A stretch of DNA of 36,646 nucleotides from Candidatus Dojkabacteria bacterium. GTDB lineage: Bacteria; Patescibacteriota; Dojkabacteria; J137. Positions within the stretch are counted from its first letter, which is position 1; each line of letters opens with the position of its first letter. The stretch spans positions 1-36,646 of the forward strand of contig JAGQLF010000001.1 of assembly GCA_020429545.1 (NCBI GenBank), written 5' to 3'. Below the pieces are notes generated by a model. It saw only the letters and a list, made by a program, of their open reading frames with translations. It did not search any database and had not been told where the DNA came from. Made by a program: the position numbers and the translations under genes. This document shows, one piece after another, positions 1 to 36,646 of this stretch.

Positions 1-205
1 TCCACACTACTCTATATTTACGTAACAACGCTATGTTACTCTACTCTACATCAATCACGGATATATAATTCTGCAAATGAAATTAGAAATATATTTTTAT
101 TTTATTTATTTTTATAAAATGTTTAACTATATACCACTATCCCTCATCCTCTAAAGGATAATCCCCTACTTTGTGGTAAAATCTCATCAATTTAAAAAAC
201 AAATT

Positions 206-748
206 ATGGATGAGAAAATTACTGAACAAGAGCCAACTATAACTATAAGCGAGCTAAAACAAGAAGATATTCCTCAGCTCTATAAACTATTAGAACAAAG
301 AGTTATAGATCCAGATACTGGAAAAATATTCTACGATGAGATCAATAGAATTATTGAAAGCATGGCCGGAAACTGGGGAGAAGATAACAGAAAAAGAAAA
401 TACTTGGTTGCAAGAGACGGAAATAGAGTTTTAGGTTGCATGGCTTATTCTGCGCCAGACATGTCTATGTGTAAGCATTTTGGTTTTGAACATCCCTCAA
501 CTGCTGATGCAATTGAACTATTAAATGCTTTTGTTCTTGAACAAGGAAATGGAGTGGGCAGAAAACTCTTTGAAGCTATATGTGAGGTTGGTCGAAATCT
601 TGGTAAAAGCTACTTAGTCATAAATAGCGGACCAAGATATAAAGATAGCTGGGGTTTCTACGATAAGATGTGTGACGAATCATGTGGATTTATTGAAAAC
701 AAGTATGGGGATAAACGTCATGCAAACACTTGGCAAATTAGGTTATAA
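206..748 (+). CDS. GNAT-family N-acetyltransferase
   Basis: Acetyl-CoA-binding motif A-like stretch LEQGNGVGRKLFEAI follows a beta-strand-like VARDGNRVLGCMAYS. The maximal ORF starts at GTG 173; ATG 206 is preferred but the start is uncertain. TAA stop. Confidence 0.6.
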   Translation: MDEKITEQEPTITISELKQEDIPQLYKLLEQRVIDPDTGKIFYDEINRIIESMAGNWGEDNRKRKYLVARDGNRVLGCMAYSAPDMSMCKHFGFEHPSTADAIELLNAFVLEQGNGVGRKLFEAICEVGRNLGKSYLVINSGPRYKDSWGFYDKMCDESCGFIENKYGDKRHANTWQIRL

Positions 749-755
749 GAATTAA

Positions 756-790
756 AGCTAGTAGCTAGCAGCTCGGAGCTAGGAGCTATA
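756..790. repeat. 5 x 7-nt phased array (AGCTAGT AGCTAGC AGCTCGG AGCTAGG AGCTATA)
   Basis: AGCT at 756, 763, 770, 777 and 784. Sits between convergent genes. The last unit supplies the TAG stop (786-788, minus) of the membrane protein. Confidence 0.9.
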
Positions 791-1916
791 GAAGAGTTCC
801 ATTAATTCCCCAACTGCTATTTATAACTAGCAAAAAGGTTATAAGGGCAACTAGAACCATATACTCCACCCAAACGTATCTGTTTAGGTTAGACCTAATT
901 TCTAGTGCAATACTTAAAAGAATATAGAAAACTACAGCAATAGATAAAATTGCATAAACATAGTTTACAGGCCAAATTGATAGTACAAAAATTGCATATA
1001 GAATGGTAAGAGTAATACTTAAAGACCTTATTATGCTCTGCTGAGGAGTTATGTGCTCTAACATCAAAATTGACGAGAATGTTAGATAAAATACAGGTGG
1101 ACCAATCAAAACTAATTTCTCAAAGAAATTAAAGTTAGCTCCAAAAAATAAAATCAAAATCAAATATGATGAAATCAAAGAGAATATAAATTGTGATGCC
1201 CTAGCCGCCTGTTCCAACGGAATCTTAACTTCAAGTGCAGTGTTTAATATATTAGTAGTCAAAATAACAAAATATGAGATAACGTAAAGAACTATAGAAA
1301 ACATAAACGAGAGAATAAACTTATTAAACTGAAACTGTTCTGCTATCAAAAAAGAAAGAGTTATTAAAATATAAGGAATAATTGAAAGTGCCGGATAAAA
1401 AATAATAACTTTAGATTTTAATGATTTAGTTTTAAATCCAACAACTGCGTACATGCCATAGGCAAGTGTAGCTACAATAACAGACGTTCTAAACAAAATT
1501 CCCAAAGTAATATTACCTCCAGCTTGCTGGTTAGCTATAACCGTCCCTTCTATAATATTAATTTTTGTTGTGGTTGTGGTAAATAAATCCCTTGTAGTAA
1601 TTACAATACTCTCTGGGATTTCGTCTGAATCTAAATCGTATTCAAAATCAGTTGATGTTTTTCCTAACTCAAAAATTTGATCGTTTATATTAATAGTTAT
1701 TTTTCTTAGGTCGATATCATCCGATTTATTCCACCTTAGCTTTATAGATTGTGTTGAGGTAGTTATCGAAATATTAGCAAGTTCATCTGGTGGTGTTACA
1801 ATATCTGCTACCCAATTAATGATTGGTGTCGTTAAAATAAAAAATAAAGCTGCGGCAATTCCTGCAACCCAAACAATCCTTAACCTAACTGGAATATTTT
1901 TTACAATCTTTATCAT
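786..1916 (-). CDS. multi-pass membrane protein, unknown family
   Basis: 376-aa ORF with ATG start. N-terminal TM helix (VWVAGIAAALFFILTTPII), then a ~110-aa hydrophilic T/D/I-rich segment, then about eight hydrophobic helices. The TAG stop lies inside heptamer array 756-790. Confidence 0.6.
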   Translation of the reverse strand: MIKIVKNIPVRLRIVWVAGIAAALFFILTTPIINWVADIVTPPDELANISITTSTQSIKLRWNKSDDIDLRKITININDQIFELGKTSTDFEYDLDSDEIPESIVITTRDLFTTTTTKINIIEGTVIANQQAGGNITLGILFRTSVIVATLAYGMYAVVGFKTKSLKSKVIIFYPALSIIPYILITLSFLIAEQFQFNKFILSFMFSIVLYVISYFVILTTNILNTALEVKIPLEQAARASQFIFSLISSYLILILFFGANFNFFEKLVLIGPPVFYLTFSSILMLEHITPQQSIIRSLSITLTILYAIFVLSIWPVNYVYAILSIAVVFYILLSIALEIRSNLNRYVWVEYMVLVALITFLLVINSSWGINGTLL

Positions 1917-2130
1917 TATTTCGAATTTTATCTACTCGCTATTTTACCGCGCACATAATATAAGAACAACTGACAACTAGGTTATTCTGACCAGATAGAT
2001 TTTCACTGAAAATACAAGTCATTAATAAATAGTAATTAATTGTTATTTATAGTTATTAAGTAATTATTAACAATTACTATCAATAACCTAATTACTACGA
2101 ATAACTAAAACATCGCTTGCCCATTAAAGT

Positions 2131-3132
2131 TCAAGTACTGCCAAGCCGTCTATACACCTCCTCTGCTTTATCAGTTATTTGCCTTCCTCTGTTTGTTCTT
2201 TGTATAAATCCTTTTTTTAGCAGAAATGGTTCGTATACAGTTTCTACTGTTTCTGGCTCCTCTGAAATTGAAGCAGCTAGTGTGCCAAGTCCTACGGGCC
2301 TCCCTTTAAAACTATCAATTAGACTGACCAATATCGCTCTATCTGTTCTGTTTAAACCATGTTCATCAATATCTAGTAGTTCTAAAGCTTCTCTTGTTGT
2401 ATCAATATCGATAGTGTCTTTATTGCCAACTGTTGCTAAATCTCTCACTCGTTTTAAAATTCTTATTGCTATTCTGGCTGTCATTCTGGCTCTTTTTGCA
2501 ATTTCTGCTGCTGCGCTATCGTCTATTCCAATACTCATCATTTTGGCTTTTTGTTTTACTAACTCAGTTAGTTCATTTTCCTCATAAAAATCTAGCCTAA
2601 AGTTCATACCAAATCTATCTCTTAGTGGAGCGCTAAGCATAGAAAGCTTTGTAGTTGCGCCAATTATTGTAAATTTAGGTAAATCTATTCTTAATGTTTT
2701 AGCATTTGGTCCTTTTCCAATAACAATATCAAGCACATTATCTTCCATGGCAGGATATAAAATTTCTTCAATTGTTCTTTTAAGTCTGTGAATTTCGTCA
2801 ATAAATAAAACAGAATATGGTTCAAGCGAAGTTAGAATTGCTGCCAAGTCTCCTGCTTTTTCAATTACAGAACCACTTGTCGCATGCAGTGTATAACCAA
2901 GCTCTTTTGCTATAACATATGCAAATGTAGTCTTTCCAAGTCCTGGTGGTCCATGAAAAAGTATATGATCCACAGCTGCATCTCTTTTCTTTGCAGACTC
3001 AATCATAATCTCTAAACTCCTCTTCTCTGCCTTTCTTCCAATTACTTCTTTAAAATTACTTGGTCTCAATGCCCCTTCAAATGCCACCTCATTTTCATTT
3101 TTAGCATCTGGTGTTGTAGCGTATTCATCCAT
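2131..3132 (-). CDS. ruvB: Holliday junction branch migration helicase RuvB
   Basis: Walker A GPPGLGKTT, Walker B LFIDEIH, AAA+ lid and C-terminal winged-helix region. Typical 333 aa. Lies 1 nt downstream of ruvA. TGA stop. Confidence 0.95.
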   Translation of the reverse strand: MDEYATTPDAKNENEVAFEGALRPSNFKEVIGRKAEKRSLEIMIESAKKRDAAVDHILFHGPPGLGKTTFAYVIAKELGYTLHATSGSVIEKAGDLAAILTSLEPYSVLFIDEIHRLKRTIEEILYPAMEDNVLDIVIGKGPNAKTLRIDLPKFTIIGATTKLSMLSAPLRDRFGMNFRLDFYEENELTELVKQKAKMMSIGIDDSAAAEIAKRARMTARIAIRILKRVRDLATVGNKDTIDIDTTREALELLDIDEHGLNRTDRAILVSLIDSFKGRPVGLGTLAASISEEPETVETVYEPFLLKKGFIQRTNRGRQITDKAEEVYRRLGST

Positions 3133-3133
3133 A

Positions 3134-3718
3134 CTATAGTGTTGATAGAAGTTTTTTTATTATATCTTGTTCTGAAGCATCACTTATAAATAAGTTATCT
3201 AACTTAGTCAAGTTAGATACTATATCTCTCTCTTTATAACCCAGATTCTTTAGAGCCTCTTTAACATTCTCTACTTTGCTATTATCAAATGTTCCAGTTT
3301 GGCCTAATAGAGTTGCATCTGTTGGAGCTGGAACCTTATCTCTTAGCTCTATTATTATTTTTTCTGCCGTCTTAGCACCAACACTTGAGACTTTTAGCCC
3401 TTTTGCATCTCCATTATAAATTGATGAAACTACTTCGTTATAACCTTTTGAAGTAATTATGTTCAAGGCTGTTTTTGCACCTACTCCTGAAATTGAAAGT
3501 AGTTTTTTAAAAAGTGATAGCTCTTCTTGTGAAGTAAAACCCCATAAAGAAATATCATCTTCTCTAACATTTGTATGTATAAATAGTTCTATCTCTTGAT
3601 CTTCTTTAATTGCTCCTGTGTTCACCGCATTAACCTTCCACCCTACTCCATTTGACAGGATTATTAAACTTCCATCATCAAAAATTGTTTTTATTTTTCC
3701 ACTTAAAAATCCAATCAT
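3134..3718 (-). CDS. ruvA: Holliday junction DNA-binding protein RuvA
   Basis: Typical MIGFLSGKI N-terminus, two helix-hairpin-helix motifs (ISGVGAKTALNI, VGAKTAEKII) and a C-terminal domain III. GAGG lies 4 nt upstream of ATG 3718. The ORF track extends to 3763 through non-conserved residues. Confidence 0.88.
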   Translation of the reverse strand: MIGFLSGKIKTIFDDGSLIILSNGVGWKVNAVNTGAIKEDQEIELFIHTNVREDDISLWGFTSQEELSLFKKLLSISGVGAKTALNIITSKGYNEVVSSIYNGDAKGLKVSSVGAKTAEKIIIELRDKVPAPTDATLLGQTGTFDNSKVENVKEALKNLGYKERDIVSNLTKLDNLFISDASEQDIIKKLLSTL

Positions 3719-3830
3719 GACCTCATTATACATTAAGAAATTACAAACAAGATGATTTAGCATTAAAATCGTTGTAGGTGCTTAGAATTATCTTTAAATT
3801 GGAAATTCGAAAAAAGAAATCCGAAATAAA

Positions 3831-3972
3831 TAGGAAATCTTGCTTTATCAGCAGTATAGGCTTGTCAGTTCGAGTGAAATTTGCGATAGCAAATTTTGTA
3901 TCTAGAACTCACTTCTCGATACAATTCTACTTCTCCCGATAAATCGGGATCAGTAGAATCACTCGAAGTAAC
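3831..3972. repeat. structured intergenic repeat, family 1 (cloverleaf-like four-way junction), copy A
   Basis: P1 TTCGAGTG (3869-3876) / CACTCGAA (3960-3967) encloses hairpins 3877-3896, 3898-3922 and 3924-3959. A TAGGAAAT box lies 37 nt upstream. Confidence 0.75.
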
Positions 3973-4000
3973 ACAGCTAGGGACAGGAATTTATAATTTT

Positions 4001-4035
4001 GCTAGAAGCCCGTAGCTAGCAGCTAGTGGCTATTT
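4001..4035. repeat. 5 x 7-nt phased array (GCTAGAA GCCCGTA GCTAGCA GCTAGTG GCTATTT)
   Basis: GCTA or GCCC at 4001, 4008, 4015, 4022 and 4029. It contains the ruvC TAG stop (4023-4025) and shares the 13-mer GTAGCTAGCAGCT with array 756-790. Confidence 0.85.
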
Positions 4036-4511
4036 ATGTGGCATGTAGCAACTGCAATTGCATCAGCAACATCATCAGGCTTTGGAACTTCTTTTAGTCC
4101 ATAAATTAGCTTTACCATTTTTTGAATTTGTTCTTTATCTGCTCTTCCATAACCCGTAACCGCAGTTTTGACTTGTAATGGTGTATAGTCGTATGTCGGC
4201 CGCCCTGCGTGCTCTGCAGCTAATAAAATTACACCTCTCGCCTGGCTCACATTTATAACTGTTTTTTGATTTTTGAAGTAAAAAAGGCTTTCTACTGCAA
4301 TAATATGTGGATTAAATGCTTCAATTTTCTCTGTCAATTCTTTGTAGATTATTGCGAGTCTTTCATTAGTTGGAAGCTTTGAATCTGTAATAATTGCACC
4401 ATAATCGATAAGTTTAGGTTTATTTGCAAACTGAGGATTTTTCTCAACGATAGACCAACCAACAATTGCAATCCCCGTGTCAATTCCCATTACCCTAGTT
4501 GAAGTATTCAT
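4023..4511 (-). CDS. ruvC: crossover junction endodeoxyribonuclease RuvC
   Basis: RNase H-like fold signature: MGIDTG at the N-terminus, AVESLF, C-terminal DDVADAIAVA. 162 aa. 4-nt overlap with yebC. The TAG stop sits inside heptamer array 4001-4035. Confidence 0.9.
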   Translation of the reverse strand: MNTSTRVMGIDTGIAIVGWSIVEKNPQFANKPKLIDYGAIITDSKLPTNERLAIIYKELTEKIEAFNPHIIAVESLFYFKNQKTVINVSQARGVILLAAEHAGRPTYDYTPLQVKTAVTGYGRADKEQIQKMVKLIYGLKEVPKPDDVADAIAVATCHINSH

Positions 4512-5257
4512 ATATCAAAATCGTAGTTAGTCCAAATATTAACCACATCCTGGTTTTCTTCAATTAAGGCCTCAAGCTCTTCTAATCTATCTTTTACACT
4601 TATTGCATCCACCAATGCATCTGTAACTTTTGCAAGTTCTGCTTTTTCAATTTTTATCTCATTTTCAAATTGTTTCTTTATACTATCGAACACCGATTTA
4701 AATTCCGATCTTTCAGTCTTTACCAATATTTTTTTCTCTTCTTCTTTTCTTACTGTATCAATAATTCCCGGAATCTCAAAGAGACTCAGTATTATCTCAT
4801 CTAAATCTCTATTGGCGGTTACTGTAAATTCAATTATCCCAACCTCTTTGAACTGCCATGAAATAGAGCCCTCAGAAGCCATTTTAAGACCATTTTTAGT
4901 AGCCATTGTCTTTAGTTCAGTAATAGTTCTATTTGGATTATCTGTTTCAGTATCTACTAAAAATGCAGTCCCATTCGGACCGTAAAATTCATAGGTATTT
5001 TCCACAACAGTCGAGCTATCTGCTGATACACCAATACCTTTGTCTATTGCTCTTTGAATATTATCGTTAGGCATTGATGCAGCCTTTGCTTTATCAACAG
5101 CAACTCTAAGCATTGGATTAAAGTTCACATCTCCGCTCTCTCCTAGTTTCGCTGAAACAGTAATATCTTTAGAAAGTTTTGTAAAAGTCGATGCTCTTTT
5201 TTTATCTTGAGCCTCCTTTGTCCTCTTAATATTTGCCCATTTTGAATGTCCTGCCAT
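4508..5257 (-). CDS. yebC: YebC/PmpR-family DNA-binding regulator
   Basis: Diagnostic N-terminus MAGHSKWANIKRTK. 249 aa. Classical position upstream of ruvC. Confidence 0.9.
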   Translation of the reverse strand: MAGHSKWANIKRTKEAQDKKRASTFTKLSKDITVSAKLGESGDVNFNPMLRVAVDKAKAASMPNDNIQRAIDKGIGVSADSSTVVENTYEFYGPNGTAFLVDTETDNPNRTITELKTMATKNGLKMASEGSISWQFKEVGIIEFTVTANRDLDEIILSLFEIPGIIDTVRKEEEKKILVKTERSEFKSVFDSIKKQFENEIKIEKAELAKVTDALVDAISVKDRLEELEALIEENQDVVNIWTNYDFDI

Positions 5258-5259
5258 AT

Positions 5260-6477
5260 CTAAAAATTTAAAACTAAAACCAAATCCCCTGTCTTATTGT
5301 ATGGGTATTTATCTATTTCTATCCTTATTTTATCTCTTAAACTTTGCTTAATTGCTTTGATAGAATTTTTAAACCTAACTAAATCTTCTTCACCACCCAG
5401 ATGTAAAACACTTTCTTTTTCATTTTCAAAGTAGTTACCATATTTTACTACGTTCATTCCAATATTTTGCAATTCTCTGTTGTATAGAGAAGCTAGACCT
5501 CTCTGATCAGATGCATTATAAATTTCTAACTCTGCTTGTTCGGCAACTACATCCAAATCATCTACAAATCCCAGTAAAGACTCATCGATTATAAGATAGT
5601 TTGGTAAAAATTCCAGTGCCTTTTCAGCCGATTCCTGAATAATTGCTTGCTCAACACCCAAAACTTTATAGTTAATTTGCTTATCTACTCTAAAATTAGA
5701 TAAAAATTGAATCAATTCTGGCCTATTCATGTCTGTCTTTATATAAGGATAAAGTTTAGATTTATTCCACAACAAGTTGTACATCTGTATCAACCTTGAA
5801 TTTTTATAAAATAGTGCCTCATTAAATTTGGCATAGTCTTCTGTATATTCTTGAGTTAAAAAATCTTCATTAGATTTGATTTTATTCAATAAATTCCTAT
5901 CTATCTTTAAATAGTTCTTATCAAAAACTGAAGAATTGATAAGTAAGTATCTGTCAATTCTTACGCCTAGTAAGGAACTTACTGCGCTATTTAAAGCCAT
6001 TAGTGCCGGTTCATCTCCTGAGTATTCGTTAAGAAACGTTCTCAGAGAAATATCGTTGAATCGCTCAGACATAAAATAAGGAGATACCTCAACAAGCCTA
6101 ACAGCATCATTACCTCCAACAACAACATTGATTGAGTTGATGTATTTGTATGAATCAATCTCAGATATGGTATATACAACTGTGTTTATATTATTTAAAT
6201 CATAGACAATTGGGGGCTCAGCTTCTTGGTAATAACTCTCAAAGTTTATTGTGAAATATTGAAATAAATGAACTATAAGAACTGTTAATAGAAGAAATAT
6301 ACCTAAGAAATACCCTGATTGCTTTTTAATTTTAACTATCGATGTTAGGAAAGATTTGACTTTTGTTTGACTATTTTTCTTTTTATTTATAACTTGGCTA
6401 CCTCTACTTCTTCTGAGGAGACGCCGATATGACTCACTAAAGAATGTTTTGTTTAAGATTGAACTAATTCTACTCAT
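5260..6477 (-). CDS. membrane-anchored envelope protein, degenerate LytR-CpsA-Psr-like core plus LytR_C-like C-terminus
   Basis: One N-terminal TM helix. SLLGVRIDRYLLINSSVF resembles the LCP 'id.yv.vnf' segment. The C-terminal ELEIYNASDQRGLASLYNRELQNIGMNVVKYGNY matches the LytR_C pattern. Family assignment is weak. Confidence 0.4.
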   Translation of the reverse strand: MSRISSILNKTFFSESYRRLLRRSRGSQVINKKKNSQTKVKSFLTSIVKIKKQSGYFLGIFLLLTVLIVHLFQYFTINFESYYQEAEPPIVYDLNNINTVVYTISEIDSYKYINSINVVVGGNDAVRLVEVSPYFMSERFNDISLRTFLNEYSGDEPALMALNSAVSSLLGVRIDRYLLINSSVFDKNYLKIDRNLLNKIKSNEDFLTQEYTEDYAKFNEALFYKNSRLIQMYNLLWNKSKLYPYIKTDMNRPELIQFLSNFRVDKQINYKVLGVEQAIIQESAEKALEFLPNYLIIDESLLGFVDDLDVVAEQAELEIYNASDQRGLASLYNRELQNIGMNVVKYGNYFENEKESVLHLGGEEDLVRFKNSIKAIKQSLRDKIRIEIDKYPYNKTGDLVLVLNF

Positions 6478-6535
6478 AGTAATCTTATTGTACAGTATTA
6501 AGACTACTAGTTAAAAAATCTTAAAACAATTTTAA

Positions 6536-7165
6536 TTAGTCAAAGCTCTCTTCATCTTCCAGAATAAAGAATCCCTTTACTTCTTTTAGTGTATTTTTGA
6601 TTCTTTCTCTTATTGTTTTTCTATTTTTATTTTTCTGTTTATTCTTCTTTTTCTTTACTCCATGTACTTTTTCTTTTTTATCATTCTTTTTTGGCAACAC
6701 TTCATCCTGTTTCTCCACAATTTCTTGACTAATTTCAGTATTTTCTAAAATAATATTCTTTTTGTCAGCATCAATTGACACGCTCATATTCAAGTCTGCT
6801 CTATCTTTAGGGTCAATTATGCCACCGTTAATTCTAAGATCAAATGACATAACGAAGTCTTTCTTTTCATTCAGAAATTTCACTATCGGAACATTAATCA
6901 AATCTTCAGAATCTATTTGTGAATTAGGGAAATCAATATAATCATCTGGTCTAATTATGATGTAAATAATAAAACCAGGAATATTTAAAGGCAGAACGAG
7001 AAAAAAGAAGATTTTTGCTGTTCTTGGATTGTTGTACCTCTTCTTTGCATCTAAATATACCCAGATTGGTATTAATGACCACAATACAATAAGATATAGA
7101 AATGATATGAATAGTATATGGACTATGCTGACATGTTCAAGTAGGCTTTGTAAGCTTGTGATCAT
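6536..7165 (-). CDS. membrane protein with lysine-rich tail
   Basis: 209-aa ORF. Two N-terminal TM helices flank a WVYLDAKKR motif seen in many small membrane proteins. Hydrophilic middle and a K-rich C-terminus. No confident family. Confidence 0.55.
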   Translation of the reverse strand: MITSLQSLLEHVSIVHILFISFLYLIVLWSLIPIWVYLDAKKRYNNPRTAKIFFFLVLPLNIPGFIIYIIIRPDDYIDFPNSQIDSEDLINVPIVKFLNEKKDFVMSFDLRINGGIIDPKDRADLNMSVSIDADKKNIILENTEISQEIVEKQDEVLPKKNDKKEKVHGVKKKKNKQKNKNRKTIRERIKNTLKEVKGFFILEDEESFD

Positions 7166-7310
7166 ATTGTTTTTCTAATGAATATAATGTCCCTAAGGAG
7201 ATTTAGTGGTTGATTATAAAATGAGAAGTCTAATTGAACAAGTAAAAAATAATTTAAATCTCTATAGAAGATTGATAAACTAAAATAGAATTATTTCATT
7301 GAAGAATTAA

Positions 7311-10300
7311 GTGAAAATTACAAATATTAGAAGAAGTAGACAACTACTGCTTTTTGTTTTTGTTGCACTTTTTGGGATTTTACTTATTATTCCCTTTGAA
7401 AAAGTAAATATAATCAATGCAGCAACATTAACTTGGGATGGTGGTGGTGGAGACAACAATTGGAGTACATGTGCAAACTGGACAACAGATACATGCCCAG
7501 GTACATTAGATACTGTTATATTTGATGGTACAAGCACAAAAGATGCTGCAATTGATGCAAGTTTTACTGGGATAGTAAGATATCTTACTATAAGTTCTGG
7601 CTACACTGGTACCATTACTGCTAATAGATCGATTACAGTAGTATTAAATTTTGGACAAGCAGATGGCATTTTTGATTTGACAGATCAAAGTGGAACTTTT
7701 ACAACTACAAATATAACCGGAGGCTTGTTCACCGCATCATCTACAGATACTACTTTCAAAGGTCCACTTACCATTGATAATTCTAGTTATTTTGATGCAA
7801 ATGGAGGTAATGTAATTCTAGCTCCGGCCAGTAATGTAACCTATACTTATACCTGTAATAATACCGTTTTCAATCAGGTAACAATTTCACCTGTTGCTGC
7901 AAATGCTACGCTAAATATGACTGATAGTTGTAATTTTCCTTTAGGTAGTAACCCAACAATTAGTTCATCTTCAACAATCAAAGTTTATGGAGACTTAAGT
8001 GGTACTGGTGAGTTGGGATGGCCAGCTGCTAATTTACAAATCTATTCAACTGGTACATTAACTGGATTTAGTGGCTATAACACTGGTGCTTTGAGGCTTA
8101 CTGGAAAGACACTAGATTGGTCAGGGGCAACTACCTTTGCTATGACTGGTAATCTAACTATTGAATCTAGTGGTGGTCTGACACTTCCCTTGCCTACCGG
8201 TACAATACAAATATACGATTTAACTGTATCAACTTCTAGTACTTTTACAGCTTCTTCTGGGACTATGAATGTAAGAGGCGATATCACCCTATCAAATGGT
8301 ACGACATTCGATTCAAATGGAGGAACCATTAATTTAAATCCAACAGGGAATGTATCTTACGATTGCTATAGTCATACATTTGATTTAATTACTATTAATC
8401 CTGTAAATAATAATATTGATCTTAATATAAACTCTACATGTAACTTTCCTCTTGGTGATAATCCAACAATAACTGGAACCAATGTCGATTTAAATTTAGA
8501 TGGGACACTTTCTGGTACAGGTACATTAACAGCCAGTGCCGATAATCTATTTGTAGTTTCCGGCAGTATACTGTCTGGGTTTGATGGCTTAGAAGTTAGC
8601 AGACTTTATATTAATGGAGCAAATCTAGACCTAAGTAGTTATTCAACCTTAATAACCAACAGTAATTTTGAATTGATTTCAGGAAGTTTTGTTGCACCAT
8701 CTGGAGAAATGGAGGTAAAAGCAAATTTCTACCATACTGCAGGAACTTTTACACATAATAGTGGAACTATTAATTTTTCTGGAACTGGGATTCAAACAAT
8801 AACTGGCTCAACGACTTTTAATAATTTTACAAAAGTAATGACTGCAGATGTATCAAGTAGTTTAAGATTTACAAGTAATACAACTCAAACTATCGAGGGA
8901 GATATGACATTGCATGGATACAGCGATAGTCAAAGATTGAATTTGATTGCAAGCAGCAATACTGTTCAGTGGAATATTGATCCACAAGGAACAAGAGATT
9001 TACAGTATCTAAGTGTTAAAGATTCAAATAATATAAATGCAAGTGTAATAGTACTTAGTGGTACTGGAAGCAACGATGCAGGAAATAATACTAATTACGA
9101 TTTTGCGAATAGTGCCCCAGATGCTCCTAATACCCTAGGACCTTCAGGATATGTGAATGGAAGTTCAGATACCGATACAACTCCCACATTGACATTTAAA
9201 ATATCAGATGTAGCAAATCCTTTAGATACTCTACGATTTAGAATTCAGATTTCAGATACCAATGACTTTTCTAATGTTTTAGTAGATTACACATCTGCCC
9301 TAGCAGCTGCTGGAAGTAAAACTTTTACTGTTGGGCAAGCAGTAGGTAGCGGAACATATAATGTGGGGTCAATTGGACAAACTTTAGATAGTGATAGCTA
9401 TTATTGGAGAGTTAAGACCATAGATAACAGTGCTGCGGAATCTGCTTATTCAACTGCAAATTCAGGGTCAATTGCGTTTATAGTAGCTGGGTATCCTAAC
9501 TTACCTTATGCTTTTGGACCTGCGAATAAAATCGATGGGTCAGACTCAACCGAAGGACAACCTAACCTTTATTTTACCTTAGATGATCCTAATGCAGGGG
9601 ATACTGTTAAATACCAAATACAAATTTCCTTAGCAAGTGATTTTTCTACACAAGTTGTAGATTACACATCTGATTTAAGAGCACAGGGTGTTTCTAATTT
9701 TACTGTTGGTCAAGCAGCTGGTAGTGGAAGCTATACAACTGGAAGTTCTGGACAATCACTAGGGAGTGGAAGCTACTACTGGAGAGTTAAAGCAATTGAC
9801 ATTAATAATGAAGAATCTGTATTTAAAGCTGCTTCATTTGGGGGAATTGCTTTTGTAGTATCAAATCCTCCAGATGCACCAACCAACCTAGGACCTAATT
9901 TGTTAATTACTGGGGGCTTATCTACAGATGATACACCTACATTCTCATTTGACTTATCCGATTCAGATGTAGGAGATACAGTAAAGTACAGAATTGATAT
10001 TTCCACAAATAGTGACTACTCTGCTCTAGCCGCCAGTTTTACTTCGGCACTTAGTGCTCAAGGTTCCGCTAGTTTTACTGTAGGACAGTCTTTAAACGGT
10101 GGATCATATTTTCATGGATCTGTTGGAATGGATCTAAATGATGGTGACTATTATTGGAGGGTTAAAGCAATAGATAGCAATGGTGTTGAAGGTACTTACA
10201 CACTAGCTAACGCTGGTGGAATTGCCTTTTCAGTTGGAGGTAATCCGCCAGATACACCTTCCTCTCCAGGTCCAGTAAATCTAATAAATGGTTCTGTAAT

Positions 10301-12170
10301 TCAACAGCAGCAGCCTAGCTTTACCTTTTATATTTCAGATCCAGATTTAGATCAAGTGAAATATAGGATACAAATTTCAAAACGTTCTTCTTTTAATCCC
10401 GTTTTAATAAACTACGAATCTGCATTTGGATCAATCGGAACTAAAACATTCACCGTTGGACAAGCTTCAAATGGAGGTACATATTACTCAGGTTCAGAAG
10501 GTCAGGTTTTAGCACCTGGTGATTATTATTGGAAGATAAGGGCAATTGATATATCTGAATTGGGTTCTCCGTATCTAATACCAAATGGAGCCAATGTTGC
10601 TTTCACGGTATCCAGTGATAATGCAAACTCAGACACTCCATTAGAATATGTACCTGAATTACCAGCAGAGGTAGTTGTAGAGGTAGAAGAAAGTACGTCA
10701 AATGAAGAATCTACAAGTTCTGGCTCTGGTTCATCTTCATCACAACCTACTATAAAATTGAATTTATCAGACTCAAACTCATCTCAACAACTCCAATTTC
10801 AAATTGAGATCGACAATGAATCAGACTATGAAGATCCAGAAGTAATTTATAAGTCCGGATTGATGGAACAAGGTGAGGCTAGTTTTGTTGTGGGTCAGAC
10901 AACTGGTGATGGCCAATATTTAAATGGTTCTGAAGGACAAATATTGGGAGCTGGCGATTATTATGTACGAGCAAAAACTATTGATGAAAAGAGTAATGAG
11001 TCCGAATATTTTTATATAAATAATGGTAGTGTTGCATTTATAATCACTCCATCGTCAGAGTTGGAAATTATTCCCCCTACTGAAATTTCTACTAACAATA
11101 ACCCAACCAGTCCTGGAAATGATAGCGAAGGAATAAATAACCTAAGTGATTTGCATGATGTCCAGATTGAGCAAAATGGCCTAAATGCTATAGGTGAAGA
11201 AAATTCACCAGGTGATGTTTCAGCATCAGCACAAGAAGTTTATGTAGAAACAAAAACACTTGCAAAAGCTTTTACTGAAACTATCAGTAAAGAACCTATA
11301 ACCATACCTTTAGCTGTAGTAGCTACCACAACTCTTGCTACTCTAATTGCGTATCCTAGAATAATTCTTTTGATGATTGTTGTAATTAAAAATATGTTTA
11401 GGAAAAAGAAACAATGGGGAATTGTTTATGATAAAAACACTCTATCTATAATACCATTGGCTACAATTAGGCTCTATTCTTCAGATAATAAATACTTAAG
11501 AGAGACAATCACTGATTTTAAGGGACAATATGGTTTTGTTGTAGACGCTGGTGATTATATACTCCAAATAAAGCACTCTGAGTATATAAGCACAAAAGAG
11601 AAAATTAGAATTGAGAAGGAAGAAGACTTGTTAACAAGCGACATTGAGCTAAATAAAAGTAACAAAAAAAGAATGTCCATCTTCAAAAAAATACAGAAGT
11701 CTATGCGAGAACGATTGCCTTCTATTTGGCAAGGATTATTCTTTATAGGGTTCGCAGTAGCTGTTATTTCATTTATAAATGCGAGTGAAGCACCCAATCT
11801 GTTTATATTACTTATGTTTGTTTTCTCAATAGCATTTTATACGTTTAGATCAATCATATTCGCTAGTCCATGGGGATATTTATATGATTTATCAGATAAT
11901 TCAAGAATATCTAGGGCAATAGTCCGAGTAATTAATACTAAAAATAATAAAGTCGAAGAAATAACGGTTACCGATGAAAAAGGTAGATTCCTAATTAAAA
12001 ATAAGAAAGGAAACTATAAACTAATGATTAGTTCAGATAAATACACTCTACCTGATTCAGAAAATCAAAACATTTCTATAAAAGAATTGAATAATTCAAG
12101 CCTAAAAATTGGATTAGAAAAATCTGCTGATACTTCTAAAAATAATGTAGCAAAATTTGGTGTGTTATAG
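7311..12170 (+). CDS. giant (1619 aa) repeat-rich cell-surface protein with C-terminal membrane-embedded module
   Basis: GTG start and an N-terminal signal/anchor helix. LTWDGGGGDNNWSTCANWT motif followed by a T/S/G/N-rich beta-helix-like region with ~172-aa modules. Five ~124-aa tandem beta-sandwich-like domains share P-D-A-P..LGP, KYRIQIS, FTVGQ and YYWRVKAID. An acidic/serine linker follows, then three TM helices interleaved with two CarboxypepD_reg-like segments (GIVYDKNT.., GYLYDLSD..). Confidence 0.85.
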   Translation: MKITNIRRSRQLLLFVFVALFGILLIIPFEKVNIINAATLTWDGGGGDNNWSTCANWTTDTCPGTLDTVIFDGTSTKDAAIDASFTGIVRYLTISSGYTGTITANRSITVVLNFGQADGIFDLTDQSGTFTTTNITGGLFTASSTDTTFKGPLTIDNSSYFDANGGNVILAPASNVTYTYTCNNTVFNQVTISPVAANATLNMTDSCNFPLGSNPTISSSSTIKVYGDLSGTGELGWPAANLQIYSTGTLTGFSGYNTGALRLTGKTLDWSGATTFAMTGNLTIESSGGLTLPLPTGTIQIYDLTVSTSSTFTASSGTMNVRGDITLSNGTTFDSNGGTINLNPTGNVSYDCYSHTFDLITINPVNNNIDLNINSTCNFPLGDNPTITGTNVDLNLDGTLSGTGTLTASADNLFVVSGSILSGFDGLEVSRLYINGANLDLSSYSTLITNSNFELISGSFVAPSGEMEVKANFYHTAGTFTHNSGTINFSGTGIQTITGSTTFNNFTKVMTADVSSSLRFTSNTTQTIEGDMTLHGYSDSQRLNLIASSNTVQWNIDPQGTRDLQYLSVKDSNNINASVIVLSGTGSNDAGNNTNYDFANSAPDAPNTLGPSGYVNGSSDTDTTPTLTFKISDVANPLDTLRFRIQISDTNDFSNVLVDYTSALAAAGSKTFTVGQAVGSGTYNVGSIGQTLDSDSYYWRVKTIDNSAAESAYSTANSGSIAFIVAGYPNLPYAFGPANKIDGSDSTEGQPNLYFTLDDPNAGDTVKYQIQISLASDFSTQVVDYTSDLRAQGVSNFTVGQAAGSGSYTTGSSGQSLGSGSYYWRVKAIDINNEESVFKAASFGGIAFVVSNPPDAPTNLGPNLLITGGLSTDDTPTFSFDLSDSDVGDTVKYRIDISTNSDYSALAASFTSALSAQGSASFTVGQSLNGGSYFHGSVGMDLNDGDYYWRVKAIDSNGVEGTYTLANAGGIAFSVGGNPPDTPSSPGPVNLINGSVIQQQQPSFTFYISDPDLDQVKYRIQISKRSSFNPVLINYESAFGSIGTKTFTVGQASNGGTYYSGSEGQVLAPGDYYWKIRAIDISELGSPYLIPNGANVAFTVSSDNANSDTPLEYVPELPAEVVVEVEESTSNEESTSSGSGSSSSQPTIKLNLSDSNSSQQLQFQIEIDNESDYEDPEVIYKSGLMEQGEASFVVGQTTGDGQYLNGSEGQILGAGDYYVRAKTIDEKSNESEYFYINNGSVAFIITPSSELEIIPPTEISTNNNPTSPGNDSEGINNLSDLHDVQIEQNGLNAIGEENSPGDVSASAQEVYVETKTLAKAFTETISKEPITIPLAVVATTTLATLIAYPRIILLMIVVIKNMFRKKKQWGIVYDKNTLSIIPLATIRLYSSDNKYLRETITDFKGQYGFVVDAGDYILQIKHSEYISTKEKIRIEKEEDLLTSDIELNKSNKKRMSIFKKIQKSMRERLPSIWQGLFFIGFAVAVISFINASEAPNLFILLMFVFSIAFYTFRSIIFASPWGYLYDLSDNSRISRAIVRVINTKNNKVEEITVTDEKGRFLIKNKKGNYKLMISSDKYTLPDSENQNISIKELNNSSLKIGLEKSADTSKNNVAKFGVL
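7791..8822 (+). repeat. internal ~516-nt (172-aa) module repeat in the N-terminal beta-helix-like region of the giant protein
   Basis: FDANGGNVILAPASNVTYTYTCNNTVFNQVTISP..CNFPLGSNPTI..LSGTGEL (from 7791) is paralleled by FDSNGGTINLNPTGNVSYDCYSHTFDLITINP..CNFPLGDNPTI..LSGTGTL (from 8307). A third partial module starts near 8750 (HNSGTINFSGTG). Confidence 0.7.
9111..11046 (+). repeat. five tandem ~372-375-nt (124-125 aa) domain repeats inside the giant protein
   Basis: Units start at about 9111, 9489, 9861, 10236 and, after a ~130-nt acidic/Ser linker, 10743. Protein motifs are conserved but the DNA has diverged, so the duplication is old. Confidence 0.85.
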
Positions 12171-12233
12171 AAATTGTAATGCAATACAATGTTTATTTTT
12201 CCTAATTTTGTTAAATTTAACTCACCAAGTATT

Positions 12234-12242
12234 TGTTAGAAT
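12234..12242 (+). promoter_or_regulatory. extended -10 promoter (TGTTAGAAT) with leaderless geometry for the xAFD-repeat gene
   Basis: TGnTAGAAT ends 6 nt before the A of ATG 12249, which places +1 on the start codon. There is no SD. Confidence 0.4.
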
Positions 12243-12248
12243 ATATTT

Positions 12249-12725
12249 ATGTCTTTAACTAAACAGGATTTACAATTAATTAAAGAAGTCGTAGGTGAGG
12301 TATTTGATGAGAAATTCCAGCCTGCATTTGATATTGCATTTGAACGTAGTTTTCAATCTGCGTTTGATAAAGCTTTCAATAAAGCTTTTGGGCCAGCTTT
12401 TGATAAGGCTTTTGATAAGGCTTTTGATATTGCATTTGATAGAGCTTTTGATAAAAGATTTAAACCTGCCTTCGAAGAGGCATTTGATGAAAAACTTACT
12501 ATAATTCAATCTATGATTTCAGAATCAGCAATTGCCCAAACAGACATAATGTTTAAATATTTTGCAAGTAAAGATGATTTAGATATAGCAGTTGAAAAAT
12601 TAACTAGTACAAGTTTAGATTCAAGAGTTATTACTTTAGAAAAGACAGTTGCTAATCATAGTTACAAATTAGATGTTGATCCGTTACCTTGGATTGAAGA
12701 AAAACTAAAATCTTTAAAAAATTGA
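12249..12725 (+). CDS. small protein with 16 consecutive xxFx (mostly xAFD) tetrad repeats
   Basis: 158-aa ORF. Phe occurs at residues 19, 23, ... 79 with exact 4-residue spacing (KAFDKAFDIAFDRAFD..). The C-terminal ~75 aa is non-repetitive and probably helical. TGA stop is followed directly by TAA. Confidence 0.6.
   Translation: MSLTKQDLQLIKEVVGEVFDEKFQPAFDIAFERSFQSAFDKAFNKAFGPAFDKAFDKAFDIAFDRAFDKRFKPAFEEAFDEKLTIIQSMISESAIAQTDIMFKYFASKDDLDIAVEKLTSTSLDSRVITLEKTVANHSYKLDVDPLPWIEEKLKSLKN
12297..12500 (+). repeat. 12-nt (4-codon) tandem repeat, about 17 units (consensus GCTTTTGATAAG)
   Basis: Read directly from the sequence. The repeat has no stops in other frames, which explains ORF-track artefacts 12276-12509(-) and 12295-12504(+). 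Confidence 0.9.
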
Positions 12726-12767
12726 TAAGAGCATATTCATTTAATTTTCTTTATAAACTAATAAGAA

Positions 12768-12776
12768 TGATATAAT
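12768..12776 (+). promoter_or_regulatory. extended -10 promoter (TGATATAAT) for tRNA-Leu
   Basis: Perfect TGnTATAAT ends 10 nt before the mature tRNA 5' end at 12787. Confidence 0.5.
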
Positions 12777-12786
12777 TCATTGCAAT

Positions 12787-12872
12787 GCCGAAGTGGTGGA
12801 ACTGGTAGACACGCCGGACTCAAAATCCGGTGGAGGTTATACTTCGTGAGGGTTCGAGTCCCTCCTTCGGTA
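12787..12872 (+). tRNA. tRNA-Leu (anticodon CAA), class II
   Basis: Acceptor GCCGAAG/CTTCGGT (G1:U72 wobble). D-arm GTGGAACTGGTAGACAC. Anticodon arm CCGGA-CTCAAAA-TCCGG. Long variable arm. T-arm GAGGG-TTCGAGT-CCCTC. Discriminator A. CCA is not encoded. Confidence 0.9.
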
Positions 12873-13040
12873 TGAAAAATTTACTAAAAAAGTTAGCAGA
12901 GTTTTCATTATTAAATTAAGTCTAGAACCGACGGTTCGACTCTGATTTTCTGCACGAAGTAATAAGTGCATAGAAAATCGAGATCCTTTTTCAATAAGAT
13001 CATTGCGACGAAGTAGCAATATGATCGCATTGAAATAAGA

Positions 13041-13058
13041 GAGTCCCTCCTTCGGTAT
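13041..13058 (+). repeat. 18-nt direct copy of the tRNA-Leu 3' end (att-like scar)
   Basis: GAGTCCCTCCTTCGGTAT at 13041-13058 is identical to 12856-12873. It abuts the dnaB stop codon. The two copies bracket 167 nt of non-coding, hairpin-rich DNA. Confidence 0.85.
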
Positions 13059-14372
13059 TTACTCAACCTCAAGATATCTCTGTTGAGCTCCAATAAATTT
13101 AAGCTTAGCTCCTCCAATTGGTCCATTCCTGTGTTTTGCAACAGTAAAATGAATAAGCGGCTCTTCATCTTCGTCATCATCATCAGTAGGACTTTCTCTA
13201 TTTAAAAACATTACAACATCTGCATCTTGCTCAATAGATCCAGACTCTCTCAAATCTGAAAGTTGAGGAGTTCTATCTGATCTATTTTCAACTGCTCGGT
13301 TAAGCTGTGACAAACAAATAACTGGAATTTCGAGTTCTCTTGCAAGAATCTTTAAAGATCTAGACATTTCACCAACTGCCTGTGCTCTATTTTCAATATC
13401 TCTTGCTTGCATAAGCTGAAGATAGTCAATAATAATCATATCTAGCCCTTTTTCTAACATTAGTCTTCTTGCCTTACTTCTCAACTGCATAATTGTTATT
13501 CCTGGAGTTTCATCGATCAGAATATTTGATTCAGAAAGCTTTCCTGCTCCTTCTGGGTATCTTTTAAACTCTTGATCAGTCATTTTTCCCATTCGAATAT
13601 TCCACAAATCTACCTGAATTTGTTGAGCTAACATTCTCTCCATTACCTGAAGAGCAGGCATTTCTAGCGAAAATATTGCAACTGTCTTCTTCTCGTTTAC
13701 AGCTACGTTTCTTGCAATATTAAATGCAAAGGCACTTTTTCCTGTACCTGGACGTGCAGCTAAAATTACAAGATCTGATGTATGAAATCCTCCTAAAATT
13801 TTATCTACATTTCTAAATCCGCTTGGTAGTCCTCTTAAAGCATCGGGATTTTTTGCATACTCATCGGCCTTCTGCATTTGCAGTTCTAGTAAAGTTGCAG
13901 AGTCTAAGAAATCTTGTTTTGTATTATCTTTTGATAGTTCAACAACATGCTGTTCTACTCCACTCAAAATATCTTCAATACTTTCACTTTCATTTCTAGA
14001 TTGTTCATCCAACTGCGCACCAAAAGTTATAAGACTTCTTCGAATGAACATTTCTCTAACAATCTCTGCATACTTTGATACATTTGCTGAAGTTGGTACT
14101 TCAGAAATTATTTCTGAAAGATAAACCCCACCGCCTACTTGTTTAAACTTTTTAGTTTTTTTAAGTTCTGCAGTTAGAGTTAGCACATCAATAGGACTAT
14201 TTGTCCTATAAAGATTCATCATTGCATCAAAAATTAATTGATGTTTAGGATCGTAAAAGAAGTCTGGTTTTAGGACATCGGCCACTTTATCAGTGACCTC
14301 ATTATCTATCAAAACAGATCCTATAACTGCTCTTTCTGCCTCTAGGTTTTGAGGTGGAATTCTATCTGCCAA
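13059..14372 (-). CDS. dnaB: replicative DNA helicase DnaB
   Basis: N-terminal PPQNLEAERAVIGSVL. Walker A ARPGTGKSAFAFN. Walker B IIIDYLQLM. SQLNR and ESGSIEQDADVV motifs. Apparent TTG start, with no in-frame ATG upstream. Confidence 0.95.
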   Translation of the reverse strand: MADRIPPQNLEAERAVIGSVLIDNEVTDKVADVLKPDFFYDPKHQLIFDAMMNLYRTNSPIDVLTLTAELKKTKKFKQVGGGVYLSEIISEVPTSANVSKYAEIVREMFIRRSLITFGAQLDEQSRNESESIEDILSGVEQHVVELSKDNTKQDFLDSATLLELQMQKADEYAKNPDALRGLPSGFRNVDKILGGFHTSDLVILAARPGTGKSAFAFNIARNVAVNEKKTVAIFSLEMPALQVMERMLAQQIQVDLWNIRMGKMTDQEFKRYPEGAGKLSESNILIDETPGITIMQLRSKARRLMLEKGLDMIIIDYLQLMQARDIENRAQAVGEMSRSLKILARELEIPVICLSQLNRAVENRSDRTPQLSDLRESGSIEQDADVVMFLNRESPTDDDDEDEEPLIHFTVAKHRNGPIGGAKLKFIGAQQRYLEVE

Positions 14373-14376
14373 AACT

Positions 14377-14925
14377 TTATTTTAATAGATAAGAAGTTGT
14401 TGAGGAATCTTCATCCTCAGATAAATCTTTCTCGGTAATATTTATTTTAGAATCTTCTGCTGCAAGTGGATAATCACTTTGAACTCCAGACTTTGTTTTA
14501 TCGTCAGGAGTAAATCCTGCAAAGTCCTCTACAAAAACTATAAATTCTGGACCGATTTTTCGCAAGATACCTTTTAGTTTGGAATCGTTAACTAACGGTG
14601 CAACAACAATATTAGCGTCTGGCATTTTATCAATAGCTTCTTTTGATAGTTCAAAATTCTTTCCTAAAATTACAATATTAAGGTATAGAGTGTCTGAAAC
14701 AGATGCAACATTTGGTTTTCCTTGAAAATCCTCTGATTTATCTTCTAAAAGAACAAAATGTAGTCCTTTTATTCCATATTCACCTGGTCTGTCTAAAGAC
14801 GAAATATCGTCTCCCTCAACTACTTTTAAACTGTAGTAGCCATTACTATCAACTTCTAGCATCACTTTAAGTGAGTTTGTGGGTTTGATTTGTATACTAT
14901 TCTTAGAAATCTTTTTGAATTCCAT
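14377..14925 (-). CDS. hypothetical protein, co-oriented 4 nt upstream of dnaB
   Basis: ORF with an acidic/Ser-rich tail. The ORF-track start at 14934 is TTG; ATG 14925 (MEFKK) is preferred. No confident family. It occupies the slot where rplI often precedes dnaB but does not look like L9. Confidence 0.55.
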   Translation of the reverse strand: MEFKKISKNSIQIKPTNSLKVMLEVDSNGYYSLKVVEGDDISSLDRPGEYGIKGLHFVLLEDKSEDFQGKPNVASVSDTLYLNIVILGKNFELSKEAIDKMPDANIVVAPLVNDSKLKGILRKIGPEFIVFVEDFAGFTPDDKTKSGVQSDYPLAAEDSKINITEKDLSEDEDSSTTSYLLK

Positions 14926-15098
14926 TAAAATCAAAACTAAAAAATATTCTTTACAAGTTTATCATAACTAATCTAGTGAAAAATCAAACTTATGTACCAC
15001 AGATTAACTAGTACGTGGGGTTTTGGGGATAGCCTTTCCATGAAATGAACGAGAAATAATTTACTTCAGAAGAAAATGCTATTCTCCAAGGCTTTTTG

Positions 15099-15126
15099 TA
15101 GTACTTTTGTGCCTACAAAAGTACTA
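15099..15126. promoter_or_regulatory. perfect 12-bp inverted repeat (TAGTACTTTTGT-gcct-ACAAAAGTACTA) in a divergent intergenic region
   Basis: Read directly from the sequence. It lies between the minus-strand gene start at 14925 and the rpmE promoter, and uses the same AGTACT words as the tRNA-flanking hairpins. Confidence 0.5.
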
Positions 15127-15175
15127 AATAGTTAATTGATATATAAATACTAGTCGCTCAGATCCTATTTCTTCC

Positions 15176-15204
15176 TTTACATAGTATGCATTCAAAGCTA
15201 TAAT
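15176..15204 (+). promoter_or_regulatory. sigma70-like promoter for rpmE (TTTACA-N17-TATAAT)
   Basis: -35 at 15176-15181 and -10 at 15199-15204 with a 17-nt spacer. It lies about 30 nt upstream of ATG 15236. Confidence 0.5.
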
Positions 15205-15235
15205 TTACAACGAATTTAGGTAATATATAGAAAAT

Positions 15236-15553
15236 ATGAAAAAAGGAATACACCCAAAGTGGAACAAAGAAGCAAAGGTTATTTTCAACGGAAAAGCAGT
15301 TATGACTGTTGGTTCAACATCTGACGAAATCAATACAGAAATTTGGTCAGGAAACCACCCTTTCTATACTGGTCAAGAAATTCTTGTTGATACAGATAAC
15401 CTTGTAGAAAAGTTCAATAAAAAATTAGAAGAAGCAAAGAATAAACCTACAAACTCAAGAGCAAGAAAACTTGCTAAGAGAAGAAGAGCAAAAACTGATA
15501 GTGCTGCAAAAACAGAAGTAACACTAAGAGATATGCTTAAAGACTTCAAATAG
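15236..15553 (+). CDS. rpmE: 50S ribosomal protein L31 (type B, no CxxC) with basic C-terminal extension
   Basis: MKKGIHPKW...GNHPFYTGQ core typical of L31. 105 aa because of a K/R-rich tail. Confidence 0.9.
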   Translation: MKKGIHPKWNKEAKVIFNGKAVMTVGSTSDEINTEIWSGNHPFYTGQEILVDTDNLVEKFNKKLEEAKNKPTNSRARKLAKRRRAKTDSAAKTEVTLRDMLKDFK

Positions 15554-15571
15554 AAATTTTTAACTCGTAAG

Positions 15572-16654
15572 ATGATAGATAAAGCTAAAATCCTTCTAGA
15601 AAAGGACGTATTATCTCCTGAGGTTATTGACGCCGAAATTGCGGATCTAAATCAGAAATTATCCCAAATTACAGACTACTCTAGTTCAGACTACGCGGAT
15701 TTGTCTAAGGACTTGTCAGATAAAACTTATCTAAAGTCTCTTGTAGATAAACTAAAATCATTAGTTGCAAGATATACCGATTCTGAAAGCATTACTGAAT
15801 CTGATGGAGACCTTTTCGTAATTGCACAGCAAGAGATTGAAGAAATTTCTCCAGAAATAGAAAATCTTGCAAACGAGCTTGAAGCATTAACAGCAAAACC
15901 TCTTCCTAACGATAATAGTAAAGCTATTTTTGAAGTTAGGCCGGGAGTTGGAGGAGTTGAAGCTTCTCTATTTGCAGAATCTTTATACCGAATGTATTCA
16001 AGATATTTAACTACTAACGGATTTACAATTGATCAATACTCTCTTGATTATGATGCCGAAGGTGGAATTAAAGAAGCAACATTTTTAGTTGATTCAAAAG
16101 GAAGTTATGGAAAACTTAGATTTGAATCTGGTGTACACCGAGTTCAACGTGTGCCTACAACAGAGTCAGCGGGCCGTATTCACACTTCAACTGCATCAGT
16201 TGTAGTTCTTCCTCAAATAAATGTAAGGGATGTAAATATCAAAGATGAGGACCTTAGAATTGATGTATATAGATCTAGCGGACCTGGAGGTCAATCTGTA
16301 AACACAACCGACTCTGCTGTACGAATTACGCATATTCCATCAGGAATTGTTGTAAGTTGCCAAAACGGAAAGTCTCAACATAAGAATAAAGAAATGGCTA
16401 TGAATGTTTTGGTTGCTAAACTTACAAAAATAGAAGAAGAAAAAAAATCTAGCGAAGAAAAAAATCTAAGAAATGCTTCAATTTTAGGTGGAGATAGATC
16501 TGCAAAAATTAGAACATATAATTTTCCTCAAGGGAGAGTTACTGACCATAGAATTAGTAAAAGTTGGTTCAATATAGATCAAATTATGGAAGGTGAAGTA
16601 AGTGAAATTATTGAGACTGTGAATAGAGATTTGAGAATGGAGCTTGAGAGTTAA
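15572..16654 (+). CDS. prfA: peptide chain release factor 1
   Basis: GGQ motif ([23 protein letters not shown]). RF1-type PxT tripeptide context [17 protein letters not shown]. 360 aa. Confidence 0.95.
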
Positions 16655-16668
16655 AAATATGAATTACG

Positions 16669-16699
16669 AATTAAAAATTGCTTCTCCCTTTGGGAGAAG
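16669..16699 (-). terminator. candidate intrinsic terminator for the vapBC transcript
   Basis: 8-bp GC-rich stem CTTCTCCC-ttt-GGGAGAAG (16681-16699). On the minus strand it is followed by CAATTTTTAATT. There is no U-run on the plus-strand side. Confidence 0.45.
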
Positions 16700-16778
16700 G
16701 CGATGAGGGGAGAATTTCTTGTCTTTTGTTAATAATAAAATCCTATAGAAATGGATTTTCTTCGGGAGTATTCATTTC

Positions 16779-17204
16779 TTAACTTACTACTTCAATATCT
16801 AGTTTATCAGCATTTTTAATAAAATCTGAATCGAATGTTGCAATATTTTTGATTTTAGCAAGTTTCATATAATACAGGTGGGCAGAGTCTGTTGGCTTTA
16901 AGGTAGTTTTAGAATATATATCTATAAATTGCTCAACATTGTGCACTATAAAATTCTCATCAATTACCTCTAAGTTTTCCAACTTAATAAATTTTTCAAC
17001 TAACTGACACGCAGTTGATTTATCAATTCCATACTTTGAAAGAATATAAAGAACTTCGTCTAAAACAAATAGCGAAACATATAACTTGTCACTTTTTATT
17101 TTTTTGTAGATGCTTATTGCTTCAGAGTTGTCAGCATGCCCATCTATAAGAAATGCAATCACAAAACATGCATCAAGATAGACATGGAGTTTATCTGTCT
17201 TCAT
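16779..17204 (-). CDS. vapC: PIN-domain toxin VapC
   Basis: 141 aa. N-terminal VYLDACFVIAF holds the first PIN acidic residue, with further acidic residues (LDEVLY, FDSDF) at expected spacing. 14-nt overlap with the upstream antitoxin gene. Confidence 0.8.
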   Translation of the reverse strand: MKTDKLHVYLDACFVIAFLIDGHADNSEAISIYKKIKSDKLYVSLFVLDEVLYILSKYGIDKSTACQLVEKFIKLENLEVIDENFIVHNVEQFIDIYSKTTLKPTDSAHLYYMKLAKIKNIATFDSDFIKNADKLDIEVVS

Positions 17205-17442
17205 ATCTTTTATCTAATAATTCTTGGATTTCTTCGTTAGTTACTTGTCTACCTAATTTAATAATTCCAGCTAAATTCATAATATCATTAATTTTTTTCT
17301 TTCTTTTTTTTTGAACCTTAACCTCTCCCTCTTCCATAACCACTTCTAGCTGGTCGCCTTTTTGAAAACCAGCTTCCTTTATAATTTTTGTTGGCAATGT
17401 AATCATCATTGAATTACCTACTTTTTGTAGTTTAACTGTCAT
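17191..17442 (-). CDS. vapB: AbrB/MazE (SpoVT-AbrB) family antitoxin VapB
   Basis: 83 aa. MTVKLQKVGNSMMITLPTKIIKEAGFQKGDQLEV is a classic swapped-hairpin AbrB-like DNA-binding domain. Confidence 0.8.
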   Translation of the reverse strand: MTVKLQKVGNSMMITLPTKIIKEAGFQKGDQLEVVMEEGEVKVQKKRKKKINDIMNLAGIIKLGRQVTNEEIQELLDKRYEDR

Positions 17443-17464
17443 TTTATTGGGGAATAATTAGAGT

Positions 17465-17508
17465 ATTATTGCATGATAGAAATGTTTAGTCAATATGTTT
17501 AAACATAT
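17465..17508 (-). promoter_or_regulatory. vapBC promoter (TTGACT-N17-AATAAT with TGc extension) plus abutting 16-bp perfect palindrome operator candidate
   Basis: On the minus strand: -35 at 17488-17493, -10 at 17465-17470, TG at 17472-17473. The palindrome ATATGTTTAAACATAT at 17493-17508 overlaps the -35 by 1 nt. Confidence 0.5.
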
Positions 17509-17524
17509 GAGCTTTTAGCTTTAA

Positions 17525-18802
17525 CTATTTTAGAAGCTCTAGCGCCTTATCTAATTGAGGATCAGTATTATTCTTAAAATTATCAAGATTATACTCGACC
17601 TCAAAATCAGGAGTTATAGGATTTTCTTCAGTAATTCTTCTCCCATCTGGAGTTAACCATTCTTGGAATACTAGGAATAAAATACTTCCATCTGGAAAAT
17701 CTTGAAGTGTTTGCTCTACTCCCTTACCAACTGTCTTTTCGCCAACAACAACTCCTCTATCATTTTCTTGAATTGCTGCAGAGAAAATTTCTGAAGCAGA
17801 TGCACTAGATTCATTTACCAAAACTACAAGCTTTTGATCTTCGAATGCGCCAGCTCTTTTATCTTCATAGGTTTTTGTATCTTGTTCTTTTGTTCGCTCT
17901 CCCATCATTACATCTCCATCATGTAAGAAATCTTCTAGTATATGTTTTACTCCACTTACATATCCACCAGGATTTCCTCTCAAATCTACAATTATATTTT
18001 CTAGATTTGGCATTTCTGTTCGGATTTCTGAAACTACTTTATCCCAAGTGTTAATAAATGTCGTTACATCAACATCACTAAATTGGTAAATATCTATAAT
18101 TGCAGTATTATCGTCTTGTTTTTCCCAAGTAATATTATCTATCTCTATTTTATTTCTAGTAATTGTTATGTCTAATTCTTCCTGTTGTGCACTTGCAGCT
18201 TTTTCAAATCTATATATAGTCAAAGTTACATCTGTACCTTTTTCGCCTCTAATTTGTTGCGCTACGATTCCAGGAAGTGTATCTTCAACGTCATTACCAT
18301 CAACTTTTAGAATAATATCTCCCGCCAATACTCCTGCCTCTTCTGCTGGTTGTCCATGTATCACGGATTCAACATAAGTATATTGACCATTAAATGCCAA
18401 AACTACGCCAATTCCTTCAAAATCACCTGAAGCATTATCAAAATAAGCCTTGGCTTCTTCTGGATCCAAAAAGAAAGTGTATCTATCGTTTAGTGAATTA
18501 ACCAATCCCTTAACTATTCCATACGTAACGGAATCTTTTGTTAAATCATCTGTTTGCCCTAAATAGCTACGATTGATCGTATCAATAACACTTTGTAGAT
18601 ATGCTTGGTCATAGTAATCAGAACTTCCTAAAATTCCACCTTGAAGATTATTTGAAGTTCCAGAATCATTATCAACCAGGTCAATTGCATACATTGCAAG
18701 CCCACCTATCATTAAACCAATAAATAGCGCCATTGCCACCAATACAGGCTGTATTGGATTCGGCGCTATCGTGTTATTTTTATTATTTTCGTTAAAAGAC
18801 AT
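17525..18802 (-). CDS. ctpA: S41-family carboxy-terminal processing peptidase
   Basis: N-terminal TM anchor. PDZ domain (GQPAEEAGVLAGDIILKVDG). Catalytic region DLRGNPGGY and LVNESSASASEIFSAAIQ. The ORF-track first codon is GTG; the adjacent ATG is at 18802. Confidence 0.9.
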   Translation of the reverse strand: MSFNENNKNNTIAPNPIQPVLVAMALFIGLMIGGLAMYAIDLVDNDSGTSNNLQGGILGSSDYYDQAYLQSVIDTINRSYLGQTDDLTKDSVTYGIVKGLVNSLNDRYTFFLDPEEAKAYFDNASGDFEGIGVVLAFNGQYTYVESVIHGQPAEEAGVLAGDIILKVDGNDVEDTLPGIVAQQIRGEKGTDVTLTIYRFEKAASAQQEELDITITRNKIEIDNITWEKQDDNTAIIDIYQFSDVDVTTFINTWDKVVSEIRTEMPNLENIIVDLRGNPGGYVSGVKHILEDFLHDGDVMMGERTKEQDTKTYEDKRAGAFEDQKLVVLVNESSASASEIFSAAIQENDRGVVVGEKTVGKGVEQTLQDFPDGSILFLVFQEWLTPDGRRITEENPITPDFEVEYNLDNFKNNTDPQLDKALELLK

Positions 18803-18810
18803 CACCTATT

Positions 18811-19044
18811 TTACACATATTTTGTGTAAGGCAAAAGTGCCATATGTCTCGCTCGCTTAACCGCAAGAGCCAATTTCCTTTGGTTAGAAGCACATACGCC
18901 TGTTCTGCTTGATGGCATAATTCGTCCTCTTGTAGAAATAAACTTCTCTAGTAAAGACACATTTTTGTATGTGATTTGATCCTCTTTACCTTTTAGAGGG
19001 CAACTTGCGACAACTGGTGCTTTGTATTTATTTGTATTAGCCAT
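18811..19044 (-). CDS. rpsR: 30S ribosomal protein S18
   Basis: [50 protein letters not shown] matches the S18 core. Confidence 0.9.
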
Positions 19045-19050
19045 AATTTA

Positions 19051-19085
19051 AGCTGTTAGCTTTTAGTCATTAGCACTTAGCTATT
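19051..19085. repeat. 5 x 7-nt phased array (AGCTGTT AGCTTTT AGTCATT AGCACTT AGCTATT)
   Basis: AG at 19051, 19058, 19065, 19072 and 19079. In mRNA (minus) sense it reads NNNNGCU x5 and ends 6 nt before the rpsR ATG. Confidence 0.85.
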
Positions 19086-19167
19086 TTGATTTGACTAAAA
19101 GCATTTTTCTAAAATATATTTTATTAAATTTATAATCTCTCTATTTGTTATCTTTTTTGATAAAAAA

Positions 19168-19202
19168 GCTAACTGCTAAAAGCTAGTTGCTAATAGCTAA
19201 AA
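19168..19202. repeat. 5 x 7-nt phased array (GCTAACT GCTAAAA GCTAGTT GCTAATA GCTAAAA)
   Basis: GCTA at 19168, 19175, 19182, 19189 and 19196. In mRNA sense it reads UUUUAGC UAUUAGC AACUAGC UUUUAGC AGUUAGC. The first UAG is the ssb stop codon. Confidence 0.9.
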
Positions 19203-19700
19203 AAGGTCTTTTGCATCAAACTCATCATCTGAATCCTCTTCCGTTTGTGCAGGCTCATCTGAACCTTCTAAATTTTCTTCTGGAAGATTATCTTCTCCAG
19301 TTTTTTCCATTAGGTCATCTCCTGCAACTTTTGCAGCATCAACACCCACTGGTGATCTGTCTTTAGAATTTAGAAGAAGCATATCGTTCAATTTAATTTC
19401 TGTTTTATAGTATCTTTCTCCATCATCTTTTGTTTTTGCTCTTGTTCTTAACTCTCCCTCTACATAAACAAGCATTCCTGTTGAAAGTACTTGTGCGCAG
19501 ATTTCGGCAAGTTTGTTAAAAGCAACGATGTTATGGAATTCTGCTCTTTCTTGAACATTTCCATCACCATCTTTCCAACTTGTATTTGTAGCAACACCGA
19601 ATGTGCAAACTACTACTCCATTTGATGATTCTCTTAGGATTGGATCTCTTGTCAGGTTTCCAATTAAGATTACTTTGTTTAAAGATCTTGATTTTGCCAT
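19197..19700 (-). CDS. ssb: single-stranded DNA-binding protein
   Basis: OB-fold N-terminus NKVILIGNLTRDP. Acidic C-terminal tail ending DDEFDAKDLF. Confidence 0.9.
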   Translation of the reverse strand: MAKSRSLNKVILIGNLTRDPILRESSNGVVVCTFGVATNTSWKDGDGNVQERAEFHNIVAFNKLAEICAQVLSTGMLVYVEGELRTRAKTKDDGERYYKTEIKLNDMLLLNSKDRSPVGVDAAKVAGDDLMEKTGEDNLPEENLEGSDEPAQTEEDSDDEFDAKDLF

Positions 19701-19727
19701 GTAAAAAAACTCTCTAATAAGTAAAAA

Positions 19728-20009
19728 CTATTTCTTAATAACCAAGAATCTAAGAACATTGTCCAGTAAAGACAATTCTCTTTCGAATTCATTGATGTGT
19801 GAAGGTTCAATATTCATAGAATATTCTATGTAGTGTCCTTCTTCAAACTTTTTGATTGGGTATGCTAATAATCTTTTACCCAAGTTATCGACCTCTTTGA
19901 TAGAACCACCTTTTGAAGACACAAATTTTTCTATCTGAGATGTAGTGTTCTTCTTAATATCTTCTAACAGTAGCGGTTTATACAAGATCATTACTTCGTA
20001 TGTTTGCAT
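19728..20009 (-). CDS. rpsF: 30S ribosomal protein S6
   Basis: MQTYEVMILYKP start. 93 aa. First gene of the canonical rpsF-ssb-rpsR order. Confidence 0.85.
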   Translation of the reverse strand: MQTYEVMILYKPLLLEDIKKNTTSQIEKFVSSKGGSIKEVDNLGKRLLAYPIKKFEEGHYIEYSMNIEPSHINEFERELSLLDNVLRFLVIKK

Positions 20010-20075
20010 TTCTCACCACAAATAATAAATAAATTTCCTTCGAAGATTATAATCGATTATGCTGAATTTGTAAAT

Positions 20076-20220
20076 TAGGAAATGGAACTGGCTATATTAC
20101 ATATGGTATGTAAGTTCGAGTGGCATAAATTTGACGAAGTCATAATTTATGATGTATCGAGAACTATACTATACATACTTCTCGATACAATCCTGATAAA
20201 TCAGGATCGCTCGAAGTGAC
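20076..20220. repeat. structured intergenic repeat, family 1 (cloverleaf-like four-way junction), copy B
   Basis: P1 TTCGAGTG/CGCTCGAA encloses three hairpins (20124-20151, 20154-20188, 20190-20207). It shares the upstream TAGGAAAT box at the same spacing as copy A. Confidence 0.75.
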
Positions 20221-20225
20221 GAGTA

Positions 20226-20837
20226 TTATTCAACACCATCCCTTCGCCTTAGAGAGTCTGATAAGGTTTGAGAAGACATATACTCAATACTACTTCCAGT
20301 TGGAATTCCTTTTGCTAATCTTGTAGTCTTTATATCTAAGTCCAAGTCTTTTATCTCGTTTGTTATGTATAAACTGGTCGAATCACCCTCCAGATTAGGA
20401 TTTAGACCAAAAATAATCTCTTTTATATCAGAATCAGATTTTAAACGACTCAAAAGCTCTCTTATTCTTATTTCGTCAGGTCCAATACCATTTACTGGTG
20501 ATATTATTCCATGCAATACGTGATATACACCTTTATACTCTCCTGTTTCCTCAATACTATAAAGTTCTAATGGAGTTTCTACAACTAGAATGATTGATTT
20601 ATCTCTTTGTCCATCATCACAAATTTCACATAAGCTTTCATTATCAGTTACATTAAAGCAGTTATCACAAAGTCTAATCTTTGCAGTTACATCTTTTAAA
20701 GAGTCCTCAAGTCTTGAAGCAAGTTTTCGATTTGATATAGAAAGATATAAAGCTATCCTATTAGATAGCTTTGGTCCCACTCCTGGTAGGGAGGAAAACC
20801 TTTCGCTTAAATCTCTAATGCTTCGGGGAAGAGCCAT
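20226..20837 (-). CDS. recR: recombination protein RecR
   Basis: HhH motif LPGVGPKLSNRIA. C4 zinc finger CDNC..CEIC. Toprim domain. Confidence 0.95.
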   Translation of the reverse strand: MALPRSIRDLSERFSSLPGVGPKLSNRIALYLSISNRKLASRLEDSLKDVTAKIRLCDNCFNVTDNESLCEICDDGQRDKSIILVVETPLELYSIEETGEYKGVYHVLHGIISPVNGIGPDEIRIRELLSRLKSDSDIKEIIFGLNPNLEGDSTSLYITNEIKDLDLDIKTTRLAKGIPTGSSIEYMSSQTLSDSLRRRDGVE

Positions 20838-20941
20838 AAAATAAATTCAAAAGTAAAAATTCAAAAATCAAAATTATTAATTAAGTTAGTATATTTTTAG
20901 ACCTATAGTTAACTTCATCAAAGTCTATAGTCTGTTCACAA

Positions 20942-20976
20942 CTAAAAACTAACACCTAAAACCTAGAAACTATTAA
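20942..20976. repeat. 5 x 7-nt phased array (CTAAAAA CTAACAC CTAAAAC CTAGAAA CTATTAA)
   Basis: CTA at 20942, 20949, 20956, 20963 and 20970. In mRNA sense the ybaB stop TAA is followed in-frame by TAG, then four more TAGs at 7-nt steps. Confidence 0.9.
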
Positions 20977-21287
20977 AGTCCTAACATCTCCTTAATATCA
21001 TCTAAATTTGCAGAGTTCATCATTTCTTTTTCTAATTGTTCCTTTGCATCCGACATTGCATTTTTGAACTGATCTTTTAGTTTTTTAAGAATTTTTTCAA
21101 ATTCATCTCTAGAGATTGTATCTGAATCTGTAAGTCCTTCTTCATCAATCTCAATTTCCACTATTTCGTTTAATCCGTTCATTAAAATACTTACCGACCC
21201 ACTTGTTCCTGCAACTTGTATTTTGCTCATTTGTTTCTTAGCTTGTTGAGCTTTATACATTGCCTTTGGTACGTTCATTATTCCCAT
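20973..21287 (-). CDS. ybaB: YbaB/EbfC-family nucleoid-associated protein
   Basis: 104 aa. The MSKIQVAGTSGSVSILMNGLNEIVEIEIDEE core is typical. Sits between dnaX and recR. Confidence 0.85.
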   Translation of the reverse strand: MGIMNVPKAMYKAQQAKKQMSKIQVAGTSGSVSILMNGLNEIVEIEIDEEGLTDSDTISRDEFEKILKKLKDQFKNAMSDAKEQLEKEMMNSANLDDIKEMLGL

Positions 21288-21416
21288 ATTTTTATTTTAT
21301 AAAAGTTATTATTTTGCTAAGTGTAATTATACACTATTTTAAAACCTCTCTGCCCTCCATACATCTTACCTTTGACAAAGGAGAGAAAATTTCGATTTAT
21401 CAAAATTAGAGGGGTG

Positions 21417-22901
21417 CTATAGAATGCTCTCTACTAATTCAGAATTATCAAATGATTCATCTTTAGGTTTTTCTTTAGTTTCTGTCTTAACCTCTTTTGG
21501 CTGCTCTTCCTCTTTTACTTCAACTTTTTTTATTGTGACTTTCGGTGCTGTAGATTTTTTTTGAACTTTCTTTTTATCAGAAGCAATTTCTAGTCCTTTA
21601 ATTTCACTATTCAATCGAGCAGCTGTATCTATAATCTTTTCTACATTGACTTTCTGATTTAGGTATTTAATATTAAAGTTATATTTATTTCCTAAAATTA
21701 ATTTTCCGGAATCTATTGATTCAAATTCACAAGTCTTAACAATAGCCCCTAATCTTTTATCGTCTTTTTCTATTAAATTTCCAAGAGCTTCTATAAAATC
21801 TTCACTACTACTGTTTTGTGAATCTGAATTCTGAATACTATTAGCAGGCTGTAAGTCTTCCTCAATATCTTTGACTTTTGACTTTTGACTTTTGACTTGA
21901 ATTTCTGGTTTATTAGTTTGATTAAAAGAAGCTTCTGCTTGAACATTATTAGATATATTGTTTAACTTAGCTAAGATATATACCTTTTTATTATTATAGA
22001 ACTTCTGATTTTCAATAATATTTAATAAAAGTGGAATTACACTCTCAAATTTTGAGTTGTTTACAATATATTCTAGTGCTTCTTCCAAAAAGAAATCTAA
22101 ATGAGTATCATCTATCTGCATTAGTACTTTTGATAGTTCATCATGGTCATTATTTTCTAAAGAAGATAAAAAGTTTATTATTCCTTCTTCTGGTAACAAA
22201 CCAAAAACTTTATCAATAGTCTCTTCAGTTATTTCATCTGATTCCGATTGGATTACTTTAGCGAGCATACTCTCTGAATCTCTAAAGCTCCCTCCAGACA
22301 ATTTATAAAGTTTGTCAATTGCGCCATCGCTAATTTTTATTTTCTCTTCTTTTGCAATATTCTTTATTTTCTCTTTTAGTTCATTTGATTCAGCAAGTTT
22401 AAAATCTAACCTTGTTACTCTAGATAAAATTGTAACTGGAATTTTATGAGGTTCAGTTGTTGCCAGTATAAACACAACGTGTTTTGGAGGCTCTTCTAGA
22501 GTTTTTAAGAGGGCATTAAAGGCCTCTTTTGTAAGCATATGAGCTTCATCTATAATATAAACTTTATAACCTAATTCAGCCGGTAAATAGTTCACATTAT
22601 CTCTTAGCTCTCTAATCTCATCTATCCCTCTATTTGAAGCAGCATCCATTTCAATAATATCAATGCTATCTTCTCTATATTCACTCAAGTCTCCTTTTTC
22701 TTTAAACATTTTGTCGTTGATGGCATTTGCGAATAATCTAGCAGTTGTAGTTTTACCAGTACCTCTTGGGCCAGAAAATAGATATCCATGTGAAAAGTTA
22801 TCATTATTTATGGAATGAATAAGAATATCCTTTATAGTCTGCTGTCCCTTGAGCTCAGAAAATTTTCTAGGTCTATATTTTCGATAAAGTACTGTGGACA
22901 T
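21417..22901 (-). CDS. dnaX: DNA polymerase III subunit gamma/tau
   Basis: Walker A GPRGTGKTT. Walker B IIDEAHML. Sensor SRVTRLDF. Low-complexity K/E-rich C-terminus. Confidence 0.9.
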   Translation of the reverse strand: MSTVLYRKYRPRKFSELKGQQTIKDILIHSINNDNFSHGYLFSGPRGTGKTTTARLFANAINDKMFKEKGDLSEYREDSIDIIEMDAASNRGIDEIRELRDNVNYLPAELGYKVYIIDEAHMLTKEAFNALLKTLEEPPKHVVFILATTEPHKIPVTILSRVTRLDFKLAESNELKEKIKNIAKEEKIKISDGAIDKLYKLSGGSFRDSESMLAKVIQSESDEITEETIDKVFGLLPEEGIINFLSSLENNDHDELSKVLMQIDDTHLDFFLEEALEYIVNNSKFESVIPLLLNIIENQKFYNNKKVYILAKLNNISNNVQAEASFNQTNKPEIQVKSQKSKVKDIEEDLQPANSIQNSDSQNSSSEDFIEALGNLIEKDDKRLGAIVKTCEFESIDSGKLILGNKYNFNIKYLNQKVNVEKIIDTAARLNSEIKGLEIASDKKKVQKKSTAPKVTIKKVEVKEEEQPKEVKTETKEKPKDESFDNSELVESIL

Positions 22902-22933
22902 GGTTAAATTTACATGATTTATAAGTGGATTTT

Positions 22934-22971
22934 ACAACAAAAAACCTCTTTTAAGTCTATCAAAAGAGGTT
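22934..22971 (-). terminator. rho-independent terminator after rpsU
   Basis: Minus-strand AACCTCTTTT-gatagactt-AAAAGAGGTT is followed by TTTTTGTTGT. Confidence 0.7.
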
Positions 22972-22997
22972 AATTTATCAAAATTTATACCCAATAT

Positions 22998-23198
22998 TTA
23001 GTTACTTCTTCTAGCAGCTGCTCTTCGTCTTCTCTTCATTTTTGTATATACTTTTCTTACTGCGTGCTTCTTTGTTGTTTTTGGTACAAAATATCTTTTG
23101 TCTTTTAGAGTCTGTATTATACCTTCTCTAGTTGCTTCTCTCCACAAAAGTCTCAAAGCTAAATCAATTGGCATTTTATTGTTTACAATTACTGACAT
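22998..23198 (-). CDS. rpsU: 30S ribosomal protein S21
   Basis: 66 aa and very basic, with the S21-like pattern ALRLLWREATREGII..KRYFVPKTTKKH..RRRR. Confidence 0.8.
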   Translation of the reverse strand: MSVIVNNKMPIDLALRLLWREATREGIIQTLKDKRYFVPKTTKKHAVRKVYTKMKRRRRAAARRSN

Positions 23199-23231
23199 AT
23201 TTTTGTGTATTTATTAAATAAGGACTTGGTA

Positions 23232-23240
23232 ATAATAACA
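23232..23240 (-). promoter_or_regulatory. candidate extended -10 promoter (TGTTATTAT) for rpsU
   Basis: A minus-strand TGnTATTAT lies about 35 nt upstream of ATG 23198, downstream of hairpin element C. Confidence 0.35.
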
Positions 23241-23266
23241 TGCTGTATAAAGAAAATCTAGTTATT

Positions 23267-23385
23267 CTCCCCTCGAGGGGAGTGGTATGAATTGAGCTTA
23301 GCGATAATTCATACCAAGGGGTGTTACTGTAACACCTTCCGGCCAACCCTAACAAGTTAGGATTGGCCACCCTCCTCAAGGAGGG
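23267..23385. repeat. structured intergenic repeat, family 2 (five consecutive GC-rich hairpins), copy C
   Basis: h1 23267-23282, h2 23284-23315, h3 23320-23336, h4 23341-23368, h5 23370-23385. Lies between the rseP stop and rpsU. Confidence 0.8.
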
Positions 23386-23395
23386 AAAATTAAAT

Positions 23396-24811
23396 TTATC
23401 TTCCAATTATTCCCTTTGCTGCATCTACCAAACTAGGAATAATGTTTAACTGATTAATATCTTTAATTACTATCAATAGCGATAACAACATCAAAAAAGC
23501 AAATCCTGCAAAGTTAATTGCATTTACAGTATTATCATTTATTCTTTTCCCTCTAATAGATTCTGCCGCTGCAATTGCAATTTGCCCGCCATCTAATGCT
23601 GGAATTGGTAAAACATTAAATATAGCAAAGGACAGACTAATTAATGCAGTGAGAATAATAAGAACATCATAAATTTGATACTTTACTATCTCTGAGACTT
23701 GACCTCCTACAGCAAGTGGACCTCCTACTGCTTTTGATGCTTCAGAAAAGTCTCCTGTATCAACCGCGTTAGAAATTAATCCACCAAGACTTTTCATTTG
23801 ATATAGTGCCATATCGTAGGTAAAGGAAAAAGGTGCAAGTACATTATTCTTATATTGCACAAAGAAGGTCTCCTTACTTCCTGAACTAAGGACACTATAC
23901 TCTATTCCCTCTAAATGATGAAATCCTGCACCTAATACTTGATTGTTTACTTTTTCTGGAAGAGGCACCTGTACATTTGTTTCGATACCTAGTTGTTCGT
24001 TATAAATTAAAAAGTCCGCTGTTGTTCCTTGAACTTCATCTAATTTTTCTTTAAATTCCGCTCTTGTATCAAAATAATCCCCATTTATAGCCAGAATTAT
24101 ATCTCCAACACTTAGATATTGAGTTACCTTGCTCGTACTGCTAAATGCATCAATAATCACAGGATAATGCCCGTTAAATGGTAAGTCACCTATAGTTGCA
24201 CTTTTAGTTGTAAGATCAAGTGTTTCTATGTTTATTGTAGTGATTTCAACTTCTCTACCTCTATTATCATCTATAAATTTTTGAAATTTAGCCTCGGATT
24301 CTATCTTTTCTCCATTAATTTCCACCAAAGAATCACCTTTTTCAAATCCAGTCCAACCTAATTCTTTTTGGACATTTAGTATATTAATCGGAAAGAACTC
24401 ATACGATTTTTCCACGTTATTAAAACTATAATCCGCATATTTCTCTGCAAAGAATATTCTGTTATGAGTACTAAGGAAGATTGCCAAAAAGAAAATAGCA
24501 GCTAAAGTATTCATGAATACACCAGCTATTAAAACAAAAAACTTGATTAAAAAACTTCGATTTCTAAAGCCGTTAGGGCTATTTTGAGAATGTTCCCCCT
24601 CTAAACTTACAAACCCTCCTAAGGGAAGAGCTCTAATTCTATAAACAGTTTCTCTAATTTTTTTACTGAACAAAACAGGGCCAAAACCTATTGCAAATTC
24701 ATCAACTGGAATTTTGCTAAGCTTAGCCGCGGTAAAATGTCCGAGCTCATGAATAAACACTAAAAAGCCCAGAATTACAATAAATAATACAACTGTTATA
24801 ATTGACTCCAT
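23396..24811 (-). CDS. rseP: RIP metalloprotease RseP (M50 site-2 protease)
   Basis: HELGH zinc motif at the N-terminus. Internal PDZ-like domains. C-terminal FNVLPIPALDGG motif. Confidence 0.88.
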   Translation of the reverse strand: MESIITVVLFIVILGFLVFIHELGHFTAAKLSKIPVDEFAIGFGPVLFSKKIRETVYRIRALPLGGFVSLEGEHSQNSPNGFRNRSFLIKFFVLIAGVFMNTLAAIFFLAIFLSTHNRIFFAEKYADYSFNNVEKSYEFFPINILNVQKELGWTGFEKGDSLVEINGEKIESEAKFQKFIDDNRGREVEITTINIETLDLTTKSATIGDLPFNGHYPVIIDAFSSTSKVTQYLSVGDIILAINGDYFDTRAEFKEKLDEVQGTTADFLIYNEQLGIETNVQVPLPEKVNNQVLGAGFHHLEGIEYSVLSSGSKETFFVQYKNNVLAPFSFTYDMALYQMKSLGGLISNAVDTGDFSEASKAVGGPLAVGGQVSEIVKYQIYDVLIILTALISLSFAIFNVLPIPALDGGQIAIAAAESIRGKRINDNTVNAINFAGFAFLMLLSLLIVIKDINQLNIIPSLVDAAKGIIGR

Positions 24812-24820
24812 TTATGATTA

Positions 24821-25366
24821 TTAAATTTTTGTAAGCTCTAGTTCCTTCTTTGAACTTAGTTGTTCAATTTCGTTAATAGTTTCATCTACCCTTTTTTGTA
24901 TCTCTTTTGAGTTTCTCTCTTGTTCATCTTCTGAAACTCCTTCAAGACCATCCAGGTCTTTCATGTATTTTTGTCTAACTTGTCTAACTCTTACTCTATA
25001 CTGTTCAGTTACATCATTTAATTCTTTTACCCTCTTTTTTCTATCCTCTTCTGTCATAGGTGCAAATTTTATTCTTATCGAATCTTTATCCACCGCTACA
25101 CTTCCACCTGTTTCTGCAGACCGTAAAGCAGCTTCAACCGCTGGAAGAACCCCTTTATCCCAGACATTTACTTTTAAGTTCATTGCATCTTCAACTAAGA
25201 CTTGCCCAACAGTATTTAGCTTATTCATTCCACCATAAGCTTCCACCATAATGTCTTCTAAATCTGATGCACTAGCCTTTCCTGATCGAATTGTTGTCAA
25301 TTCTTTTTTGAAATACTCTATTGCATCAGATAACTCTTTTTCGAATGATTTATCGTCTATTAACAT
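24821..25366 (-). CDS. frr: ribosome recycling factor
   Basis: 181 aa. TTIRSGKASASDLEDIMVEAYG and the C-terminal coiled region are typical of RRF. Confidence 0.95.
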   Translation of the reverse strand: MLIDDKSFEKELSDAIEYFKKELTTIRSGKASASDLEDIMVEAYGGMNKLNTVGQVLVEDAMNLKVNVWDKGVLPAVEAALRSAETGGSVAVDKDSIRIKFAPMTEEDRKKRVKELNDVTEQYRVRVRQVRQKYMKDLDGLEGVSEDEQERNSKEIQKRVDETINEIEQLSSKKELELTKI

Positions 25367-25367
25367 G

Positions 25368-25991
25368 TTATTTTTCTTCAGATTTATTTACGCTACAATA
25401 CTGAACATCTTGAGCAACTTCAAACTTGGAGAATGATTTTAATTCAATTTTTTCTCCAATTTTTGCAACCATCTCATTTAGGTAATCTTCTACTGTTTTT
25501 GAATCGTCAGCAAAAAGAACCTGTTTCATTAAAACTGATGCTTCATAATATTTATCCATTTTTCCTTTTAGAATATTTTCTTTAATATTTTCTGGCTTTC
25601 CTTCTAATTCTTTTTCAAAAGTATCATTTAGTTCAGCTACTTTTTCTTTACTAACACCATCAACACTTAAGAATTCTGGATTTGCAGCAGCAACTTGTAA
25701 TGCTAAATCATTTGCGAATTTTCTCATATCTTCACTTTTCGCAGCAAAATCTGTTTCACAACTTACTTCTACAACTGTAACTACTTTATTATTCCCATGA
25801 ATATATACACCTAAAATTCCATTAGCTGCTGTTCTATCTTTTCTTTTTTCTGCTTTAGCTTCTCCTTTCTGTCTTAAGTATTTTCTTGCAGCTTCCATAT
25901 CGCCTTTAGACTCTTTCAGAGCTTCTGTCACAGCGTTTATTCCTGCACCTGTTTCATTTCTAAGCTTTTTTATTTCTTCCATTGTTGCCAT
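25368..25991 (-). CDS. tsf: elongation factor Ts (short form)
   Basis: N-terminal UBA-like IKKLRNETGAGINAVTEALKES. 207 aa. Directly downstream of rpsB in transcription order. Confidence 0.9.
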   Translation of the reverse strand: MATMEEIKKLRNETGAGINAVTEALKESKGDMEAARKYLRQKGEAKAEKRKDRTAANGILGVYIHGNNKVVTVVEVSCETDFAAKSEDMRKFANDLALQVAAANPEFLSVDGVSKEKVAELNDTFEKELEGKPENIKENILKGKMDKYYEASVLMKQVLFADDSKTVEDYLNEMVAKIGEKIELKSFSKFEVAQDVQYCSVNKSEEK

Positions 25992-26054
25992 ATGAATTTA
26001 TTATAAATGATAAGTTAACGAGTACCAAGTTTTTAGCACTCAGAATTTTGTTTT

Positions 26055-26176
26055 CCTTCTCCTTTTAGGAGAAGGTGGCATAAAGTTAAGCGTAGCGTAT
26101 ACTTTATGCCGGATGAGGTCTTGACCTCACCTTTCTTTTGCCTTCGGCAAAATTTATCCTCTCCTACAAGGAGAGG
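26055..26176. repeat. structured intergenic repeat, family 2 (five GC-rich hairpins), copy D
   Basis: h1 26055-26075, h2 26077-26110, h3 26114-26129, h4 26136-26152, h5 26158-26176. Lies between the rpsB stop and tsf. Confidence 0.8.
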
Positions 26177-26189
26177 AAAATGTCTATGT

Positions 26190-27170
26190 TTATTTTTTCT
26201 TTTTAGCCTTTTCCTTTTCTTCTTGAACCTTTTCTAAGATTCCTTTTGATTTTCCTCCACTTGATTTAGCCTTTGAAGTTTTTTGTGGAGCTTTTACAAT
26301 TTTCTTTCCTTTGAATGTTTTTGGCGTATTTCCTTCTGGCATATCAAAATCCACTGCTGATGAAGCATCATCTGAGTCACTTTCTTTTCTAATAATTTGA
26401 ACTTCTACCTTAGCATAATCTTTTAGGTGATGTTTTACTCCTCCACCTTTGTTTCCTTCTCTTACTGCTGCTGCCAATGTTTTTACCAATAGCGTAATTG
26501 AAGAAATTGCATCATCGTTTGCAGGAATTGGATAGTTAATCAAATCAGGATCTGAATTAGAATCTATTATTCCTACAATTGGTATATGCATTTTCACTGC
26601 TTCTGCTACTGCACTCTTTTCAAATTTTGTATCAACAATAACCATTGCTTTTGGCATTTGCTCTAATGTTTTAACTCCTGAGTAAAGTCTTGATAACTTT
26701 GCCCATTCTTTTTTCATTAATGAAATTTCGTATTTAGTTCTTCCTTCTACTCCTTTTTCAAATAAAGTTTCAAGTTCTCTTAATCTTGCAAAACTTTCTC
26801 TAACTTTCTTAAAGTTTGTTAACAATCCTCCTGCCCATCTTTGGTTGGTGAAATGTGCACCGCAGTTGACTGCATTATCTTTAACAATATTTGAAGCTTG
26901 TTTCTTTGTTCCTACAAATAGAACATTTCCATTTGCTGCTGCTTCACTTAAGAATTGTACTGCCTCTTTTAATTGAGCTTCAGTTTTTGTAACGTCAATA
27001 ATATGAATATTGCCTTTTACATCGTATAGGAATTTTCTCATTTTAGGATTCCATCTTGATGTTTCGTGTCCAAACTGAACACCTGCTTTAAACATATCTT
27101 TAACATTAGGGATTTCTACTTTTGATTTTGAAGCTGTAGATGGCTTCTTTGTATCTTTATTTTCTGCCAT
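26190..27170 (-). CDS. rpsB: 30S ribosomal protein S2 with K-rich C-terminal extension
   Basis: MFKAGVQFGHETSRWNPKM core. 326 aa, against roughly 250 aa for a typical S2, because of a ~70-aa acidic-then-basic tail. Confidence 0.95.
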   Translation of the reverse strand: MAENKDTKKPSTASKSKVEIPNVKDMFKAGVQFGHETSRWNPKMRKFLYDVKGNIHIIDVTKTEAQLKEAVQFLSEAAANGNVLFVGTKKQASNIVKDNAVNCGAHFTNQRWAGGLLTNFKKVRESFARLRELETLFEKGVEGRTKYEISLMKKEWAKLSRLYSGVKTLEQMPKAMVIVDTKFEKSAVAEAVKMHIPIVGIIDSNSDPDLINYPIPANDDAISSITLLVKTLAAAVREGNKGGGVKHHLKDYAKVEVQIIRKESDSDDASSAVDFDMPEGNTPKTFKGKKIVKAPQKTSKAKSSGGKSKGILEKVQEEKEKAKKKK

Positions 27171-27202
27171 TTTATTTTCCTTTTTATTAATTAATATACT
27201 TC

Positions 27203-27248
27203 CGGGAAATGCATCATTTTTTCAATGACAAGGAATTCTAATTTCCCG
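27203..27248 (-). promoter_or_regulatory. stem-loop in the predicted rpsB 5' UTR
   Basis: CGGGAAAT (27203-27210) pairs with ATTTCCCG (27241-27248). An inner TCATT/AATGA hairpin is present. The structure sits between the predicted promoter and ATG 27170. Confidence 0.45.
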
Positions 27249-27266
27249 TGCTGGTTTTGTGGTTTG

Positions 27267-27275
27267 ATTATATCA
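27267..27275 (-). promoter_or_regulatory. extended -10 promoter (TGATATAAT) for rpsB
   Basis: A perfect TGnTATAAT on the minus strand, the same 9-mer as the tRNA-Leu promoter. It predicts a ~90-nt leader. Confidence 0.5.
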
Positions 27276-27289
27276 TAAGCAATACTTAA

Positions 27290-27319
27290 TTGACTATATT
27301 GATGCTAAAATAATTTAAT
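27290..27319 (+). promoter_or_regulatory. candidate promoter for the SDR gene
   Basis: TTGACT at 27290-27295. Possible -10 elements are TGCTAAAAT (27303-27311) or TTTAAT (27314-27319, 18-nt spacer). The register is ambiguous. Confidence 0.3.
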
Positions 27320-27333
27320 TAACTCACTAAATT

Positions 27334-28077
27334 ATGAAATTAAAAGATAAAGTAGCATTAATAACAGGTTCAAGTAGAGGTATTGGTAAAGCAATTGCTA
27401 TTGAATTTGCTAAAGAAGGTGCAAATATTGTTTTAAACTACACCAATTCGGATCCTGAAAAGATAAATTCATTGGTAAATGAAATTAAAGGCTTAGGAAC
27501 TGAAGTAATAGCAATAAAATGTGATGTTTCAAATGAGTCTGATGTAAAAAATATGATTCAAGAAACTATAGAAAAATTTGGAAGACTGGATATTTTAGTA
27601 AATAACGCAGGCGTTGTATTTGACGTTCCTCTATTTGAGAAATCTATGGAAGATTGGAATAAAACTCTAAGTGTAAATTTAACTGGAACTTTTATGTGTT
27701 CTAAATATGCAGCAATTGAAATGATGAAGAATAAAAGTGGAAATATTATTAATATAAGTTCTACGAATGGGATAAATACATTTAGTCCTGAAGCTATCGA
27801 TTATGATGCAACAAAGGCTGGAGTTGTAGTTCTTACAAAGAATTTTGCAAAAGAACTAGCACCTAATATACGGGTAAATGCAATTGCACCTGGATGGATA
27901 AATACAGACATGAATGCCGATTTACCAAAAGACTATGTAGTAGAAGAAACAGAAAAGATTTATGTAAAAAGATTTGCAAAACCTGAAGAGATTGCTAAAG
28001 TAGCGCTCTTTTTAGCAAGTGATGATGCAAGCTTTGTCAATGGAAGTGTTTTAATTGCTGATGGAGGTCACGATTAA
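27334..28077 (+). CDS. SDR-family oxidoreductase, 3-oxoacyl-ACP reductase (FabG)-like
   Basis: TGSSRGIGKAIA cofactor motif, NNAG, and catalytic YDATKAG (YxxxK). 247 aa. Confidence 0.85.
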   Translation: MKLKDKVALITGSSRGIGKAIAIEFAKEGANIVLNYTNSDPEKINSLVNEIKGLGTEVIAIKCDVSNESDVKNMIQETIEKFGRLDILVNNAGVVFDVPLFEKSMEDWNKTLSVNLTGTFMCSKYAAIEMMKNKSGNIINISSTNGINTFSPEAIDYDATKAGVVVLTKNFAKELAPNIRVNAIAPGWINTDMNADLPKDYVVEETEKIYVKRFAKPEEIAKVALFLASDDASFVNGSVLIADGGHD

Positions 28078-28116
28078 AAATATGGTGATATAATCCCGGT
28101 ATTTAAAATACACCTT

Positions 28117-28644
28117 ATGCAAAATACACCAGAATCAACACTTTATGACCTACCTTCATCAATTCAACTAGGTAATGAACATTACACTGTTACATATAAT
28201 GAAGATCCAGAAGAAGTTATTAAAGGAGTAACTTGTATTACATTAGAGCTTAATGAAATCAGTGAAATTGCAGATGGGGCAATTGTTGAAGTTCAAAAGG
28301 GATATCATACACCAATTCAAGAAGTTGGGCATAGTTTTATAGCTATTGAACAACCTTATACTGGTTCTGGGCACTTGTTATTCATGAGAAATGGAGAAAC
28401 TAATGTAAACTACCATTACTTCAATACAGAGAACAATATTAGTTGCCCTCCTCTATTCTTAGAACCAGGATCTCTACTTTGTTGGGTTGCTTCTTCATCT
28501 AAGGATCATAACCTTGTATTTGCAGAAATTATCACACCACGTTTTAAGGCTGGAGAAACTTTTAAAGAAGGATCTGAAATTGATCCAGTAAGGTTTAAAC
28601 TAATGAAAAATGCTATTAATCAATTACTTAGAATTGAAGCATAG
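28117..28644 (+). CDS. hypothetical protein
   Basis: 175-aa ORF with ATG start, 39 nt after the SDR gene. No confident family; a beta-rich cupin-like fold is only a guess. Confidence 0.5.
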   Translation: MQNTPESTLYDLPSSIQLGNEHYTVTYNEDPEEVIKGVTCITLELNEISEIADGAIVEVQKGYHTPIQEVGHSFIAIEQPYTGSGHLLFMRNGETNVNYHYFNTENNISCPPLFLEPGSLLCWVASSSKDHNLVFAEIITPRFKAGETFKEGSEIDPVRFKLMKNAINQLLRIEA

Positions 28645-28745
28645 TTTCTTCGAATTACTGATTAAATCACATACTGAGCGGGACTGCCACGTCGTTCGTT
28701 ACACTCACTCCTCGCAGATCGCCGGATATTTTTAATTCGTAATTT

Positions 28746-30977
28746 TTAATTATCCTCCTCTTTCTTAGGTTGTTTTTTCACCTTTTGAATATCCTTTACC
28801 TTTGGATAATCTGGGTGTGCCCAGAAGTAACCATACTTTCCAGAACGTAGTAGATACTCATCTCCCTTATCTGTTTTTGGAGCTGGTCCAAAAAGCTCTG
28901 TTCTTTTCTTTTTTGTATATTCTAAAGGACGAGCATCTTTTACCTTTGGATAGTCTGGGTGTGCCCAGAATTCTCCAAATCTACCCTTCTTTAAAACATA
29001 ATCCCTTTCATCTTCAGTTTTTGGAGCTGGCATATATGTTTCTTGGAATTCTTTTGTTGTTGGTTTCTTTTCAAATTCTTCTTGAGATTCTCCATCCATA
29101 CTTAAAATTCCTTCACAATCTGGCCAACGTGAACATGTATAGAATCTTCCATACTTTCCTAATTTTATTAGCATTTTTGAATTACACTCAGGACATTTAA
29201 TATCTTTTGGTGCTTTTCCTAAAATTTTAAAATCATCTCTAGTTATAGTTTTTTCTGTTTCTTTCACATTTTTTGCAAATGGTTTATAGAAATCTTTCAA
29301 CATTTTTTTCCAGTCTAAACCTCCATCAGCAATAGTATCCAGATTGTCTTCCATCTCTGACGTAAAGTCATAGTCTACAATGTCTTTAAAGTGTGATACG
29401 AGAAGTTTATTTACAACGATTCCTGTATCTGTTGGAAATAGGTATCTTCCTTCTTTTTCTACATATTTTCTCGACAAAATTGTTGAGATAATTGATGAGT
29501 ATGTTGATGGTCTTCCAATTCCAAGCTCCTCAAGCTTTTTAATTAGTGATGCTTCAGAGTATCTTGCTGGTGGCTGTGTGAAGTGCTGATCAGCTCTAAT
29601 TTCTTTGTGGTAGAACTTATCTCCTTTTGTAACTTCTGGCAGTATTGTTTCGTTTTGCTTTTCAGCTTTTACTCTTAAATATCCATCAAACAAAACTCTT
29701 GTTCCAGTTGCTTTGAATTTATGCTTGCCAGCCACAGCTGTAATTGTCATTGTTTCTACTCTTGCAGGATTCATTTGTGAAGCAATTGCTCTATTTCTAA
29801 TTAGTCTATACAACTTTTTTTGTTCTTCTTTAAAAGATTTATCATCTTCTAAATCCATCTTTACTGGTCTAATTGCCTCGTGAGCTTCCTGTGCAGTTTT
29901 ACTTTTAGTACTGTACATTACAGGTTTTTCTGGCAAGTATTTATCTCCGTATTTACTTTTAATCTCTTTTCTTGCTGCGTCTATTGCCTGCTTTGATAGA
30001 GAAATAGAATCCGTTCTCATGTATGTAATGAATCCTGCTTCGTATAGCTTTTGAGCAACCATCATTGTTCTTTTTGAGCTAAATCCAAGTGTGTTTACAG
30101 CGGCTTGCTGCAATGTACTTGTAGTAAATGGTGGCTTTGGATTTCTTTTAGATTCTTTCTTAACAACATCTTCTACAATTAAATGTTCTTTTTCAATTTC
30201 TTTAATAATCTTTTCTGTTTCTTTTTTATCTTTTAGCCCTTTCTTTTTAGAATCGTAAATATATTCAAAAGGAATTAGCTTTGGATCAATTTTATCTTTC
30301 TTTTGCTCTTCATCATCTTCATCTTCTTTTTCTTTGATTTCTATTACGACTTTGTTACCTTTCTTATCTGTTGCATAACTGATTAAAGACCAATACTCAA
30401 CAGCTTCAAACTTGTTTCTCTCTTCTTCCTTTTCCACAACTAGTCTAAGGGCAACTGATTGAACTCTACCTGCGGACAAACCAAACATAATTTTTTTCCA
30501 TAGCACTGGAGAAAGTGTGTAACCAACAAGTCTGTCTAAAATTCTTCTCGCTTGTTGAGCATTAACTAAATTCATATCTACTTTTCTTGGATGTTCAATT
30601 GCCTCTTTTATTGCATCTTCAGTTATTTCACTAAAGACAATTCTTTCCACATCATGTCCTTTCTTTGGGTTACCGCCTTCAGTTAGTGCTCCTAGTTTTT
30701 GTGCAACATGCCAAGCAATTGCTTCACCTTCCCTATCTAAGTCGACAGCTAGTATTAATTTATCTGCTCCTTTATATGCTTGTTTTAATTCTTTTAAAGA
30801 CTTATCGTTTTTGACTTCGTAGTCAACCTTAAAGTCGTTATCAACATCAACACCCATTTTAGATTTAGGTAAATCTACAACATGGCCCTTAGATGCTTTA
30901 ACAACGTAATCTTTTCCAAGATACTTATTTATTGTTTTTGCCTTAGAAGGCGACTCTACAACTACTAATGACTTCAT
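28746..30977 (-). CDS. topA: DNA topoisomerase I
   Basis: Toprim N-terminus (VVVESPSKAKTI), DxD region (VDLDREGE), and active-site Tyr region ITYMRTDS. One C4 zinc ribbon (CPECNSK..CSRWPDC) plus two Cys-less C-terminal repeats. Confidence 0.95.
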   Translation of the reverse strand: MKSLVVVESPSKAKTINKYLGKDYVVKASKGHVVDLPKSKMGVDVDNDFKVDYEVKNDKSLKELKQAYKGADKLILAVDLDREGEAIAWHVAQKLGALTEGGNPKKGHDVERIVFSEITEDAIKEAIEHPRKVDMNLVNAQQARRILDRLVGYTLSPVLWKKIMFGLSAGRVQSVALRLVVEKEEERNKFEAVEYWSLISYATDKKGNKVVIEIKEKEDEDDEEQKKDKIDPKLIPFEYIYDSKKKGLKDKKETEKIIKEIEKEHLIVEDVVKKESKRNPKPPFTTSTLQQAAVNTLGFSSKRTMMVAQKLYEAGFITYMRTDSISLSKQAIDAARKEIKSKYGDKYLPEKPVMYSTKSKTAQEAHEAIRPVKMDLEDDKSFKEEQKKLYRLIRNRAIASQMNPARVETMTITAVAGKHKFKATGTRVLFDGYLRVKAEKQNETILPEVTKGDKFYHKEIRADQHFTQPPARYSEASLIKKLEELGIGRPSTYSSIISTILSRKYVEKEGRYLFPTDTGIVVNKLLVSHFKDIVDYDFTSEMEDNLDTIADGGLDWKKMLKDFYKPFAKNVKETEKTITRDDFKILGKAPKDIKCPECNSKMLIKLGKYGRFYTCSRWPDCEGILSMDGESQEEFEKKPTTKEFQETYMPAPKTEDERDYVLKKGRFGEFWAHPDYPKVKDARPLEYTKKKRTELFGPAPKTDKGDEYLLRSGKYGYFWAHPDYPKVKDIQKVKKQPKKEEDN
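28749..29033 (-). repeat. two ~144-nt C-terminal repeats within topA (GRFGEFWAHPDYPKVKD / GKYGYFWAHPDYPKVKD)
   Basis: The DNA blocks TTTACCTTTGGATA(A/G)TCTGGGTGTGCCCAGAA at 28795 and 28939 are 144 nt apart. Confidence 0.8.
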
Positions 30978-30987
30978 TTTTTATTAT

Positions 30988-32055
30988 CTAACTCAATGAA
31001 TATTTTCCATCAAGTCGTTTATTTAAAATACCCTGAATTTCTAATTCAAAGCAAATTTTTATAAGATTATTTATATCAATCCCGCTCTCTTGTCCCATCT
31101 CATCTATACTTTTTGGCTTTGAGGACAAAAGATCATAAATGCTTTTACCCTCTTTTGTCAAACCTATAGGCAATTTTCTCTGTATTTTTTGACTTTCTAA
31201 TCCAAAATCTTCTAATAAATCTCCACTAATATTGACTAACTTTGCAATGTTTTGTTTGATTAAATTATTATTTCCGATTATTGATTCTCTATAAATATCA
31301 CCGGGCACTGCATATACCAGTCTATTATATTCAAATGCTAAATTAGCAGTAATCAAAGAACCACTCTTTATTGGTGCTTCTGTAACTAATGTTGCTTTAG
31401 TCAAACCTGCAATTAAATGATTCCTTTGTGCAAACATACCAGGCAATACATTTTGATGCGGGAATGTTTCAGAAATAATGACACCATTAGAATCTAATAT
31501 CGATTTGTATAATGATCGATTAGACTCAGGAGTTGGGATATGTGCACTTGAAGCAAGCACAGCAACAGTTCTGCCATTATCTTTTAAAGTCTGTTTATGA
31601 ACTATTGAATCTATTCCAAGTGCCATACCACTTACAGTTGCAAATCCAGCACTGACTATATCTTTAGTAAACTCAGTTGTAATTCTTTTTCCATAGTCAG
31701 TATATTTTCTTGTTCCAACAATACTTATTGATTTATCCCAGTTTATAGATTCTAAATCTCCTAAATAGAACAGAACAGCAGGTGCATCAGGGATTTCTTT
31801 TAATAGCAATGGGTAATTATCTTGCCAAATAAACACCATTGATACCTTATATTTATCAATATATGAATCCATTCTATTCATATCTGCCTTAGCTTTTGAT
31901 AATGCTTTAATAATCTTTAGATTCAAATCTGAAATACTTTTATTCTCAAATAAAGAATCAATATCTCCAAACTTACTGAGTAATTTTTTAAAACTAGATG
32001 AACCTATTCCCTTTTGTAGCAAGAGAGATAAGCTAAATTTAGCTAACTTATCCAT
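30988..32055 (-). CDS. dprA: DNA processing protein DprA (Smf)
   Basis: Rossmann-like core with IVGTRKYTDYGK and GMALGIDSIVHKQ. C-terminal winged-helix-like domain. Adjacent to topA, as in many bacteria. Confidence 0.9.
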   Translation of the reverse strand: MDKLAKFSLSLLLQKGIGSSSFKKLLSKFGDIDSLFENKSISDLNLKIIKALSKAKADMNRMDSYIDKYKVSMVFIWQDNYPLLLKEIPDAPAVLFYLGDLESINWDKSISIVGTRKYTDYGKRITTEFTKDIVSAGFATVSGMALGIDSIVHKQTLKDNGRTVAVLASSAHIPTPESNRSLYKSILDSNGVIISETFPHQNVLPGMFAQRNHLIAGLTKATLVTEAPIKSGSLITANLAFEYNRLVYAVPGDIYRESIIGNNNLIKQNIAKLVNISGDLLEDFGLESQKIQRKLPIGLTKEGKSIYDLLSSKPKSIDEMGQESGIDINNLIKICFELEIQGILNKRLDGKYSLS

Positions 32056-32069
32056 TTTGTATAATATAA

Positions 32070-33827
32070 TTAAATACTTTGTAAAAAATCTTTTAACATT
32101 GGGGCGATATAATAGCCTCCTCCTCCATATTGTTGGAAGAAGCTAAAAGTGTAGGTTTTACCATCTTTGTCAAAAGTACCAACAATCCAACCATGAACCC
32201 TTTCTACAAATACTCCGTTCATATTTTCTAAAGTTTCGGCTGACCCAGTTTTTGCATGAATATTATAGTCTTTAAGATCAGAAAAGAATCTTGCCACAAC
32301 ACTTCCATTATTGTATGCCACACCATACATACCTTCTTTGATAGCAGTACTTATACTTTCAGGCATATTAACAGTTTCTATGATTTGAGGTTGATTATAG
32401 AACTCTTCTGTACCATCATTATGTTTTATCTTATATATAAAATGTGGTTTTAATTTTTTTCCACCATTTTGAATCATTGAAACTGCAACTGCCATTTGTA
32501 TAGGTGATACTGTAACAGCCCCTTGTCCAATAACAGCATTGCAAGTATCTCCATCAAACCAACCATCACCTGTTACTTCTAATTTTCGCGTTGGAGAATC
32601 CATAACACCCTTAGATTCACTTTCAAATTCAATGCCTGTGGGTGAACCAATACCAAATTCTTGTGCATCAGAAACTAGGTACGAAAATCCTTTCTCTTCG
32701 CTCATCTTTAAAGCGTAATTACAAAAATACAAGTTGCTTGATTTAATTAATGCATTTTCAAGATTAAGTTCACCATAAAAATTTTTACCATATTCGCAAA
32801 ATTCAAAGCCTCCTCCTAGGTTCAAACATTGATTCGAAAAAAAAGTTGATGTTTTTTTGATAATATTATTATTCAACAAAGAATAAGACGTTATCAGTTT
32901 AAAAATAGAACCTGGTGTATAAGATCCAACAATAGCTTTATCAATAAGAGGTGTGGTTCTTGAAGATTGTAAATCACTAAAAGAATCAGCGCTGATACCC
33001 CTGACTATCGTATTAACATCAAAACCTGGGTAAGACACCATAGCTTTAATCTCCCCTGTCTCAGAATCCATTATTACTCCTGCACCTCCAGCTGCATTGT
33101 TCCTGTTATTATACTCAGCTAACCATCTATAAAGTTGGTCCTGCCAGCTCGCATCTATCGTTAAATAGATTGAATCACCTTCTATAGGTGGTATTGAAAT
33201 CTCAGATAAGCCGTCATGAATTATCTGACCTGGTATACCACGTAAATTCTCCTCATAAAGTTTTTCTAATCTGTACTTGCCAATAAATTCGTCTGTTTTA
33301 TATTCTCCCTCCTTAACTGTTTCTTCATCCACAATTCCCGTATATCCTGTAATATGAGCAAACTCATATGGTAGTGAATAATGCCTAATAAACCTGGACC
33401 TTACTTCTAAATTGGGGATATCTTTAAAAACTTGTTCCATTTTAGATACTTGAGAAGTATCTAATAGCGACAATACTCTTTGATCCCATTGAAGATTTGT
33501 GTCTATTTCTTCTAATAACTTTTCAATATCAATGTCATTGTTATCAAAATACTCTAATAAATCAGAATAATCCTTTTCCATTTCTTTGGAGTATTTCAAA
33601 TAAATATCAAAAGCTTTTACATCTTGAGCCAAAACTCTACCTACCGAATCTAAAATTTTTCCTCTTGGAGCTAGTTCAACTTCTTTATCTACAACAAACT
33701 GCAATGATGTTGAATTAAGAACATTACCTTCCATAAGCTGGCTAAAAGCCGCAAAAATTACTACTATAGTTATTCCTACTATATAGAAATATTGAATTGG
33801 AAACGATAAAAGTTTCGTATAATTCAT
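32070..33827 (-). CDS. mrdA: penicillin-binding protein 2 (class B transpeptidase)
   Basis: N-terminal TM anchor. SxxK (GSIFK), SxN (KSSN) and KTG (AKTGSAE) motifs at the expected spacing. Confidence 0.88.
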   Translation of the reverse strand: MNYTKLLSFPIQYFYIVGITIVVIFAAFSQLMEGNVLNSTSLQFVVDKEVELAPRGKILDSVGRVLAQDVKAFDIYLKYSKEMEKDYSDLLEYFDNNDIDIEKLLEEIDTNLQWDQRVLSLLDTSQVSKMEQVFKDIPNLEVRSRFIRHYSLPYEFAHITGYTGIVDEETVKEGEYKTDEFIGKYRLEKLYEENLRGIPGQIIHDGLSEISIPPIEGDSIYLTIDASWQDQLYRWLAEYNNRNNAAGGAGVIMDSETGEIKAMVSYPGFDVNTIVRGISADSFSDLQSSRTTPLIDKAIVGSYTPGSIFKLITSYSLLNNNIIKKTSTFFSNQCLNLGGGFEFCEYGKNFYGELNLENALIKSSNLYFCNYALKMSEEKGFSYLVSDAQEFGIGSPTGIEFESESKGVMDSPTRKLEVTGDGWFDGDTCNAVIGQGAVTVSPIQMAVAVSMIQNGGKKLKPHFIYKIKHNDGTEEFYNQPQIIETVNMPESISTAIKEGMYGVAYNNGSVVARFFSDLKDYNIHAKTGSAETLENMNGVFVERVHGWIVGTFDKDGKTYTFSFFQQYGGGGYYIAPMLKDFLQSI

Positions 33828-34846
33828 AAGAATATCAAATCTTTAACTTCTAAATTCTCTAAAAGGTCTGGGGAGTTATTAATTATTTCTAATCCCATCA
33901 CTGTAGCCTTGATAGGATCTGTAATTTGTAACTTCAGTTTAACATGCTTTTTAATTTCGTTAGAAAATTCTTTTATCAGAAATAGTCCTCCAGAAACAGT
34001 TATACCTTCTTCTAAAAGCTGATCTAACTCTGATGTCGATGCTTTTTCTATCATTTTCTTTAACTCAACTATTACAACAGAGAATTCTTCTATGATTACA
34101 TTTGTGATCTCAGATTGATAAACTTCAAACTCTACTGGTAGTCCGTCTTTCAAATTCTTACCTTTTAGTTGAACTATCTTTTTCTTTGAAGATGAAAAGT
34201 CCATCTCACTAATAACTTTGTTTATAGATTTTAGGGAGATATCAATAAGATACTTATCCTTTATATAATCTTGAACTGACGAAAGTATATTTACTGAGCC
34301 AAAGTAAAATGTGTTGTCATAACAGATTTCATTGTTAATAATTATCAACAAATCTGTAATTGAGTATCCAATTTTACATACAATTCCTGACCCTATTTCT
34401 GAATCACTATACAAAGCTGCTACACCCTCATTTACAAAAGTTACTGAACTGACTCCAAATGATTCAAGTGCATCTGTATAGGCTGAAATTTCAACCTCTG
34501 AGGATGTTGAGTGTATGCTTGCAACTATGTTTGGCCTAAAGAATTTAGTTTTCCTACCCATTTGTTCTAAAATCACGGCTAGCTCATGATGTAAAAATAG
34601 CTCAGAAGCTTTATAGTCATGGATTGTTCCATTTATTACAGGAGAAATCTTTCTATACTTTTTTGTTGAGTATTTAGTTACAGCCTCTTCCCCAATAAAT
34701 ATTACTTCGTCATAATCTTTAGAAACACATATAACTGATGGCTTAGTTTCAAATAGATTGATGCTAGGTGCATAGACTTTAAACTGATCTGTTCCAAACT
34801 CAATATAAATATATTCTGCATTATTTTTACGAAAATTTTTGAACAC
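33824..34846 (-). CDS. divergent MreB-like actin-fold protein
   Basis: Collinear with MreB (YIEFGTDQF for the phosphate-1 DLGT motif; SGGLFLIKEF..ITDPIKATVMG for GGGALL..DPL..V.G). The phosphate-2 DIGGGTT is replaced by KIGYSIT. GTG start. 4-nt overlap with the PBP2 gene. Confidence 0.6.
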   Translation of the reverse strand: MFKNFRKNNAEYIYIEFGTDQFKVYAPSINLFETKPSVICVSKDYDEVIFIGEEAVTKYSTKKYRKISPVINGTIHDYKASELFLHHELAVILEQMGRKTKFFRPNIVASIHSTSSEVEISAYTDALESFGVSSVTFVNEGVAALYSDSEIGSGIVCKIGYSITDLLIIINNEICYDNTFYFGSVNILSSVQDYIKDKYLIDISLKSINKVISEMDFSSSKKKIVQLKGKNLKDGLPVEFEVYQSEITNVIIEEFSVVIVELKKMIEKASTSELDQLLEEGITVSGGLFLIKEFSNEIKKHVKLKLQITDPIKATVMGLEIINNSPDLLENLEVKDLIFL

Positions 34847-34855
34847 TTTAAAATG

Positions 34856-34897
34856 AGTAAATAGTAATTAGTGTTGAGTATTGAGTAATTAGTTACT
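34856..34897. repeat. 6 x 7-nt phased array (AGTAAAT AGTAATT AGTGTTG AGTATTG AGTAATT AGTTACT)
   Basis: AGT at 34856, 34863, 34870, 34877, 34884 and 34891. Starts 10 nt from the MreB-like start codon. Confidence 0.85.
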
Positions 34898-34908
34898 ATA
34901 GTCTTGAA

Positions 34909-34943
34909 CACTAAATGCTCAGTACTAATTACTGGCTACTTTT
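34909..34943. repeat. 5 x 7-nt phased array (CACTAAA TGCTCAG TACTAAT TACTGGC TACTTTT), complementary type
   Basis: RCT at 34910, 34917, 34924, 34931 and 34938. ACTAATTACT (34924-34933) is the exact complement of AGTAATTAGT (34884-34893). Confidence 0.85.
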
Positions 34944-34990
34944 ACAAATTATATATGAAGATGTCTATATGAGGTAGTAATTTAAAAATA

Positions 34991-35063
34991 AGCTGAAACT
35001 GGGAATTGAACCCAGGACCTCACCCTTACCATGGGTGCGCTCTACCATCTGAGCTATTCCAGC
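34991..35063 (-). tRNA. tRNA-Thr (anticodon GGU)
   Basis: Minus strand: GCTGGAA TA GCTC AGATGGTA GAGC G CACCC ATGGTAA GGGTG AGGTC CTGGG TTCAATT CCCAG TTTCAGC + discriminator T. Cloverleaf with one G:U in the acceptor. CCA is not encoded. Confidence 0.9.
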
Positions 35064-35195
35064 ACTTACTTAAATTAACTTGTCAATTTAGTCTCGCCGA
35101 AGCTTAAGCGAAGGCGGACTATTCCAGCATTTATTACGAGTTAAAATTGTCAACTTAGTCTCGCCGTAGCTTCAGCGAAGGCGGGCTATTCCAGC
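35064..35195 (-). repeat. two tandem 66-nt units, each starting (minus sense) with the tRNA-Thr 5' decamer GCTGGAATAG followed by a GC-rich hairpin
   Basis: Units are 35064-35129 and 35130-35195. The hairpin is TAGTC-T-CGCC / GGCG-GACTA with loop GAAGCTTAAGCGAA or GTAGCTTCAGCGAA. They lie directly upstream of tRNA-Thr(GGU). Confidence 0.85.
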
Positions 35196-35254
35196 TTTTA
35201 TGAATCTGGAAGATTATACAATATTAGATCTTTTGAATGTGAGAATAAAAAATA

Positions 35255-35337
35255 TCCGGAGAGAAGGATTTGAACCTCCGTAGTCCTGGGACGCCTGATT
35301 TACAGTCAGGTGCGATTGACCGCTCCGCCATCTCCGG
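35255..35337 (-). tRNA. tRNA-Tyr (anticodon GUA), class II, with C1:G72
   Basis: Minus strand: CCGGAGA TG GCG GAGCGGTCAAT CGC A CCTGA CTGTAAA TCAGG CGTCCCAGGACTAC GGAGG TTCAAAT CCTTC TCTCCGG A. U8 and U33 are in register. 83 nt. CCA is not encoded. Confidence 0.85.
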
Positions 35338-35342
35338 AAACA

Positions 35343-35420
35343 AGTACCAAGTACTGAGTTTTTAGTACTTAGTTATTTTATTAATTTCTAAGTACTCAGT
35401 ACTAATTACTAAAAACTGAA
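35343..35420. repeat. inverted pair of 5 x 7-nt arrays forming a long hairpin between tRNA-Thr(UGU) and tRNA-Tyr
   Basis: Left arm: AGT at 35343/50/57/64/71. Right arm: (A/T)CT at 35387/94/401/408/415. AGTACTTAG (35364-35372) pairs with CTAAGTACT (35388-35396). AGTACTG (35350-35356) pairs with CAGTACT (35397-35403). Confidence 0.85.
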
Positions 35421-35424
35421 CTGG

Positions 35425-35497
35425 AGCTGGAACTGGGACTCGAACCCAGGACCGACTGTTTACAAAACAGTTGCTCTACCAACTGAGCTATTCCAGC
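35425..35497 (-). tRNA. tRNA-Thr (anticodon UGU)
   Basis: Minus strand: GCTGGAA TA GCTC AGTTGGTA GAGC A ACTGT TTTGTAA ACAGT CGGTC CTGGG TTCGAGT CCCAG TTCCAGC + T. Perfect acceptor stem. Confidence 0.92.
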
Positions 35498-35562
35498 AAT
35501 CTAATTGTTAAATCTACGTTTTTCCTTTCTGTTTATCACTTAAAAAACCAACTGCTCAATAA

Positions 35563-35604
35563 GGTCATCATTTTATAAACGTAGTGCAATAAAATGATTT
35601 GACC
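35563..35604. other. long AT-rich hairpin (9 bp + 2-nt bulge + 5 bp)
   Basis: GGTCATCATTTTAT-aaacgtagtgca-ATAAAATGATTTGACC. Located between the tRNA-Thr fragment and tRNA-Thr(UGU). Confidence 0.6.
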
Positions 35605-35607
35605 GCA

Positions 35608-35706
35608 TTAGTCCCGACAATGTCGGGGAGCTATTCCAGCACTTACTTAAATTAACTTGTCAATTTAGTCTCGCCGTAGCTTCAGCGAAGGCGGACTATT
35701 CCAGCA
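35608..35706 (-). repeat. 13-nt tRNA-Thr 5' fragment fused to a hairpin, plus a third 66-nt GCTGGAATAG-hairpin unit
   Basis: 35628-35676 is identical over 49 nt to 35051-35099, i.e. the first 13 nt of tRNA-Thr(GGU) plus its upstream flank. About 80 nt aligns with 2 mismatches. The tRNA body is replaced by TCCCCGAC-att-GTCGGGA. Confidence 0.85.
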
Positions 35707-35717
35707 TAACTGTATCG

Positions 35718-35788
35718 AGTAATGAATTTTTAGTACTTAGTTATTTTGTTAACTTCTAAGTACTCAGTACTAACTACTCTGTACTAAT
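35718..35788. repeat. second copy of the AGTACT-word hairpin (4 + 5 heptamer units)
   Basis: 35727-35778 is near-identical to 35359-35410 (TTTTTAGTACTTAGTTATTTTrTTAAyTTCTAAGTACTCAGTACTAAyTACT). The right arm has (A/T)CT at 35755/62/69/76/83. Confidence 0.85.
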
Positions 35789-35803
35789 TTAAAGTGCTCA
35801 TCA

Positions 35804-35833
35804 AGTATAGCAAAAGGTTATAAAACTTTGCAA
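35804..35833 (-). promoter_or_regulatory. candidate promoter of the minus-strand tRNA cluster (TTGCAA-N18-TGcTATACT)
   Basis: Minus strand: -35 at 35828-35833, -10 at 35804-35809, TG at 35811-35812. Confidence 0.45.
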
Positions 35834-35856
35834 AATATTTAATTTTGATATAAAAT
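35828..35856 (+). promoter_or_regulatory. candidate rpmB promoter (TTGCAA-N17-TAAAAT, overlapping TGATATAAA)
   Basis: The -35 hexamer is palindromic (TTGCAA) and shared with the divergent tRNA promoter. -10 at 35851-35856. ATG at 35886. Confidence 0.45.
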
Positions 35857-35885
35857 CTACACGTTATTTAAACAATTTCAAAGAA

Positions 35886-36125
35886 ATGGCACGAGTTTGC
35901 GAAATATCAGGAAGAAAAACAAGAACAGGAAATAGAATTCAGCACAGAAGAGGTAAGTCTGGATCTGGAGGAGCGTGGAATTATAAGGCACCTAAGACAA
36001 AAAGAACTTGGAAACCTAATCTAAGAAAGGTTAAAGTTAACATTAACGGCACTACAAAAAGAATCAAAGTTAGCATGAAAGAGTACAAAAAAATGCGAAA
36101 AGAATCTGAAGCTCTAGCTAACTAA
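35886..36125 (+). CDS. rpmB: 50S ribosomal protein L28
   Basis: MARVCEISGRKTRTGNRIQHRRGKSGSGG...KPNLRKVKV matches the L28 core. 79 aa. Confidence 0.9.
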   Translation: MARVCEISGRKTRTGNRIQHRRGKSGSGGAWNYKAPKTKRTWKPNLRKVKVNINGTTKRIKVSMKEYKKMRKESEALAN

Positions 36126-36143
36126 TTGACTCTACTTTCATAA

Positions 36144-36192
36144 GACTATAAACTCAGTACTAAATACTCAATATTCATTATTAACTACTCTT
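36144..36192. repeat. 7 x 7-nt phased array (GACTATA AACTCAG TACTAAA TACTCAA TATTCAT TATTAAC TACTCTT)
   Basis: AYT cores at 36145, 36152, ... 36187 (five ACT, two ATT). The array ends 1 nt before ATG 36194. Confidence 0.7.
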
Positions 36193-36193
36193 A

Positions 36194-36646
36194 ATGATTT
36201 TCTACGGTAGAAATATAGTAATAGAAGCACTTAAATCAAACCATCAAGTGTCTAAAGTTTCTATTCAAGAAGGGTCAGATAACAACGAAAAGATAGGTCT
36301 AATTGTGAAACTAGCAAAATCTTTAAATGTACCAATTTCATATCTAGATAGAAGAGAAATTTCTAAGGTCACCAGTTCTGAAGAACACCAAGGAGTTTGT
36401 TGCGAAGTTAAGTTTAATGAATCTAAATTAAAAGATTTAATTACCGGCGAGGATAATCAATCATTTATATATATTTCCACTGCGACTTTTGAACACAATA
36501 TTGGAGCTATTACTAGATCAGCCGAAGTTGCTGGAGTTAATGGTGTAATCATTCCAACAAATGCAGAAATCACTCCTACTGTAGCAAAAACTTCTGCAGG
36601 TGCGATATTTCATATACCAATTATTAGATTATCCGTTTTTAATGCT
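36194..36646 (+). CDS. TrmH/SpoU-family RNA 2'-O-methyltransferase (RlmB-like), 3'-truncated by the window end
   Basis: Open frame from ATG 36194 to the window end (151 codons), not in the ORF track because it has no stop. It has an N-terminal GRNIVIEAL substrate-binding domain, an HQGV motif, and the start of the SPOUT domain (HNIGAITRSAEVAGVNGVIIP). Confidence 0.8.
   Translation, partial: MIFYGRNIVIEALKSNHQVSKVSIQEGSDNNEKIGLIVKLAKSLNVPISYLDRREISKVTSSEEHQGVCCEVKFNESKLKDLITGEDNQSFIYISTATFEHNIGAITRSAEVAGVNGVIIPTNAEITPTVAKTSAGAIFHIPIIRLSVFNA

Follow-up and report, generated by a model that had tools for sequence, protein, structure and literature searches.

The window analysed here, a 36,646-nt stretch of Candidatus Dojkabacteria (CPR; taxon according to NCBI), carries short runs of 7-base repeats in about 40% of its intergenic gaps (10 out of some 25). 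Each array is a short tandem run of four to six units from a handful of heptamer families, namely AGTAnTn and its complement, (T/G)AGCnnn/AGCTnnn, TAGnnnn, GAATTAn, CGAAAnn/TTTCnnn and TTTTGAn, and these families are scattered through the intergenic DNA of the genome. The arrays occupy the extreme edges of intergenic regions, lying on a stop codon or touching a start codon. We consider it about an even call that they represent STRR-type heptanucleotide repeats, that is, slippage-born families kept at gene boundaries. The arrays and weaker runs are the following:

756 to 790, no strand assigned: five AGCTAGn units, AGCT in 5/5 (TRF period 7, 4.7 copies), between the convergent genes for a GNAT protein (173-748, plus strand) and a membrane protein (786-1916, minus strand).
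3796 to 3826, minus strand: five sense TTTCnnn units, some 30 nt 5' of the ruvA start.
4001 to 4035, minus strand: five sense nnnTAGC units (GCTA in 4/5, GC in 5/5), holding the ruvC TAG stop.
16651 to 16682, plus strand: three-unit GAATTAC/GAATTAA array directly 3' of the prfA stop, followed by a short hairpin containing GC.
17509 to 17529, minus strand: marginal three-unit run 3' of the ctpA stop, under the detection thresholds.
19051 to 19085, minus strand: five sense AAnAGCT units (or GCTAAnn; AG in 5/5, AGC in 4/5), ending 6 nt upstream of the rpsR (S18) start codon.
19168 to 19202, minus strand: five sense nnnTAGC units (GCTA in 5/5), unit 1 being the ssb TAG stop codon.
20843 to 20875, minus strand: four sense TTTTGAn units adjoining the recR start codon.
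20942 to 20976, minus strand: five sense TAGnnnn units (CTA in 5/5), starting at the ybaB TAA-TAG stop.
21870 to 21898, minus strand: perfect four-unit TTTGACT repeat (100% matches) inside the dnaX ORF.
26018 to 26045, minus strand: marginal run in the rpsB-tsf gap.
28726 to 28755, minus strand: AATTnnn array (GAATTAA/AATTACG) at the topA stop.
34856 to 34897, minus strand: 3' arm of the mreB hairpin, six sense nnTACTn units (AGT in 6/6), stopping some 8 nt short of the mreB GTG.
34909 to 34943, minus strand: 5' arm of the mreB hairpin, CT in 5/5, sense AGTAGCC AGTAATT AGTACTG AGCATTT AGTGTTC.
35343 to 35377, minus strand: hairpin arm in the tRNA-Thr(tgt)-tRNA-Tyr spacer, AGTnnnn on the plus strand (AGT in 5/5).
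35386 to 35420, minus strand: complementary arm, nnCTnnn on the plus strand (CT in 5/5).
35718 to 35745, minus strand: arm of a second copy of a 67-nt hairpin, with a weaker core (AGT in 3/4 units).
35754 to 35788, minus strand: partner arm of that second copy (CT in 5/5, TACT in 4/5).
36144 to 36192, plus strand: seven nACTnnn units, weaker (ACT in 5/7), which fill the L28-trmH gap up to 3 nt from the trmH ATG.

The 7-nt periodicity lies far above chance and is specific to non-coding DNA. The self-match of intergenic DNA in the window is 0.331 at lags 7 and 14 versus 0.28-0.30 at other lags, and coding DNA shows a 3-nt periodicity only. Runs of identical 3-mers at 7-nt spacing reach at least four units at 12 intergenic loci, compared to a mean of 0.13 in dinucleotide shuffles (maximum 2 of 300), and at least five units at seven loci, compared to a mean of 0.007, which bears out the view of the first-pass annotation that the arrays are not random. 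The same count for periods 5, 6, 8, 9 and 10 gave 0-1 runs each and no enrichment in intergenic DNA, and a second detector requiring at least 18 of 28 lag-7 matches returned 11 arrays where 0.19 were expected. Ten of the 14 blocks originally listed are clear, with the core in at least 4/5 or all units at exact 7-nt spacing, while 36144-36192 and 35718-35745 are weaker and 17509-17529 and 26018-26045 marginal; the list had missed 3796-3826, 16651-16682, 20843-20875, 28726-28755 and the dnaX repeat 21870-21898, which lies in a low-complexity linker (sense AGTCAAA, peptide VKSQKSKVK). The number of units was put at usually exactly five, but exact-core runs in the window have four to six, orthologous arrays in relatives three to five and other arrays there up to 8 and 14, and the figure is partly a matter of where boundaries are drawn.

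Arrays of the same families recur in most related Dojkabacteria contigs. Compared to the 11 of the window, L039 has five, L042 and L043 four each, L003 three, and L005 and L040 two each, with 0.1-0.3 expected in each case; the same detector found no arrays in L041 and L044. Outside Dojkabacteria, candidate division WWE3 and Bacteroidota share these heptamer families too, and arrays of the same kind are also present in Salinimicrobium. Among orthologous arrays, core columns are about twice as well conserved as spacer columns, diverging by 0.21 versus 0.42 (p = 0.008), while 4-fold sites differ by 0.435. The array at 19051-19085, for example, retains its GCTA cores in L039 and AGCT cores in L046 with different spacers, 19168-19202 has counterparts of five (T/G)AGC units in L046 and three in L039, and TAG arrays stand at the ybaB stop position also in L039, L047 and L043. 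The arm at 34909-34943 shares 33/35 bases with L003, whereas 4-fold sites are only 0.53-0.56 identical.

Differences between relatives come in steps of the unit. Gaps of 14 and 7 nt inside arrays separate the window from HKST-UBA13, the array at 20843-20875 is exactly 14 nt (two units) shorter in L039, and in L003 the mreB 3' arm has five units, one fewer, and the counterpart of 36144-36192 about one unit fewer. Relatives also carry perfect long arrays, (TAGGTTA)x8 in L043 and (CTAAATG)x14 in L049. Slippage is favoured because of these 7- and 14-nt indels and perfect arrays, and the perfect four-unit TTTGACT repeat in dnaX fits it too. Similar arrays moreover stand at separate sites: 756-790 and 4006-4032 are 81% similar, 16651-16682 is 88% complementary to 28728-28751 and its GAATTACGAATTAA motif is also found 3' of stops in L042 and L047, the CGAAAnn family, as in 3796-3826, has three dispersed copies in L047, and a 17-19-mer, AGTAATTAGTACTGAGT, turns up again at varying positions in three Dojkabacteria as well as in WWE3 and Bacteroidota.

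Under the slippage reading, arrays would be born and resized by replication slippage in steps of 7 nt, and copies may spread among sites via recombination or an unknown copying process. They would be tolerated solely outside ORFs, because one orientation has stop codons in all three frames; with the stop-rich orientation at the 3' end of a gene, 7-nt length changes would never lengthen the protein. The arrays are presumably transcribed within spacer or leader RNA, and may persist because this RNA belongs to a lineage almost without Shine-Dalgarno sites (of 211 genes, only 21 are preceded by an SD-like motif). Two arrays have promoter-like sites close by: 35754-35788 lies 16 nt downstream of TTGCAA-18-TATACT (35833-35804, minus strand), and TTGACT-17-TAAACT overlaps 36144-36192. 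An array and its inverted copy around a spacer (AGUA...UACU) could form a 20-30 bp AU-rich stem-loop at a transcript 5' end, between tRNAs or between cistrons, which might have a generic role in stabilisation or processing and might draw stop and start close to each other. Pure slippage leaves unaccounted for the retention of cores amid spacer drift and the recurrence of AGTAATTAGTACTGAGT across sites, genomes and phyla, and gives no reason for a unit of 7 nt.

A hairpin role of the arrays is only weakly indicated. AGTA and TACT arms are complementary, as had been proposed, and their pairs fold significantly (z = -2.4 to -5.8), but they are the only pairs to do so; folding tests gave no significant structure for the ssb-rpsR and ybaB-recR spacers or the array at 756-790 (z -0.6). 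Cognate arms pair no better than non-cognate ones (-24.7 versus -24.3 kcal/mol), RNAalifold returned no net covariation in the arrays, and the sense strand of the hairpins is not consistently more stable than the opposite strand. Of the earlier suggestion of slippage-generated hairpin arms, slippage is favoured by the evidence, while significant hairpins are confined to the AGTA/TACT type. One such hairpin, formed by the arms at 35343-35377 and 35386-35420, fills the tRNA-Thr(tgt)-tRNA-Tyr spacer, which in L005 holds an AGTA/TACT pair; in the orthologous rpsB-tsf gap, L005 has an array that is clearer and of the AGTA type.

Alternatively, the arrays could be bound periodically by an oligomeric protein that recognises single-stranded RNA (or DNA) and whose subunits or domains would each read one 3-4 nt core per 7 nt, in the manner of HutP or of tandem cold-shock/S1 domains. 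Binding would then compete with the hairpin and control termination, stability or the re-initiation at the following gene. We regard this as unlikely, if worth serious thought: the exact phasing, the conserved cores with near-neutral spacers in orthologous arrays, the persistence of TAG or (T/G)AGC cores amid changing spacers at the ybaB and ssb stops of three or four genomes, and a limited unit repertoire common to several phyla all agree with it, as does the lack of co-adaptation between cognate arms, expected if arms count individually. Three XAG motifs with 4-nt spacers give HutP sites the same 7-nt period (PMC2425495), and for TAACTGA repeats the suggested readers are S1, Csp and CsrA (PMC4679880). 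However, both HutP sites carry XAG motifs (PMC2425495), not a complementary second arm as in the arrays, and a single HutP/TRAP-like reader, as first envisaged, is disfavoured because there are at least five different core families (AGTA, (T/G)AGC/AGCT, TAG, GAATTA, CGAAA/TTTC, TTTTGA). Cores at one gap also differ by genome (GCT in L040 versus TAG in the window at ybaB-recR), L041 and L044 lack arrays, perfect arrays of 8-14 units look mutational, and a search of the proteins of the window turned up no HutP, TRAP, Hfq, CsrA or cold-shock domain.

Also improbable, and a little more so, is an origin of the paired arrays as miniature palindromic elements of a REP/BIME- or MITE-like sort, either mobile or copy-pasted, with inverted ends that consist of heptamers by chance, insertion into tiny original gaps leaving the arms in contact with stop and start codons. 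The same spacers do vary in occupancy: the tRNA-Thr(tgt)-tRNA-Tyr spacer measures 83 nt in the window versus 14 nt, without an array, in L003, and the ssb-rpsR gap is only 3-27 nt in about six relatives (L040-L045, L047) versus 93-152 nt, with arrays, in three genomes, where the arrays are a lineage-specific gain, an observation that the slippage reading draws on as well. The 67-nt hairpin has two 90%-identical copies (in the tRNA spacer and at 35718-35788), one 33-nt array is found at three sites including a synteny breakpoint, and the same gaps have received other insertions, a 123-nt one in recR-S6 and tRNA-fragment modules. Yet half of the arrays are unpaired, the ssb-rpsR interior is not conserved among the window, L039 and L046, and changes in unit number within arrays point to slippage in situ; neither target-site duplications nor defined common ends were seen, and the window has no transposase or RAYT gene.

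We see little prospect that the arrays are primarily frame-independent stop traps, offering UAG (with UAA and UGA) every 7 nt in three frames. The actual stop is an array unit in four genes, as originally noted: the membrane protein, ruvC and ssb end in an array TAG and ybaB ends TAA-TAG. Across ten Dojkabacteria loci, TAG exceeds CTA in 12 of 19 informative post-stop arrays and the reverse holds in 7, their sense strand has G at 0.168 versus C at 0.106, and CTA exceeds TAG in 9 versus 6 pre-start arrays. The proposed rule of UAG after stops and CUA before starts holds in the window but is only a tendency across relatives. Where arms are paired, the stop-rich one leads whichever strand is read; "G arm first" is identical on both, and so carries no information on the direction of transcription. 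Against a trapping role, at 33% GC stops occur in all frames within about a dozen codons regardless, three units would suffice, TTTTGAn, TTTCnnn, GAATTAn and the TACT arms before starts or tRNAs are not stop-rich in the relevant sense, and arrays are found between tRNAs as well and, in L003 (5881-5990), within a divergent promoter region. The idea that chance or the AT-rich composition of intergenic DNA created the pattern, for which the weak blocks 17509-17529, 26018-26045 and 35718-35745 and the subjective unit boundaries might speak, is refuted by the shuffle counts and the second detector, the enrichment being roughly 90- to 1000-fold and specific to period 7, and the arrays recur in independent assemblies and relatives.

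The slippage reading also places the arrays among described repeats, although the first-pass annotation knew of no such element. The closest known elements are the cyanobacterial STRR 7-bp repeats, which form hairpins between cistrons (PMC2670836), and the heptanucleotide LSSRs and TAACTGA repeats that adjoin start or stop codons (PMC4679880); the window arrays are of the same kind. Heptanucleotide repeats are the commonest class of long SSR, with polymerase slippage suggested and 7-nt indels and a location beside start or stop codons described (PMC4679880). For the STRR hairpins between hupS and hupL, stability or translational coupling was proposed (PMC2670836), and for these repeats together the proposals comprise hairpins, transcript stability and translational coupling, no function being established (PMC2670836, PMC4679880). 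It counts against the slippage reading that some relatives, and orthologous spacers, lack arrays, so that no single array is essential. Cyanobacteria, Bacteroidetes and giant sulfur bacteria were known to carry this kind of repeat, and Dojkabacteria are a new lineage for it.

The window (36.6 kb, 33% GC) is tightly packed with housekeeping genes, namely ruvABC/yebC, dnaB, L31, prfA, S6-ssb-S18, dnaX-ybaB-recR, rseP, frr, tsf, rpsB, topA, dprA, PBP2, mreB, L28 and four tRNAs, the last being all that an Rfam search of the window returned. Three genes for small ribosomal proteins fall under the 80-aa ORF cut-off and redraw three apparent "long intergenic regions":

18811-19044, - strand, S18 gene
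22998-23198, - strand, S21 gene
35886-36125, + strand, L28 gene

The S21-rseP interval is 195 nt (23199-23395). An alternative genetic code is ruled out, as table 11 leaves the ORFs intact; under the standard code the stop codons are TAA (18), TAG (12) and TGA (4 of 34, two of them within ATGA overlaps). Amongst the contigs available for comparison, two from the same strain (L001 and L002) match the window exactly and therefore carry no comparative information. Of the remaining genomes, HKST-UBA13, a Dojkabacteria MAG (contigs L003 and L039), is nearest: amino-acid identity is 84%, and 4-fold degenerate sites match at 0.565. Several side features of the coding DNA were recorded. An ORF at 12249-12725 (158-aa protein, no Pfam match) contains about eight copies of the in-frame 12-nt repeat TTTGATAAAGCT at 12303-12487, and the ORF at 7311-12170 (1619-aa surface-type protein) contains four in-frame 375-nt repeats at 9323-10485. 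A MazE-like antitoxin/PIN-domain toxin pair (16779-17442, - strand) sits as an insertion between ctpA and prfA; the relative L040 has it too, and L039 lacks it at this site.

The first-pass annotation had described arrays of period 7 between these genes, and such arrays are real. In ten of its twelve main blocks a core of 2-4 nt recurs in at least four of five units at exact 7-nt spacing; the cores at 35718-35745 and 36144-36192 are weaker than those of the other ten, and two additional "shorter runs" proved marginal. Autocorrelation places the highest self-match of the intergenic DNA at lags 7 and 14 (0.331 vs 0.28-0.30). The coding DNA of the window displays period 3 alone, with no lag-7 signal, one exception being a perfect (TTTGACT)x4 within the dnaX ORF, located in a linker. 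Identical 3-mers at 7-nt spacing occur in runs of at least four units at 12 intergenic loci, as compared to 0.13 in dinucleotide shuffles, and in runs of at least five in-phase units at 7 loci, as compared to 0.007; periods 5, 6, 8, 9 and 10 yield 0-1 loci each in the same test. A separate lag-7 detector found 11 arrays in the window where 0.19 were expected. Arrays are present in about 10 of the 25 intergenic regions. Four arrays are absent from the first-pass annotation (3796-3826, 16651-16682, 20843-20875 and 28726-28755). The proposed number of "exactly five" units is not fixed: exact cores extend over 4-6 units in the window and 3-5 in orthologous arrays of relatives, and further arrays of relatives extend to 8 and 14. 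We also considered restriction-modification sites or palindromes and dropped the idea, since AGCT, CTAG, AATT and GTAC are not sorted into intergenic DNA, GTAC alone being mildly denser there.

The arrays occupy the margins of intergenic regions. That the stop codon can itself be an array unit was confirmed for the membrane protein, ruvC and ssb, and ybaB ends TAA-TAG as described. At the other margin, arrays stop 0-8 nt short of the mreB, rpsR, recR and trmH starts. Four arrangements illustrate this anatomy:

ssb-rpsR gap: (TAGCnnn)x5 from the ssb stop, 82 nt, (GCTAAnn)x5, 6 nt, ATG
ybaB-recR gap: (TAGnnnn)x5 at the stop, (TTTTGAn)x4 abutting the ATG
tRNA-Thr(tgt)-tRNA-Tyr spacer: nothing but an AGTA/TACT pair
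mreB and trmH starts: TACT arrays 5' of both

Promoter-like hexamers, consensus matches only, occur in two places: one set directly precedes the hairpin at 35788-35718, and another overlaps the beginning of the trmH array. The arrays fall into families of scattered copies: five TACT arms are 73-80% alike, three AGCT arrays 70-81% alike, two GAATTA arrays are 88% complementary, and a 67-nt hairpin is duplicated with 90% identity. As to orientation, UAG/AGY types after stops and CUA/ACU types before starts had been proposed. This describes the window apart from two arrays that had not been listed, TTTTGAn and TTTCnnn; across ten loci it is a mere tendency, with TAG exceeding CTA after stops in 12 cases vs 7 and CUA exceeding UAG before starts in 9 vs 6. 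Array-like post-stop segments at the ten loci are richer in G (0.168) than in C (0.106), and pre-start arrays have no G/C asymmetry; a rule that pre-start arrays make G-poor leaders fails outside the AGTA/TACT family. Where arms are paired, the G-containing arm comes first in all cases seen, those in WWE3 and Salinimicrobium included. As this order is identical on both strands, it is uninformative on the direction of transcription.

Other small elements are found near the arrays. Three copies of a tRNA-fragment module (65-98% alike, about 67-80 nt) lie at 35051-35197 and 35628-35707 in - strand sense, between tRNA genes and between a promoter-like site and tRNA-Thr(tgt). A copy combines the 5'-terminal 10-12 nt of tRNA-Thr (GCTGGAATAG) with a spacer that includes TTGACA and a hairpin of high GC content (gtctcgccgaagcttaagcgaaggcggac). 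The modules are missing from L003, where the spacers measure 14 and 41 nt, and look like repeated insertions duplicating the tRNA 5' end. The recR-S6 gap contains, right behind the recR stop, a 123-nt insertion relative to HKST-UBA13 (about 20100-20222) with hairpins within (cacttcgagcgatcctgatttatcaggattgtatcgagaagt); related sequence is found in the ruvC-ruvA gap (about 3880-3960; inverted match 3898-3923/20153-20178), and the two may belong to another family of small insertions, one not built of heptamers. The S6 leader (20010-20095, - strand, 5' of rpsF) is about 95% identical to L039 over about 85 nt, compared with 0.86 for the whole gap and 56% at 4-fold sites. It is alignable in the relative L046 as well, gives no Rfam match at the gathering threshold, and probably serves the S6-ssb-S18 operon as a conserved regulatory leader.

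The stems formed by AGTA/TACT pairs are long, imperfect and rich in AU, at -17 to -29 kcal/mol. Seven folds oriented as the flanking genes have z-scores of -2.4 to -5.8, and the weakest of eleven, the + strand of 35712-35795, has z = -1.8; the sense strand is not reliably the more stable of the two. RNAalifold detected no net covariation in the array hairpins, and in an arm-swap test cognate arms had no pairing advantage over those of other loci (-24.7 vs -24.3 kcal/mol). No significant structure was obtained on folding the AGCT array at 756, the ssb-rpsR spacer or the ybaB-recR spacer, and folding in the window lends no support to a long-range interaction of the ssb arm with the rpsR arm. Together these results speak against strong selection for a hairpin, and hairpin potential is therefore a family property of inverted copies; the array hairpins are neither a locally co-evolved structure nor a general feature of the arrays. 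A reading as intrinsic (Rho-independent) terminators, which have a GC-rich stem and then a U tract, was rejected: terminator-like matches in 34700-36300 number only 2, one of them within a tRNA, vs 0.8 expected, and the array stems are AU-rich. Short hairpins of the form CTCC...GGAG (e.g. cttctccctttgggagaagg) make up a family at 16683-16702, 23370-23385, 26158-26176 and 26055-26075, 3' of prfA, rseP and rpsB; these often adjoin heptamer arrays and are more terminator-like than the arrays.

The lag-7 detector also finds arrays in other Dojkabacteria: 3 in L003, 5 in L039, 2 each in L005 and L040 and 4 each in L042 and L043, where 0.1-0.3 are expected per contig. L045 has 1 (0.39 expected), and L041 and L044 have none. 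TAG arrays at the ybaB stop are shared by the window, L039, L047 and L043, and (T/G)AGC arrays at the ssb stop by the window, L046 and L039; six other relatives have an array-free ssb-rpsR gap of 3-27 nt. The inter-tRNA hairpin is found in the window and L005 and is missing from L003. Arrays are thus gained, lost and resized. Alignments with relatives contain 14-nt and 7-nt gaps within arrays. The 3' arm at mreB has a gap of 6 nt relative to one relative, about one unit by unit count, and the length difference in the L28-trmH gap is ambiguous (8 nt in one alignment, 11 nt in another). Perfect arrays also exist in relatives, (TAGGTTA)x8 in L043 and (CTAAATG)x14 in L049, the latter at a contig end (1-108). 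One 33-nt array (TAGTTTA TAGTTGA TAGTCCA TAGTTTA TAG) occurs at three sites, 3' of recR in L043 (6851-6888) and 3' of two tRNAs in L049 (2222-2256 and 2527-2565), and marks the exact synteny breakpoint between two contigs with identical SSB, which reflects recombination at the arrays or else a joining of repeats during assembly. The coincidence of arrays with contig ends and synteny breakpoints makes them relevant to MAG assembly. Within the arrays of the window, conserved core columns differ from the ortholog at 0.21 and spacer columns at 0.42 (Fisher p = 0.008), neutral 4-fold sites between the window and HKST-UBA13 differing at 0.435; the 5' arm upstream of mreB is identical to L003 at 33 of 35 positions. 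These comparisons show that the cores are constrained and that the spacers drift.

Amongst known systems, the closest are heptamer repeats of other phyla. The cyanobacterial STRRs are 7-bp repeats with hairpins between hupS and hupL and in promoter/leader regions; roles in transcript stability or translational coupling have been proposed and their function is unknown (PMC2670836). Like them, the window arrays are 7-bp tandem units in several scattered families, intergenic and hairpin-capable between cistrons. They are tandem at 7 nt beyond chance, dispersed, near-exclusively non-coding and variable in length by multiples of 7 nt between related genomes, and the inverted arrays of the AGTA/TACT pairs are able to form intercistronic hairpins, which were not obtained for the TAGC/GCTA pair and the unpaired arrays. 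Unlike the STRR host, a filamentous cyanobacterium, the window belongs to a CPR bacterium with a small genome of 33% GC, and its arrays, in contrast to STRRs, are short runs of 4-6 degenerate units (68-84% TRF matches) with a core of 3-4 nt and free spacers, many of them placed exactly on stop or start codons; perfect runs of 8 and 14 units are those of the relatives L043 and L049.

The TAACTGA repeats of marine Beggiatoaceae, Cyanobacteria and Bacteroidetes (MacGregor 2015) are intergenic direct heptamers directly 5' of start codons lacking an SD, in the orientation reading ACU, with occasional reversed sets after stops; one orientation has stop codons in every frame, strains differ by 7-nt indels, near relatives have short repeat-free gaps, and S1, Csp and CsrA have been named as candidate binders (PMC4679880). 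The Dojkabacteria arrays are likewise found at SD-less starts and after stops, with 7-nt indels, array-free relatives and, in one orientation, stops in every frame. SD-like motifs precede only 21 of 211 genes in the window, L003, L005 and L039-L045, the leaders being about 79% A+T, so that low SD use is common to Dojkabacteria and the other phyla known for heptamer repeats. Unlike a TAACTGA-repeat genome, the window has 11 single copies of TAACTGA and zero in tandem; its nearest unit, AGTTATT, differs from the reverse-complement register by one mismatch. The window harbours several families side by side, and inverted pairs are common, as opposed to one indirect repeat in BOGUAY. According to Mrazek et al. 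2007, as summarised in PMC4679880, heptanucleotides are the dominant unit of longer SSRs in many prokaryotes, mostly in non-coding DNA, and a polymerase-linked slippage origin has been proposed for such LSSRs. Most window arrays are too short and degenerate for standard SSR criteria, unlike these near-perfect long runs. REP/BIME and MITE-like elements are dispersed imperfect palindromes found after stops and within operons, with proposed roles in mRNA stabilisation and recombination. The arrays resemble them in having dispersed copies whose presence differs between relatives, but unlike REPs they are built of phased tandem heptamers; the alignment contains no common ends or target duplications and the window no RAYT or transposase gene. 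A limited literature search found no paper on such repeats in CPR bacteria.

Beyond Dojkabacteria, metagenomes were queried with a 19-mer, AGTAATTAGTACTGAGYAT, common to three Dojkabacteria arrays. Outside phage, the matches are genuine AGTA-type heptamer arrays in candidate division WWE3, a Bacteroidota MAG and Salinimicrobium. The WWE3 array lies in the hrcA-grpE-dnaK region, which also has an inverted heptamer pair ending 6 nt before the dnaK ATG, and the Bacteroidota contig carries arrays of 8-12 units. Half of the matches lie in a phage coding region without arrays and were counted as chance. In these contigs (L007-L010, L014, L015, L017, L020, L021, L024, L026, L028 and L035-L038; about 72-167 kb, most about 95 kb, some catalogued as viral) the 19-mer AGTAATTAGTACTGAGTAT occurs once, in a conserved coding region. 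Their size suggests that the 95-kb contigs are crAss-like phage, and as they contain no heptamer arrays, the match is treated as a coincidence. A metagenome scan with MreB found nothing, and blastn of one hairpin against a plasmid collection gave no match.

We assign the window arrays, a statistically strong feature, to the STRR-like heptanucleotide repeat families, a known and unexplained class. In the most likely account, the arrays would arise and change size by 7-nt slippage, their copies dispersing; they would be kept out of ORFs and retained at gene boundaries within spacer or leader RNA, with inverted pairs possessing generic hairpin potential. One rival is a protein-binding site, for which the first-pass annotation had invoked HutP, and its account of that precedent is accurate: three XAG motifs with U4 spacers give a 7-nt period (PMC2425495). 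HutP recognises six XAG motifs, 3+3 in two sites that have the same polarity and flank a GC-rich terminator ahead of a single operon (PMC2425495). Like HutP sites, the triplet arrays adjoin a hairpin, and the post-stop arrays of ybaB, ssb and ruvC as well as the AGUA arms have (U/G)AG every 7 nt. Unlike them, the arrays have a complementary second arm (CUA/ACU), stems rich in AU, linkers of 6-82 nt rather than 12-17 nt, and 4-6 units with many different cores at dozens of sites. The site of TRAP, the other precedent, comprises about 11 (G/U)AG triplets with 2-3 nt spacers, unlike the 4-nt spacing and 4-6 units here, and no HutP or TRAP protein was identified by Pfam amongst the proteins of the window.

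A broader form of this rival, which we consider improbable, is that an oligomeric single-strand RNA-binding factor, or the SD-independent initiation machinery itself (e.g. S1/cold-shock-type domains, about 7 nt each), reads the arrays as a periodic recognition code. Stop-proximal binding at (N)AG would melt the pairing of the arms and couple termination to the next initiation, in lineages largely without Shine-Dalgarno pairing (CPR, Bacteroidota, Cyanobacteria). It is this reading that would lend the finding importance, and if true it would give STRR and TAACTGA repeats one common function.

The arrays also bear on the distribution of a repeat class. Heptamer arrays have been known in cyanobacteria since about 1990, Bacteroidetes and Beggiatoaceae having been added afterwards. 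Those of CPR bacteria, short and degenerate enough to slip past standard repeat finders, extend the range to a third, very distant group that likewise rarely uses SD sequences, and its very small genomes, which include sister lineages rich in arrays and others free of them, are suited to phylogenetic profiling of a maker or reader of the arrays.

Follow-up and report, generated by a model that had tools for sequence, protein, structure and literature searches.

A dispersed four-way-junction DNA element in a Candidatus Dojkabacteria genome and its association with a GIY-YIG nuclease gene

Two spacers of a Candidatus Dojkabacteria genome, between ruvC and ruvA and between recR and rpsF, contained one copy each (copies A and B) of a DNA-level repeat family that has a coding parent and gene-less miniatures and that inserts after genes. 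Both copies lie within a 36,646-nt stretch (assembly GCA_020429545.1, contig JAGQLF010000001.1), which is called the window throughout. We consider it likely that copies A and B belong to a selfish palindromic element that acts at the DNA level, and that they are non-autonomous copies of it, lacking the ORF and already in decay. This selfish element is apparently undescribed.

Structure and boundaries of the two window copies

The window copies were 109-111 nt long and had a perfect four-way junction in common. All flanking genes were on the minus strand, in the orders yebC-ruvC-(copy A)-ruvA-ruvB and dnaX-ybaB-recR-(copy B)-rpsF-ssb, and the ruvC-ruvA spacer with copy A was present in three independent assemblies. 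The features of both spacers are given below, with the coordinates of copy A on the strand carrying GTCAG...GTAAC.

3831 to 3838, plus strand: TAGGAAAT box beside copy A, native spacer outside the element
3864 to 3972, plus strand: copy A, a complete element without an ORF, between ruvC and ruvA and antisense to these genes; covariance-model score 75.8 bits on the plus strand and 61.6 bits on the minus strand
3864 to 3876, plus strand: 5' arm of P1 of copy A, GTCA-G-TTCGAGTG
3877 to 3896, plus strand: P2 hairpin of copy A, AAATTTGC gata GCAAATTT
3897 to 3923, plus strand: P3 of copy A, T-GTATCTAGAA, loop CTCAC, TTCTCGATAC-A; in full-length members the nuclease ORF lies in this loop
3924 to 3959, plus strand: P4 of copy A, a long hairpin, ATTCTACT..TCCCGA taaa TCGGGA..AGTAGAAT
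3960 to 3972, plus strand: 3' arm of P1 of copy A, CACTCGAA-G-TAAC
3993 to 4008, minus strand: possible relic of an older insertion, CTTCTAGCAAAATTAT, which aligns weakly and by eye with CTTCGAGTGAAATTAT (P1 arm and the beginning of P2) at the corresponding position of the sister genome L121
20046 to 20074, minus strand: rpsF promoter, TTTACA-17-TATAAT, next to the TAGGAAAT box of copy B
20076 to 20083, plus strand: TAGGAAAT box beside copy B, outside the element
20110 to 20220, plus strand: copy B, complete ORF-less element in the recR-rpsF spacer, with its end 5 nt from the recR stop codon; covariance-model score 86.2 bits
20123 to 20152, plus strand: P2 hairpin of copy B, CATAAATTTGAC gaa GTCAtAATTTATG
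20153 to 20189, plus strand: P3 of copy B, T-GTATCGAGAA, 15-nt loop, TTCTCGATAC-A
20190 to 20207, plus strand: P4 hairpin of copy B, ATCCTGA taaa TCAGGAT

The original prediction, made from the letters of the window, had described two copies at these places, each with an outer stem P1 around three hairpins, and this was confirmed in the sequence and by folding. The TAGGAAAT box was found at 3831 and 20076, with GTTCGAGTG 37 and 38 nt further on, and both copies ended in CTCGAAGT(A/G)AC. The P2 arms of A and B were as predicted, the T.G pair was present in P1 of copy B, and P4 carried the compensatory change from TCCCGA/TCGGGA in A to TCCTGA/TCAGGA in B. The P3 loops were also of the predicted 5 nt (A) and 15 nt (B), but the stem was not fully kept, as the 5' arm of copy A (GTATCTAGAA) has one mismatch. 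Similarly, the 3' ends of the predicted element held, whereas its starts moved inward to 3864 and 20110, and P1 was longer than predicted (GTCA-G-TTCGAGTG / CACTCGAA-G-TGAC). The copies had also been called GC-rich; their GC content (0.36-0.38) was barely higher than that of the window (0.33).

The TAGGAAAT box had been counted as a part of the element, and this part of the description was not retained. The 33 nt from the box to P1 were native spacer, the box was not conserved in about 150 family flanks, and it occurred three times in the window, against 3.1 occurrences expected. In addition, the box beside copy B lies immediately next to the -35 hexamer of the rpsF promoter, and the window segment ATTTCCTA, which contains the box, aligns with ATTTATTA in a relative with an empty site. 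The box thus has a counterpart in the empty site, indicating that it belongs to the native spacer and not to the element.

Both copies folded far more stably than expected from their composition. With RNA parameters, the minimum free energy was -43 to -54 kcal/mol (z -6.1 to -7.2) on either strand, and with DNA parameters it was -27 to -30 kcal/mol (z -7.3 to -9.2); none of the shuffled sequences equalled the copies with either set of parameters. A covariance-model search with filters off identified A and B as the only copies in the window, the next match (14.9 bits) overlapping a tRNA. No tRNA was identified at copies A and B by ARAGORN, and no intrinsic terminator consisting of a hairpin and a T-run was found in the ruvC-ruvA and recR-rpsF spacers.

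Comparison with the wider family described below showed that each window copy was mutated at two invariant positions. Copy A has GTAAC at the 3' end of P1 (GTGAC in the family) and GTATCTAGAA in the 5' arm of P3 (GTATCGAGAA in the family), and retains G3868 opposite G3968, a conserved G.G mismatch of the family. Copy B has GTAAG for GTCAG and CGCTCGAA for CACTCGAA. Since these two substitutions in each copy fall at positions that are more than 95% conserved, the window copies look like decaying relics.

The family in Flavobacteriia and its nuclease gene

A scan of one genome per species with the pattern GTTCGAGTG N30-60 TCGATAC N10-40 CTCGAAGT identified at least 117 stretches with 153 pattern matches among them, and the covariance model (with a shortened calibration and rough E-values) added further matches. 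The further copies anticipated by the original prediction thus exist outside the window, in a large family in Flavobacteriia. All but one of the matches listed were from Bacteroidota, mostly Flavobacteriaceae, including Winogradskyella, Tenacibaculum, Olleya, Polaribacter, and Chryseobacterium; the taxonomic range and copy numbers from the pattern scan are lower bounds. The lone exception among the matches listed, in a Terriglobales metagenome-assembled genome (L069), lacked the canonical 5' arm of P3 and is likely a chance match. Copies were often found in arrays, with up to seven per 8 kb among the matches listed, and the arrays of two loci (L034 and L016) duplicated the whole unit together with its spacer.

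The consensus of the 153 matches was nGTCA-G-TTCGAGTG, P2, T-GTATCGAGAA-C, loop, C-TTCTCGATAC-A, P4, and CACTCGAA-G-TGACn, and no conservation was found in their flanks outside these ends. The terminal inverted repeats, GTCAGTTCGAGTG and CACTCGAAGTGAC, were 13 nt long with one conserved mismatch. In 22 diverse copies, 95.7% of the cells were paired, compared with 81.7% in shuffles and 32-43% for slid partners. The sequences of P1 and P3 were near-invariant in these copies, and all 14 scored pairs of P2 and P4 varied on both sides. RNAalifold returned the same four helices with the two 'linker' bases paired too, so that the junction has no unpaired nucleotide. The pairing of the 22 sequences and the RNAalifold result support the prediction of a dispersed family built on a single conserved plan of four helices, in which compensatory changes are numerous.

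Two further features were fixed in the family. Four TCGAG boxes lie in a fixed arrangement on the invariant arms of P1 and P3, 2-3 bp from the branch point. In addition, 40 of 49 solo copies had linked mismatches, namely C.C in P1 combined with G.G at the top of P3, or the corresponding arrangement read on the reverse strand; these copies were collected again with a pattern that left the four mismatch positions free, as the pattern of the original scan fixed the G.G form. The linked mismatches imply that the two ends of the element differ in a fixed way, and by analogy this may be compared with elements that are recognised as folded single strands.

The ORFs of the family loci, called by a simple in-house procedure, were compared by all-against-all BLAST (1,324 ORFs from the 117 loci listed). 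The only recurrent family tied to the element was a GIY-YIG nuclease of approximately 97 aa. No transposase family, including TnpA Y1 HUH or IS200-IS605-type ORFs, recurred in this set, in agreement with the prediction that no transposase lies alongside. Among the matches listed, 11 of 13 GIY-YIG genes were located 20-150 nt from an element, and some copies of the gene were pseudogenes.

The nuclease is a minimal stand-alone domain of 97 aa without a separate DNA-binding domain. It matched Pfam PF01541 (E 2e-18, 67 bits) and the UPF0213 proteins of PDB entries 1zg2 (E 6e-13) and 1ywl, which represent the prokaryotic stand-alone part of the Slx1 cluster (Dunin-Horkawicz et al., PMC1564403). Residues Y7, Y16/Y17, R27, H31, and E65 were invariant in 40 homologues. 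The AlphaFold model (pLDDT 83) was most similar to UPF0213 (1zg2, 1ywl), followed by the Slx1 nuclease domains 6seh, 7cq2, 7cq4, and 4xlg (probability 0.97-1.0, rmsd about 3 A), and UvrC and I-TevI ranked lower. By sequence and predicted fold, the associated protein is a member of the Slx1/UPF0213 branch of the GIY-YIG superfamily. Its clade comprises more than 7,600 sequence clusters; there was no NCBIfam or PADLOC match that would give the nuclease a curated family or defence-system name, and database records name it just 'GIY-YIG nuclease family protein'.

A metagenome scan with the protein alignment as query recovered 80 GIY-YIG loci with flanks of up to 2.5 kb, and covariance-model matches were present in 58 of them. 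Elements crowd near the gene, with 115 of 168 located within 250 nt of it, because the ORF sits inside the P3 loop. In the 78 loci with enough flank, the 5' arm of P3 was open and ended 10-41 nt before the ATG (mode 15-19) in 52, the 3' arm of P3 followed 0-40 nt past the stop codon in 51, and both arms surrounded the ORF in 41. In these 41 loci, P2 and P1a lay beyond one P3 arm, and P4 and P1b lay beyond the other. The resulting unit of approximately 430 nt reads GTCA-x-TTCGAGTG, P2, T-GTATCGAGAA-y, about 17 nt, the 97-aa ORF, 0-10 nt, y-TTCTCGATAC-A, P4, and CACTCGAA-x-TGAC, and sixteen full units were read out in sequence. The longer unit with the same P1, P2, P3, and P4 encodes a GIY-YIG nuclease, a family for which no transposase activity is known. 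Moreover, P2 and P4 of solo copies were at least 91% identical to those of ORF-bearing copies in other loci (e.g., L108/L127 and L020/L204). The position of the ORF within the P3 loop and the P2 and P4 sequences common to both forms indicate that the cloverleaf of approximately 100-110 nt is an ORF-less miniature of the 430-nt unit.

The arrangement of the ORF was not uniform. Its orientation relative to the G/C mismatch asymmetry was one way in 17 cases and the other way in six, and in a few loci (e.g., L119) the ORF lay beside a complete element and not within it. The ORF-bearing unit had no blastn match in phage and plasmid collections. A phage or plasmid vector was rejected, as the single pattern match in a viral contig (L126) was a GC-rich chance match.

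The position of the gene also allows an account in which the nuclease does not move the repeat. The repeat would spread by another route, and the GIY-YIG gene would be a parasite resembling a homing endonuclease, which cuts the compact P3 palindrome of ORF-less copies and is copied into the loop during repair, thereby splitting its own target and protecting that copy. An ORF exactly central in the P3 palindrome follows the classic logic of a homing endonuclease gene, and the P2 and P4 sequences common to ORF-bearing and solo copies, the excess of solo copies over genes of more than 10:1 (153 pattern matches and 13 genes, among the matches listed), and the pseudogenes would fit this account as well. 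However, P1 varies as little as P3, so that some protein should recognise it, and apart from the nuclease none recurs in the vicinity. Additionally, the nuclease has no DNA-binding domain of its own and is closer to Slx1 than to I-TevI, the homology arms would be only about 45 nt long and variable, and the ORF of L119 lies outside a complete element. We regard homing into a repeat that spreads otherwise as unlikely, but as the strongest of the alternatives.

Constraint on DNA and evidence of mobility

A stable and covarying fold in the spacers of operons could also represent a functional structured RNA, i.e., a four-way-junction cis element or a small RNA made from the spacers, with a role, for instance, in the stability or processing of mRNA 3' ends. 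Copies are indeed found just past stop codons, often by 5-20 nt, and are enriched between convergent genes, and copies A and B would be transcribed together with the operons in which they lie. On the other hand, the copies showed no orientation bias relative to the flanking ORFs: 36 were in the same direction (>E>) and 34 in the opposite direction (<E<), with 37 between convergent (>E<) and 12 between divergent (<E>) genes. In 110 distinct copies, G-U and A-C mispairs were equally rare (59 and 61), and the covariance model matched either strand of the element. In the L119 subfamily the P3 loop is 1 nt long, so this P3 is a duplex palindrome that cannot form a hairpin. The lack of a U-tract terminator in either window spacer, the nuclease ORF in the loop, the tandem arrays, and the presence or absence of copy B between genomes also stand against a functional RNA.

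The Rfam 15 covariance models (including tRNA-like RNAs, ribozymes, and Flavo-1) gave no match overlapping the copies in the window, either at the gathering thresholds or at E <=10, and none overlapping the canonical copies of eight further loci at E <=1, where no intron model matched either. The original prediction had recognised no RNA family in the element, which agrees with this comparison; its reading of the element as a structured RNA was not supported. Taken together, the orientation, the location past stop codons, and the mispair, both-strand, loop, and terminator results argue against a strand-specific RNA and favour constraint on DNA, and a functional RNA appears quite improbable to us. 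Copies A and B are probably transcribed just passively, within the ruvC-ruvA and recR-rpsF spacers.

Even less credible is a role of the folded transcript as an RNA that works with the nuclease, comparable to the omega RNA of IscB or TnpB, with the solo copies as orphan RNA genes. Structured halves surround a small nuclease ORF, one transcript would hold both, and the sequence of the P3 loop is variable. Yet the protein is a minimal 97-aa GIY-YIG domain without a known RNA-binding module, the variable parts are self-paired hairpins and not free guide segments, the orientation of the ORF relative to the asymmetry is not fixed, and wobble pairs show no strand bias. We consider it equally remote that the repeat is a site in host DNA that has been domesticated, for instance as a set of binding sites for a recombination protein, gyrase, or a nucleoid protein, and that it is maintained by selection and multiplied by duplication without active mobility: the fixed TCGAG boxes, the duplicated units with spacers in L034 and L016, and the proximity of the window copies to ruvC/ruvA and recR would suit it, but the same sequence occurs in two phyla, orthologous sites differ in its presence, the window copies are mutated at invariant positions, and the repeat is tied to a private nuclease gene among neighbouring genes that are otherwise mutually unrelated.

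The window was also compared with related Dojkabacteria. Its RuvB and RecR proteins were identical to NCBI proteins of Candidatus Dojkabacteria bacterium, and their nearest relatives bear this name too. The sister genome GCA_020429495.1 (L207), whose RecR and RuvB were 90% and 93% identical to those of the window, has a 93-nt recR-rpsF spacer without copy B; the alignment nevertheless covers the end of recR, the spacer, and the rpsF promoter. The absence of copy B from this aligned spacer indicates a recent insertion 0-5 nt past the recR stop codon. No clear duplication was found on comparing the filled and empty sites of copy B. The ruvC-ruvA spacer of the sister genome (L121) contained a degenerate copy (43 bits) that was inverted relative to the genes, and an older relic arm next to the ruvC-ruvA copy was seemingly common to the window and the sister genome. 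A simple inversion was considered for the flipped copy and rejected, as it does not give the arrangement seen. The element was absent from the ruvC-ruvA spacers (100, 60, and 16 nt) of three relatives with RuvB 78-83% identical (L123, L124, and L125), and no GIY-YIG gene was found in the approximately 130 kb of Dojkabacteria sequence examined. As the window is from a genome of Candidatus Dojkabacteria (CPR), the element has crossed phyla. Copies A and B are probably inert relics in this genome, derived from a cross-phylum acquisition from Flavobacteriia.

Across the family, no direct repeat was found at the ends of 126 of 147 copies, and the repeats of the others (2-6 nt) corresponded to chance expectation. 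No target motif for insertion was found. Insertion into hairpin loops was considered as a rule and rejected, with complementary flanks in about 10 of 147 copies compared with 1.5 expected; these copies are a minority nested in other palindromic repeats.

Proposed mechanism, related systems, and implications

The route by which the element moves can be proposed from its sequence features. Its working form may be a folded single-stranded or cruciform DNA, a perfect four-way junction without unpaired bases at the junction, whose invariant P1 and P3 arms would be the features recognised by the structure-selective, Slx1-like nuclease that the element encodes. The two strands could be distinguished by the paired G.G and C.C mismatches. 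Loss of the ORF from the P3 loop would give the cloverleaf of approximately 100-110 nt as in the window, and the nuclease may act in trans on such solo copies, resulting in MITE-like behaviour. Slx1 cleaves Holliday junctions and other branched DNA close to the branch point (PMC6902002). Any move of the element would also involve the joining of strands. To our knowledge, GIY-YIG enzymes hydrolyse DNA, and neither strand joining nor transposase activity is known for them; host repair or replication must therefore complete any move. Two models can be considered for the part of the nuclease: it may mobilise the element in the fashion of a transposase and its MITEs, or it may enter the P3 palindrome by homing while the repeat itself spreads by other means.

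Among known systems, the closest analogues are MITE/IS pairs and the REP/RAYT 'REPtrons', and the element misses defining features of both. Like MITEs, it is short (less than about 500 bp), non-coding, multi-copy, and intergenic, has 13-nt terminal inverted repeats, appears as an internal-deletion derivative of a longer coding unit with the same ends, and shows presence/absence polymorphism. Unlike MITEs, it has no target-site duplication that we could find, its parent encodes a 97-aa GIY-YIG nuclease and not a DDE, HUH, serine, or tyrosine transposase, and it is a four-way junction with an inner palindrome (P3) and two covarying hairpins instead of a simple hairpin. The original prediction had named a known MITE with inverted ends and target-site duplications as the contrary case; of this, the 13-nt inverted ends and a coding parent were found, whereas target-site duplication and identity with a known MITE were not. 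The MITE of Cardinium was considered and rejected, as it is derived from IS982 and unrelated.

REPs and their REPtrons resemble the element in forming clustered extragenic palindromes after genes, with an embedded small nuclease gene and conserved stem mismatches. However, REPs are single hairpins of 20-40 nt with a GTAG motif, whereas the element is approximately 100 nt long with four helices, and the RAYT is an HUH Y1 protein flanked by inverted REPs, whereas the GIY-YIG gene lies inside the central loop of the element itself. The IS200/IS605 family also has folded-DNA hairpins near its ends, no target-site duplication, and stem mismatches that mark the strand, but it lacks terminal inverted repeats, and its TnpA Y1 HUH enzyme forms a covalent intermediate, a chemistry beyond GIY-YIG enzymes. 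Integron attC sites similarly conserve structure over sequence, act as folded single-strand substrates with unpaired bases marking the strand, and occur in arrays; they differ in being single imperfect hairpins that are used by a tyrosine integrase and separate gene cassettes, none of which was seen here.

With respect to the protein, GIY-YIG homing endonucleases (I-TevI, Seg) likewise have a gene in the middle of a possible target of their own, within a structured element. In contrast to the I-TevI type, no intron and no NUMOD or helix-turn-helix domain was present here, the fold is nearer to Slx1/UPF0213, and the host is a dispersed repeat and not a conserved gene. The Slx1/UPF0213 proteins (YhbQ, BH0048, and EF2693) are the nearest relatives by sequence and fold, and the element is predicted to fold into a branched substrate of the Slx1 type. 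We know of no member of this branch that is linked with a repeat family or with mobility. In the full-text literature searched, no earlier description linking GIY-YIG/UPF0213 genes to such repeats was found; other literature may hold one.

We tentatively propose, as a possibility that falls short of an even chance, that these observations reflect an undescribed class of mobile element. In such a class, a minimal GIY-YIG nuclease of the Slx1 type would be encoded in a loop of a cloverleaf of DNA that resembles a Holliday junction. The nuclease would recognise this junction in its folded form, the strand being marked by the G.G and C.C mismatches, and would thereby drive the spread of the coding unit and of the far commoner ORF-less miniatures alike. 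The element would have jumped from Flavobacteriia to Dojkabacteria, which may reflect a physical link between host and symbiont.

If the link between nuclease and element holds, GIY-YIG enzymes of the Slx1-like branch would be added to the few kinds of enzyme that drive small mobile elements in bacteria, and the large, unstudied UPF0213/YhbQ-type group would gain its first concrete biological context. The element may also serve as a natural, sequence-defined four-way-junction candidate substrate for a minimal structure-selective nuclease, the specificity of which is testable with oligonucleotides. In addition, the link would explain a very abundant intergenic repeat of marine Flavobacteriia, which may confuse assembly or pass for a structured RNA. 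The presence of the element in a Candidatus Dojkabacteria genome, with one insertion that postdates the split from the sister genome, provides a rare trace of recent movement of DNA between Bacteroidota and a CPR lineage.

The ruvC-ruvA spacer as a possible repeated insertion target

Beside the complete copy of the cloverleaf element in the ruvC-ruvA spacer (copy A), a further short segment resembles part of the element:

Window 3993-4008, minus strand: candidate relic P1 arm and P2 start, aligned with 3326-3341 of the sister Dojkabacteria spacer (L121)

In this alignment, CTTCTAGCAAAATTAT, located directly 3' of the ruvC stop codon in the window, corresponds to CTTCGAGTGAAATTAT of the sister genome. 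Judged from the aligned sequences, the segment looks like the remnant P1 arm and beginning of P2 of an earlier insertion at the same site, and because this relic-like arm occupies the same spot, the spacer may be a target that has been hit repeatedly. The complete copy A has opposite orientations in the window and in the sister genome, and a simple inversion fails to account for the observed arrangement.

Other repeats in the window

Additional repeats of the window were located as follows:

755-781, 4006-4032 and 19166-19192: GCTAG/AGCTA-rich short repeats (AAGCTAGTAGCTAGCAGCT...), directly 3' of stop codons of minus-strand genes
35051-35130, 35118-35197 and 35628-35707: 80-nt repeats, upstream of a tRNA-Thr/Tyr/Thr cluster
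7311-12170, plus strand: 1,619-aa ORF

The GCTAG/AGCTA-rich repeats may represent a lineage-specific terminator or a different small repeat family. Every 80-nt repeat combines a TTGACA box and a GC-rich hairpin with a copy of the tRNA 5' end (GCTGGAATAG); these repeats resemble tRNA promoter units that have been duplicated, or tRNA fragments. GTACT/AGTAC-rich simple repeats were also present close by (34856-35785). Within the 1,619-aa ORF, a 375-nt (125-aa) unit occurs four times in tandem, at about 9323-10551. The ORF had no match in an NCBIfam search, and in this CPR bacterium it probably encodes a surface protein.

Associated nuclease clade and nested repeats

A second, more typical GIY-YIG gene (COG2827-like, MSKWYIYIM...) was identified at 1510-1797 of the scanned locus L019, not adjoining any element; association with the element seems confined to the GIY-YIG clade whose proteins carry KKWSRAKKEALI..LPNLAKKKF as their C-terminal tail. 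Some Flavobacteriia have a further inverted repeat, larger and itself multi-copy (e.g., aacccgttgggtgaaatt ... aatttcacccaacgggtt), that is centred on the cloverleaf:

L008 2190-2389, L050, L017, L077, L089; L043; L081; L063/L084/L066: loci with the cloverleaf in a larger repeat

These larger units are nested palindromic repeats of a separate family.

Origin of the carrier genomes

The Flavobacteriaceae carrier L080 (JAGQZO01, Winogradskyella MAG HKST-UBA93) and the sister Dojkabacteria loci L121/L207 (JAGQLJ01, MAG GCA_020429495.1) may derive from a common study and habitat, since their accession prefixes form one series. Such a common origin, if true, would be consistent with a recent transfer of DNA or with the two being linked as host and symbiont.

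Follow-up and report, generated by a model that had tools for sequence, protein, structure and literature searches.

The locus and its genomic setting

The window analysed here, a 36,646-nt stretch of a Candidatus Dojkabacteria contig (JAGQLF010000001.1, assembly GCA_020429545.1), carries at 12249-12725 on the forward strand a small gene, delimited from the open reading frame listing and from its homologues, that encodes a 158-aa protein of 18.1 kDa (pI 4.8) and ends in TGA followed by an in-frame TAA. An identical copy of this tetrad-repeat gene is present in a second public record. The product is acidic, carries neither a signal peptide nor a membrane segment (maximum 19-residue hydropathy of 0.84), and would be a soluble, all-alpha protein. 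A preliminary description of this DNA had placed the gene between a giant surface-protein gene and a tRNA-Leu gene, and this arrangement is confirmed. Upstream lies the gene for a 1619-aa surface protein with CarboxypepD_reg domains and C-terminal membrane segments (7311-12170, forward strand), and downstream lies tRNA-Leu with anticodon CAA (12786-12873, forward strand; ARAGORN, and Rfam tRNA at 58.9 bits), followed on the reverse strand by the gene for the DnaB replicative helicase (13059-14372), the product of which is 94% identical to the DnaB of the related genome G001.

Synteny with four related genomes (G001, G002, G003 and G007) indicates that the whole intergenic block at 12171-13058 is inverted in the window, and the strand of tRNA-Leu(CAA) is opposite to that in all four. 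The 616 nt at 12171-12786 that bear the tetrad-repeat gene stand in place of the conserved spacer between tRNA-Leu and dnaB in the relatives; the spacers of G001 and G003 are homologous to one another, and neither is homologous to this segment. The tetrad-repeat gene is an accessory gene. Base composition gives no signal of a recent foreign origin, with a GC fraction of 0.30 for the reading frame against 0.33 for the window and a GC3 similar to that of the neighbouring genes. Between the tRNA and dnaB is a strongly folding element (12874-13058, forward strand), the end of which, 13041-13058, is an exact copy of the 3' end of tRNA-Leu (12856-12873). Neither Rfam nor ARAGORN gives a call for this element, for which there are two readings, an att-like scar and a tRNA-like RNA.

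The leaderless-type promoter proposed earlier for the tetrad-repeat gene holds up in part. A promoter-like extended -10 box, TG-t-TAGAAT, can be read at 12234-12242 (forward strand), ending 6 nt before the ATG, no Shine-Dalgarno sequence precedes that ATG, and comparable -10 boxes lie 6-8 nt before the ATG at three homologous loci (L014, L019 and L003). Against the proposal, Shine-Dalgarno sequences are absent across the whole window, and a sigma-70 consensus scan did not call a promoter for the gene, for which a good -35 element is absent. Judged from the -10 box and the missing Shine-Dalgarno sequence, a leaderless start is plausible.

A four-residue array between two conserved ends

In translation, residues 17-84 (12297-12500, forward strand) comprise 17 successive units of the form x-[A/K/S/R]-F-[D/E/Q/N/G/K], with 16 Phe residues in a single register at positions 19, 23 … 79, exactly as the segment and its i,i+4 spacing had first been quoted. 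The hydrophobic i+4 run is longer than the Phe run, extending over 19 positions from I11 to L83. When the protein's own composition was shuffled 200,000 times, the longest in-register Phe run obtained was 7. Of the 68 residues in the array 16 are Phe (24%), 12 are Ala and 26 are charged (38%), the array as a whole is net acidic (pI 4.7), and the i,i+4 neighbours are of the same residue type, always Phe-Phe at the Phe positions. Pro occurs at residues 25, 49 and 73 (codons at 12321, 12393 and 12465), an exact spacing of 24 residues or six tetrads. The exposure of 16 Phe residues on a soluble rod would be costly, and some scheme for their burial must exist.

At the DNA level the regularity is considerably looser. 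Tandem Repeats Finder reports a 12-nt repeat core at 12363-12455 (forward strand) with 7.8 copies, a 75% match and the consensus TTTGATAAAGCT, and the sole 12-mer present twice in the array DNA is AAGGCTTTTGAT. It follows that the array is an old one whose DNA has diverged, yet whose protein pattern is strict. Two reading frames other than that of the gene are also open across the array, at 12276-12509 on the reverse strand and at 12295-12504 on the forward strand.

The array is flanked by two modules that recur among homologues. The N-terminal cap (residues 1-16, MSLTKQDLQLIKEVVG; 12249-12296, forward strand) is the best-conserved module in the family alignment, with the consensus MxLTKxDLxxI, and in the query the protein starts with MSLTKQDLQLI, in agreement with the family pattern M-x-L-T-K-x-D-L-x-x-I. 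The C-terminal non-repeat part, as delimited by alignment and by the AlphaFold2 model, spans residues 85-158 (12501-12725, forward strand), with predicted helices at 85-104, 108-136 and 147-157 and a second cap-like sequence, (A/V)(S/T)K(D/E)(D/E)L, at residues 106-111. RVITLEKTV at residues 126-134 agrees with the family pattern R-h-x-x-L-E-[KR]-x-[VL], and a conserved block, LEKTVANHSYKLDVDPLP (residues 130-147; 12636-12689, forward strand), which carries the RhxxLEKxV motif of the family, is common to the close relatives P0026, P0071 and P0029, which share LEKTVANHSYxLxVxPxP with the query. By eye, residues 123-141 alone look heptad-like.

A genuine and uncurated protein family

An exhaustive phmmer search returned 114 matches at E<1e-3, about 35 of which are small metagenomic proteins with the same three modules: an MSLTKxDLxxI cap, a ([K/E/R/P]-[A/K/S]-F-[D/E])n array and an RhxxLEKxV C-terminal helix. 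Members found with the family profile occur in 31 of the 401 genomes of the phylum, and the proteins matched in a profile search all bear the label 'hypothetical protein'. In the central array that defines the family, every fourth residue is aromatic or aliphatic and the next one is mostly Asp or Glu; the query array conforms to this with its 16 in-register Phe residues, and the consensus drawn from 35 members is [K/E/R/P]-[A/K/S]-F-[D/E]. The pattern originally given for the repeat, Ala-Phe-acidic-basic, is apt for the window protein; across the family F-[D/E] alone is firm, and the second tetrad position is filled by Ala in 49% of tetrads and by Lys in 19%.

Repeat number differs widely among the homologues, from 2 to 21 in-register Phe residues, as had been predicted. 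In P0026, P0071 and P0029 both ends are retained although Phe tetrads are all but absent, and the array is therefore a length-variable insert, one that slippage in 12-nt steps would make and resize. In paralogues from the same genus Leu replaces Phe in the tetrads, and relatives with the same cap bear Leu tetrads or heptad arrays instead. Across the family Pro accounts for 13% of the residues at tetrad position 1 and for 6% of those at position 4, and homologues often contain FPPAF and FGPAF units. The members with FPPAF (P0117, P0017 and L006) are hard to square with an unbroken helix.

The preliminary description had not recognised the family, and this is borne out by the curated resources: neither the query nor its homologues had a significant match in Pfam, NCBIfam, PHROGs or PADLOC. 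DivIVA, whose start 'LTPxDI' resembles the cap, is absent from the Pfam matches of the query even at E<=10. DUF2730 (PF10805, gathering cut-off 24.9 bits) likewise does not match the query at E<=10; two family members score below the cut-off (P0026 at 16.0 bits and P0013 at 14.3 bits) and two relatives of the heptad type, from L008 and L011, exceed it (34.1 and 25.0 bits), which probably represents generic coiled-coil similarity. PDB sequence searches with the query protein, with a tail-fibre tetrad stretch and with the family profile gave no tetrad-containing match, the nearest echo being a 24-residue helix with F/Y at i+4 in isocitrate dehydrogenase (E about 0.2), and when the model was compared with PDB structures in Foldseek the best E-value was 2.3, although the rod shape makes this comparison uninformative. 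No description of the motif came to light in full-text literature searches on tetrads or on Phe repeats of four residues.

Similar arrays do occur in other proteins. One is in a phage tail fibre (Phage_tail_fib and Peptidase_S74), another lies in a MacB/FtsX-type permease, in a part that its Pfam domains do not cover, and further examples are in other long proteins, including a giant protein of 3647 aa. A fibrous or rod-like role fits with the presence of the same kind of array in extended extracellular structures. The only tblastn matches in phage and plasmid collections were rejected as artefacts: one is the antisense strand of a GxVx-repeat gene of Synechococcus phage S-SKS1, and the other a (HAFG)n stretch of a Hymenobacter plasmid that is not coding.

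That such artefacts exist, together with the two additional open frames across the array, lends some substance to the idea that the tetrad ORF is itself the spurious by-product of a non-coding 12-nt repeat. This idea is in practice already refuted and retains hardly any probability, as the N- and C-terminal modules are conserved as protein in distant metagenomes, the DNA repeat is 75% regular while the Phe positions are 100% conserved, and the family profile has members in 31 genomes of the phylum. The changes in the conserved C-terminal block also count against it, since the eight codon differences from the L003 gene are all synonymous, including Ser as AGT versus TCT. On these sequence comparisons the tetrad-repeat ORF is a genuine gene of an uncurated family scattered in bacterial genomes of about 1 Mb (CPR-type).

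Gene neighbourhoods provide little guidance to function. In an all-against-all comparison of 20 family neighbourhoods there was no neighbour gene in common. Some family members adjoin GT1, GT2, Bac_transf or MurJ-like genes, and about 8 of 33 family loci lie by glycosyltransferase or surface-protein clusters; the window copy itself lies outside such glycan clusters. A link to glycosyltransferase clusters was considered and does not convince, given how abundant GT2 genes are in these genomes, at about 13 per genome.

Helix prediction and the geometry of a 4.0-residue period

The expectation of a helical protein is upheld by prediction. AlphaFold2, run with the family alignment and as a monomer only, places the array within one continuous helix spanning residues 5-104 (pLDDT about 90, pTM 0.36), an alignment-free prediction is helical too, at low confidence, and DSSP assigns an ordinary alpha-helix to the array in the AlphaFold2 model. 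The hydrophobic moment over residues 11-84 has one sharp peak, of 1.69 at 90 degrees per residue; elsewhere it is 0.18-0.29 at 94-98 degrees (0.18 at 98) and 0.13-0.38 at 98-104 degrees. A canonical heptad, with a period of 3.5, would peak near 103 degrees, and the moment of 0.13-0.38 at 102-104 degrees, compared with 1.69 at 90, bears out the original statement that this is not a heptad coiled coil. Nor is the array a hendecad or pentadecad repeat, for which the period is 3.67-3.8 with up to about 3.9 accessible, as its own period is exactly 4.0. On an alpha-helix the Phe stripe would wind in a right-handed sense by a computed 37-40 degrees per tetrad, in line with the earlier estimate of about 40 degrees, and would turn through 550-600 degrees, or some 1.5-1.7 turns, in total.

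Non-heptad coiled coils are among the nearest known relatives in form. Tetrabrachion has hendecads (11/3 = 3.67), and pentadecads (15/4 = 3.75) and a segment of YadA (19/5 = 3.8) extend the series. Like the tetrad array, these are long helical fibrous repeats with a hydrophobic periodicity above 3.63; they occur in fibres and stalks, and the Ala-Phe pair of the tetrad resembles their paired d/e core positions. The tetrad array differs in holding exactly 4.0 over 16-21 units, a seam that supercoiling cannot follow. This can be expressed as a torsion bound: keeping the seam inward requires a superhelix radius of at most 4.3-4.7 A, compared with roughly 4.9 A for a two-stranded coil, and for the canonical heptad the formula used returns the proper shift, 3.68 degrees per residue. 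The same conclusion follows from the accessible range of coiled-coil periodicities, which has its limit at about 3.9 and its natural extreme at 3.8, leaving a period of 4.0 outside (Hartmann et al., 2016; PMC4786415). Because no supercoil follows a 4.0-residue period, no single seam can bury every Phe residue.

These considerations bear directly on the two architectures that were first suggested for the array, a supercoiled Phe zipper and an amphipathic rod on a membrane or other hydrophobic surface. A continuous dimeric or trimeric zipper with a strong right-handed supercoil would be in keeping with the heptad arrays that relatives with the same ends hold at the same position, which suggest an oligomeric rod, and with the occurrence of tetrad arrays in trimeric phage fibres. 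The radius that it demands is below that of any two-helix coil, however, so that on geometric grounds the continuous zipper is excluded and we consider it highly improbable. Surface binding fares slightly better and is still very unlikely. Locally an Ala/Phe face does lie opposite an Asp/Lys face, and several family members reside in cell-envelope or glycosyltransferase clusters, but a stripe that rotates through 550-600 degrees cannot follow a flat surface, which would accommodate at most about one third of the Phe residues. The 11-residue lipid-binding repeats of apolipoproteins, perilipins and alpha-synuclein are likewise amphipathic helices built from repeats with a hydrophobic stripe, and their period of 3.67 keeps the stripe on a flat surface, whereas the 4.0 period makes the tetrad stripe wind; the moment of 0.18 at 98 degrees as against 1.69 at 90 reflects this difference. 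The net acidity of the array also speaks against binding to membranes, and there is no significant Pfam match to Apolipoprotein (the score of one relative, 18 bits, falls short of the cut-off, which is 90).

A third suggestion was that the prolines could segment the rod. Pro or Gly-Pro breaks would divide the array into amphipathic helices of 3-6 tetrads with coherent Ala/Phe faces, and the pieces would pack as a bundle, a solenoid or a discontinuous coiled coil, with the phase reset at each break. Geometrically, the Ala and Phe positions stay within about 180 degrees over three tetrads or fewer, and the exact spacing of the three prolines, the share of Pro at two tetrad positions across the family and the common FPPAF and FGPAF units are all what such an assembly would lead one to expect. 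The AlphaFold2 helix nevertheless runs straight through all three prolines without a break, Pro spacing varies among homologues, P0002 has a single Pro in 21 tetrads, and several long arrays, for example those of P0024 and P0065, have none, and we regard segmentation as improbable.

A proposed rod with a spiral aromatic ridge

The explanation that we favour, tentatively and at somewhat short of even likelihood, is that the protein is a stiff rod of adjustable length with a spiral aromatic ridge, which makes multivalent contacts with copies of itself and so bundles into assemblies, and with specific ends. The array would be part of one unbroken alpha-helix of about 100 residues and about 15 nm, on which the 16 Phe residues would form a continuous i±4 ridge, flanked by a groove of Ala and a stripe of Asp. 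Since array length changes independently between homologues, the partner of the array is not another segment of the same chain, and ridge-into-groove contacts between copies may instead build higher-order bundles, with the two conserved ends providing specific oligomerisation or partner binding. The cost of exposing the Phe residues, the family members with FPPAF units and the varied gene neighbourhoods weigh against this reading. We infer the oligomeric state, the bundling, a cytoplasmic location and the biological role alike; one possible role is that of a rod or ruler tied to cell-envelope assembly. In this respect WbdD offers a lead, its coiled coil being reportedly described by Hagelueken and colleagues in 2015 as a 'molecular ruler' for O-antigen length. 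The tetrad protein, like WbdD, would be a helical rod in which length is the functional parameter, and WbdD belongs to a glycan-synthesis cluster as several tetrad-family members lie beside glycan genes, but WbdD combines catalytic domains with a coiled coil of the heptad type, and the tetrad family is without an enzyme domain.

Another scheme, which we hold to be rather unlikely, dispenses with self-association through the array and treats the array as a monomeric helix akin to single alpha-helix (SAH) domains, with an aromatic spine, whose sole task would be to set the distance between the two ends as a spacer or ruler and which would be stabilised by stacking of Phe(i) on Phe(i+4) and by K(i)-D(i+3) pairs. 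The single continuous predicted helix, the invariable Phe-Phe neighbours, the independence of array length from the rest of the protein and the exchange of the array for other repeat types in relatives are all readily accommodated. SAH domains, as in myosin VI/X and INCENP, are E/K/R-rich with opposite-charge pairs from i to i+4 and almost no aromatics; they share with the array a long isolated helix that sets a length and a simple repeat of variable extent. The composition of the array (24% Phe, 38% charged) is unlike that of known SAH domains, its i,i+4 neighbours are identical and its pairs like-charged and not opposite, which places it outside the class, and 16 Phe residues lined up in a ridge open to solvent should promote association.

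A more radical proposal, about as improbable as segmentation, is that arrays with a strict period of 4.0 residues, of the form (x-x-[F/L/Y]-[D/E])n, constitute an undescribed class of fibrous repeat with an architecture of its own. This might be a lattice or bundle in which the aromatic ridge is handed from neighbour to neighbour, or a helix that is rewound in places and so resembles the omega-helix, in which four residues per turn would line up the aromatic rings in a straight stack. The omega-helix of poly(beta-benzyl-L-aspartate) has 4.0 residues per turn and is stabilised by stacked benzyl side chains; to our knowledge it is the only classical helix that matches this period, and it is known solely from synthetic homopolymers. 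AlphaFold2 and DSSP, in contrast, give an ordinary alpha-helix for the tetrad array.

Implications

An exact period of 4.0 that is maintained over 16-21 repeats and conserved in a family tests coiled-coil theory beyond its limit of about 3.8-3.9. Were such arrays to have an architecture of their own, the assembled state would have to be new, as the period lies beyond the reach of alpha-helical coiled coils; were the array an ordinary lone helix, the result would be a modest one, one more uncharacterised low-complexity family. The structure of this soluble 18-kDa protein would explain a motif that is also found in phage tail fibres and transporter ectodomains. For the biology of bacteria with small, CPR-type genomes, the family adds a patchily distributed accessory protein that may act as a rod of adjustable length, sometimes encoded beside surface or glycan genes.

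The tetrad array and its gene

The open reading frame at 12249-12725 on the forward strand, taken from an ORF listing of the window (36,646 nt, GC 33%), encodes a protein of 158 aa in which phenylalanine recurs at every fourth residue across residues 17-84 (nt 12297-12500, forward strand), and the preliminary description's reading of these residues matches the translation exactly. Sixteen phenylalanines fall in a single register (residues 19, 23 … 79), within an i+4 hydrophobic run from I11 to L83, whereas 200,000 shuffles of the protein's own composition never placed more than seven in register. The hydrophobic-moment spectrum of residues 11-84 has one sharp peak, 1.69 at 90 degrees per residue, and reaches just 0.13-0.38 at 98-104 degrees, in keeping with the earlier view that this is not a heptad coiled coil. 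Prolines 25, 49 and 73 are spaced by exactly six tetrads. The repeat is weak at the DNA level (12-nt period across 12363-12455, 75% match, with a single 12-mer present twice), which, set beside the strict Phe register, argues that the protein pattern was kept while the DNA drifted. Open frames also cross the array on the minus (12276-12509) and plus (12295-12504) strands as by-products of the repeat. The gene closes with two in-frame stops, TGA then TAA (12723-12728).

Judged by its conservation, this frame is a genuine gene. A word-indexed search matched P0002 (186 aa, E 2e-25) and shorter relatives, and an exhaustive phmmer search of 1.84 billion representatives returned 114 proteins at E<1e-3, about 35 of them small proteins (88-231 aa) built from the same three modules: an N-terminal cap, MxLTKxDLxxI, the tetrad array, and a C-terminal helix with RhxxLE[KR]x[VL]. 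The homologues P0026, P0071 and P0029 have hardly any Phe tetrads but retain the cap and the C-terminal block LEKTVANHSYxLxVxPxP, which is strongly conserved. Eight codons of this block differ between the window's gene and that of P0026 (locus L003), all synonymously and including Ser AGT versus TCT, which points to constraint at the protein level. Given the shared modules and this synonymous-only change, the probability that the frame is a spurious product of a non-coding 12-nt repeat is negligible. Such artefacts do occur among tblastn matches, one being the antisense of a gene with G-x-V-x repeats in Synechococcus phage S-SKS1 (167096-167599) and another an unannotated (HAFG)n 12-nt microsatellite on Hymenobacter plasmid NZ_CP095052.1; among the 114 phmmer matches, some of those that lack the cap (e.g. 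P0057, P0087, P0103) may be similar. The genome (0.96 Mb, 121 contigs) holds one copy of the tetrad gene, and a second public metagenome record holds an identical 6.5-kb stretch.

The family and the motif elsewhere

Across 35 family members the tetrad consensus is K (22%), E (17%), R (14%) or P (13%) at position 1, A (49%), K (19%) or S (10%) at position 2, F at position 3, and D (49%) or E (10%) at position 4. The formula Ala-Phe-acidic-basic thus describes the window protein, but for the family F-[D/E] alone is firm. In these members the number of Phe in an in-register run varies from 2 to 21, in keeping with the suggestion that repeat number differs among homologues. Searched with a profile of the family alignment A1, 401 genomes from across the phylum yielded members in 31. 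Many of these members keep the cap and C-terminal motif around a middle of heptad-type arrays (e.g. IDKRFEx) or Leu tetrads, so that the middle of the protein is, on these alignments, an exchangeable rod of variable length between ends that stay constant. Two same-genus genomes have (E-x-K-L)n tetrad paralogues. Paralogues with a MALTKEDL cap and either Leu-type tetrads of this form or longer repeat units, from same-genus and same-family genomes (L078, G002:C13, 1604-1960 and 9561-9902; L079, 237-560; L080, 1531-1887; L081, 4433-5044), sit among GT1, GT2 and MurJ-like flippase genes.

The family was correctly thought to be unfamiliar. No significant match came from Pfam, NCBIfam, PHROGs or PADLOC, PDB sequence and Foldseek searches found nothing, full-text literature searches found no description of the motif, and the relatives are labelled solely 'hypothetical protein' by their sources. 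Two heptad-type relatives pass the DUF2730 cut-off, which the tetrad protein and its close relatives do not; these matches are read as generic coiled-coil similarity.

The phmmer matches also include long proteins bearing tetrad stretches: a phage tail fibre with Phage_tail_fib and Peptidase_S74 domains (P0046, 26 xxAF units), prophage-like proteins (P0015, P0019), a MacB/FtsX-type permease by its Pfam matches (P0008, with similar arrays in P0021 and P0014), and P0009 (3647 aa), with (GFDxxLxx)n over more than 1000 residues. Such proteins form extended structures that are for the most part extracellular, in line with the motif having a fibrous role. The permease arrays take the form (xxF/Yx)n. 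Very long 4- or 8-residue aromatic arrays recur in other organisms (P0009, P0010, P0046, P0008, P0021, P0030), a set that also includes a repeat of the 12-mer FDNAYGATFQTT and (xxYx)n proteins.

Start site

A promoter-like TG-t-TAGAAT (12234-12242, forward strand) ends six nucleotides ahead of the ATG, with no Shine-Dalgarno sequence upstream, and homologues at L014, L019 and L003 share this layout of a -10-like box. The leaderless-type promoter proposed earlier is plausible, but it is not special to this gene, and a consensus promoter scan made no call at 12234-12242. A Shine-Dalgarno sequence is found at none of the roughly 30 gene starts in the whole window, and many of them place a TAnnnT box no more than about 10 nt from the ATG, pointing to SD-independent and possibly leaderless initiation as a widespread mode in this genome.

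Genomic setting

The gene does lie, as described, between the giant surface protein gene and tRNA-Leu. To its left are ruvABC, YebC, a LytR_C protein and the 1619-aa surface protein with CarboxypepD_reg domains; to its right are tRNA-Leu(CAA), dnaB and the genes for ribosomal protein L31 and a release factor. Four related genomes, one with a DnaB 94% identical, carry tRNA-Leu on the dnaB strand and have no tetrad gene at the dnaB/tRNA-Leu locus. Relative to all four (L060-L063), the entire intergenic stretch that separates the giant gene from dnaB (12171-13058) is inverted, and the 616-nt tetrad-gene region takes the place of their conserved spacer, which is about 180-300 nt long and bears no similarity to window 12171-12786. 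Taken together, the missing gene, inverted block and replaced spacer argue that the tetrad gene was acquired, or took the place of other sequence, specifically in this lineage, at a tRNA locus that has been rearranged. In base composition it is host-like. The tRNA-Leu/dnaB spacer of G001 and G003 (L060, L061) contains two conserved hairpin-like motifs absent from the window, CTTTTACgAACGaAGTG…AGTAAAAG and AATCCCGgTAG…GAAATCTtTGATTT…CGTATCGGgA.

Just 3' of tRNA-Leu is a strongly folding element (12874-13058, core 12922-13058; minus-strand z-score -5.2, plus-strand MFE -49.3 kcal/mol) that starts ACCGACGG and has no ARAGORN or Rfam call. It is 89% identical to that of the closest relative, G001 (dnaB DNA 85%, giant gene 73-75%), and its last 18 nt (13041-13058) repeat the 3' end of tRNA-Leu (12856-12873) exactly. 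This copy adjoins the dnaB stop codon in the window and the giant gene's stop codon in G001, and the junction reads TAA-ATACCGAAGGAGGGACTC in both. It is either the att-type scar left by an element that integrated into tRNA-Leu or an RNA that resembles a tRNA.

A comparison of 20 family neighbourhoods turned up no shared neighbour gene. About 8 of 33 family loci have, no more than a few kb away, a GT1, GT2, Bac_transf or MurJ-like gene or a large secreted protein; because GT2 genes are so frequent (mean about 13 per genome in these genomes), a link to glycosyltransferase or surface clusters is kept as a lead and not as a finding. In a 58%-GC lineage (L042, G225:C93; L066) a 'DFTLEDIR' subfamily member stands immediately upstream of a secreted Laminin_G_3 protein, followed by large proteins, an order syntenic in two records, with an IS-like transposase inserted upstream in one.

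Predicted structure and possible function

AlphaFold2 with A1 predicts a single continuous helix at residues 5-104 (pLDDT ~90) and further helices at 108-136 and 147-157 (mean pLDDT 84.5; pTM 0.36, expected of a rod), and without the alignment it gives the same helices at low confidence (mean pLDDT 50.7). With a pI of 4.8 and no hydrophobic segment (highest 19-residue hydropathy 0.84), the acidic protein is probably cytoplasmic and soluble. On a straight alpha-helix (3.60-3.63 residues per turn) each tetrad displaces the Phe ridge by 37-40 degrees, giving the winding stripe of the preliminary description, and the ridge makes a full turn every 54-59 A, or 550-600 degrees across the array.

This geometry speaks against both of the mechanisms suggested earlier, the supercoiled Phe zipper and attachment to a flat surface. 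Holding the ridge toward a supercoil axis requires a path torsion of 0.107-0.116 rad/A; since the torsion of a circular helix is at most 1/(2R), a formula validated on canonical heptads, whose shift of 3.68 degrees per residue it reproduces, the superhelix radius must be no more than 4.3-4.7 A, less than the ~4.9 A found even in coils of two strands. Hartmann et al. (2016; PMC4786415) likewise put a period of 4.0 beyond the accessible range; their estimate of the upper limit is ~3.9, and their natural extreme is the 3.8 (19/5) of YadA, in contrast to the 4.0 of the window array. A continuous Phe zipper is thus excluded and deserves very little credence. Binding of the rod to a membrane is scarcely more attractive and quite improbable, as a ridge that turns so far cannot follow a flat hydrophobic surface. 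Segmentation of the rod by its regularly spaced prolines is rather doubtful, since the predicted helix runs uninterrupted through all three at pLDDT ~90.

Because array length varies independently among homologues, the array cannot be packed against another segment of its own chain, which leaves other copies of the array, an external ligand or the solvent as its partner. That it is simply a lone SAH-like helix is possible but unlikely. The reading we favour, tentatively, is that the tetrads would build a stiff helical rod of adjustable length, on which the spiral aromatic ridge would offer multivalent self-contacts and the conserved ends would confer specificity. There is also an outside chance that strict 4.0-period arrays form a fibre architecture that has so far gone undescribed.

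Follow-up and report, generated by a model that had tools for sequence, protein, structure and literature searches.

Opposed heptanucleotide arrays in the ssb-rpsR spacer of a Candidatus Dojkabacteria genome and their relation to heptad arrays at gene boundaries across the lineage

The ssb and rpsR genes of a Candidatus Dojkabacteria (CPR) contig are separated by 152 nt that carry two opposed arrays of 7-nt units, five units each, in a window of 36.6 kb (the whole stretch of DNA analysed here). Arrays of the same kind recur throughout the lineage, lie flush with gene and tRNA boundaries and evolve in concert, and the two arrays of this spacer are able to pair. The reading that we favour, tentatively, is that the spacer is a slippage-born inverted pair of degenerate heptad arrays, belonging to a lineage-wide intergenic class, whose self-folding would keep the stop codon of ssb and the start codon of rpsR close to each other. 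The spacer is composed as follows.

19202-19168, minus strand: 5' heptad array (NNNUAGC) x5, in mRNA sense UUUUAGC UAUUAGC AACUAGC UUUUAGC AGUUAGC
19086-19167, minus strand: AT-rich middle of 82 nt, 14.6% GC, unconserved in relatives
19085-19051, minus strand: 3' heptad array (AANNGCU) x5, equivalently GCUAANN, in mRNA sense AAUAGCU AAGUGCU AAUGACU AAAAGCU AACAGCU

The UAGC core is unchanged in all five units of the 5' array, the first of which contains the ssb stop codon UAG (19199-19197), and the repetition of UAG every 7 nt places it in all three reading frames. The 3' array, reverse complementary in type to the 5' array, is followed by UAAAUU and then by the rpsR AUG (19044-19042), with 6 nt between the end of the array and the start codon. 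The phasing, the coordinates, the stop codon within the first unit and the 6-nt distance are exactly as described in a first-pass annotation of this DNA, and its remark that the spacer is unusually long also holds, the median being 20 nt over the 30 loci in which rpsR follows ssb. Both arrays pass a strict census, in which a period-7 array is defined by five units with at least three invariant columns, including a G or a C. TRF calls the array at 19164-19202 at period 7 (5.6 copies, 68% matches) and also at period 14 (2.6 copies, 82%), and the 3' array is under its detection threshold. The appearance of a conserved core with variable positions may come in part from the duplication of 14-nt double units. 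An assembly artefact is ruled out because the spacer is identical in an independent assembly from another sample (L081), and neither the spacer nor its middle recurs elsewhere in the window or in 11 related loci.

The spacer likely lies within an rpsF-ssb-rpsR transcript, since a conserved promoter-like site is located upstream of rpsF:

20046-20074, minus strand: promoter-like site TTTACA-17-TATAAT (11 of 12), upstream of rpsF

The 90 nt around this site are 89% identical to those of the relative L083. The operon context is supported both by this conservation and by the minus strand of the spacer, which carries neither promoter-like nor terminator-like sites; no intrinsic terminator (GC-rich stem followed by a U tract) was detected in the spacer on either strand. 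A putative internal promoter on the plus strand, TTGACT-18-TATATT (19091-19120), was rejected, the match being within chance expectation. The first-pass annotation had stressed that rpsR begins without an SD motif; the motif is indeed missing, but this does not set rpsR apart, as an SD-like motif is found at just 2-3 of the 35 window genes. Rfam 15 returned tRNAs alone at gathering score in the window. A ribosomal-protein autoregulatory leader or a member of another Rfam family was discarded for the spacer, where the best match at a relaxed threshold had E = 1.6, and so was a known RNA family across positions 18950-20300, with nothing below E = 1.5 at a relaxed threshold.

Heptad arrays are not confined to the ssb-rpsR gap. 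The window contains eight strict period-7 arrays against a mean of 0.03 in 300 Markov-1 simulations, 136 kb of related loci contain 18 at period 7 vs 0-1 at each other period from 4 to 11, and 120 kb of distant CPR loci contain one. Almost all arrays are intergenic (24/25), and 13 of the 20 testable ones lie flush with a stop codon, a start codon or a tRNA end, namely within 6 nt of it, where 3.8 were expected (P about 5e-6). The core varies from gap to gap (UAGC, UAGU, AGUACU, UGAAUUU, UCGAA), and palindromic 4-mers containing G and C occur in 14 of 44 unit consensus sequences vs 7.3 expected (P = 0.001). The other arrays of the window are the following.

751-791: heptad array (AGCUAGN) that fills the gap of 37 nt separating two convergent genes; about five UAGCNNN units on the minus strand start with the stop codon UAG of the gene at 786-1916
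4005-4034, minus strand: (UAGCNNN) array phased with the stop codon of ruvC (4023-4025)
20842-20884, minus strand: array of (UGAAUUU) type whose end is 5 nt upstream of the recR AUG
20936-20976, minus strand: (UAGNNNN) x5 array directly after the ybaB stop codon UAA
21867-21901, minus strand: perfect (TTTGACT) x4.1 repeat in the dnaX coding region, the sole coding array among 25
34852-34945, minus strand: opposed arrays (AGU-type, then ACUNAUU x6) between tRNA-Thr(GGU) and mreB, with 5 nt left between the 3' array and the start codon
35339-35421, minus strand: whole 83-nt tRNA-Thr(UGU)-tRNA-Tyr spacer, built as 5 x 7, a 14-nt loop and 5 x 7 (NAGU / ACUN cores), flush with both tRNA ends
35720-35790: paralogous copy of the opposed arrays of the tRNA spacer
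36150-36190, plus strand: (NUACUNA) array with 3 nt between its end and the start codon of the gene downstream of rpmB

Arrays of this kind thus stand at many gene and tRNA boundaries, sometimes single and partnerless (L087, 8314-8353), and the view of the spacer as an element specific to rpsR has to be abandoned: since similar runs are found at gene boundaries across the lineage and in many phage contigs, the spacer is not an rpsR-specific switch. A role in the expression of rpsR relative to ssb, which had been suggested from the sequence, is possible. The tRNA-Thr(UGU)-tRNA-Tyr spacer is predicted to fold into a hairpin with z = -2.5. Conversely, the recR-side array is not complementary to the ybaB-side array, and the whole ybaB-recR gap folds with z = +0.56; because such non-complementary pairs and single arrays exist, pairing is not the general reason for the arrays. 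Arrays at the ybaB boundary are also kept in L083, L090, L087, and L086, and those of the window, L083, and L090 hold (U)AG constant while the other positions vary. Between the window and L083, the ybaB-recR gap is 82% identical vs 59% at 4-fold degenerate sites. Neither this identity nor the boundary-flush placement is obviously explained by neutral slippage alone. The perfect repeat within dnaX points to recent 7-nt slippage in the lineage. Small dispersed elements also exist, including a block of about 120 nt in the recR-rpsF gap of the window, which is missing from L083, and a 72-nt repeat near the window tRNAs. Two sequence-level accounts of the cores were examined and set aside. Restriction-site decoys or avoidance (cores AGCT, CTAG, GTAC, TCGA) did not hold, as the window shows no depletion of these 4-mers and no concentration of AGCT between genes; nor did a preferential conservation of G/C cores, as with unbiased array detection the mismatch is 23.7% in G/C columns vs 19.9% in A/T columns, a difference that is not significant.

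Comparison with relatives indicates that the long spacer is restricted to a narrow clade. Relatives with an Ssb identity of at most 83% have spacers of 9-28 nt, and only the two closest relatives (Ssb 86-90% identical) have a long one, of 93 nt in L083 and 115 nt in L085; the ssb stop codon is UAG in this clade (Ssb identity at least 86%) and UAA, followed by 9-24 nt, in the other relatives. The first-pass annotation had set its proposal against the case of relatives devoid of phased units or arm complementarity, and both are present in L083 and L085, whose spacers have units phased at 7 nt at either end, their (A)GCU(A) cores being complementary, around a middle of unrelated sequence. The same boundary therefore hosts spacers of 152, 93, and 115 nt with differing units, and the distance between the arrays is not kept, being 82 nt in the window and shorter and different in L083 and L085. 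The units of the 3' array are all GCUAA in the window and all GCUAG in L083, a parallel change of all units that argues for slippage-driven concerted evolution. The divergence of the ssb-rpsR spacer is at or above the neutral rate. In distant CPR genomes, the same spacer has undergone independent short-period expansions (11 x ACTTTNN in L024; 3 x AGCTAANN in L011). No copy-number polymorphism was found between near-identical strains (L081 equals the window and L084 equals L083). A metagenome scan for further close relatives with the conserved rpsF promoter pattern gave no match, and a protein-guided one returned only relatives of at most 65% identity.

The ability of the two arrays to pair, which the first-pass annotation had proposed together with further pairing in 7-nt-shifted registers, is borne out on both counts. 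An inverted-repeat search identified arms at 19047-19087 and 19162-19202 (41 nt, 76% complementary), and a register scan gave a best register of 31 Watson-Crick pairs and one G-U pair over 43 positions (32/43), the next-best registers being shifts of 7 nt. The arm duplex has an energy of -29.6 kcal/mol vs -8.6 +/- 3.1 when the 3' arm is shuffled, and none of 500 shuffles was as low. The description of the spacer as structured is only partly upheld by folding: the arms are able to pair, and a forced long-range stem (-30.8) comes near the minimum free energy (-33.0) in the window spacer, but the whole-spacer z-score against dinucleotide shuffles is -1.5 in the window (-1.1 and -1.1 in L083 and L085), and in the minimum-free-energy fold the arrays are not paired with each other and local hairpins are used instead. 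The middle of the spacer is not featureless, as partial inverted copies of array units within it give rise to two local hairpins (19147-19158/19162-19173 and 19059-19069/19092-19102).

19147-19173, minus strand: local hairpin of the last 5' unit plus U6 (GUUAGCUUUUUU) with AAAAAAGAUAAC, 3-nt loop, 12-nt arms, 92% complementary, in the minimum-free-energy fold
19059-19102, minus strand: local hairpin with a perfect 11-bp stem, GCUUUUAGUCA / UGACUAAAAGC, in the minimum-free-energy and centroid folds

The 11-bp hairpin competes with the long-range pairing of the two arrays. In L083 and L085, the arrays are paired with each other over 11-14 bp in both the minimum-free-energy and the centroid folds. 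The three spacers do not lend themselves to the alignment needed for a formal covariation test. Arm pairs from one genome were compared with arm pairs mixed between genomes, and own pairs were no better than mixed ones (-28.2 vs -32.0; -23.8 vs -34.1); the complementarity of the arms thus derives from shared cores and not from co-variation. On the sense strand, an excess of G-U pairs over A-C mismatches is absent from the window spacer (1 vs 3) and from 19 examples of phage arrays (24 vs 29). Evidence that the spacer might hold an RNA structure under selection is weak.

Heptad runs of similar appearance occur in many phage contigs, and viral contigs commonly carry heptad arrays whatever the core. 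In L114 (IMGVR_UViG_3300044524_000063), the same design is repeated in five consecutive same-strand intergenic gaps: as in the window, 4-5 heptads are followed by a loop (0-15 nt) and by 4-5 inverted heptads, flush with stop and start codons, and each gap has a core of its own, as in the lineage of the window. In the phage, the loops are short and the arms match almost perfectly, whereas the arms of the window spacer enclose a middle of 82 nt and reach a complementarity of about 72-76%. Of 1110 viral heptad arrays, 226 (about 20%) are accompanied by an inverted counterpart at a distance of at most 200 nt, vs 17-27 in controls, and in the phage pairs L097 and L151 complementarity is limited to a 5-nt core and excludes the variable positions. 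A binder gene shared by the neighbourhoods of viral arrays was sought and rejected, as each protein family is present in 4 of 80 loci at most. For the TAGC core no special status emerged, the control cores CGTA and GACT being also abundant in IMG/VR among the matches listed. TAGC arrays follow stop codons with an orientation bias (35 vs 13 in IMG/VR, among the matches listed) that is confounded, because they terminate any reading frame that enters them.

Several known systems share features with these arrays. The STRR of cyanobacteria are short tandemly repeated repetitive heptanucleotides found in Calothrix and Nostoc; they resemble the window arrays in being lineage-specific tandem heptanucleotide families in non-coding DNA, and differ from them in consisting of a few fixed GC-rich heptamers in many copies. 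We know of no description of STRR as boundary-flush inverted pairs. The RNA targets of HutP and TRAP are NAG triplets at fixed spacing, HutP using UAG-N4 repeats, and HutP sites are formed by 2 x 3 repeats that control a terminator. The 5' array, (UAG-N4) x5, follows the HutP spacing rule, but the 3' array and many other arrays lack UAG and, unlike HutP sites, the spacer has no terminator. Heptamers are the commonest long simple repeats in prokaryotes (PMC4692102) and, according to a 2007 survey as cited there, are over-represented among the simple repeats of bacteria; the same article mentions three heptanucleotides of Calothrix. GGGAATC in Xanthomonas and GGGGA(T/C)T in Nostoc are intergenic heptanucleotide repeats (Rehm et al. 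2015, PMC4692102) that, like the window arrays, consist of 7-nt tandem units in about 4-5 copies, with a preference for about 4, are almost all intergenic and favour co-oriented genes, lie at most 50 bp from a stop codon or overlap it when one strand is considered and shortly upstream of genes with respect to the other strand, and keep the same boundaries in relatives with extensive variation in length and sequence. They are transcribed, and polymerase slippage has been suggested as their source (PMC4692102). In contrast with these G-rich or quadruplex-capable repeats, the window arrays are AT-rich and degenerate, with a 3-5-nt core and free positions, and those of the lineage have a core for each gap, many inverted pairs and a CPR host. 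The units of the spacer are not near-identical and have just a 4-nt core in common (68% matches by TRF), so that the spacer is placed as a variant, and not as a plain member, of the heptanucleotide class.

TAACTGA direct repeats of marine Beggiatoaceae, some Cyanobacteria and Bacteroidetes (MacGregor 2015, PMC4679880), for which a post-transcriptional role has been proposed, are also comparable, occurring in 2-6 copies a few nt upstream of starts that lack ribosome-binding sites, including those of ribosomal-protein operons; as in the window arrays, the units carry stop codons, and such arrays therefore cannot extend into genes. However, TAACTGA is one fixed heptamer genome-wide, with 169 direct sets and one inverted (PMC4679880), whereas the window lineage has many cores, frequent inverted pairs and arrays that also start at stop codons and tRNA ends. 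The operators/parS sites of the ribbon-helix-helix (RHH) protein omega of pSM19035 consist, like the window arrays, of contiguous 7-bp units in direct and inverted orientation, with 7-10 heptads per site and one protein dimer per heptad (PMC9499535, PMC4627068). Omega sites have one fixed heptad consensus, overlap a promoter and have a cognate gene, and the window arrays, which are separated by a variable gap unlike omega heptads, depart from this type of operator: their cores vary, no promoter was detected on the minus strand of the spacer, and no shared protein family neighbours the arrays of viral loci. Lastly, REP/BIME elements, T7 RNase III sites and stabilising stem-loops are, like the spacer, long imperfect inverted repeats between cistrons of one transcript, with a potential influence on stability, processing or coupling (PMC4423207). 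Unlike the spacer, intercistronic stem-loops have no phased 7-nt units and REPs are dispersed near-identical copies.

In the favoured reading, 7-nt replication slippage would create the arrays and keep them alike; being tolerated only in non-coding gaps, they would gradually come flush with cistron boundaries. In the ancestor of the clade, a spacer of about 10-25 nt with a UAA stop codon would have grown to 93-152 nt, its first unit supplying the UAG stop codon. This spacer would be transcribed as part of the rpsF-ssb-rpsR mRNA and, because both arrays share short palindromic cores (AGCU, CUAG), its ends would be able to zip in several registers, forming an imperfect stem that closes exactly at the ssb stop codon and about 6 nt before the rpsR AUG. 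A large insertion would be tolerable in an operon almost without SD motifs because self-folding would hold the stop and the start close, and ribosomes that translate ssb through the stem base would then make the rpsR start accessible, which would preserve translational coupling. We do not think that the spacer is a dedicated, tuned regulator.

Against this reading of a self-folding, slippage-born pair stands the view that the arrays are purely neutral debris, made and mirrored by slippage and quasi-palindrome template switching, with no effect on expression, and persisting only through the self-regeneration of arrays with at least four units. The concerted evolution of units, the near-neutral divergence of the spacer, the period-14 substructure that suggests stepwise duplication, the perfect heptad repeat within dnaX, the independent expansions in L024 and L011, the abundance of any-core arrays in viral contigs, and the lack of an RNA-level signature (co-variation, G-U) all speak for it; we consider it unlikely on account of the boundary-flush placement (P about 5e-6), the enrichment of palindromic cores, the conservation of the ybaB-recR arrays above the neutral level, and the retention, in three lineages, of a 93-152-nt insert within an operon that is highly expressed and a genome that is compact. 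We rather doubt the opposite view of a dedicated cis-regulatory or processing stem, which would hide the start of rpsR, or would serve as an RNase III or stabiliser site and so uncouple the mRNA levels of ssb and rpsR, in the manner of the intercistronic sites of phage T7 or of intergenic stem-loops that fix subunit ratios through selective RNA processing and stabilisation. The pairing of the arms far above shuffles, the closure at the ssb stop and near the rpsR start, the layout kept in three diverged genomes with the long-range stem in the centroid folds of L083 and L085, and the tRNA-tRNA spacer, where a hairpin of the same design (z = -2.5) stands at a place in which endonucleolytic separation would be needed, are in agreement with such a stem, and operon stoichiometry is known to be tuned by intergenic stem-loops (PMC4423207). 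Yet whole-spacer z-scores reach only -1.1 to -1.5, arm-specific co-variation and a G-U excess are lacking, the sequence turns over at a neutral rate, no Rfam family matches, and the same arrays are found where no stem is possible.

The partnerless arrays, inexplicable by pairing, would be accommodated if each heptad core (UAG-N4, GCUAA, AGU or ACU) were the contact of a multimeric or cooperative factor that marks cistron boundaries, such as a HutP-/TRAP-like ring or a cold-shock or S1 OB-fold protein on RNA, or an omega-like RHH protein on DNA. This proposal, which appears rather improbable to us, draws on the strictness of the 7-nt register, in which free positions separate invariant cores of 3-5 nt, on the constancy of (U)AG in the arrays next to ybaB in the window, L083, and L090, on a ybaB-recR gap that is more conserved (82% identity) than 4-fold sites (59%), on the placement of arrays flush with stops, starts and tRNA ends, on the phage pairs L097 and L151 that are complementary in the 5-nt core only, and on the fit of (UAG-N4)n to the HutP recognition rule. 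Against it, the core differs from gap to gap, so that a single sequence-specific binder cannot serve all arrays; moreover, the mismatch in G/C and A/T columns (23.7% vs 19.9%) does not differ significantly, the distance between the arrays is not conserved among the window, L083, and L085, no protein family is common to array-bearing viral loci, and a comparison of 10 window proteins with Pfam (3 without a match) gave no nucleic-acid-binding candidate beyond Ssb and the Ruv proteins. Precedents exist in the binding of omega to 7-bp heptads in direct or inverted orientation (PMC9499535, PMC4627068) and in the suggestion of S1, Csp, and CsrA for TAACTGA heptamers (PMC4679880). A wider form of the proposal, to which we give a small chance, is that, in genomes with very little use of SD sites, phased 3-5-nt cores placed exactly at stops, starts and tRNA ends act as a punctuation read by a periodic binder or by the terminating or initiating ribosome; it could organise the termination, re-initiation and processing of polycistronic RNA, could be common to or exchanged with many phages, and its binder could be an OB-fold, cold-shock or S1-type protein or a ring-shaped RNA-binding protein. 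The insertion of a small mobile element (MITE or REP-like) with heptad-built terminal inverted repeats would explain the inverted arms around an unconserved core, and small dispersed elements do exist in the window, namely the ~120-nt recR-rpsF block and the 72-nt repeat near the tRNAs. It is nevertheless highly improbable, considering that no second copy is found in the window or 11 related loci, that the unit sequence is particular to each gap, and that the arms are tandem arrays and not unique terminal repeats.

If the arrays were only slippage debris, they would still document an active 7-nt slippage regime in one Dojkabacteria clade that reshapes gaps even in a core ribosomal-protein operon and, taken together with the phage data, that heptanucleotide arrays are very often inverted pairs flush with cistron boundaries, an arrangement that is not described in PMC4692102 or PMC4679880. 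If they act on RNA, they would bear on how polycistronic genes are delimited, coupled and processed in SD-poor bacteria and phages, and would provide a function for heptamer repeats that have been known for decades in cyanobacteria, Xanthomonas, and Beggiatoaceae.

The 152-nt ssb-rpsR spacer lies in a window of 33% GC from Candidatus Dojkabacteria (WS6, candidate phyla radiation, CPR); a Dojkabacteria protein at NCBI matches the window Ssb with 100% identity, and the closest genome matches are Dojkabacteria assemblies. The first-pass annotation had described two arrays of five 7-nt units (heptads) bracketing an 82-nt AT-rich middle, and our reading of the sequence agrees exactly.

The rpsF-ssb-rpsR region, in the order of transcription (array units in mRNA sense)
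19728-20009, minus strand: rpsF (Pfam)
19197-19700, minus strand: ssb (Pfam)
19202-19168, minus strand: 5' array, 5 x 7, UUUUAGC UAUUAGC AACUAGC UUUUAGC AGUUAGC, starting with the ssb stop codon
Between the two arrays, minus strand: spacer middle, 82 nt, 14.6% GC
19085-19051, minus strand: 3' array, 5 x 7, AAUAGCU AAGUGCU AAUGACU AAAAGCU AACAGCU, followed after 6 nt by the rpsR AUG
18811-19044, minus strand: rpsR (Pfam)

The arrays form inverted arms of 41 nt that are 76% complementary; the best register comprises 31 Watson-Crick pairs and one G-U pair across 43 positions, with the 7-nt-shifted registers next best. The arm duplex reaches -29.6 kcal/mol versus -8.6 +/- 3.1 in shuffled arms (0 of 500 attain it), and an identical spacer is present in an independent assembly from a different sample. 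The paired arrays are a genuine, non-random feature. Upstream of rpsF is a promoter-like site rated strong (TTTACA-17-TATAAT); the 90 nt around it are 89% identical to the related Dojkabacteria locus L083. No promoter-like or terminator-like site is found on the minus strand within the spacer, so the spacer most likely lies inside a single transcript. The absence of a Shine-Dalgarno (SD) sequence at rpsR, reported in the first-pass annotation, is correct but not a special feature, since SD-like motifs precede only 2-3 of the 35 window genes (for one of the three the start was miscalled). The motif is clear at rpsF (GGUGA) and at gene 26190-27170, which is probably rpsB, judging by synteny with related loci.

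The ssb-rpsR junction in the window and in related Dojkabacteria loci (Ssb identity to the window)
Window: 100%, spacer 152 nt, ssb stop UAG
L083: 90%, spacer 93 nt, ssb stop UAG
L085: 86%, spacer 115 nt, ssb stop UAG
L090: 83%, spacer 21 nt, ssb stop UAA
L091: 82%, spacer 24 nt, ssb stop UAA
L086, L087, L089: 78-79%, spacers 20, 19 and 10 nt, ssb stop UAA
L092: 76%, spacer 9 nt, ssb stop UAA

More distant Dojkabacteria have spacers of 9-28 nt, and the median over the 30 loci in which rpsR follows ssb is 20 nt, so that 152 nt is indeed as unusual as had been proposed. Since the UAG stop and the long spacer occur only at Ssb identities of at least 86%, the long spacer is a recent, clade-specific expansion of a tight junction in one Dojkabacteria clade. 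L083 and L085 retain the layout, not the sequence: the former has ~3 units, an unrelated middle and ~6 units of GNNGCUA, the latter UUUUAGC UACUAGC UACGAGC CUUGAGC UCCUAGC, an unrelated middle and UAGCUUG UAGCUAG UAAUUCG GAGCUCG AAACUAA. These two relatives thus do not show what the first-pass annotation had named as refuting it, a spacer lacking phased units or arm complementarity. The same spacer has expanded independently with other short repeats in two distant CPR genomes, namely 11 x ACTTTNN in a 111-nt spacer of the Patescibacteria chromosome OZ245922.1 (L024, ~6405-6520) and 3 x AGCTAANN, of period 8, directly upstream of rpsR in L011 (~2996-3090).

Between the window and L083, identity is 59% at 4-fold degenerate sites (n=624), 89% in the rpsF 5' region, 100% in the rpsF-ssb gap and 82% in the ybaB-recR gap. 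For the ssb-rpsR spacer the alignment is poor, with 46% identity relative to the longer sequence and ~65% within the 3' array. The 3'-array units are all GCUAA in the window and all GCUAG in L083, a parallel change in every unit that indicates concerted evolution by unit turnover. Moreover, the dnaX coding region contains a perfect (TTTGACT) x4.1 repeat (21867-21901), which encodes part of the C-terminal low-complexity DnaX sequence (...QVKSQKSKVKD...); it arose recently by 7-nt slippage and is tolerated in frame. Together with a period-14 substructure of the 5' array, this repeat points to ongoing 7-nt slippage.

Period 7 is prominent window-wide in Tandem Repeats Finder and in a simple self-match scan. 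When an array must strictly have 5 units and at least 3 invariant columns, with a G or C among them, the window contains 8 of period 7 versus 0.03 expected from Markov-1 simulations. On this count the window together with seven related loci (136 kb) reaches 18, with 0-1 at each other period from 4 to 11, and the total for ten distant CPR loci (120 kb) is one. Arrays are intergenic in 24 of 25 cases, and of the 20 whose gaps have room to spare, 13 are no more than 6 nt away from a stop codon, a start codon or the end of a tRNA (3.8 expected, P ~5e-6). Inspection of all intergenic gaps in the window reveals further examples of this design.

Further heptad arrays in the window
tRNA-Thr/tRNA-Tyr spacer, 35339-35421: the entire spacer consists of two 5 x 7 arrays around a 14-nt loop
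tRNA-Thr/mreB gap: opposed arrays, AGU-type and ACU-type
ybaB-recR gap: (UAGNNNN) x5 right after the ybaB stop, (UGAAUUU)-type units right before the recR AUG
ruvC stop: in register with a UAGCNNN array
Stop of the gene at 786-1916: in register with a UAGCNNN array

In after-stop arrays the gene's own stop codon often serves as the first unit, as for ssb (window and L085), the window gene 786-1916, dnaB in L086, with (UAAGNNN) x4, and prfA in L083; as 7 cannot be divided by 3, arrays of this kind carry stop codons in every reading frame. Window stop codons are TAA (19), TAG (12) and TGA (4), a TAG share that is high for 33% GC, and at several genes the TAG stop opens an array as its first unit. 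The L090 locus (83% Ssb identity) has 12 period-7 segments within 12.6 kb. At 7012-7051 and 7698-7770, its array on the ybaB side is a self-hairpin of 16 bp, UUUCUAGUGGCUAG UAA CUAGUCACUAGAAA (the gap as a whole folds at -23.5 kcal/mol), and opposed (AAUUCGA)/(NCGAAUU) arrays occupy the gap after recR.

Other repeats coexist with the heptads. A 12-nt tandem repeat, TTTGATAAAGCT x7.8 (12363-12455, 75% matches), gives a 4-residue repeat in the hypothetical protein of ORF 12249-12725, for which Pfam yields no match. The recR-rpsF gap contains a ~120-nt block (20105-20225) with terminal inverted repeats ACTTCGAG...CTCGAAGT, not present in the corresponding L083 gap and loosely similar to a block in the ruvC-ruvA gap (3864-3970); the block could represent a small mobile element. 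Copies of a ~70-nt repeat, 91-97% identical (35054-35125, 35147-35192, 35631-35702), are interspersed among tRNA genes and contain the GC-rich hairpin TCTCGCCGAAGCTTAAGCGAAGGCGGA. Separate from the heptad arrays, GC-rich CTCC...GGAG hairpins (e.g. CTTCTCCCTTTGGGAGAAG, CCTCTCCTACAAGGAGAGG) occur in otherwise AT-rich gaps (16683-16703, 23270-23395, 26040-26180 and others) and are probably terminators or REP-like elements. Lastly, the stretch 16779-17442, flanked by the S41 peptidase gene and prfA, carries genes for a PIN-domain toxin and an AbrB/MazE-like antitoxin, both assigned by sequence reading and Pfam calls on similar L086 genes; L083 has a different ORF of 158 residues there.

The pairing potential of the arms is real, but signatures of a selected RNA structure are weak. 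Relative to dinucleotide shuffles, whole-spacer fold z-scores are -1.5 (window), -1.1 (L083) and -1.1 (L085); only the tRNA spacer reaches -2.5. The minimum-free-energy fold of the window spacer (-33.0 kcal/mol) uses two local hairpins (19147-19173, 19059-19102), and a forced long-range stem comes close at -30.8; in L083 and L085 the two arrays pair in both minimum-free-energy and centroid folds. Across genomes, the window 5' arm pairs at -32.0 with the L083 3' arm versus -28.2 with its own, and the L085 5' arm at -34.1 versus -23.8, indicating that complementarity derives from shared palindromic cores (AGCU, CUAG) rather than arm-specific co-variation. G-U pairs are not preferred over A-C mismatches in the window arms (1 vs 3) or in 19 phage examples between co-oriented genes (24 vs 29). 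Partnerless arrays exist (L087 8314-8353 occupies an entire 39-nt gap) and the ybaB-recR pair is non-complementary (z = +0.56), so pairing is not what unites these arrays as a class. GC-containing palindromic 4-mers are nevertheless enriched twofold in unit consensus sequences (14 of 44 vs 7.3 expected, P = 0.001), in favour of self-complementarity.

Similar arrays recur in viruses. Arrays of (TAGCNNN)x4 and of the control cores CGTA and GACT are all common in IMG/VR viral contigs, some of which are rich in arrays with many different cores. Among the matches listed, 92 of 102 TAGC arrays are intergenic, 226 of 1110 heptad arrays have a reverse-complement partner (at least 17/21 matches, within 200 nt) versus 17-27 in reversed or complemented controls, 97 adjacent opposed pairs show a median gap of 19 nt and arms of ~43 nt, and no protein family is common to the surroundings. 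In the phage contig IMGVR_UViG_3300044524_000063, near-perfect opposed 4-5 x 7 arrays occupy five consecutive gaps between genes on one strand (6387-9282), flush with stops and starts, with cores ATTCGTA, AGTAGCA, TAATTCG and GAGTCAA.

Among the long simple repeats of prokaryotes, heptamers ranked first in abundance in a 2007 survey, as cited in PMC4679880 and PMC4692102. Those of Xanthomonas and Nostoc prefer ~4 units and lie between co-oriented genes, either overlapping a stop codon or no more than 50 bp away from one; they are transcribed and differ among close relatives (PMC4692102). The TAACTGA repeats of Beggiatoaceae lie immediately upstream of start codons without ribosome-binding sites, also within ribosomal-protein operons, with S1, Csp or CsrA as proposed binders (PMC4679880). 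Neither degenerate-core heptads as boundary-flush inverted pairs nor heptad arrays in CPR bacteria appear in the published heptad accounts (PMC4692102, PMC4679880, PMC9499535, PMC4627068). The description that best fits the ssb-rpsR spacer is an inverted pair of heptad arrays generated by slippage and evolving in concert, a variant of this known, functionally unexplained intergenic class.

Regarding mechanism, we tentatively favour, at somewhat below an even chance, a reading in which the palindromic cores would allow both spacer ends to zip into a stem closing at the ssb stop and the rpsR start, which would keep the cistrons adjacent and make the insertion tolerable. Purely neutral debris, to which the unit turnover could belong, is unlikely beside the palindrome enrichment and the flush placement. 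A dedicated regulatory or processing stem, close to the control of rpsR suggested in the first-pass annotation, would draw on the strong arm duplex and is rather improbable; the element is one of many such arrays and not a bespoke rpsR regulator. The same low standing is given to a periodic protein-binding array: HutP binds UAG-N4 repeats, and the cores here differ from array to array. Direct as well as inverted 7-bp heptads are targets of the Omega repressor (PMC9499535, PMC4627068). A mobile element is very improbable. The ssb-rpsR element is probably ordinary for its genome, and it is the genome-wide boundary-flush heptad architecture, with its recurrence in phages, that merits systematic study.

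Follow-up and report, generated by a model that had tools for sequence, protein, structure and literature searches.

The DNA analysed here is the 36,646-nt contig JAGQLF010000001.1 (assembly GCA_020429545.1) of a Candidatus Dojkabacteria bacterium. We refer to this whole stretch, which has a G+C content of 33%, as the window, and all coordinates are given on it. On its minus strand lies an ORF for a member of the YbaB/EbfC family (20973-21287; 104 amino acids, or 101 from an alternative ATG; homologues with PF02575), with dnaX (21417-22901) upstream and, as the next cistron, an ORF of 203 amino acids for recR (20226-20837, minus strand; homologues with RecR Pfam domains). The ybaB-recR spacer is 135 nt long. 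Uncultured Patescibacteria are the nearest relatives. The RecR and YbaB proteins are 90% and 86% identical, respectively, to proteins of a MAG named ‘Candidatus Dojkabacteria’ (GCA_020429495.1), and RecR is 74% identical to a homologue from a MAG titled ‘Candidatus Saccharibacteria’. Two metagenome scans returned nothing close, the first yielding no match and the second a single distant match of 44%. The clade is without Shine-Dalgarno sequences, as not one of 35 window genes carries GGAG or GAGG at positions -20 to -4, and much the same holds for the relatives.

At the 3′ end of ybaB the minus strand reads GGA CTT TAA, the stop codon occupying 20975-20973, and then passes without interruption into the five heptads TAG TTTC, TAG GTTT, TAG GTGT, TAG TTTT and TAG TTGT (20938-20972, minus strand), after which comes GAAC. 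The units conform to TAGKTKY, or more generally to five copies of (N)AG-N4, and the first of them is directly 3′ of the ybaB TAA. A sequence-only reading of the window had drawn attention to this arrangement, namely to a TAA-TAG in frame that is followed by four more TAGs at 7-nt steps so that every reading frame is closed, and the sequence agrees on both counts: the TAGs start at 20972, 20965, 20958, 20951 and 20944 and hence fall in frames 0, 1, 2, 0 and 1. Tandem Repeats Finder (TRF) reports this non-coding array in the spacer with a period of 7, 4.7 copies and 80% matches. Two runs of at least five TAG-N4 units and one run of four are present in the window, whereas 300 dinucleotide-preserving shuffles of the window gave means of 0.0 and 0.007, respectively, and among periods 4-12 the TAG runs in the window are confined to period 7. 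The array after ybaB is real and non-random. It had also been called the cleanest UAG-N4 array of the window, and this distinction must be shared, as the TAG stop codon of ssb begins five TAGC-N3 units that are equally clean (19199-19169, minus strand).

The remainder of the spacer holds further ordered sequence. Two more NAG heptads, CAGACTA and TAGACTT (20921-20934, minus strand), begin 10 nt past the fifth TAG, with a phase slip of +3, and constitute the 5′ arm of a hairpin; the syntenic locus of a relative, L083, has TAGATTA and TAGACTT in the same arrangement. The hairpin itself (20899-20933, minus strand) is imperfect and A+U-rich, is present in both the minimum-free-energy and the centroid fold, has no U tract after it and is not called as a terminator. 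Further downstream is the 8-mer ACTAACTT (20883-20890, minus strand), which the alignment shows to be conserved between the window and L083, and which is complementary to the last array units (UUAGU/ACUAA) and forms an outer stem of the predicted fold. Finally, a second heptad array, TTTTGAT TTTTGAA TTTTTAC TTTTGAA (20843-20875, minus strand; 4.7 copies by TRF), ends 5 nt before the recR ATG. Thus, an imperfect hairpin 3′ of the array and a phased block before recR, both claimed on first reading, are borne out by the predicted fold and by TRF. No Rfam family was found in the ybaB-recR spacer, either at the gathering threshold or at E<=1, and a scan for promoters and terminators predicted none within it.

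Syntenic ybaB-recR loci were taken from genome and assembly collections, and several of them carry a counterpart of the array directly after the ybaB stop codon. In L083 this counterpart reads gCAG TTTC, TAG TATT, TAG TAAC, TAG TTTT and TAG TTAT, and in L089 it reads AAG TTTC, TAG TGGC, TAG TAAC, TAG TCAC and TAG AAAT. The L002 version, AAG TTTT, GAG TTTT, TAG TTTA, CAG TTTT and AAG TTTA, is followed by the ATG of an inserted HAD-like gene, and L001 and L090 share the sequence AAG CTAT, TAG CTCT, TGG CTGA and TAG CTTT, then TTTT. Exactly five AGs in one 7-nt phase are present in the window, L083, L089 and L002 (p<5e-5 against shuffles in each case), and no dinucleotide other than AG is at its maximum in all four lineages.

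The distribution of change within the units is highly uneven. Across the 20 orthologous units, A and G are each present in 20 of 20, whereas the other five positions have accumulated 32 departures from consensus. Counted position by position against TAGTTTT, the departures number 6, 0, 0, 3, 6, 8 and 9, of which 26 lie in the spacers. The probability that two adjacent positions would escape all change is p = 1.4e-4, or 1.6e-3 by a conservative parsimony count. Between the window and L083, four-fold degenerate sites are only 63% identical. The TAG bases are identical at 12 of 12 positions and the spacers at 9 of 16 (Fisher p = 0.0097), and the remaining ybaB-recR spacer is 80% identical with one 14-nt indel, which falls in the TTTTGAA array. 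Near-identical strains show no difference in copy number in the array after ybaB.

In a crude neighbour-joining tree of six concatenated proteins, the array-bearing lineages fall into one clade, which also includes L087. The array and the whole spacer are missing from L087 and from the outgroups L088, L091, L093 and L097, where the ybaB-recR gaps are between -1 and 19 nt, and the element is therefore dispensable. The most economical account is that the array arose once, was long kept without change of phase or number of units, and was lost once. Unlike a fresh repeat, the copy after ybaB is old, and it appears to be under position-specific purifying selection: its position, its five units, their phase and the A-G pair are kept, and the first base and the spacers drift. 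We consider it likely that the array after ybaB is a heptad element under constraint, as opposed to a device linked to stop codons.

The notion of a stop-codon device deserves consideration, because the TAA is followed in frame by a second stop, TAG, and 7-nt offsets visit each of the three frames in turn, such that a TAG every 7 nt could act as a frame-independent trap for ribosomes that read through or shift frame. Yet G is never replaced by A, even though TAA is equally a stop and A+T pressure would favour it. Six of the 20 units begin with a base other than T, and L002 (AAG, GAG, TAG, CAG and AAG) has only one stop triplet among its five units. Moreover, A+T-rich spacers soon close all frames anyway. 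At least three phased TAGs within 60 nt past the stop codon are found after only four of 154 genes in seven related loci, these being three ybaB orthologues and one ssb. The refuting test set by the sequence-only reading, enrichment of UAG at +7n offsets past stop codons, thus speaks against a general feature of gene ends, and the related check on stop codon identity came out negative as well: genes that end in TAA show no preference for 7n offsets, and the excess after genes that end in TAG stems from a few arrays that contain the stop codon itself. Given that G is never A, that N is often not T and that so few genes show the pattern, the stop-codon reading, including its version as tandem or back-up stop codons, fails, and we regard it as very improbable.

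HutP, an RNA-binding antiterminator, is known from Bacillota, and the sequence-only reading had noted that the array has the spacing of its recognition repeat. HutP reads NAG motifs in which A and G are specified, the first base is free and the 4-nt spacers are sequence-independent, and each face of the protein takes up three such motifs, in two clusters that have a 12-17-nt linker between them and lie on either side of a G+C-rich terminator stem (PMC2425495). The likeness stands as far as spacing and variation are concerned. At least three NAGs with 4-nt spacers are present, namely the five TAG-N4 units with TAGs from 20972 and a last base at 20938, and the 20 orthologous units hold A and G fixed with N and the spacers free. 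In relatives of the window the heptads enter or form a hairpin, which in L001 is terminator-like, and this is a further point in common with the hut-terminator sites of Bacillus subtilis (PMC2425495).

The likeness does not extend to site architecture or gene context, and no HutP protein was found in the sequence covered. A hut site would have two clusters of three NAGs, with a 12-17-nt linker between them and a G+C-rich terminator that they flank; here five units follow one another without a break, and the next two lie inside an A+U-rich hairpin without a U tract. Neither hutP nor hut genes such as hutH are nearby, the flanking genes being ybaB and recR, and the phylum is Patescibacteria. No HutP domain (PF09021) was found among the ten window proteins scanned against Pfam, and a tblastn search with B. 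subtilis HutP (its sequence checked against PDB 1VEA) gave no match in 246 kb of clade DNA, the coverage of this genome being about 36 kb. Even with the agreement in the NAG-N4 rule and in the pattern of variation, it is extremely improbable that a HutP homologue binds the array as a true antiterminator site of the HutP family. Membership among HutP sites is not supported, although by analogy it is possible that the array works like one.

Predicted RNA structure differs considerably among the lineages. The fold of the window's ybaB-recR spacer is no better than those of shuffled sequences (z = +1.06), and the same applies to the array region (z = +0.79). The orthologous heptads of L089 are predicted to form a 16-bp hairpin (-20.3 kcal/mol, z = -5.6), and those of L001 are predicted to form a terminator-like structure with a 13-bp stem and U7 (z = -2.9), whereas in L083 only a weak 7-bp stem is predicted and in L002 none. 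Hairpin potential thus differs among lineages and NAG phase does not. Within the window hairpin, the stem UAGACUU/ARGUCUA is retained in L083 by way of one G-U change. Base-pair probabilities indicate that the arrays are more paired than their shuffled versions, which leaves the concept of an unstructured, single-stranded platform unsupported. Other structural proposals were also set aside. An intrinsic (Rho-independent) terminator in the window was rejected, none being predicted in the spacer and the array region having the z score given above, and the idea that the TAG and TTTTGAA arrays pair with each other was dropped because the spacer folds no better than shuffles. A hairpin formed by the two arrays between ssb and rpsR was considered as well, but only their cores match and their spacers do not, and the predicted fold favours local hairpins.

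The array after ybaB is far from the only repeat of its kind, a point that the sequence-only reading had overlooked. The ssb array described above (19169-19199, minus strand) has an inverted partner, five copies of GCTAA-N2 that end 3 nt before the rpsR ATG (19046-19081, minus strand), and the TTAGC and GCTAA arrays together span 19046-19203. In L083, five copies of GCTAG-N2 are found before rpsR in the same register as the GCTAA-N2 array of the window. An AGCTAG heptad array detected by TRF lies between convergent genes (755-790) and another AGCTAG array lies in the spacer at 4006-4032; both belong to a dispersed repeat family, D12, that recurs at 19166-19192. Other window spacers contain an ATTTCGN array (3792-3827) and period-7 AGTACT hairpins around tRNA genes (34851-36190). 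Heptads of the TTTTGAA type also precede recR in L083, L002 and L001. The array cores in these genomes are many and unrelated (AGTACT, TTCGAAA, TTTTGAA and AATTNCG, for example), and they often hold 4-bp palindromes such as CTAG, AGCT, GTAC, TCGA and AATT. Other cores being present in the same genomes, one reader of NAG cannot explain the whole class.

The preference for this period is evident at a larger scale. Runs of at least four units of a trinucleotide in the window number 27 at period 7, compared with at most five elsewhere, a coding 12-mer repeat excepted. Autocorrelation peaks at lags of 7, 14 and 21 are seen in the spacers, and not in the coding sequences, of the window, L083, L089, L090, L001 and L002. 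When 74 loci of many phyla are ranked by excess self-similarity of their spacers at lags 7 and 14, the clade of the window and L013, also from Patescibacteria, hold most of the top ranks. Tandem arrays are seen at period 7, with hardly any at periods 5, 6, 8 and 9. We found no report of heptad arrays in Patescibacteria in the literature searched.

Several characteristics speak to how such arrays arise. The 14-nt indel noted above makes the TTTTGAA array of the window two units longer than that of L083. Inverted arrays carry one core variant in both arms, which is TTAGC/GCTAA in the window and CTAGC/GCTAG in L083. On the sense strand, phased AG and phased CT are about equal (6 and 8, respectively), which fits a strand-symmetric cause, acting at the level of DNA or mutation, better than an RNA cause. 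It has largely been shown that the array after ybaB is one member of a lineage-restricted period-7 class whose arrays grow and shrink in 7-nt steps. Because the cores are unrelated, because two units were gained or lost between species, because a core variant is shared by both arms and because AG and CT are symmetric, the class overall is best explained by mutation, through 7-nt slippage and arm-to-arm copying between palindromic cores. Such copying could equally explain the shared core variant of the arrays between ssb and rpsR.

The main rival to any reading of the array as a recognition element is that it is a neutral heptanucleotide simple-sequence-repeat relic. Slippage and template switching between palindromic cores (CTAG and AGCT) would operate wherever frameshifts are harmless, and the phase of the TAGs would be inherited from a TAGTTTT-like seed next to the stop codon and serve no function. 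The array does consist of head-to-tail 7-nt units in at least four copies in non-coding sequence, in a lineage with a general excess of period 7, and heptanucleotides have been reported to outnumber every other class of long simple-sequence repeat in prokaryotes (Mrazek 2007, as cited in PMC4679880). A neutral origin is further favoured by the many arrays of unrelated core in the same spacers, the two-unit indel between species, the one core variant shared by both arms of inverted arrays within a species, the patchy distribution among relatives with complete loss in some, the strand symmetry of AG and CT, and the TAG heptad repeats that are common in viral contigs among the matches listed. What a neutral relic accounts for poorly is the pattern within the units. 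A and G have not changed in any of the 20 units, against 32 departures at the other five positions, G has been retained despite a genome with 33% G+C, the unit count is exactly five in four lineages, the TAG bases are identical at 12 of 12 positions where four-fold sites have fallen to 63% identity, and near-identical strains do not differ in copy number. Because the units of the window are heterogeneous, recent homogenising slippage cannot explain the conserved core. We therefore judge the neutral relic to be a possible, though on the whole rather unlikely, account of the copy after ybaB.

Two further explanations grant the array a function of another kind. If it were a heptad operator in duplex DNA, a small dimeric protein, for instance a ribbon-helix-helix one like plasmid omega or MetJ, would polymerise on 7-bp repeats in either orientation and read a (C)TAG core. 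The frequent 4-bp palindromes in the cores, the sharing of cores by direct and inverted arrays and the AG/CT strand symmetry would all suit such an operator. Nevertheless, the window array is non-palindromic and has only one CTAG, two to three conserved bases of seven are little for duplex reading, the surroundings hold no predicted promoter, a protein of this kind was not identified, and the many different cores would need many proteins. An omega-like operator in particular finds little support, since the 7-bp geometry is present but the consensus WATCACW is absent and no promoter is predicted. We find the duplex operator quite unlikely. The other explanation is that the array would serve the next cistron as a leader or stand-by site independent of Shine-Dalgarno sequences, its U-rich heptads drawing in S1 or ribosomes or favouring re-initiation. 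This would be fitting for a clade without Shine-Dalgarno sequences, and it accords with the L002 array that reaches the ATG of the next gene, with the sister arrays that end 3 to 5 nt before the start codons of recR and rpsR, and with a parallel role proposed for TAACTGA heptamers in Beggiatoaceae (PMC4679880). Against it, about 100 nt and a hairpin separate the array from the downstream recR in the window and L083, conservation falls on A-G and not on a U tract, and the arrays of L089 and L001 are predicted to be tied up in stable hairpins. A leader site thus seems improbable for the array after ybaB.

The explanation that we favour, though only tentatively, is that a heptad array born by slippage has been kept because it provides the ybaB-recR transcript with a periodic recognition element. 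According to this proposal, the array would arise by 7-nt slippage and be kept later because it is recognised. It would be co-transcribed with ybaB, as suggested by the absence of any predicted promoter or terminator in the spacer. By analogy with HutP, and with TRAP at a shorter period, the RNA would present a periodic platform with one A-G every 7 nt that an oligomeric or cooperatively binding protein could read. Protein binding would compete with local RNA pairing in an adjacent or embedded hairpin, and the outcome would tune how much the downstream cistron is transcribed or translated. What the sequences themselves show is the array and the class to which it belongs, how it is conserved, and that it fits neither a stop-codon device nor membership among HutP sites. 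That it is transcribed together with ybaB, that it acts as RNA, that something binds it and that expression changes as a result are steps that we infer, and the binder is probably not a HutP homologue.

Some observations touch on this proposal from other directions. The concept of an RNA platform has to contend with a window spacer that folds no better than shuffles, with the dispensability of the array and with the AG/CT strand symmetry. No candidate binder came to light in the sequence covered, and a search of the clade loci for the cold-shock-protein (Csp) motif found none. Various other known signals were compared with the array by inspection, specifically an RNase E-like RNWUU motif, the EbfC site GTnAC, CTA initiation sites of primase, DnaA-trios and a Shine-Dalgarno-like AGGUG, and each of these fits some units or lineages but not the orthologues. 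It is also worth recording that five consecutive TAG-N4 units are widespread in unrelated viral contigs as plain repeats, which are mostly uniform among the matches listed; by our own estimate, about 100 chance matches are expected in such a collection, and the scan therefore says little on enrichment.

A close precedent among intergenic repeats is the TAACTGA heptamer, which occurs as direct repeats in marine Beggiatoaceae, Cyanobacteria and Bacteroidetes (MacGregor 2015, PMC4679880). As here, those arrays are short (two to six copies), lie in the untranslated spacers of Shine-Dalgarno-poor genomes, are often beside start codons, ribosomal-protein operons included, carry stop triplets and are without a known function. 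In contrast, one heptamer dominates there, whereas here there are many cores, the unit after ybaB is TAGKTKY with only NAG conserved, and the array is at the 3′ end of a gene. Proximity to start codons is itself variable in our case: the L002 array abuts the next ATG, but about 100 nt lie between the array and recR in the window, where it is the TTTTGAA block that abuts that gene.

Other known systems share some features and lack others. Cyanobacteria carry heptanucleotide repeat sequences termed STRR, and these and other long simple-sequence repeats resemble the present arrays in having a period of 7, a non-coding location, a restriction to particular lineages and changes by whole units. Their units are typically near-identical and vary among strains, whereas the array after ybaB has heterogeneous spacers, five copies fixed across species and an invariant dinucleotide. 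The TRAP ring reads repeated (G/U)AG triplets in the trp leader, with A and G as the key contacts, and thereby a hairpin is remodelled; its sites have 9-11 repeats with spacers of 2-3 nt and hence a period of 5-6. The repeated AG-containing triplets are alike, but the period of 7 and the five units of the present array are not. The omega protein of pSM19035 binds 7-bp heptads in direct and inverted arrays, and MetJ binds 8-bp repeats, both proteins acting cooperatively as small dimers. Their operators are likewise contiguous repeats of 7 bp (omega) or 8 bp (MetJ) in direct or inverted order, but the heptads are conserved over most of the 7 bp and lie in promoters, in contrast to two to three conserved bases and no predicted promoter here. 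Heptamer repeats and a NAG-N4 code are thus each known already. What is new is their combination, conserved and countable, in a lineage of the candidate phyla radiation and with a clear selective signature.

A bolder extension of the favoured explanation is that a Dojkabacteria-like subclade uses a heptad code more widely, with an oligomeric RNA- or single-strand-binding protein unrelated to HutP that would read one A-G per 7 nt, compete with hairpins and terminators built from heptads, and control downstream cistrons (recR, rpsR and others) in operons without Shine-Dalgarno sequences. We consider this extension unlikely as it stands, although its consequences would be considerable.

Intergenic heptamer repeats have been noted for decades in cyanobacteria, Beggiatoaceae, Bacteroidetes and others, and no function has been shown for them. 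The array after ybaB can be traced through several species with a fixed phase, a fixed copy number, a fixed A-G and free spacers, which is the pattern of the only protein-RNA rule known to have such geometry. If the constraint fails to hold in complete genomes, then the element is merely a simple-sequence repeat. If it holds, the array would offer a concrete way to test heptamer repeats as protein-binding elements, and it would add to what is known about the tuning of expression within operons of genome-reduced bacteria that lack Shine-Dalgarno sequences. Should the heptad code prove true, it would represent a convergent re-invention of HutP- or TRAP-type attenuation in the candidate phyla radiation, and intergenic heptamer repeats of bacteria would for the first time have a function assigned to them.

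The ssb-rpsR spacer holds two inverted heptad arrays of five units each, at 19046-19203 of the window and at 2025-2117 of L083, a related locus with a syntenic ybaB-recR region. Their core reads TTAGC/GCTAA in the window and CTAGC/GCTAG in L083, and the register of the 3' array to the rpsR ATG is the same in the two loci. This points to a coordinated change of both arms, which might come about through pairing, through copying from arm to arm or through a shared binder. Coding DNA is also subject to the 7-nt repeat process, as is shown by a perfect heptad array inside the dnaX open reading frame (21870-21898; TTTGACT, 4.1 copies, AAGTCAA in the sense direction), which lies in the variable linker of that frame, rich in lysine and serine.

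Several spacers carry dispersed elements of other kinds. Two of them, ruvC-ruvA (at 3864-3975) and recR-rpsF (at 20110-20225), share a structured repeat some 110 nt long (GTAAGTTCGAGTG ... CTCGAAGTRAC). This repeat has the appearance of a small, MITE-like mobile insertion, since the orthologous recR-rpsF spacer of L083 is without it (93 nt, versus 216 nt in the window). Next to the tRNA genes, a module of 67-80 nt is present as three repeats (35051-35197 and 35628-35707); it includes the sequence TTGTCAA as well as a hairpin rich in G+C, GTCTCGCCG...CGAAGGCGGAC. Near this module a hairpin made of inverted AGTACT heptads occurs twice, with 90% identity between the copies (35344-35410 and 35712-35778; fold z = -2.6 for the first copy). 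Short hairpins with arms of the GGAGA/TCTCC type are found in several spacers (16680-16700, 21365-21385, 23270-23290, 26055-26085 and 26160-26185). No T run follows them, and they may be either a second dispersed element or a terminator type specific to the lineage.

Upstream of rpsF on the minus strand is a near-consensus promoter, TTTACA-17-TATAAT (20046-20074), whose TTTACAAA and TATAAT boxes are kept in the relatives compared (L083, L089, L001, L002 and L087). This promoter places recR at the end of its transcription unit. In a survey of the whole window and six related loci (L001, L002, L083 and L087-L089), the clade proved essentially without Shine-Dalgarno sequences (0 of 35 genes in the window), and the stop codons of 154 genes were TAA in 88, TAG in 50 and TGA in 16. 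The minus-strand region 16779-17449 is probably a toxin-antitoxin pair: the small upstream frame (17191-17442) has an N-terminus similar to AbrB/MazE-type antitoxins, and the 141-aa frame downstream of it may encode a PIN-domain protein.

Among the matches listed from IMG/VR viral contigs (L098-L217), (TAG-N4)5 arrays are common, mostly as uniform heptamer repeats and in some cases with varied spacers. One of them (L119, 750-780) reads TAGCTTT TAGTCAT TAGCTGT ..., and its first two units also occur in the window array at 19057-19080. L013, a locus from a different Patescibacteria lineage with a RecR 46% identical, has many period-7 and period-8 arrays directly after stop codons, such as ATTTACG ATTTAAG ATTTACG at 9905-9940, and others elsewhere. 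The repeat habit therefore reaches past the clade of the window.

Follow-up and report, generated by a model that had tools for sequence, protein, structure and literature searches.

The sequence analysed here is a 36,646-bp contig of Candidatus Dojkabacteria (WS6, CPR), hereafter the window. Around the two features of main interest all genes lie on the minus strand, and Pfam identifies rpsB (26190-27170), tsf (25368-25991), frr (24821-25366), an M50/RseP gene (23396-24811; rseP below), rpsU (22998-23198), dnaX (21417-22901), ybaB (20973-21287), and recR (20226-20837), in agreement with the names rpsB, tsf, M50/RseP, and rpsU used in a first-pass annotation. Two of the spacers hold five abutting hairpins each—element C (23267-23385, minus strand), between rseP and rpsU and upstream of the rpsU promoter region, which was recognised through alignment with relatives, and element D (26055-26177, minus strand), between rpsB and tsf. 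The span first proposed for C was exact, whereas that for D had stopped at 26176. In gene sense, C begins 10 nt past the rseP stop codon (23396-23398) and D 12 nt past that of rpsB (26190-26192). Just downstream of D lies a predicted sigma-70 promoter for tsf (26000-26028, minus strand; TTGGTA-17-TATAAT), with its -35 hexamer 26 nt beyond the end of D-h1 and its -10 region kept in the closest relative.

Read in gene sense, and thus from h5 to h1 on the minus strand, C opens with h5 (23370-23385; CCCTCC tcaa GGAGGG), in which an anti-SD-like arm pairs with an SD-like arm. It continues with h4 (23341-23368), a 12-position stem closed by a CUUG loop, in which one position is C.A on the plus strand and G.U on the minus strand; h3 (23320-23336; GGTGTTA ctg TAACACC); h2 (23283-23316; TGGTATGAATT/AATTCATACCA), with an 11-bp stem and a 12-nt loop containing a GC-UAA-GC mini-stem; and h1 (23267-23282; CTCCCC tcga GGGGAG). 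All five hairpins of D are perfect: h5 (26157-26177; TCCTCTCCT aca AGGAGAGGA) comes first, followed by the U-rich stretch UAAAUUUUGC, then h4 (26136-26152), h3 (26114-26129), h2 (26077-26110; GGCATAAAGT/ACTTTATGCC; 10-bp stem, 14-nt loop), and h1 (26055-26075), again all on the minus strand. The h2 module is shared by the two elements, and h1 and h5 are CUCC/GGAG hairpins in both, as had been proposed. The further claim that h3 and h4 differ entirely between the copies goes too far for h3, and the linkers are alike in part as well: h3 and h4 have been replaced, but in gene sense C and D share G(G/A)AAGGUG where h4 meets h3 and AURCCAC where h2 meets h1.

The perfect-stem scan and folding agree on five back-to-back hairpins in identical order in C and D. 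Minimum free energies fall between -61 and -63 kcal/mol on both strands (C, -61.2 versus -62.3; D, -61.0 versus -61.2), with z-scores of -6.1 to -9.5, and none of 200 dinucleotide shuffles folded as well. A scan of the whole window showed no other run of three or more perfect hairpins placed end to end, and the two elements are therefore a genuine, non-random feature. G.U pairs make up 0-4 of the 44-52 pairs, and the two strands are equally stable; in two stems a G.U pair on the sense strand is C.A on the opposite strand. In the gene-sense minimum free energy structures, the 5' arm of h5 pairs with the 3' arm of h1, giving an outer stem around three hairpins, a four-way junction of the same shape as in the family 1 elements described below. 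A tRNA-like or cloverleaf identity was rejected, since ARAGORN yields only four true tRNAs, as was an integron attC site, given the housekeeping neighbours, the lack of an integrase, and the presence of five hairpins where attC has one long bulged hairpin. A 76-codon open frame with a TTG start (23176-23406, minus strand) runs from the end of rseP through all of C and into rpsU. It has no counterpart through D, and it probably reflects a mere lack of stop codons in the GC-rich hairpins.

A shared vocabulary of hairpin modules

The h2 stems of C and D differ at three positions (3, 6, and 9 of the 10-bp stem), and every difference is compensated in the partner arm, just as the first-pass annotation had read them; the alignment tool counts two of these changes, the third being masked by a MAFFT gap and read by hand. 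Both loop motifs that it had listed, AGCTTAGCGA and AGCGTAGCG, were found, and the loops of C and D alike carry AGC-T-AGCG. A third h2-type module (GGCATAAATT tgacgaagtcat AATTTATG; 20121-20151, minus strand) forms the last inner hairpin of element B. In all three copies GTGG precedes the module on the plus strand; in gene sense CCAC comes next in B as in C and D, ahead of the 3' arm of the outer stem. A covariance model built from the three copies (R1) scored 54.8 bits for C, 50.5 for D, and 49.5 for B, with no score above 16.3 bits elsewhere in 80.6 kb comprising the window and the relatives' loci (~44 kb from relatives). A search of this kind had been suggested at the outset, and in the sequence covered it added no copy to the three from which the model was built, of which the one in B is partial. 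As a plain pattern, h2 occurs three times in the window and 58 times in the whole JGI metagenome collection; we take these 58 matches as chance because none runs on into the CC(A) end of the stem or sits among hairpins. A sigma-54 promoter within h2 was also considered and rejected, as the GG-N10-GC spacing is, by eye, lost in B and D.

Family 1 consists of element A (3865-3985, minus strand), in the ruvC-ruvA spacer, with an outer stem (UUCGAGUG/CACUCGAA) and three enclosed hairpins, and element B (20110-20225, minus strand), in the recR-rpsF spacer, which likewise has an outer stem and three enclosed hairpins and contains the h2 module. A MAFFT alignment of the two gives ~69% identity, including long stretches of full identity, and on either strand each folds into a perfect four-way junction in which no base at the junction is unpaired. 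Their YCCYGA-taaa-UCRGGR hairpin shows a compensated change from C-G to U-A. A predicted sigma-70 promoter for rpsF (20074-20046, minus strand; TTTACA-17-TATAAT) lies downstream of B. All four full elements, A to D, sit in co-directional spacers only, 1-12 nt after the upstream stop codon, and their orientation relative to transcription is the same in four of four.

Parts of these blocks also occur singly. A lone hairpin at 16681-16699 (minus strand; CTTCTCCC ttt GGGAGAAG) is close to D-h1, with a compensated top pair, and the tail AAGGAGRG(N)AAAAT, which the first-pass annotation had seen in C, in D, and at a third site, has three occurrences in the window where 0.04 would be expected. The solo tail (AAGGAGAGAAAAT; 21378-21390, plus strand) lies in the dnaX-ybaB spacer, and the 81 nt around it show no significant structure (z -0.18). 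Altogether the window holds three h2 copies and five to six CUCC/GGAG hairpins, and modules recur in differing combinations at at least five intergenic sites in 36.6 kb. The blocks are assembled from a small vocabulary—CUCC/GGAG hairpins, h2, and the YCCYGA-taaa-type hairpin—and given this recurrence (h2 in B, the 16681 hairpin resembling D-h1), the "mosaic" part of the initial reading holds.

Could the blocks be ordinary terminators or attenuators in tandem, of separate origin at each site, with a likeness that reflects a local preference for CUCC/GGAG stems? An intrinsic (Rho-independent) terminator is a GC-rich hairpin with an immediate U-tract on the transcribed strand. The elements do lie at gene 3' ends and upstream of the next promoter, and gene-strand U-rich tails follow both D-h5 and the 16681 hairpin (CAAUUUUUAA comes next on the minus strand in the latter, which resembles a canonical terminator); both were scored terminator-like. 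The rpsB-tsf spacer of relatives, moreover, holds one or two unrelated hairpins. Against this, D-h5 is the only hairpin of the two blocks with a U-tract: the hairpins of C all lack one, as does the last of D, though the genome uses canonical terminators, as after rpsU (22943-22971; AACCTCTTTT...AAAAGAGGTT, then a T-run). The initial statement that neither strand has a U-run after the last hairpin is thus accurate, but it passes over the tail of D-h5. Canonical U-tract terminators, at 16681-16699 and downstream of rpsU, show that the blocks are not simply how this organism builds its terminators, and five hairpins far exceed what termination needs. An h2 module with a specific loop, a GTGG head, and a CCAC tail occurs three times and therefore cannot be convergence. 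On balance we regard independent terminators as a distinctly unlikely explanation.

Several other repeats share the window with the hairpin blocks. Beside the tRNA-Thr genes (35051-35707), a 67-nt unit is present in three repeats, each running from the first ~11 nt of a tRNA 5' end (GCTGGAATAG) through a GC-rich hairpin to a TTGACA-containing stretch. The hairpin, TCCGCC ...GCU(U/G)AAGC... GGCGAGA, has a loop similar to the h2 loop motif, and a fourth tRNA-5'-end fragment adjoins the hairpin CCCGAC aat GTCGGG (35613-35642). These units look like partial tRNA-end duplications tied to hairpin modules. Many spacers also contain tandem arrays with a 7-nt period, of the types AGCTNNN, AGTACTN, AAATTCA, and AACTAAA (756-788, 4006-4032, 19040-19085, 19164-19202, 20843-20875, 20940-20972, 34852-34940, 35344-35417, 35712-35787, and 36146-36189). 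A TTTGACT array of 4.1 copies (21870-21898) lies inside dnaX, and a 1619-aa predicted surface protein (7311-12170) includes four tandem 375-nt (125-aa) repeats (9323-10551).

Absence from relatives and variation within the population

C and D are missing from the orthologous spacers in all five relatives examined, while the synteny from rpsB through recR to rpsF is kept in those whose contigs span the region. In the closest relative, GCA_020429495.1 (RpsB 88% identical, flanking DNA 83-85% identical), the rseP-rpsU spacer measures 86 nt and has no hairpin element, compared with 197 nt here; in the four more distant relatives it measures 50-107 nt. Between rpsB and tsf the distance is 198 nt in the window, 114 nt in GCA_020429495.1, and 66, 131, 70, and 49 nt in the others; neither spacer holds a hairpin array in those four. 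That of GCA_020429495.1 contains two hairpins of sequence unrelated to D, the second of which has an h2-like build—a stem of 10 bp and an internal loop beginning (U)AU, together with a mini-stem and triloop. Folding of the rpsB-tsf and rseP-rpsU spacers of the four distant relatives gave z-scores of -2.1 to +1.6, and the range for all spacers tested was -3.0 to +1.6. The rpsU terminator, ~300 nt downstream of C, provided an internal control on the evolution of a functional hairpin in the lineage, and it is kept nearly base for base in the closest relative (L085 2302-2330).

At the C locus we found neither a clean empty site nor a target-site duplication, the sequence adjacent to the insertion not being alignable with the closest relative. 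As they are absent from spacers that work in relatives, C and D appear to be recent lineage-specific insertions or replacements. Other spacers are also enlarged here (recR-rpsF, 216 nt; dnaX-ybaB, 129 nt; ybaB-recR, 135 nt; ssb-rpsR, 152 nt), to roughly two to eight times the length in most relatives, the exception being the 201-nt recR-rpsF spacer of L087. The ssb-rpsR spacer, expanded up to about eight-fold, has grown via heptamer repeats. Heptamer arrays were seen in relatives as well (L008 11047-11075 and 920-990; the rpsU-dnaX and x-rpsF spacers of L086), so these tracts are lineage-wide, unlike the hairpin blocks. L008, from a relative with an RpsB 72% identical, has an unrelated structured element of its own in the ctpA-NUDIX spacer (19700-19800; MFE -43.8, z -3.2); the corresponding site of the window is unstructured.

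Within the population, independent assemblies leave C and D unchanged except for one SNP in the linker between h5 and h4 of D. Strain variants were sought by exact-protein look-ups with RpsB, Tsf, RpsU, RseP, and RecR, which returned the same population only, plus a single variant contig, L080 (from a different sample, SAMN08389174). Its bases 1-42 correspond to the region 26124-26078 of the window, and it reads from the 3' arm of D-h3 into GGTCCCGACTAAAGTCGGTC, which replaces h2, then into h1 and on through 865 bases that are 100% identical. The substitute hairpin, CCGAC taaa GTCGG, resembles both TCCCGA taaa TCGGGA of element A and CCCGAC aat GTCGGG at 35613-35627. This swap, read from the first 31 bases of one 896-nt contig, suggests that module exchange is ongoing in the population. 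Assemblies also tend to end here: L003 stops just after D-h5 and L081 14 nt past D-h1, so that three independent assemblies (L080, L003, and L081) break inside D or at its edge.

Conserved RNA or palindromic DNA

A non-mobile structured RNA, selected at the RNA level as a 3'-UTR or intercistronic element or as a small RNA resembling whalefall-1, would account for the same blocks in a different way. Such an RNA would fold either as five hairpins or with the outer stem formed by the 5' arm of h5 and the 3' arm of h1 around three hairpins, and its SD- and anti-SD-like arms and GGUG-type junctions could act on ribosomes, RNases, or an RNA-binding protein. The uniform orientation of the elements relative to their genes is in keeping with this idea, as are the junction and loop motifs that persist while stems vary, the closure of C and D into a four-way junction like that of family 1, and the two stems in which only the sense strand forms a G.U pair.

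We searched Rfam, a check that had been suggested with the initial description, and at gathering thresholds recovered four tRNAs in the window and no other family. Under permissive settings one sub-threshold match appeared, whalefall-1 (RF01762), covering h5, h4, and the following junction of C at 23.3 bits against a gathering threshold of 37 (E 0.0099 in a 5.5-kb search and 4.5e-4 in a 251-base search). D gave no match to it at E values up to 10, and its other permissive output was noise. In the description of this RNA motif by Weinberg et al. 2010 (PMC2864571), a CUCC-loop-GGAG hairpin is followed by a variable hairpin with a CUUG loop and a purine-rich, SD-like stretch, the same succession as in h5, h4, and the junction of C. 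Its seed members are flanked upstream by more hairpins of the CCCUCC-loop-GGAGGG type, and one AT-rich member of the supplementary alignment, wf1_Contig538, carries four consecutive hairpins, including CCUCUCC-UUUA-GGAGAGG, which is nearly identical to D-h5. Differences are also plain from that source, where the motif is defined as two hairpins rather than the five seen here and most seed members come from a far more GC-rich organism. These likenesses raise the prospect that whalefall-1 may itself be a fragment of a larger hairpin-mosaic repeat rather than a stand-alone small RNA.

The initial description had given the compensated substitutions much weight, and as evidence for a functional RNA they fail. 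In the three-copy h2 alignment, 58 of 500 column shuffles reached the observed covariation, which is therefore not significant. Each of the hairpins is a near-perfect Watson-Crick palindrome whichever strand is read, and a difference between arms is therefore compensated by construction; because compensation follows from perfect palindromy, it is not independent evidence of selection at the RNA level. The equal stability of the two strands and the scarcity of G.U pairs likewise speak against an RNA, as do the replacement of h3 and h4 between C and D, the weak whalefall-1 score on C with no match on D, and the lack of the elements in all five relatives' orthologous spacers while the true rpsU terminator nearby is kept. 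The first-pass annotation had named three outcomes that would undermine its own reading—few copies, a known family, and covariation that is not significant—and the results lie largely in that direction, with one partial third copy and an Rfam match below threshold. C and D are not supported as a conserved structured RNA, and we judge selection at the RNA level an unlikely explanation.

We instead favour, with a probability of about 0.5, the reading of C and D as diverged, lineage-specific, modular palindromic repeats of REP/BIME- or MITE-like character, situated at gene 3' ends and spread or reshuffled at the level of DNA. Comparative data demonstrate this DNA-level behaviour, and we infer both the mobilising mechanism and any effects on RNA, the latter by analogy with E. 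coli REP biology. Copies might have been spread or reshuffled by a hairpin-recognising enzyme encoded elsewhere in the genome; alternative routes would be gene conversion between copies, or template switching of a kind that keeps palindromes perfect. Only the short stretch that separates a stop codon from the following promoter would tolerate the blocks. As part of the 3' end of the rpsB or rseP mRNA, the stable hairpins, stacked one upon the other, would most likely form a block to 3'-to-5' exonucleases, and they may also hold back some of the read-through into the promoter of the next gene; both effects are known from the REP/BIME elements of E. coli. Liang, Rudd and Deutscher (2015) reportedly found that a REP within ~15 nt of the stop codon can cut upstream expression via ribosome stalling; the stop-to-block spacing of C and D is 10-12 nt.

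Several features count against the repeat reading, among them the lack of a clean empty site or target-site duplication at the C locus. The orientation of A to D with respect to transcription is uniform, as would be expected too of a function in RNA, and the modules are not one alternating REP unit, with the GTGG motif partly paired and no unpaired tag at the hairpin foot. A bolder version of the same idea—an active, undescribed hairpin-cassette system of CPR bacteria, in which an enzyme acting on single-stranded DNA hairpins copies or swaps modules between intergenic sites, the transcribed SD and anti-SD mimics behind the stop codon act on terminating ribosomes or 3' exonucleases, and whalefall-1 represents a piece of such an element in further uncultivated bacteria—strikes us as quite improbable.

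CPR genomes are very small and gene-dense, and to our knowledge few mobile elements have been described in them. In one Dojkabacteria lineage, several spacers have reached two to four times the length found in most relatives through inserts of hairpin blocks and heptamer repeats. Taken together, spacer expansion, modular inserts, and one possible module difference between samples suggest that palindromic DNA of a selfish or semi-domesticated kind is still able to spread within streamlined genomes. The neighbours of the blocks are highly expressed genes of translation, whose mRNA 3' ends the blocks probably shape, and the blocks are also places where metagenome assemblies break. For RNA-motif discovery they also carry a caution, since perfect palindromes mimic covariation, and whalefall-1 may be a case in point.

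Comparison with known repeat and array systems

REP sequences are described as palindromic units of 20-40 bp that lie mainly downstream of open reading frames, between unidirectional or convergent genes, with one end of the palindrome marked by an unpaired tag, GTAG or CGTC (PMC3733652). The hairpin units here, 16-34 nt long and placed 1-12 nt after the stop codon in co-directional spacers, agree in size and position. They do not agree in the tag: neither GTAG nor CGTC occurs at any hairpin foot, GTAG being found only inside the D-h2 loop, and in the GTGG that precedes h2 in B, C, and D the GG is paired in C and D. Copy number is given as more than ~100 per genome for REPs, and BIMEs as regularly spaced copies of one REP in alternating orientations, in the account of PMC2817692. 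Here the five hairpins of a block differ in sequence instead of alternating a single REP unit; only h1 and h5 are alike, and both are symmetric palindromes without definable orientation. The AT-rich h2 stem and the host, a CPR bacterium with a tiny genome, set the blocks apart as well. What they do share with REPs and BIMEs is the packing of short palindromes head to tail in mosaic blocks, stems that vary with compensation, a presence and unit content that differ between close relatives, and, by analogy, the expected RNA-level side effects of 3'-end protection and attenuation. The REP/BIME-like mosaic first suggested for these elements is partly supported, by the recurrence of modules in varying combinations, the position after stop codons, absence in relatives, and the one swap; this support does not extend to BIME membership.

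REPs are linked to a RAYT gene, encoding a Y1 HUH transposase and flanked by REPs; we found no transposase or RAYT gene within the 36.6-kb window, and we know of no cognate transposase for blocks of the C/D type. MITEs are recognised by terminal inverted repeats and a target-site duplication, with empty sites in relatives. The present elements approach bacterial MITEs and the GC-rich palindromic clusters of AT-rich genomes (Correia/NEMIS, RUP, BOX, the Rickettsia RPE, and the GC clusters of yeast mitochondria) in their length of ~100-150 bp, their non-coding nature, and their inverted ends, TTTTCC...GGAAAA in D and TTCGAGTG...CACTCGAA in family 1. They also form GC-rich patches within an AT-rich genome, are confined to their lineage, and look like insertions when set against relatives; BOX elements are likewise modular. 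The present blocks depart from these families in their short terminal repeats of just 8-12 bp and in an interior made of separate perfect hairpins rather than one long stem, and neither a target-site duplication nor a clean empty-site junction can be defined for them.

TIGR stem-loop guide-RNA arrays occur in CPR bacteria and phages and consist of tandem, variable, consistently palindromic stems (PMC12045711), and on host and on stem architecture they would fit C and D. The loops here, at 3-14 nt, are too short and lack box C/D, the window contains no Nop-domain (Tas) gene, and the elements are scattered among housekeeping genes rather than gathered in one array. A TIGR-type array is thereby effectively refuted, and we give it next to no credence. 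A search of the literature for palindromic repeats in Dojkabacteria or CPR bacteria retrieved nothing relevant, and the family 1 pattern had at least 10 matches in GTDB genomes, all of them chance occurrences in unrelated phyla. REP-type repeats themselves are known; what is new here is the presence in a CPR genome of palindromic mosaic repeats that are built from heterogeneous hairpin modules.
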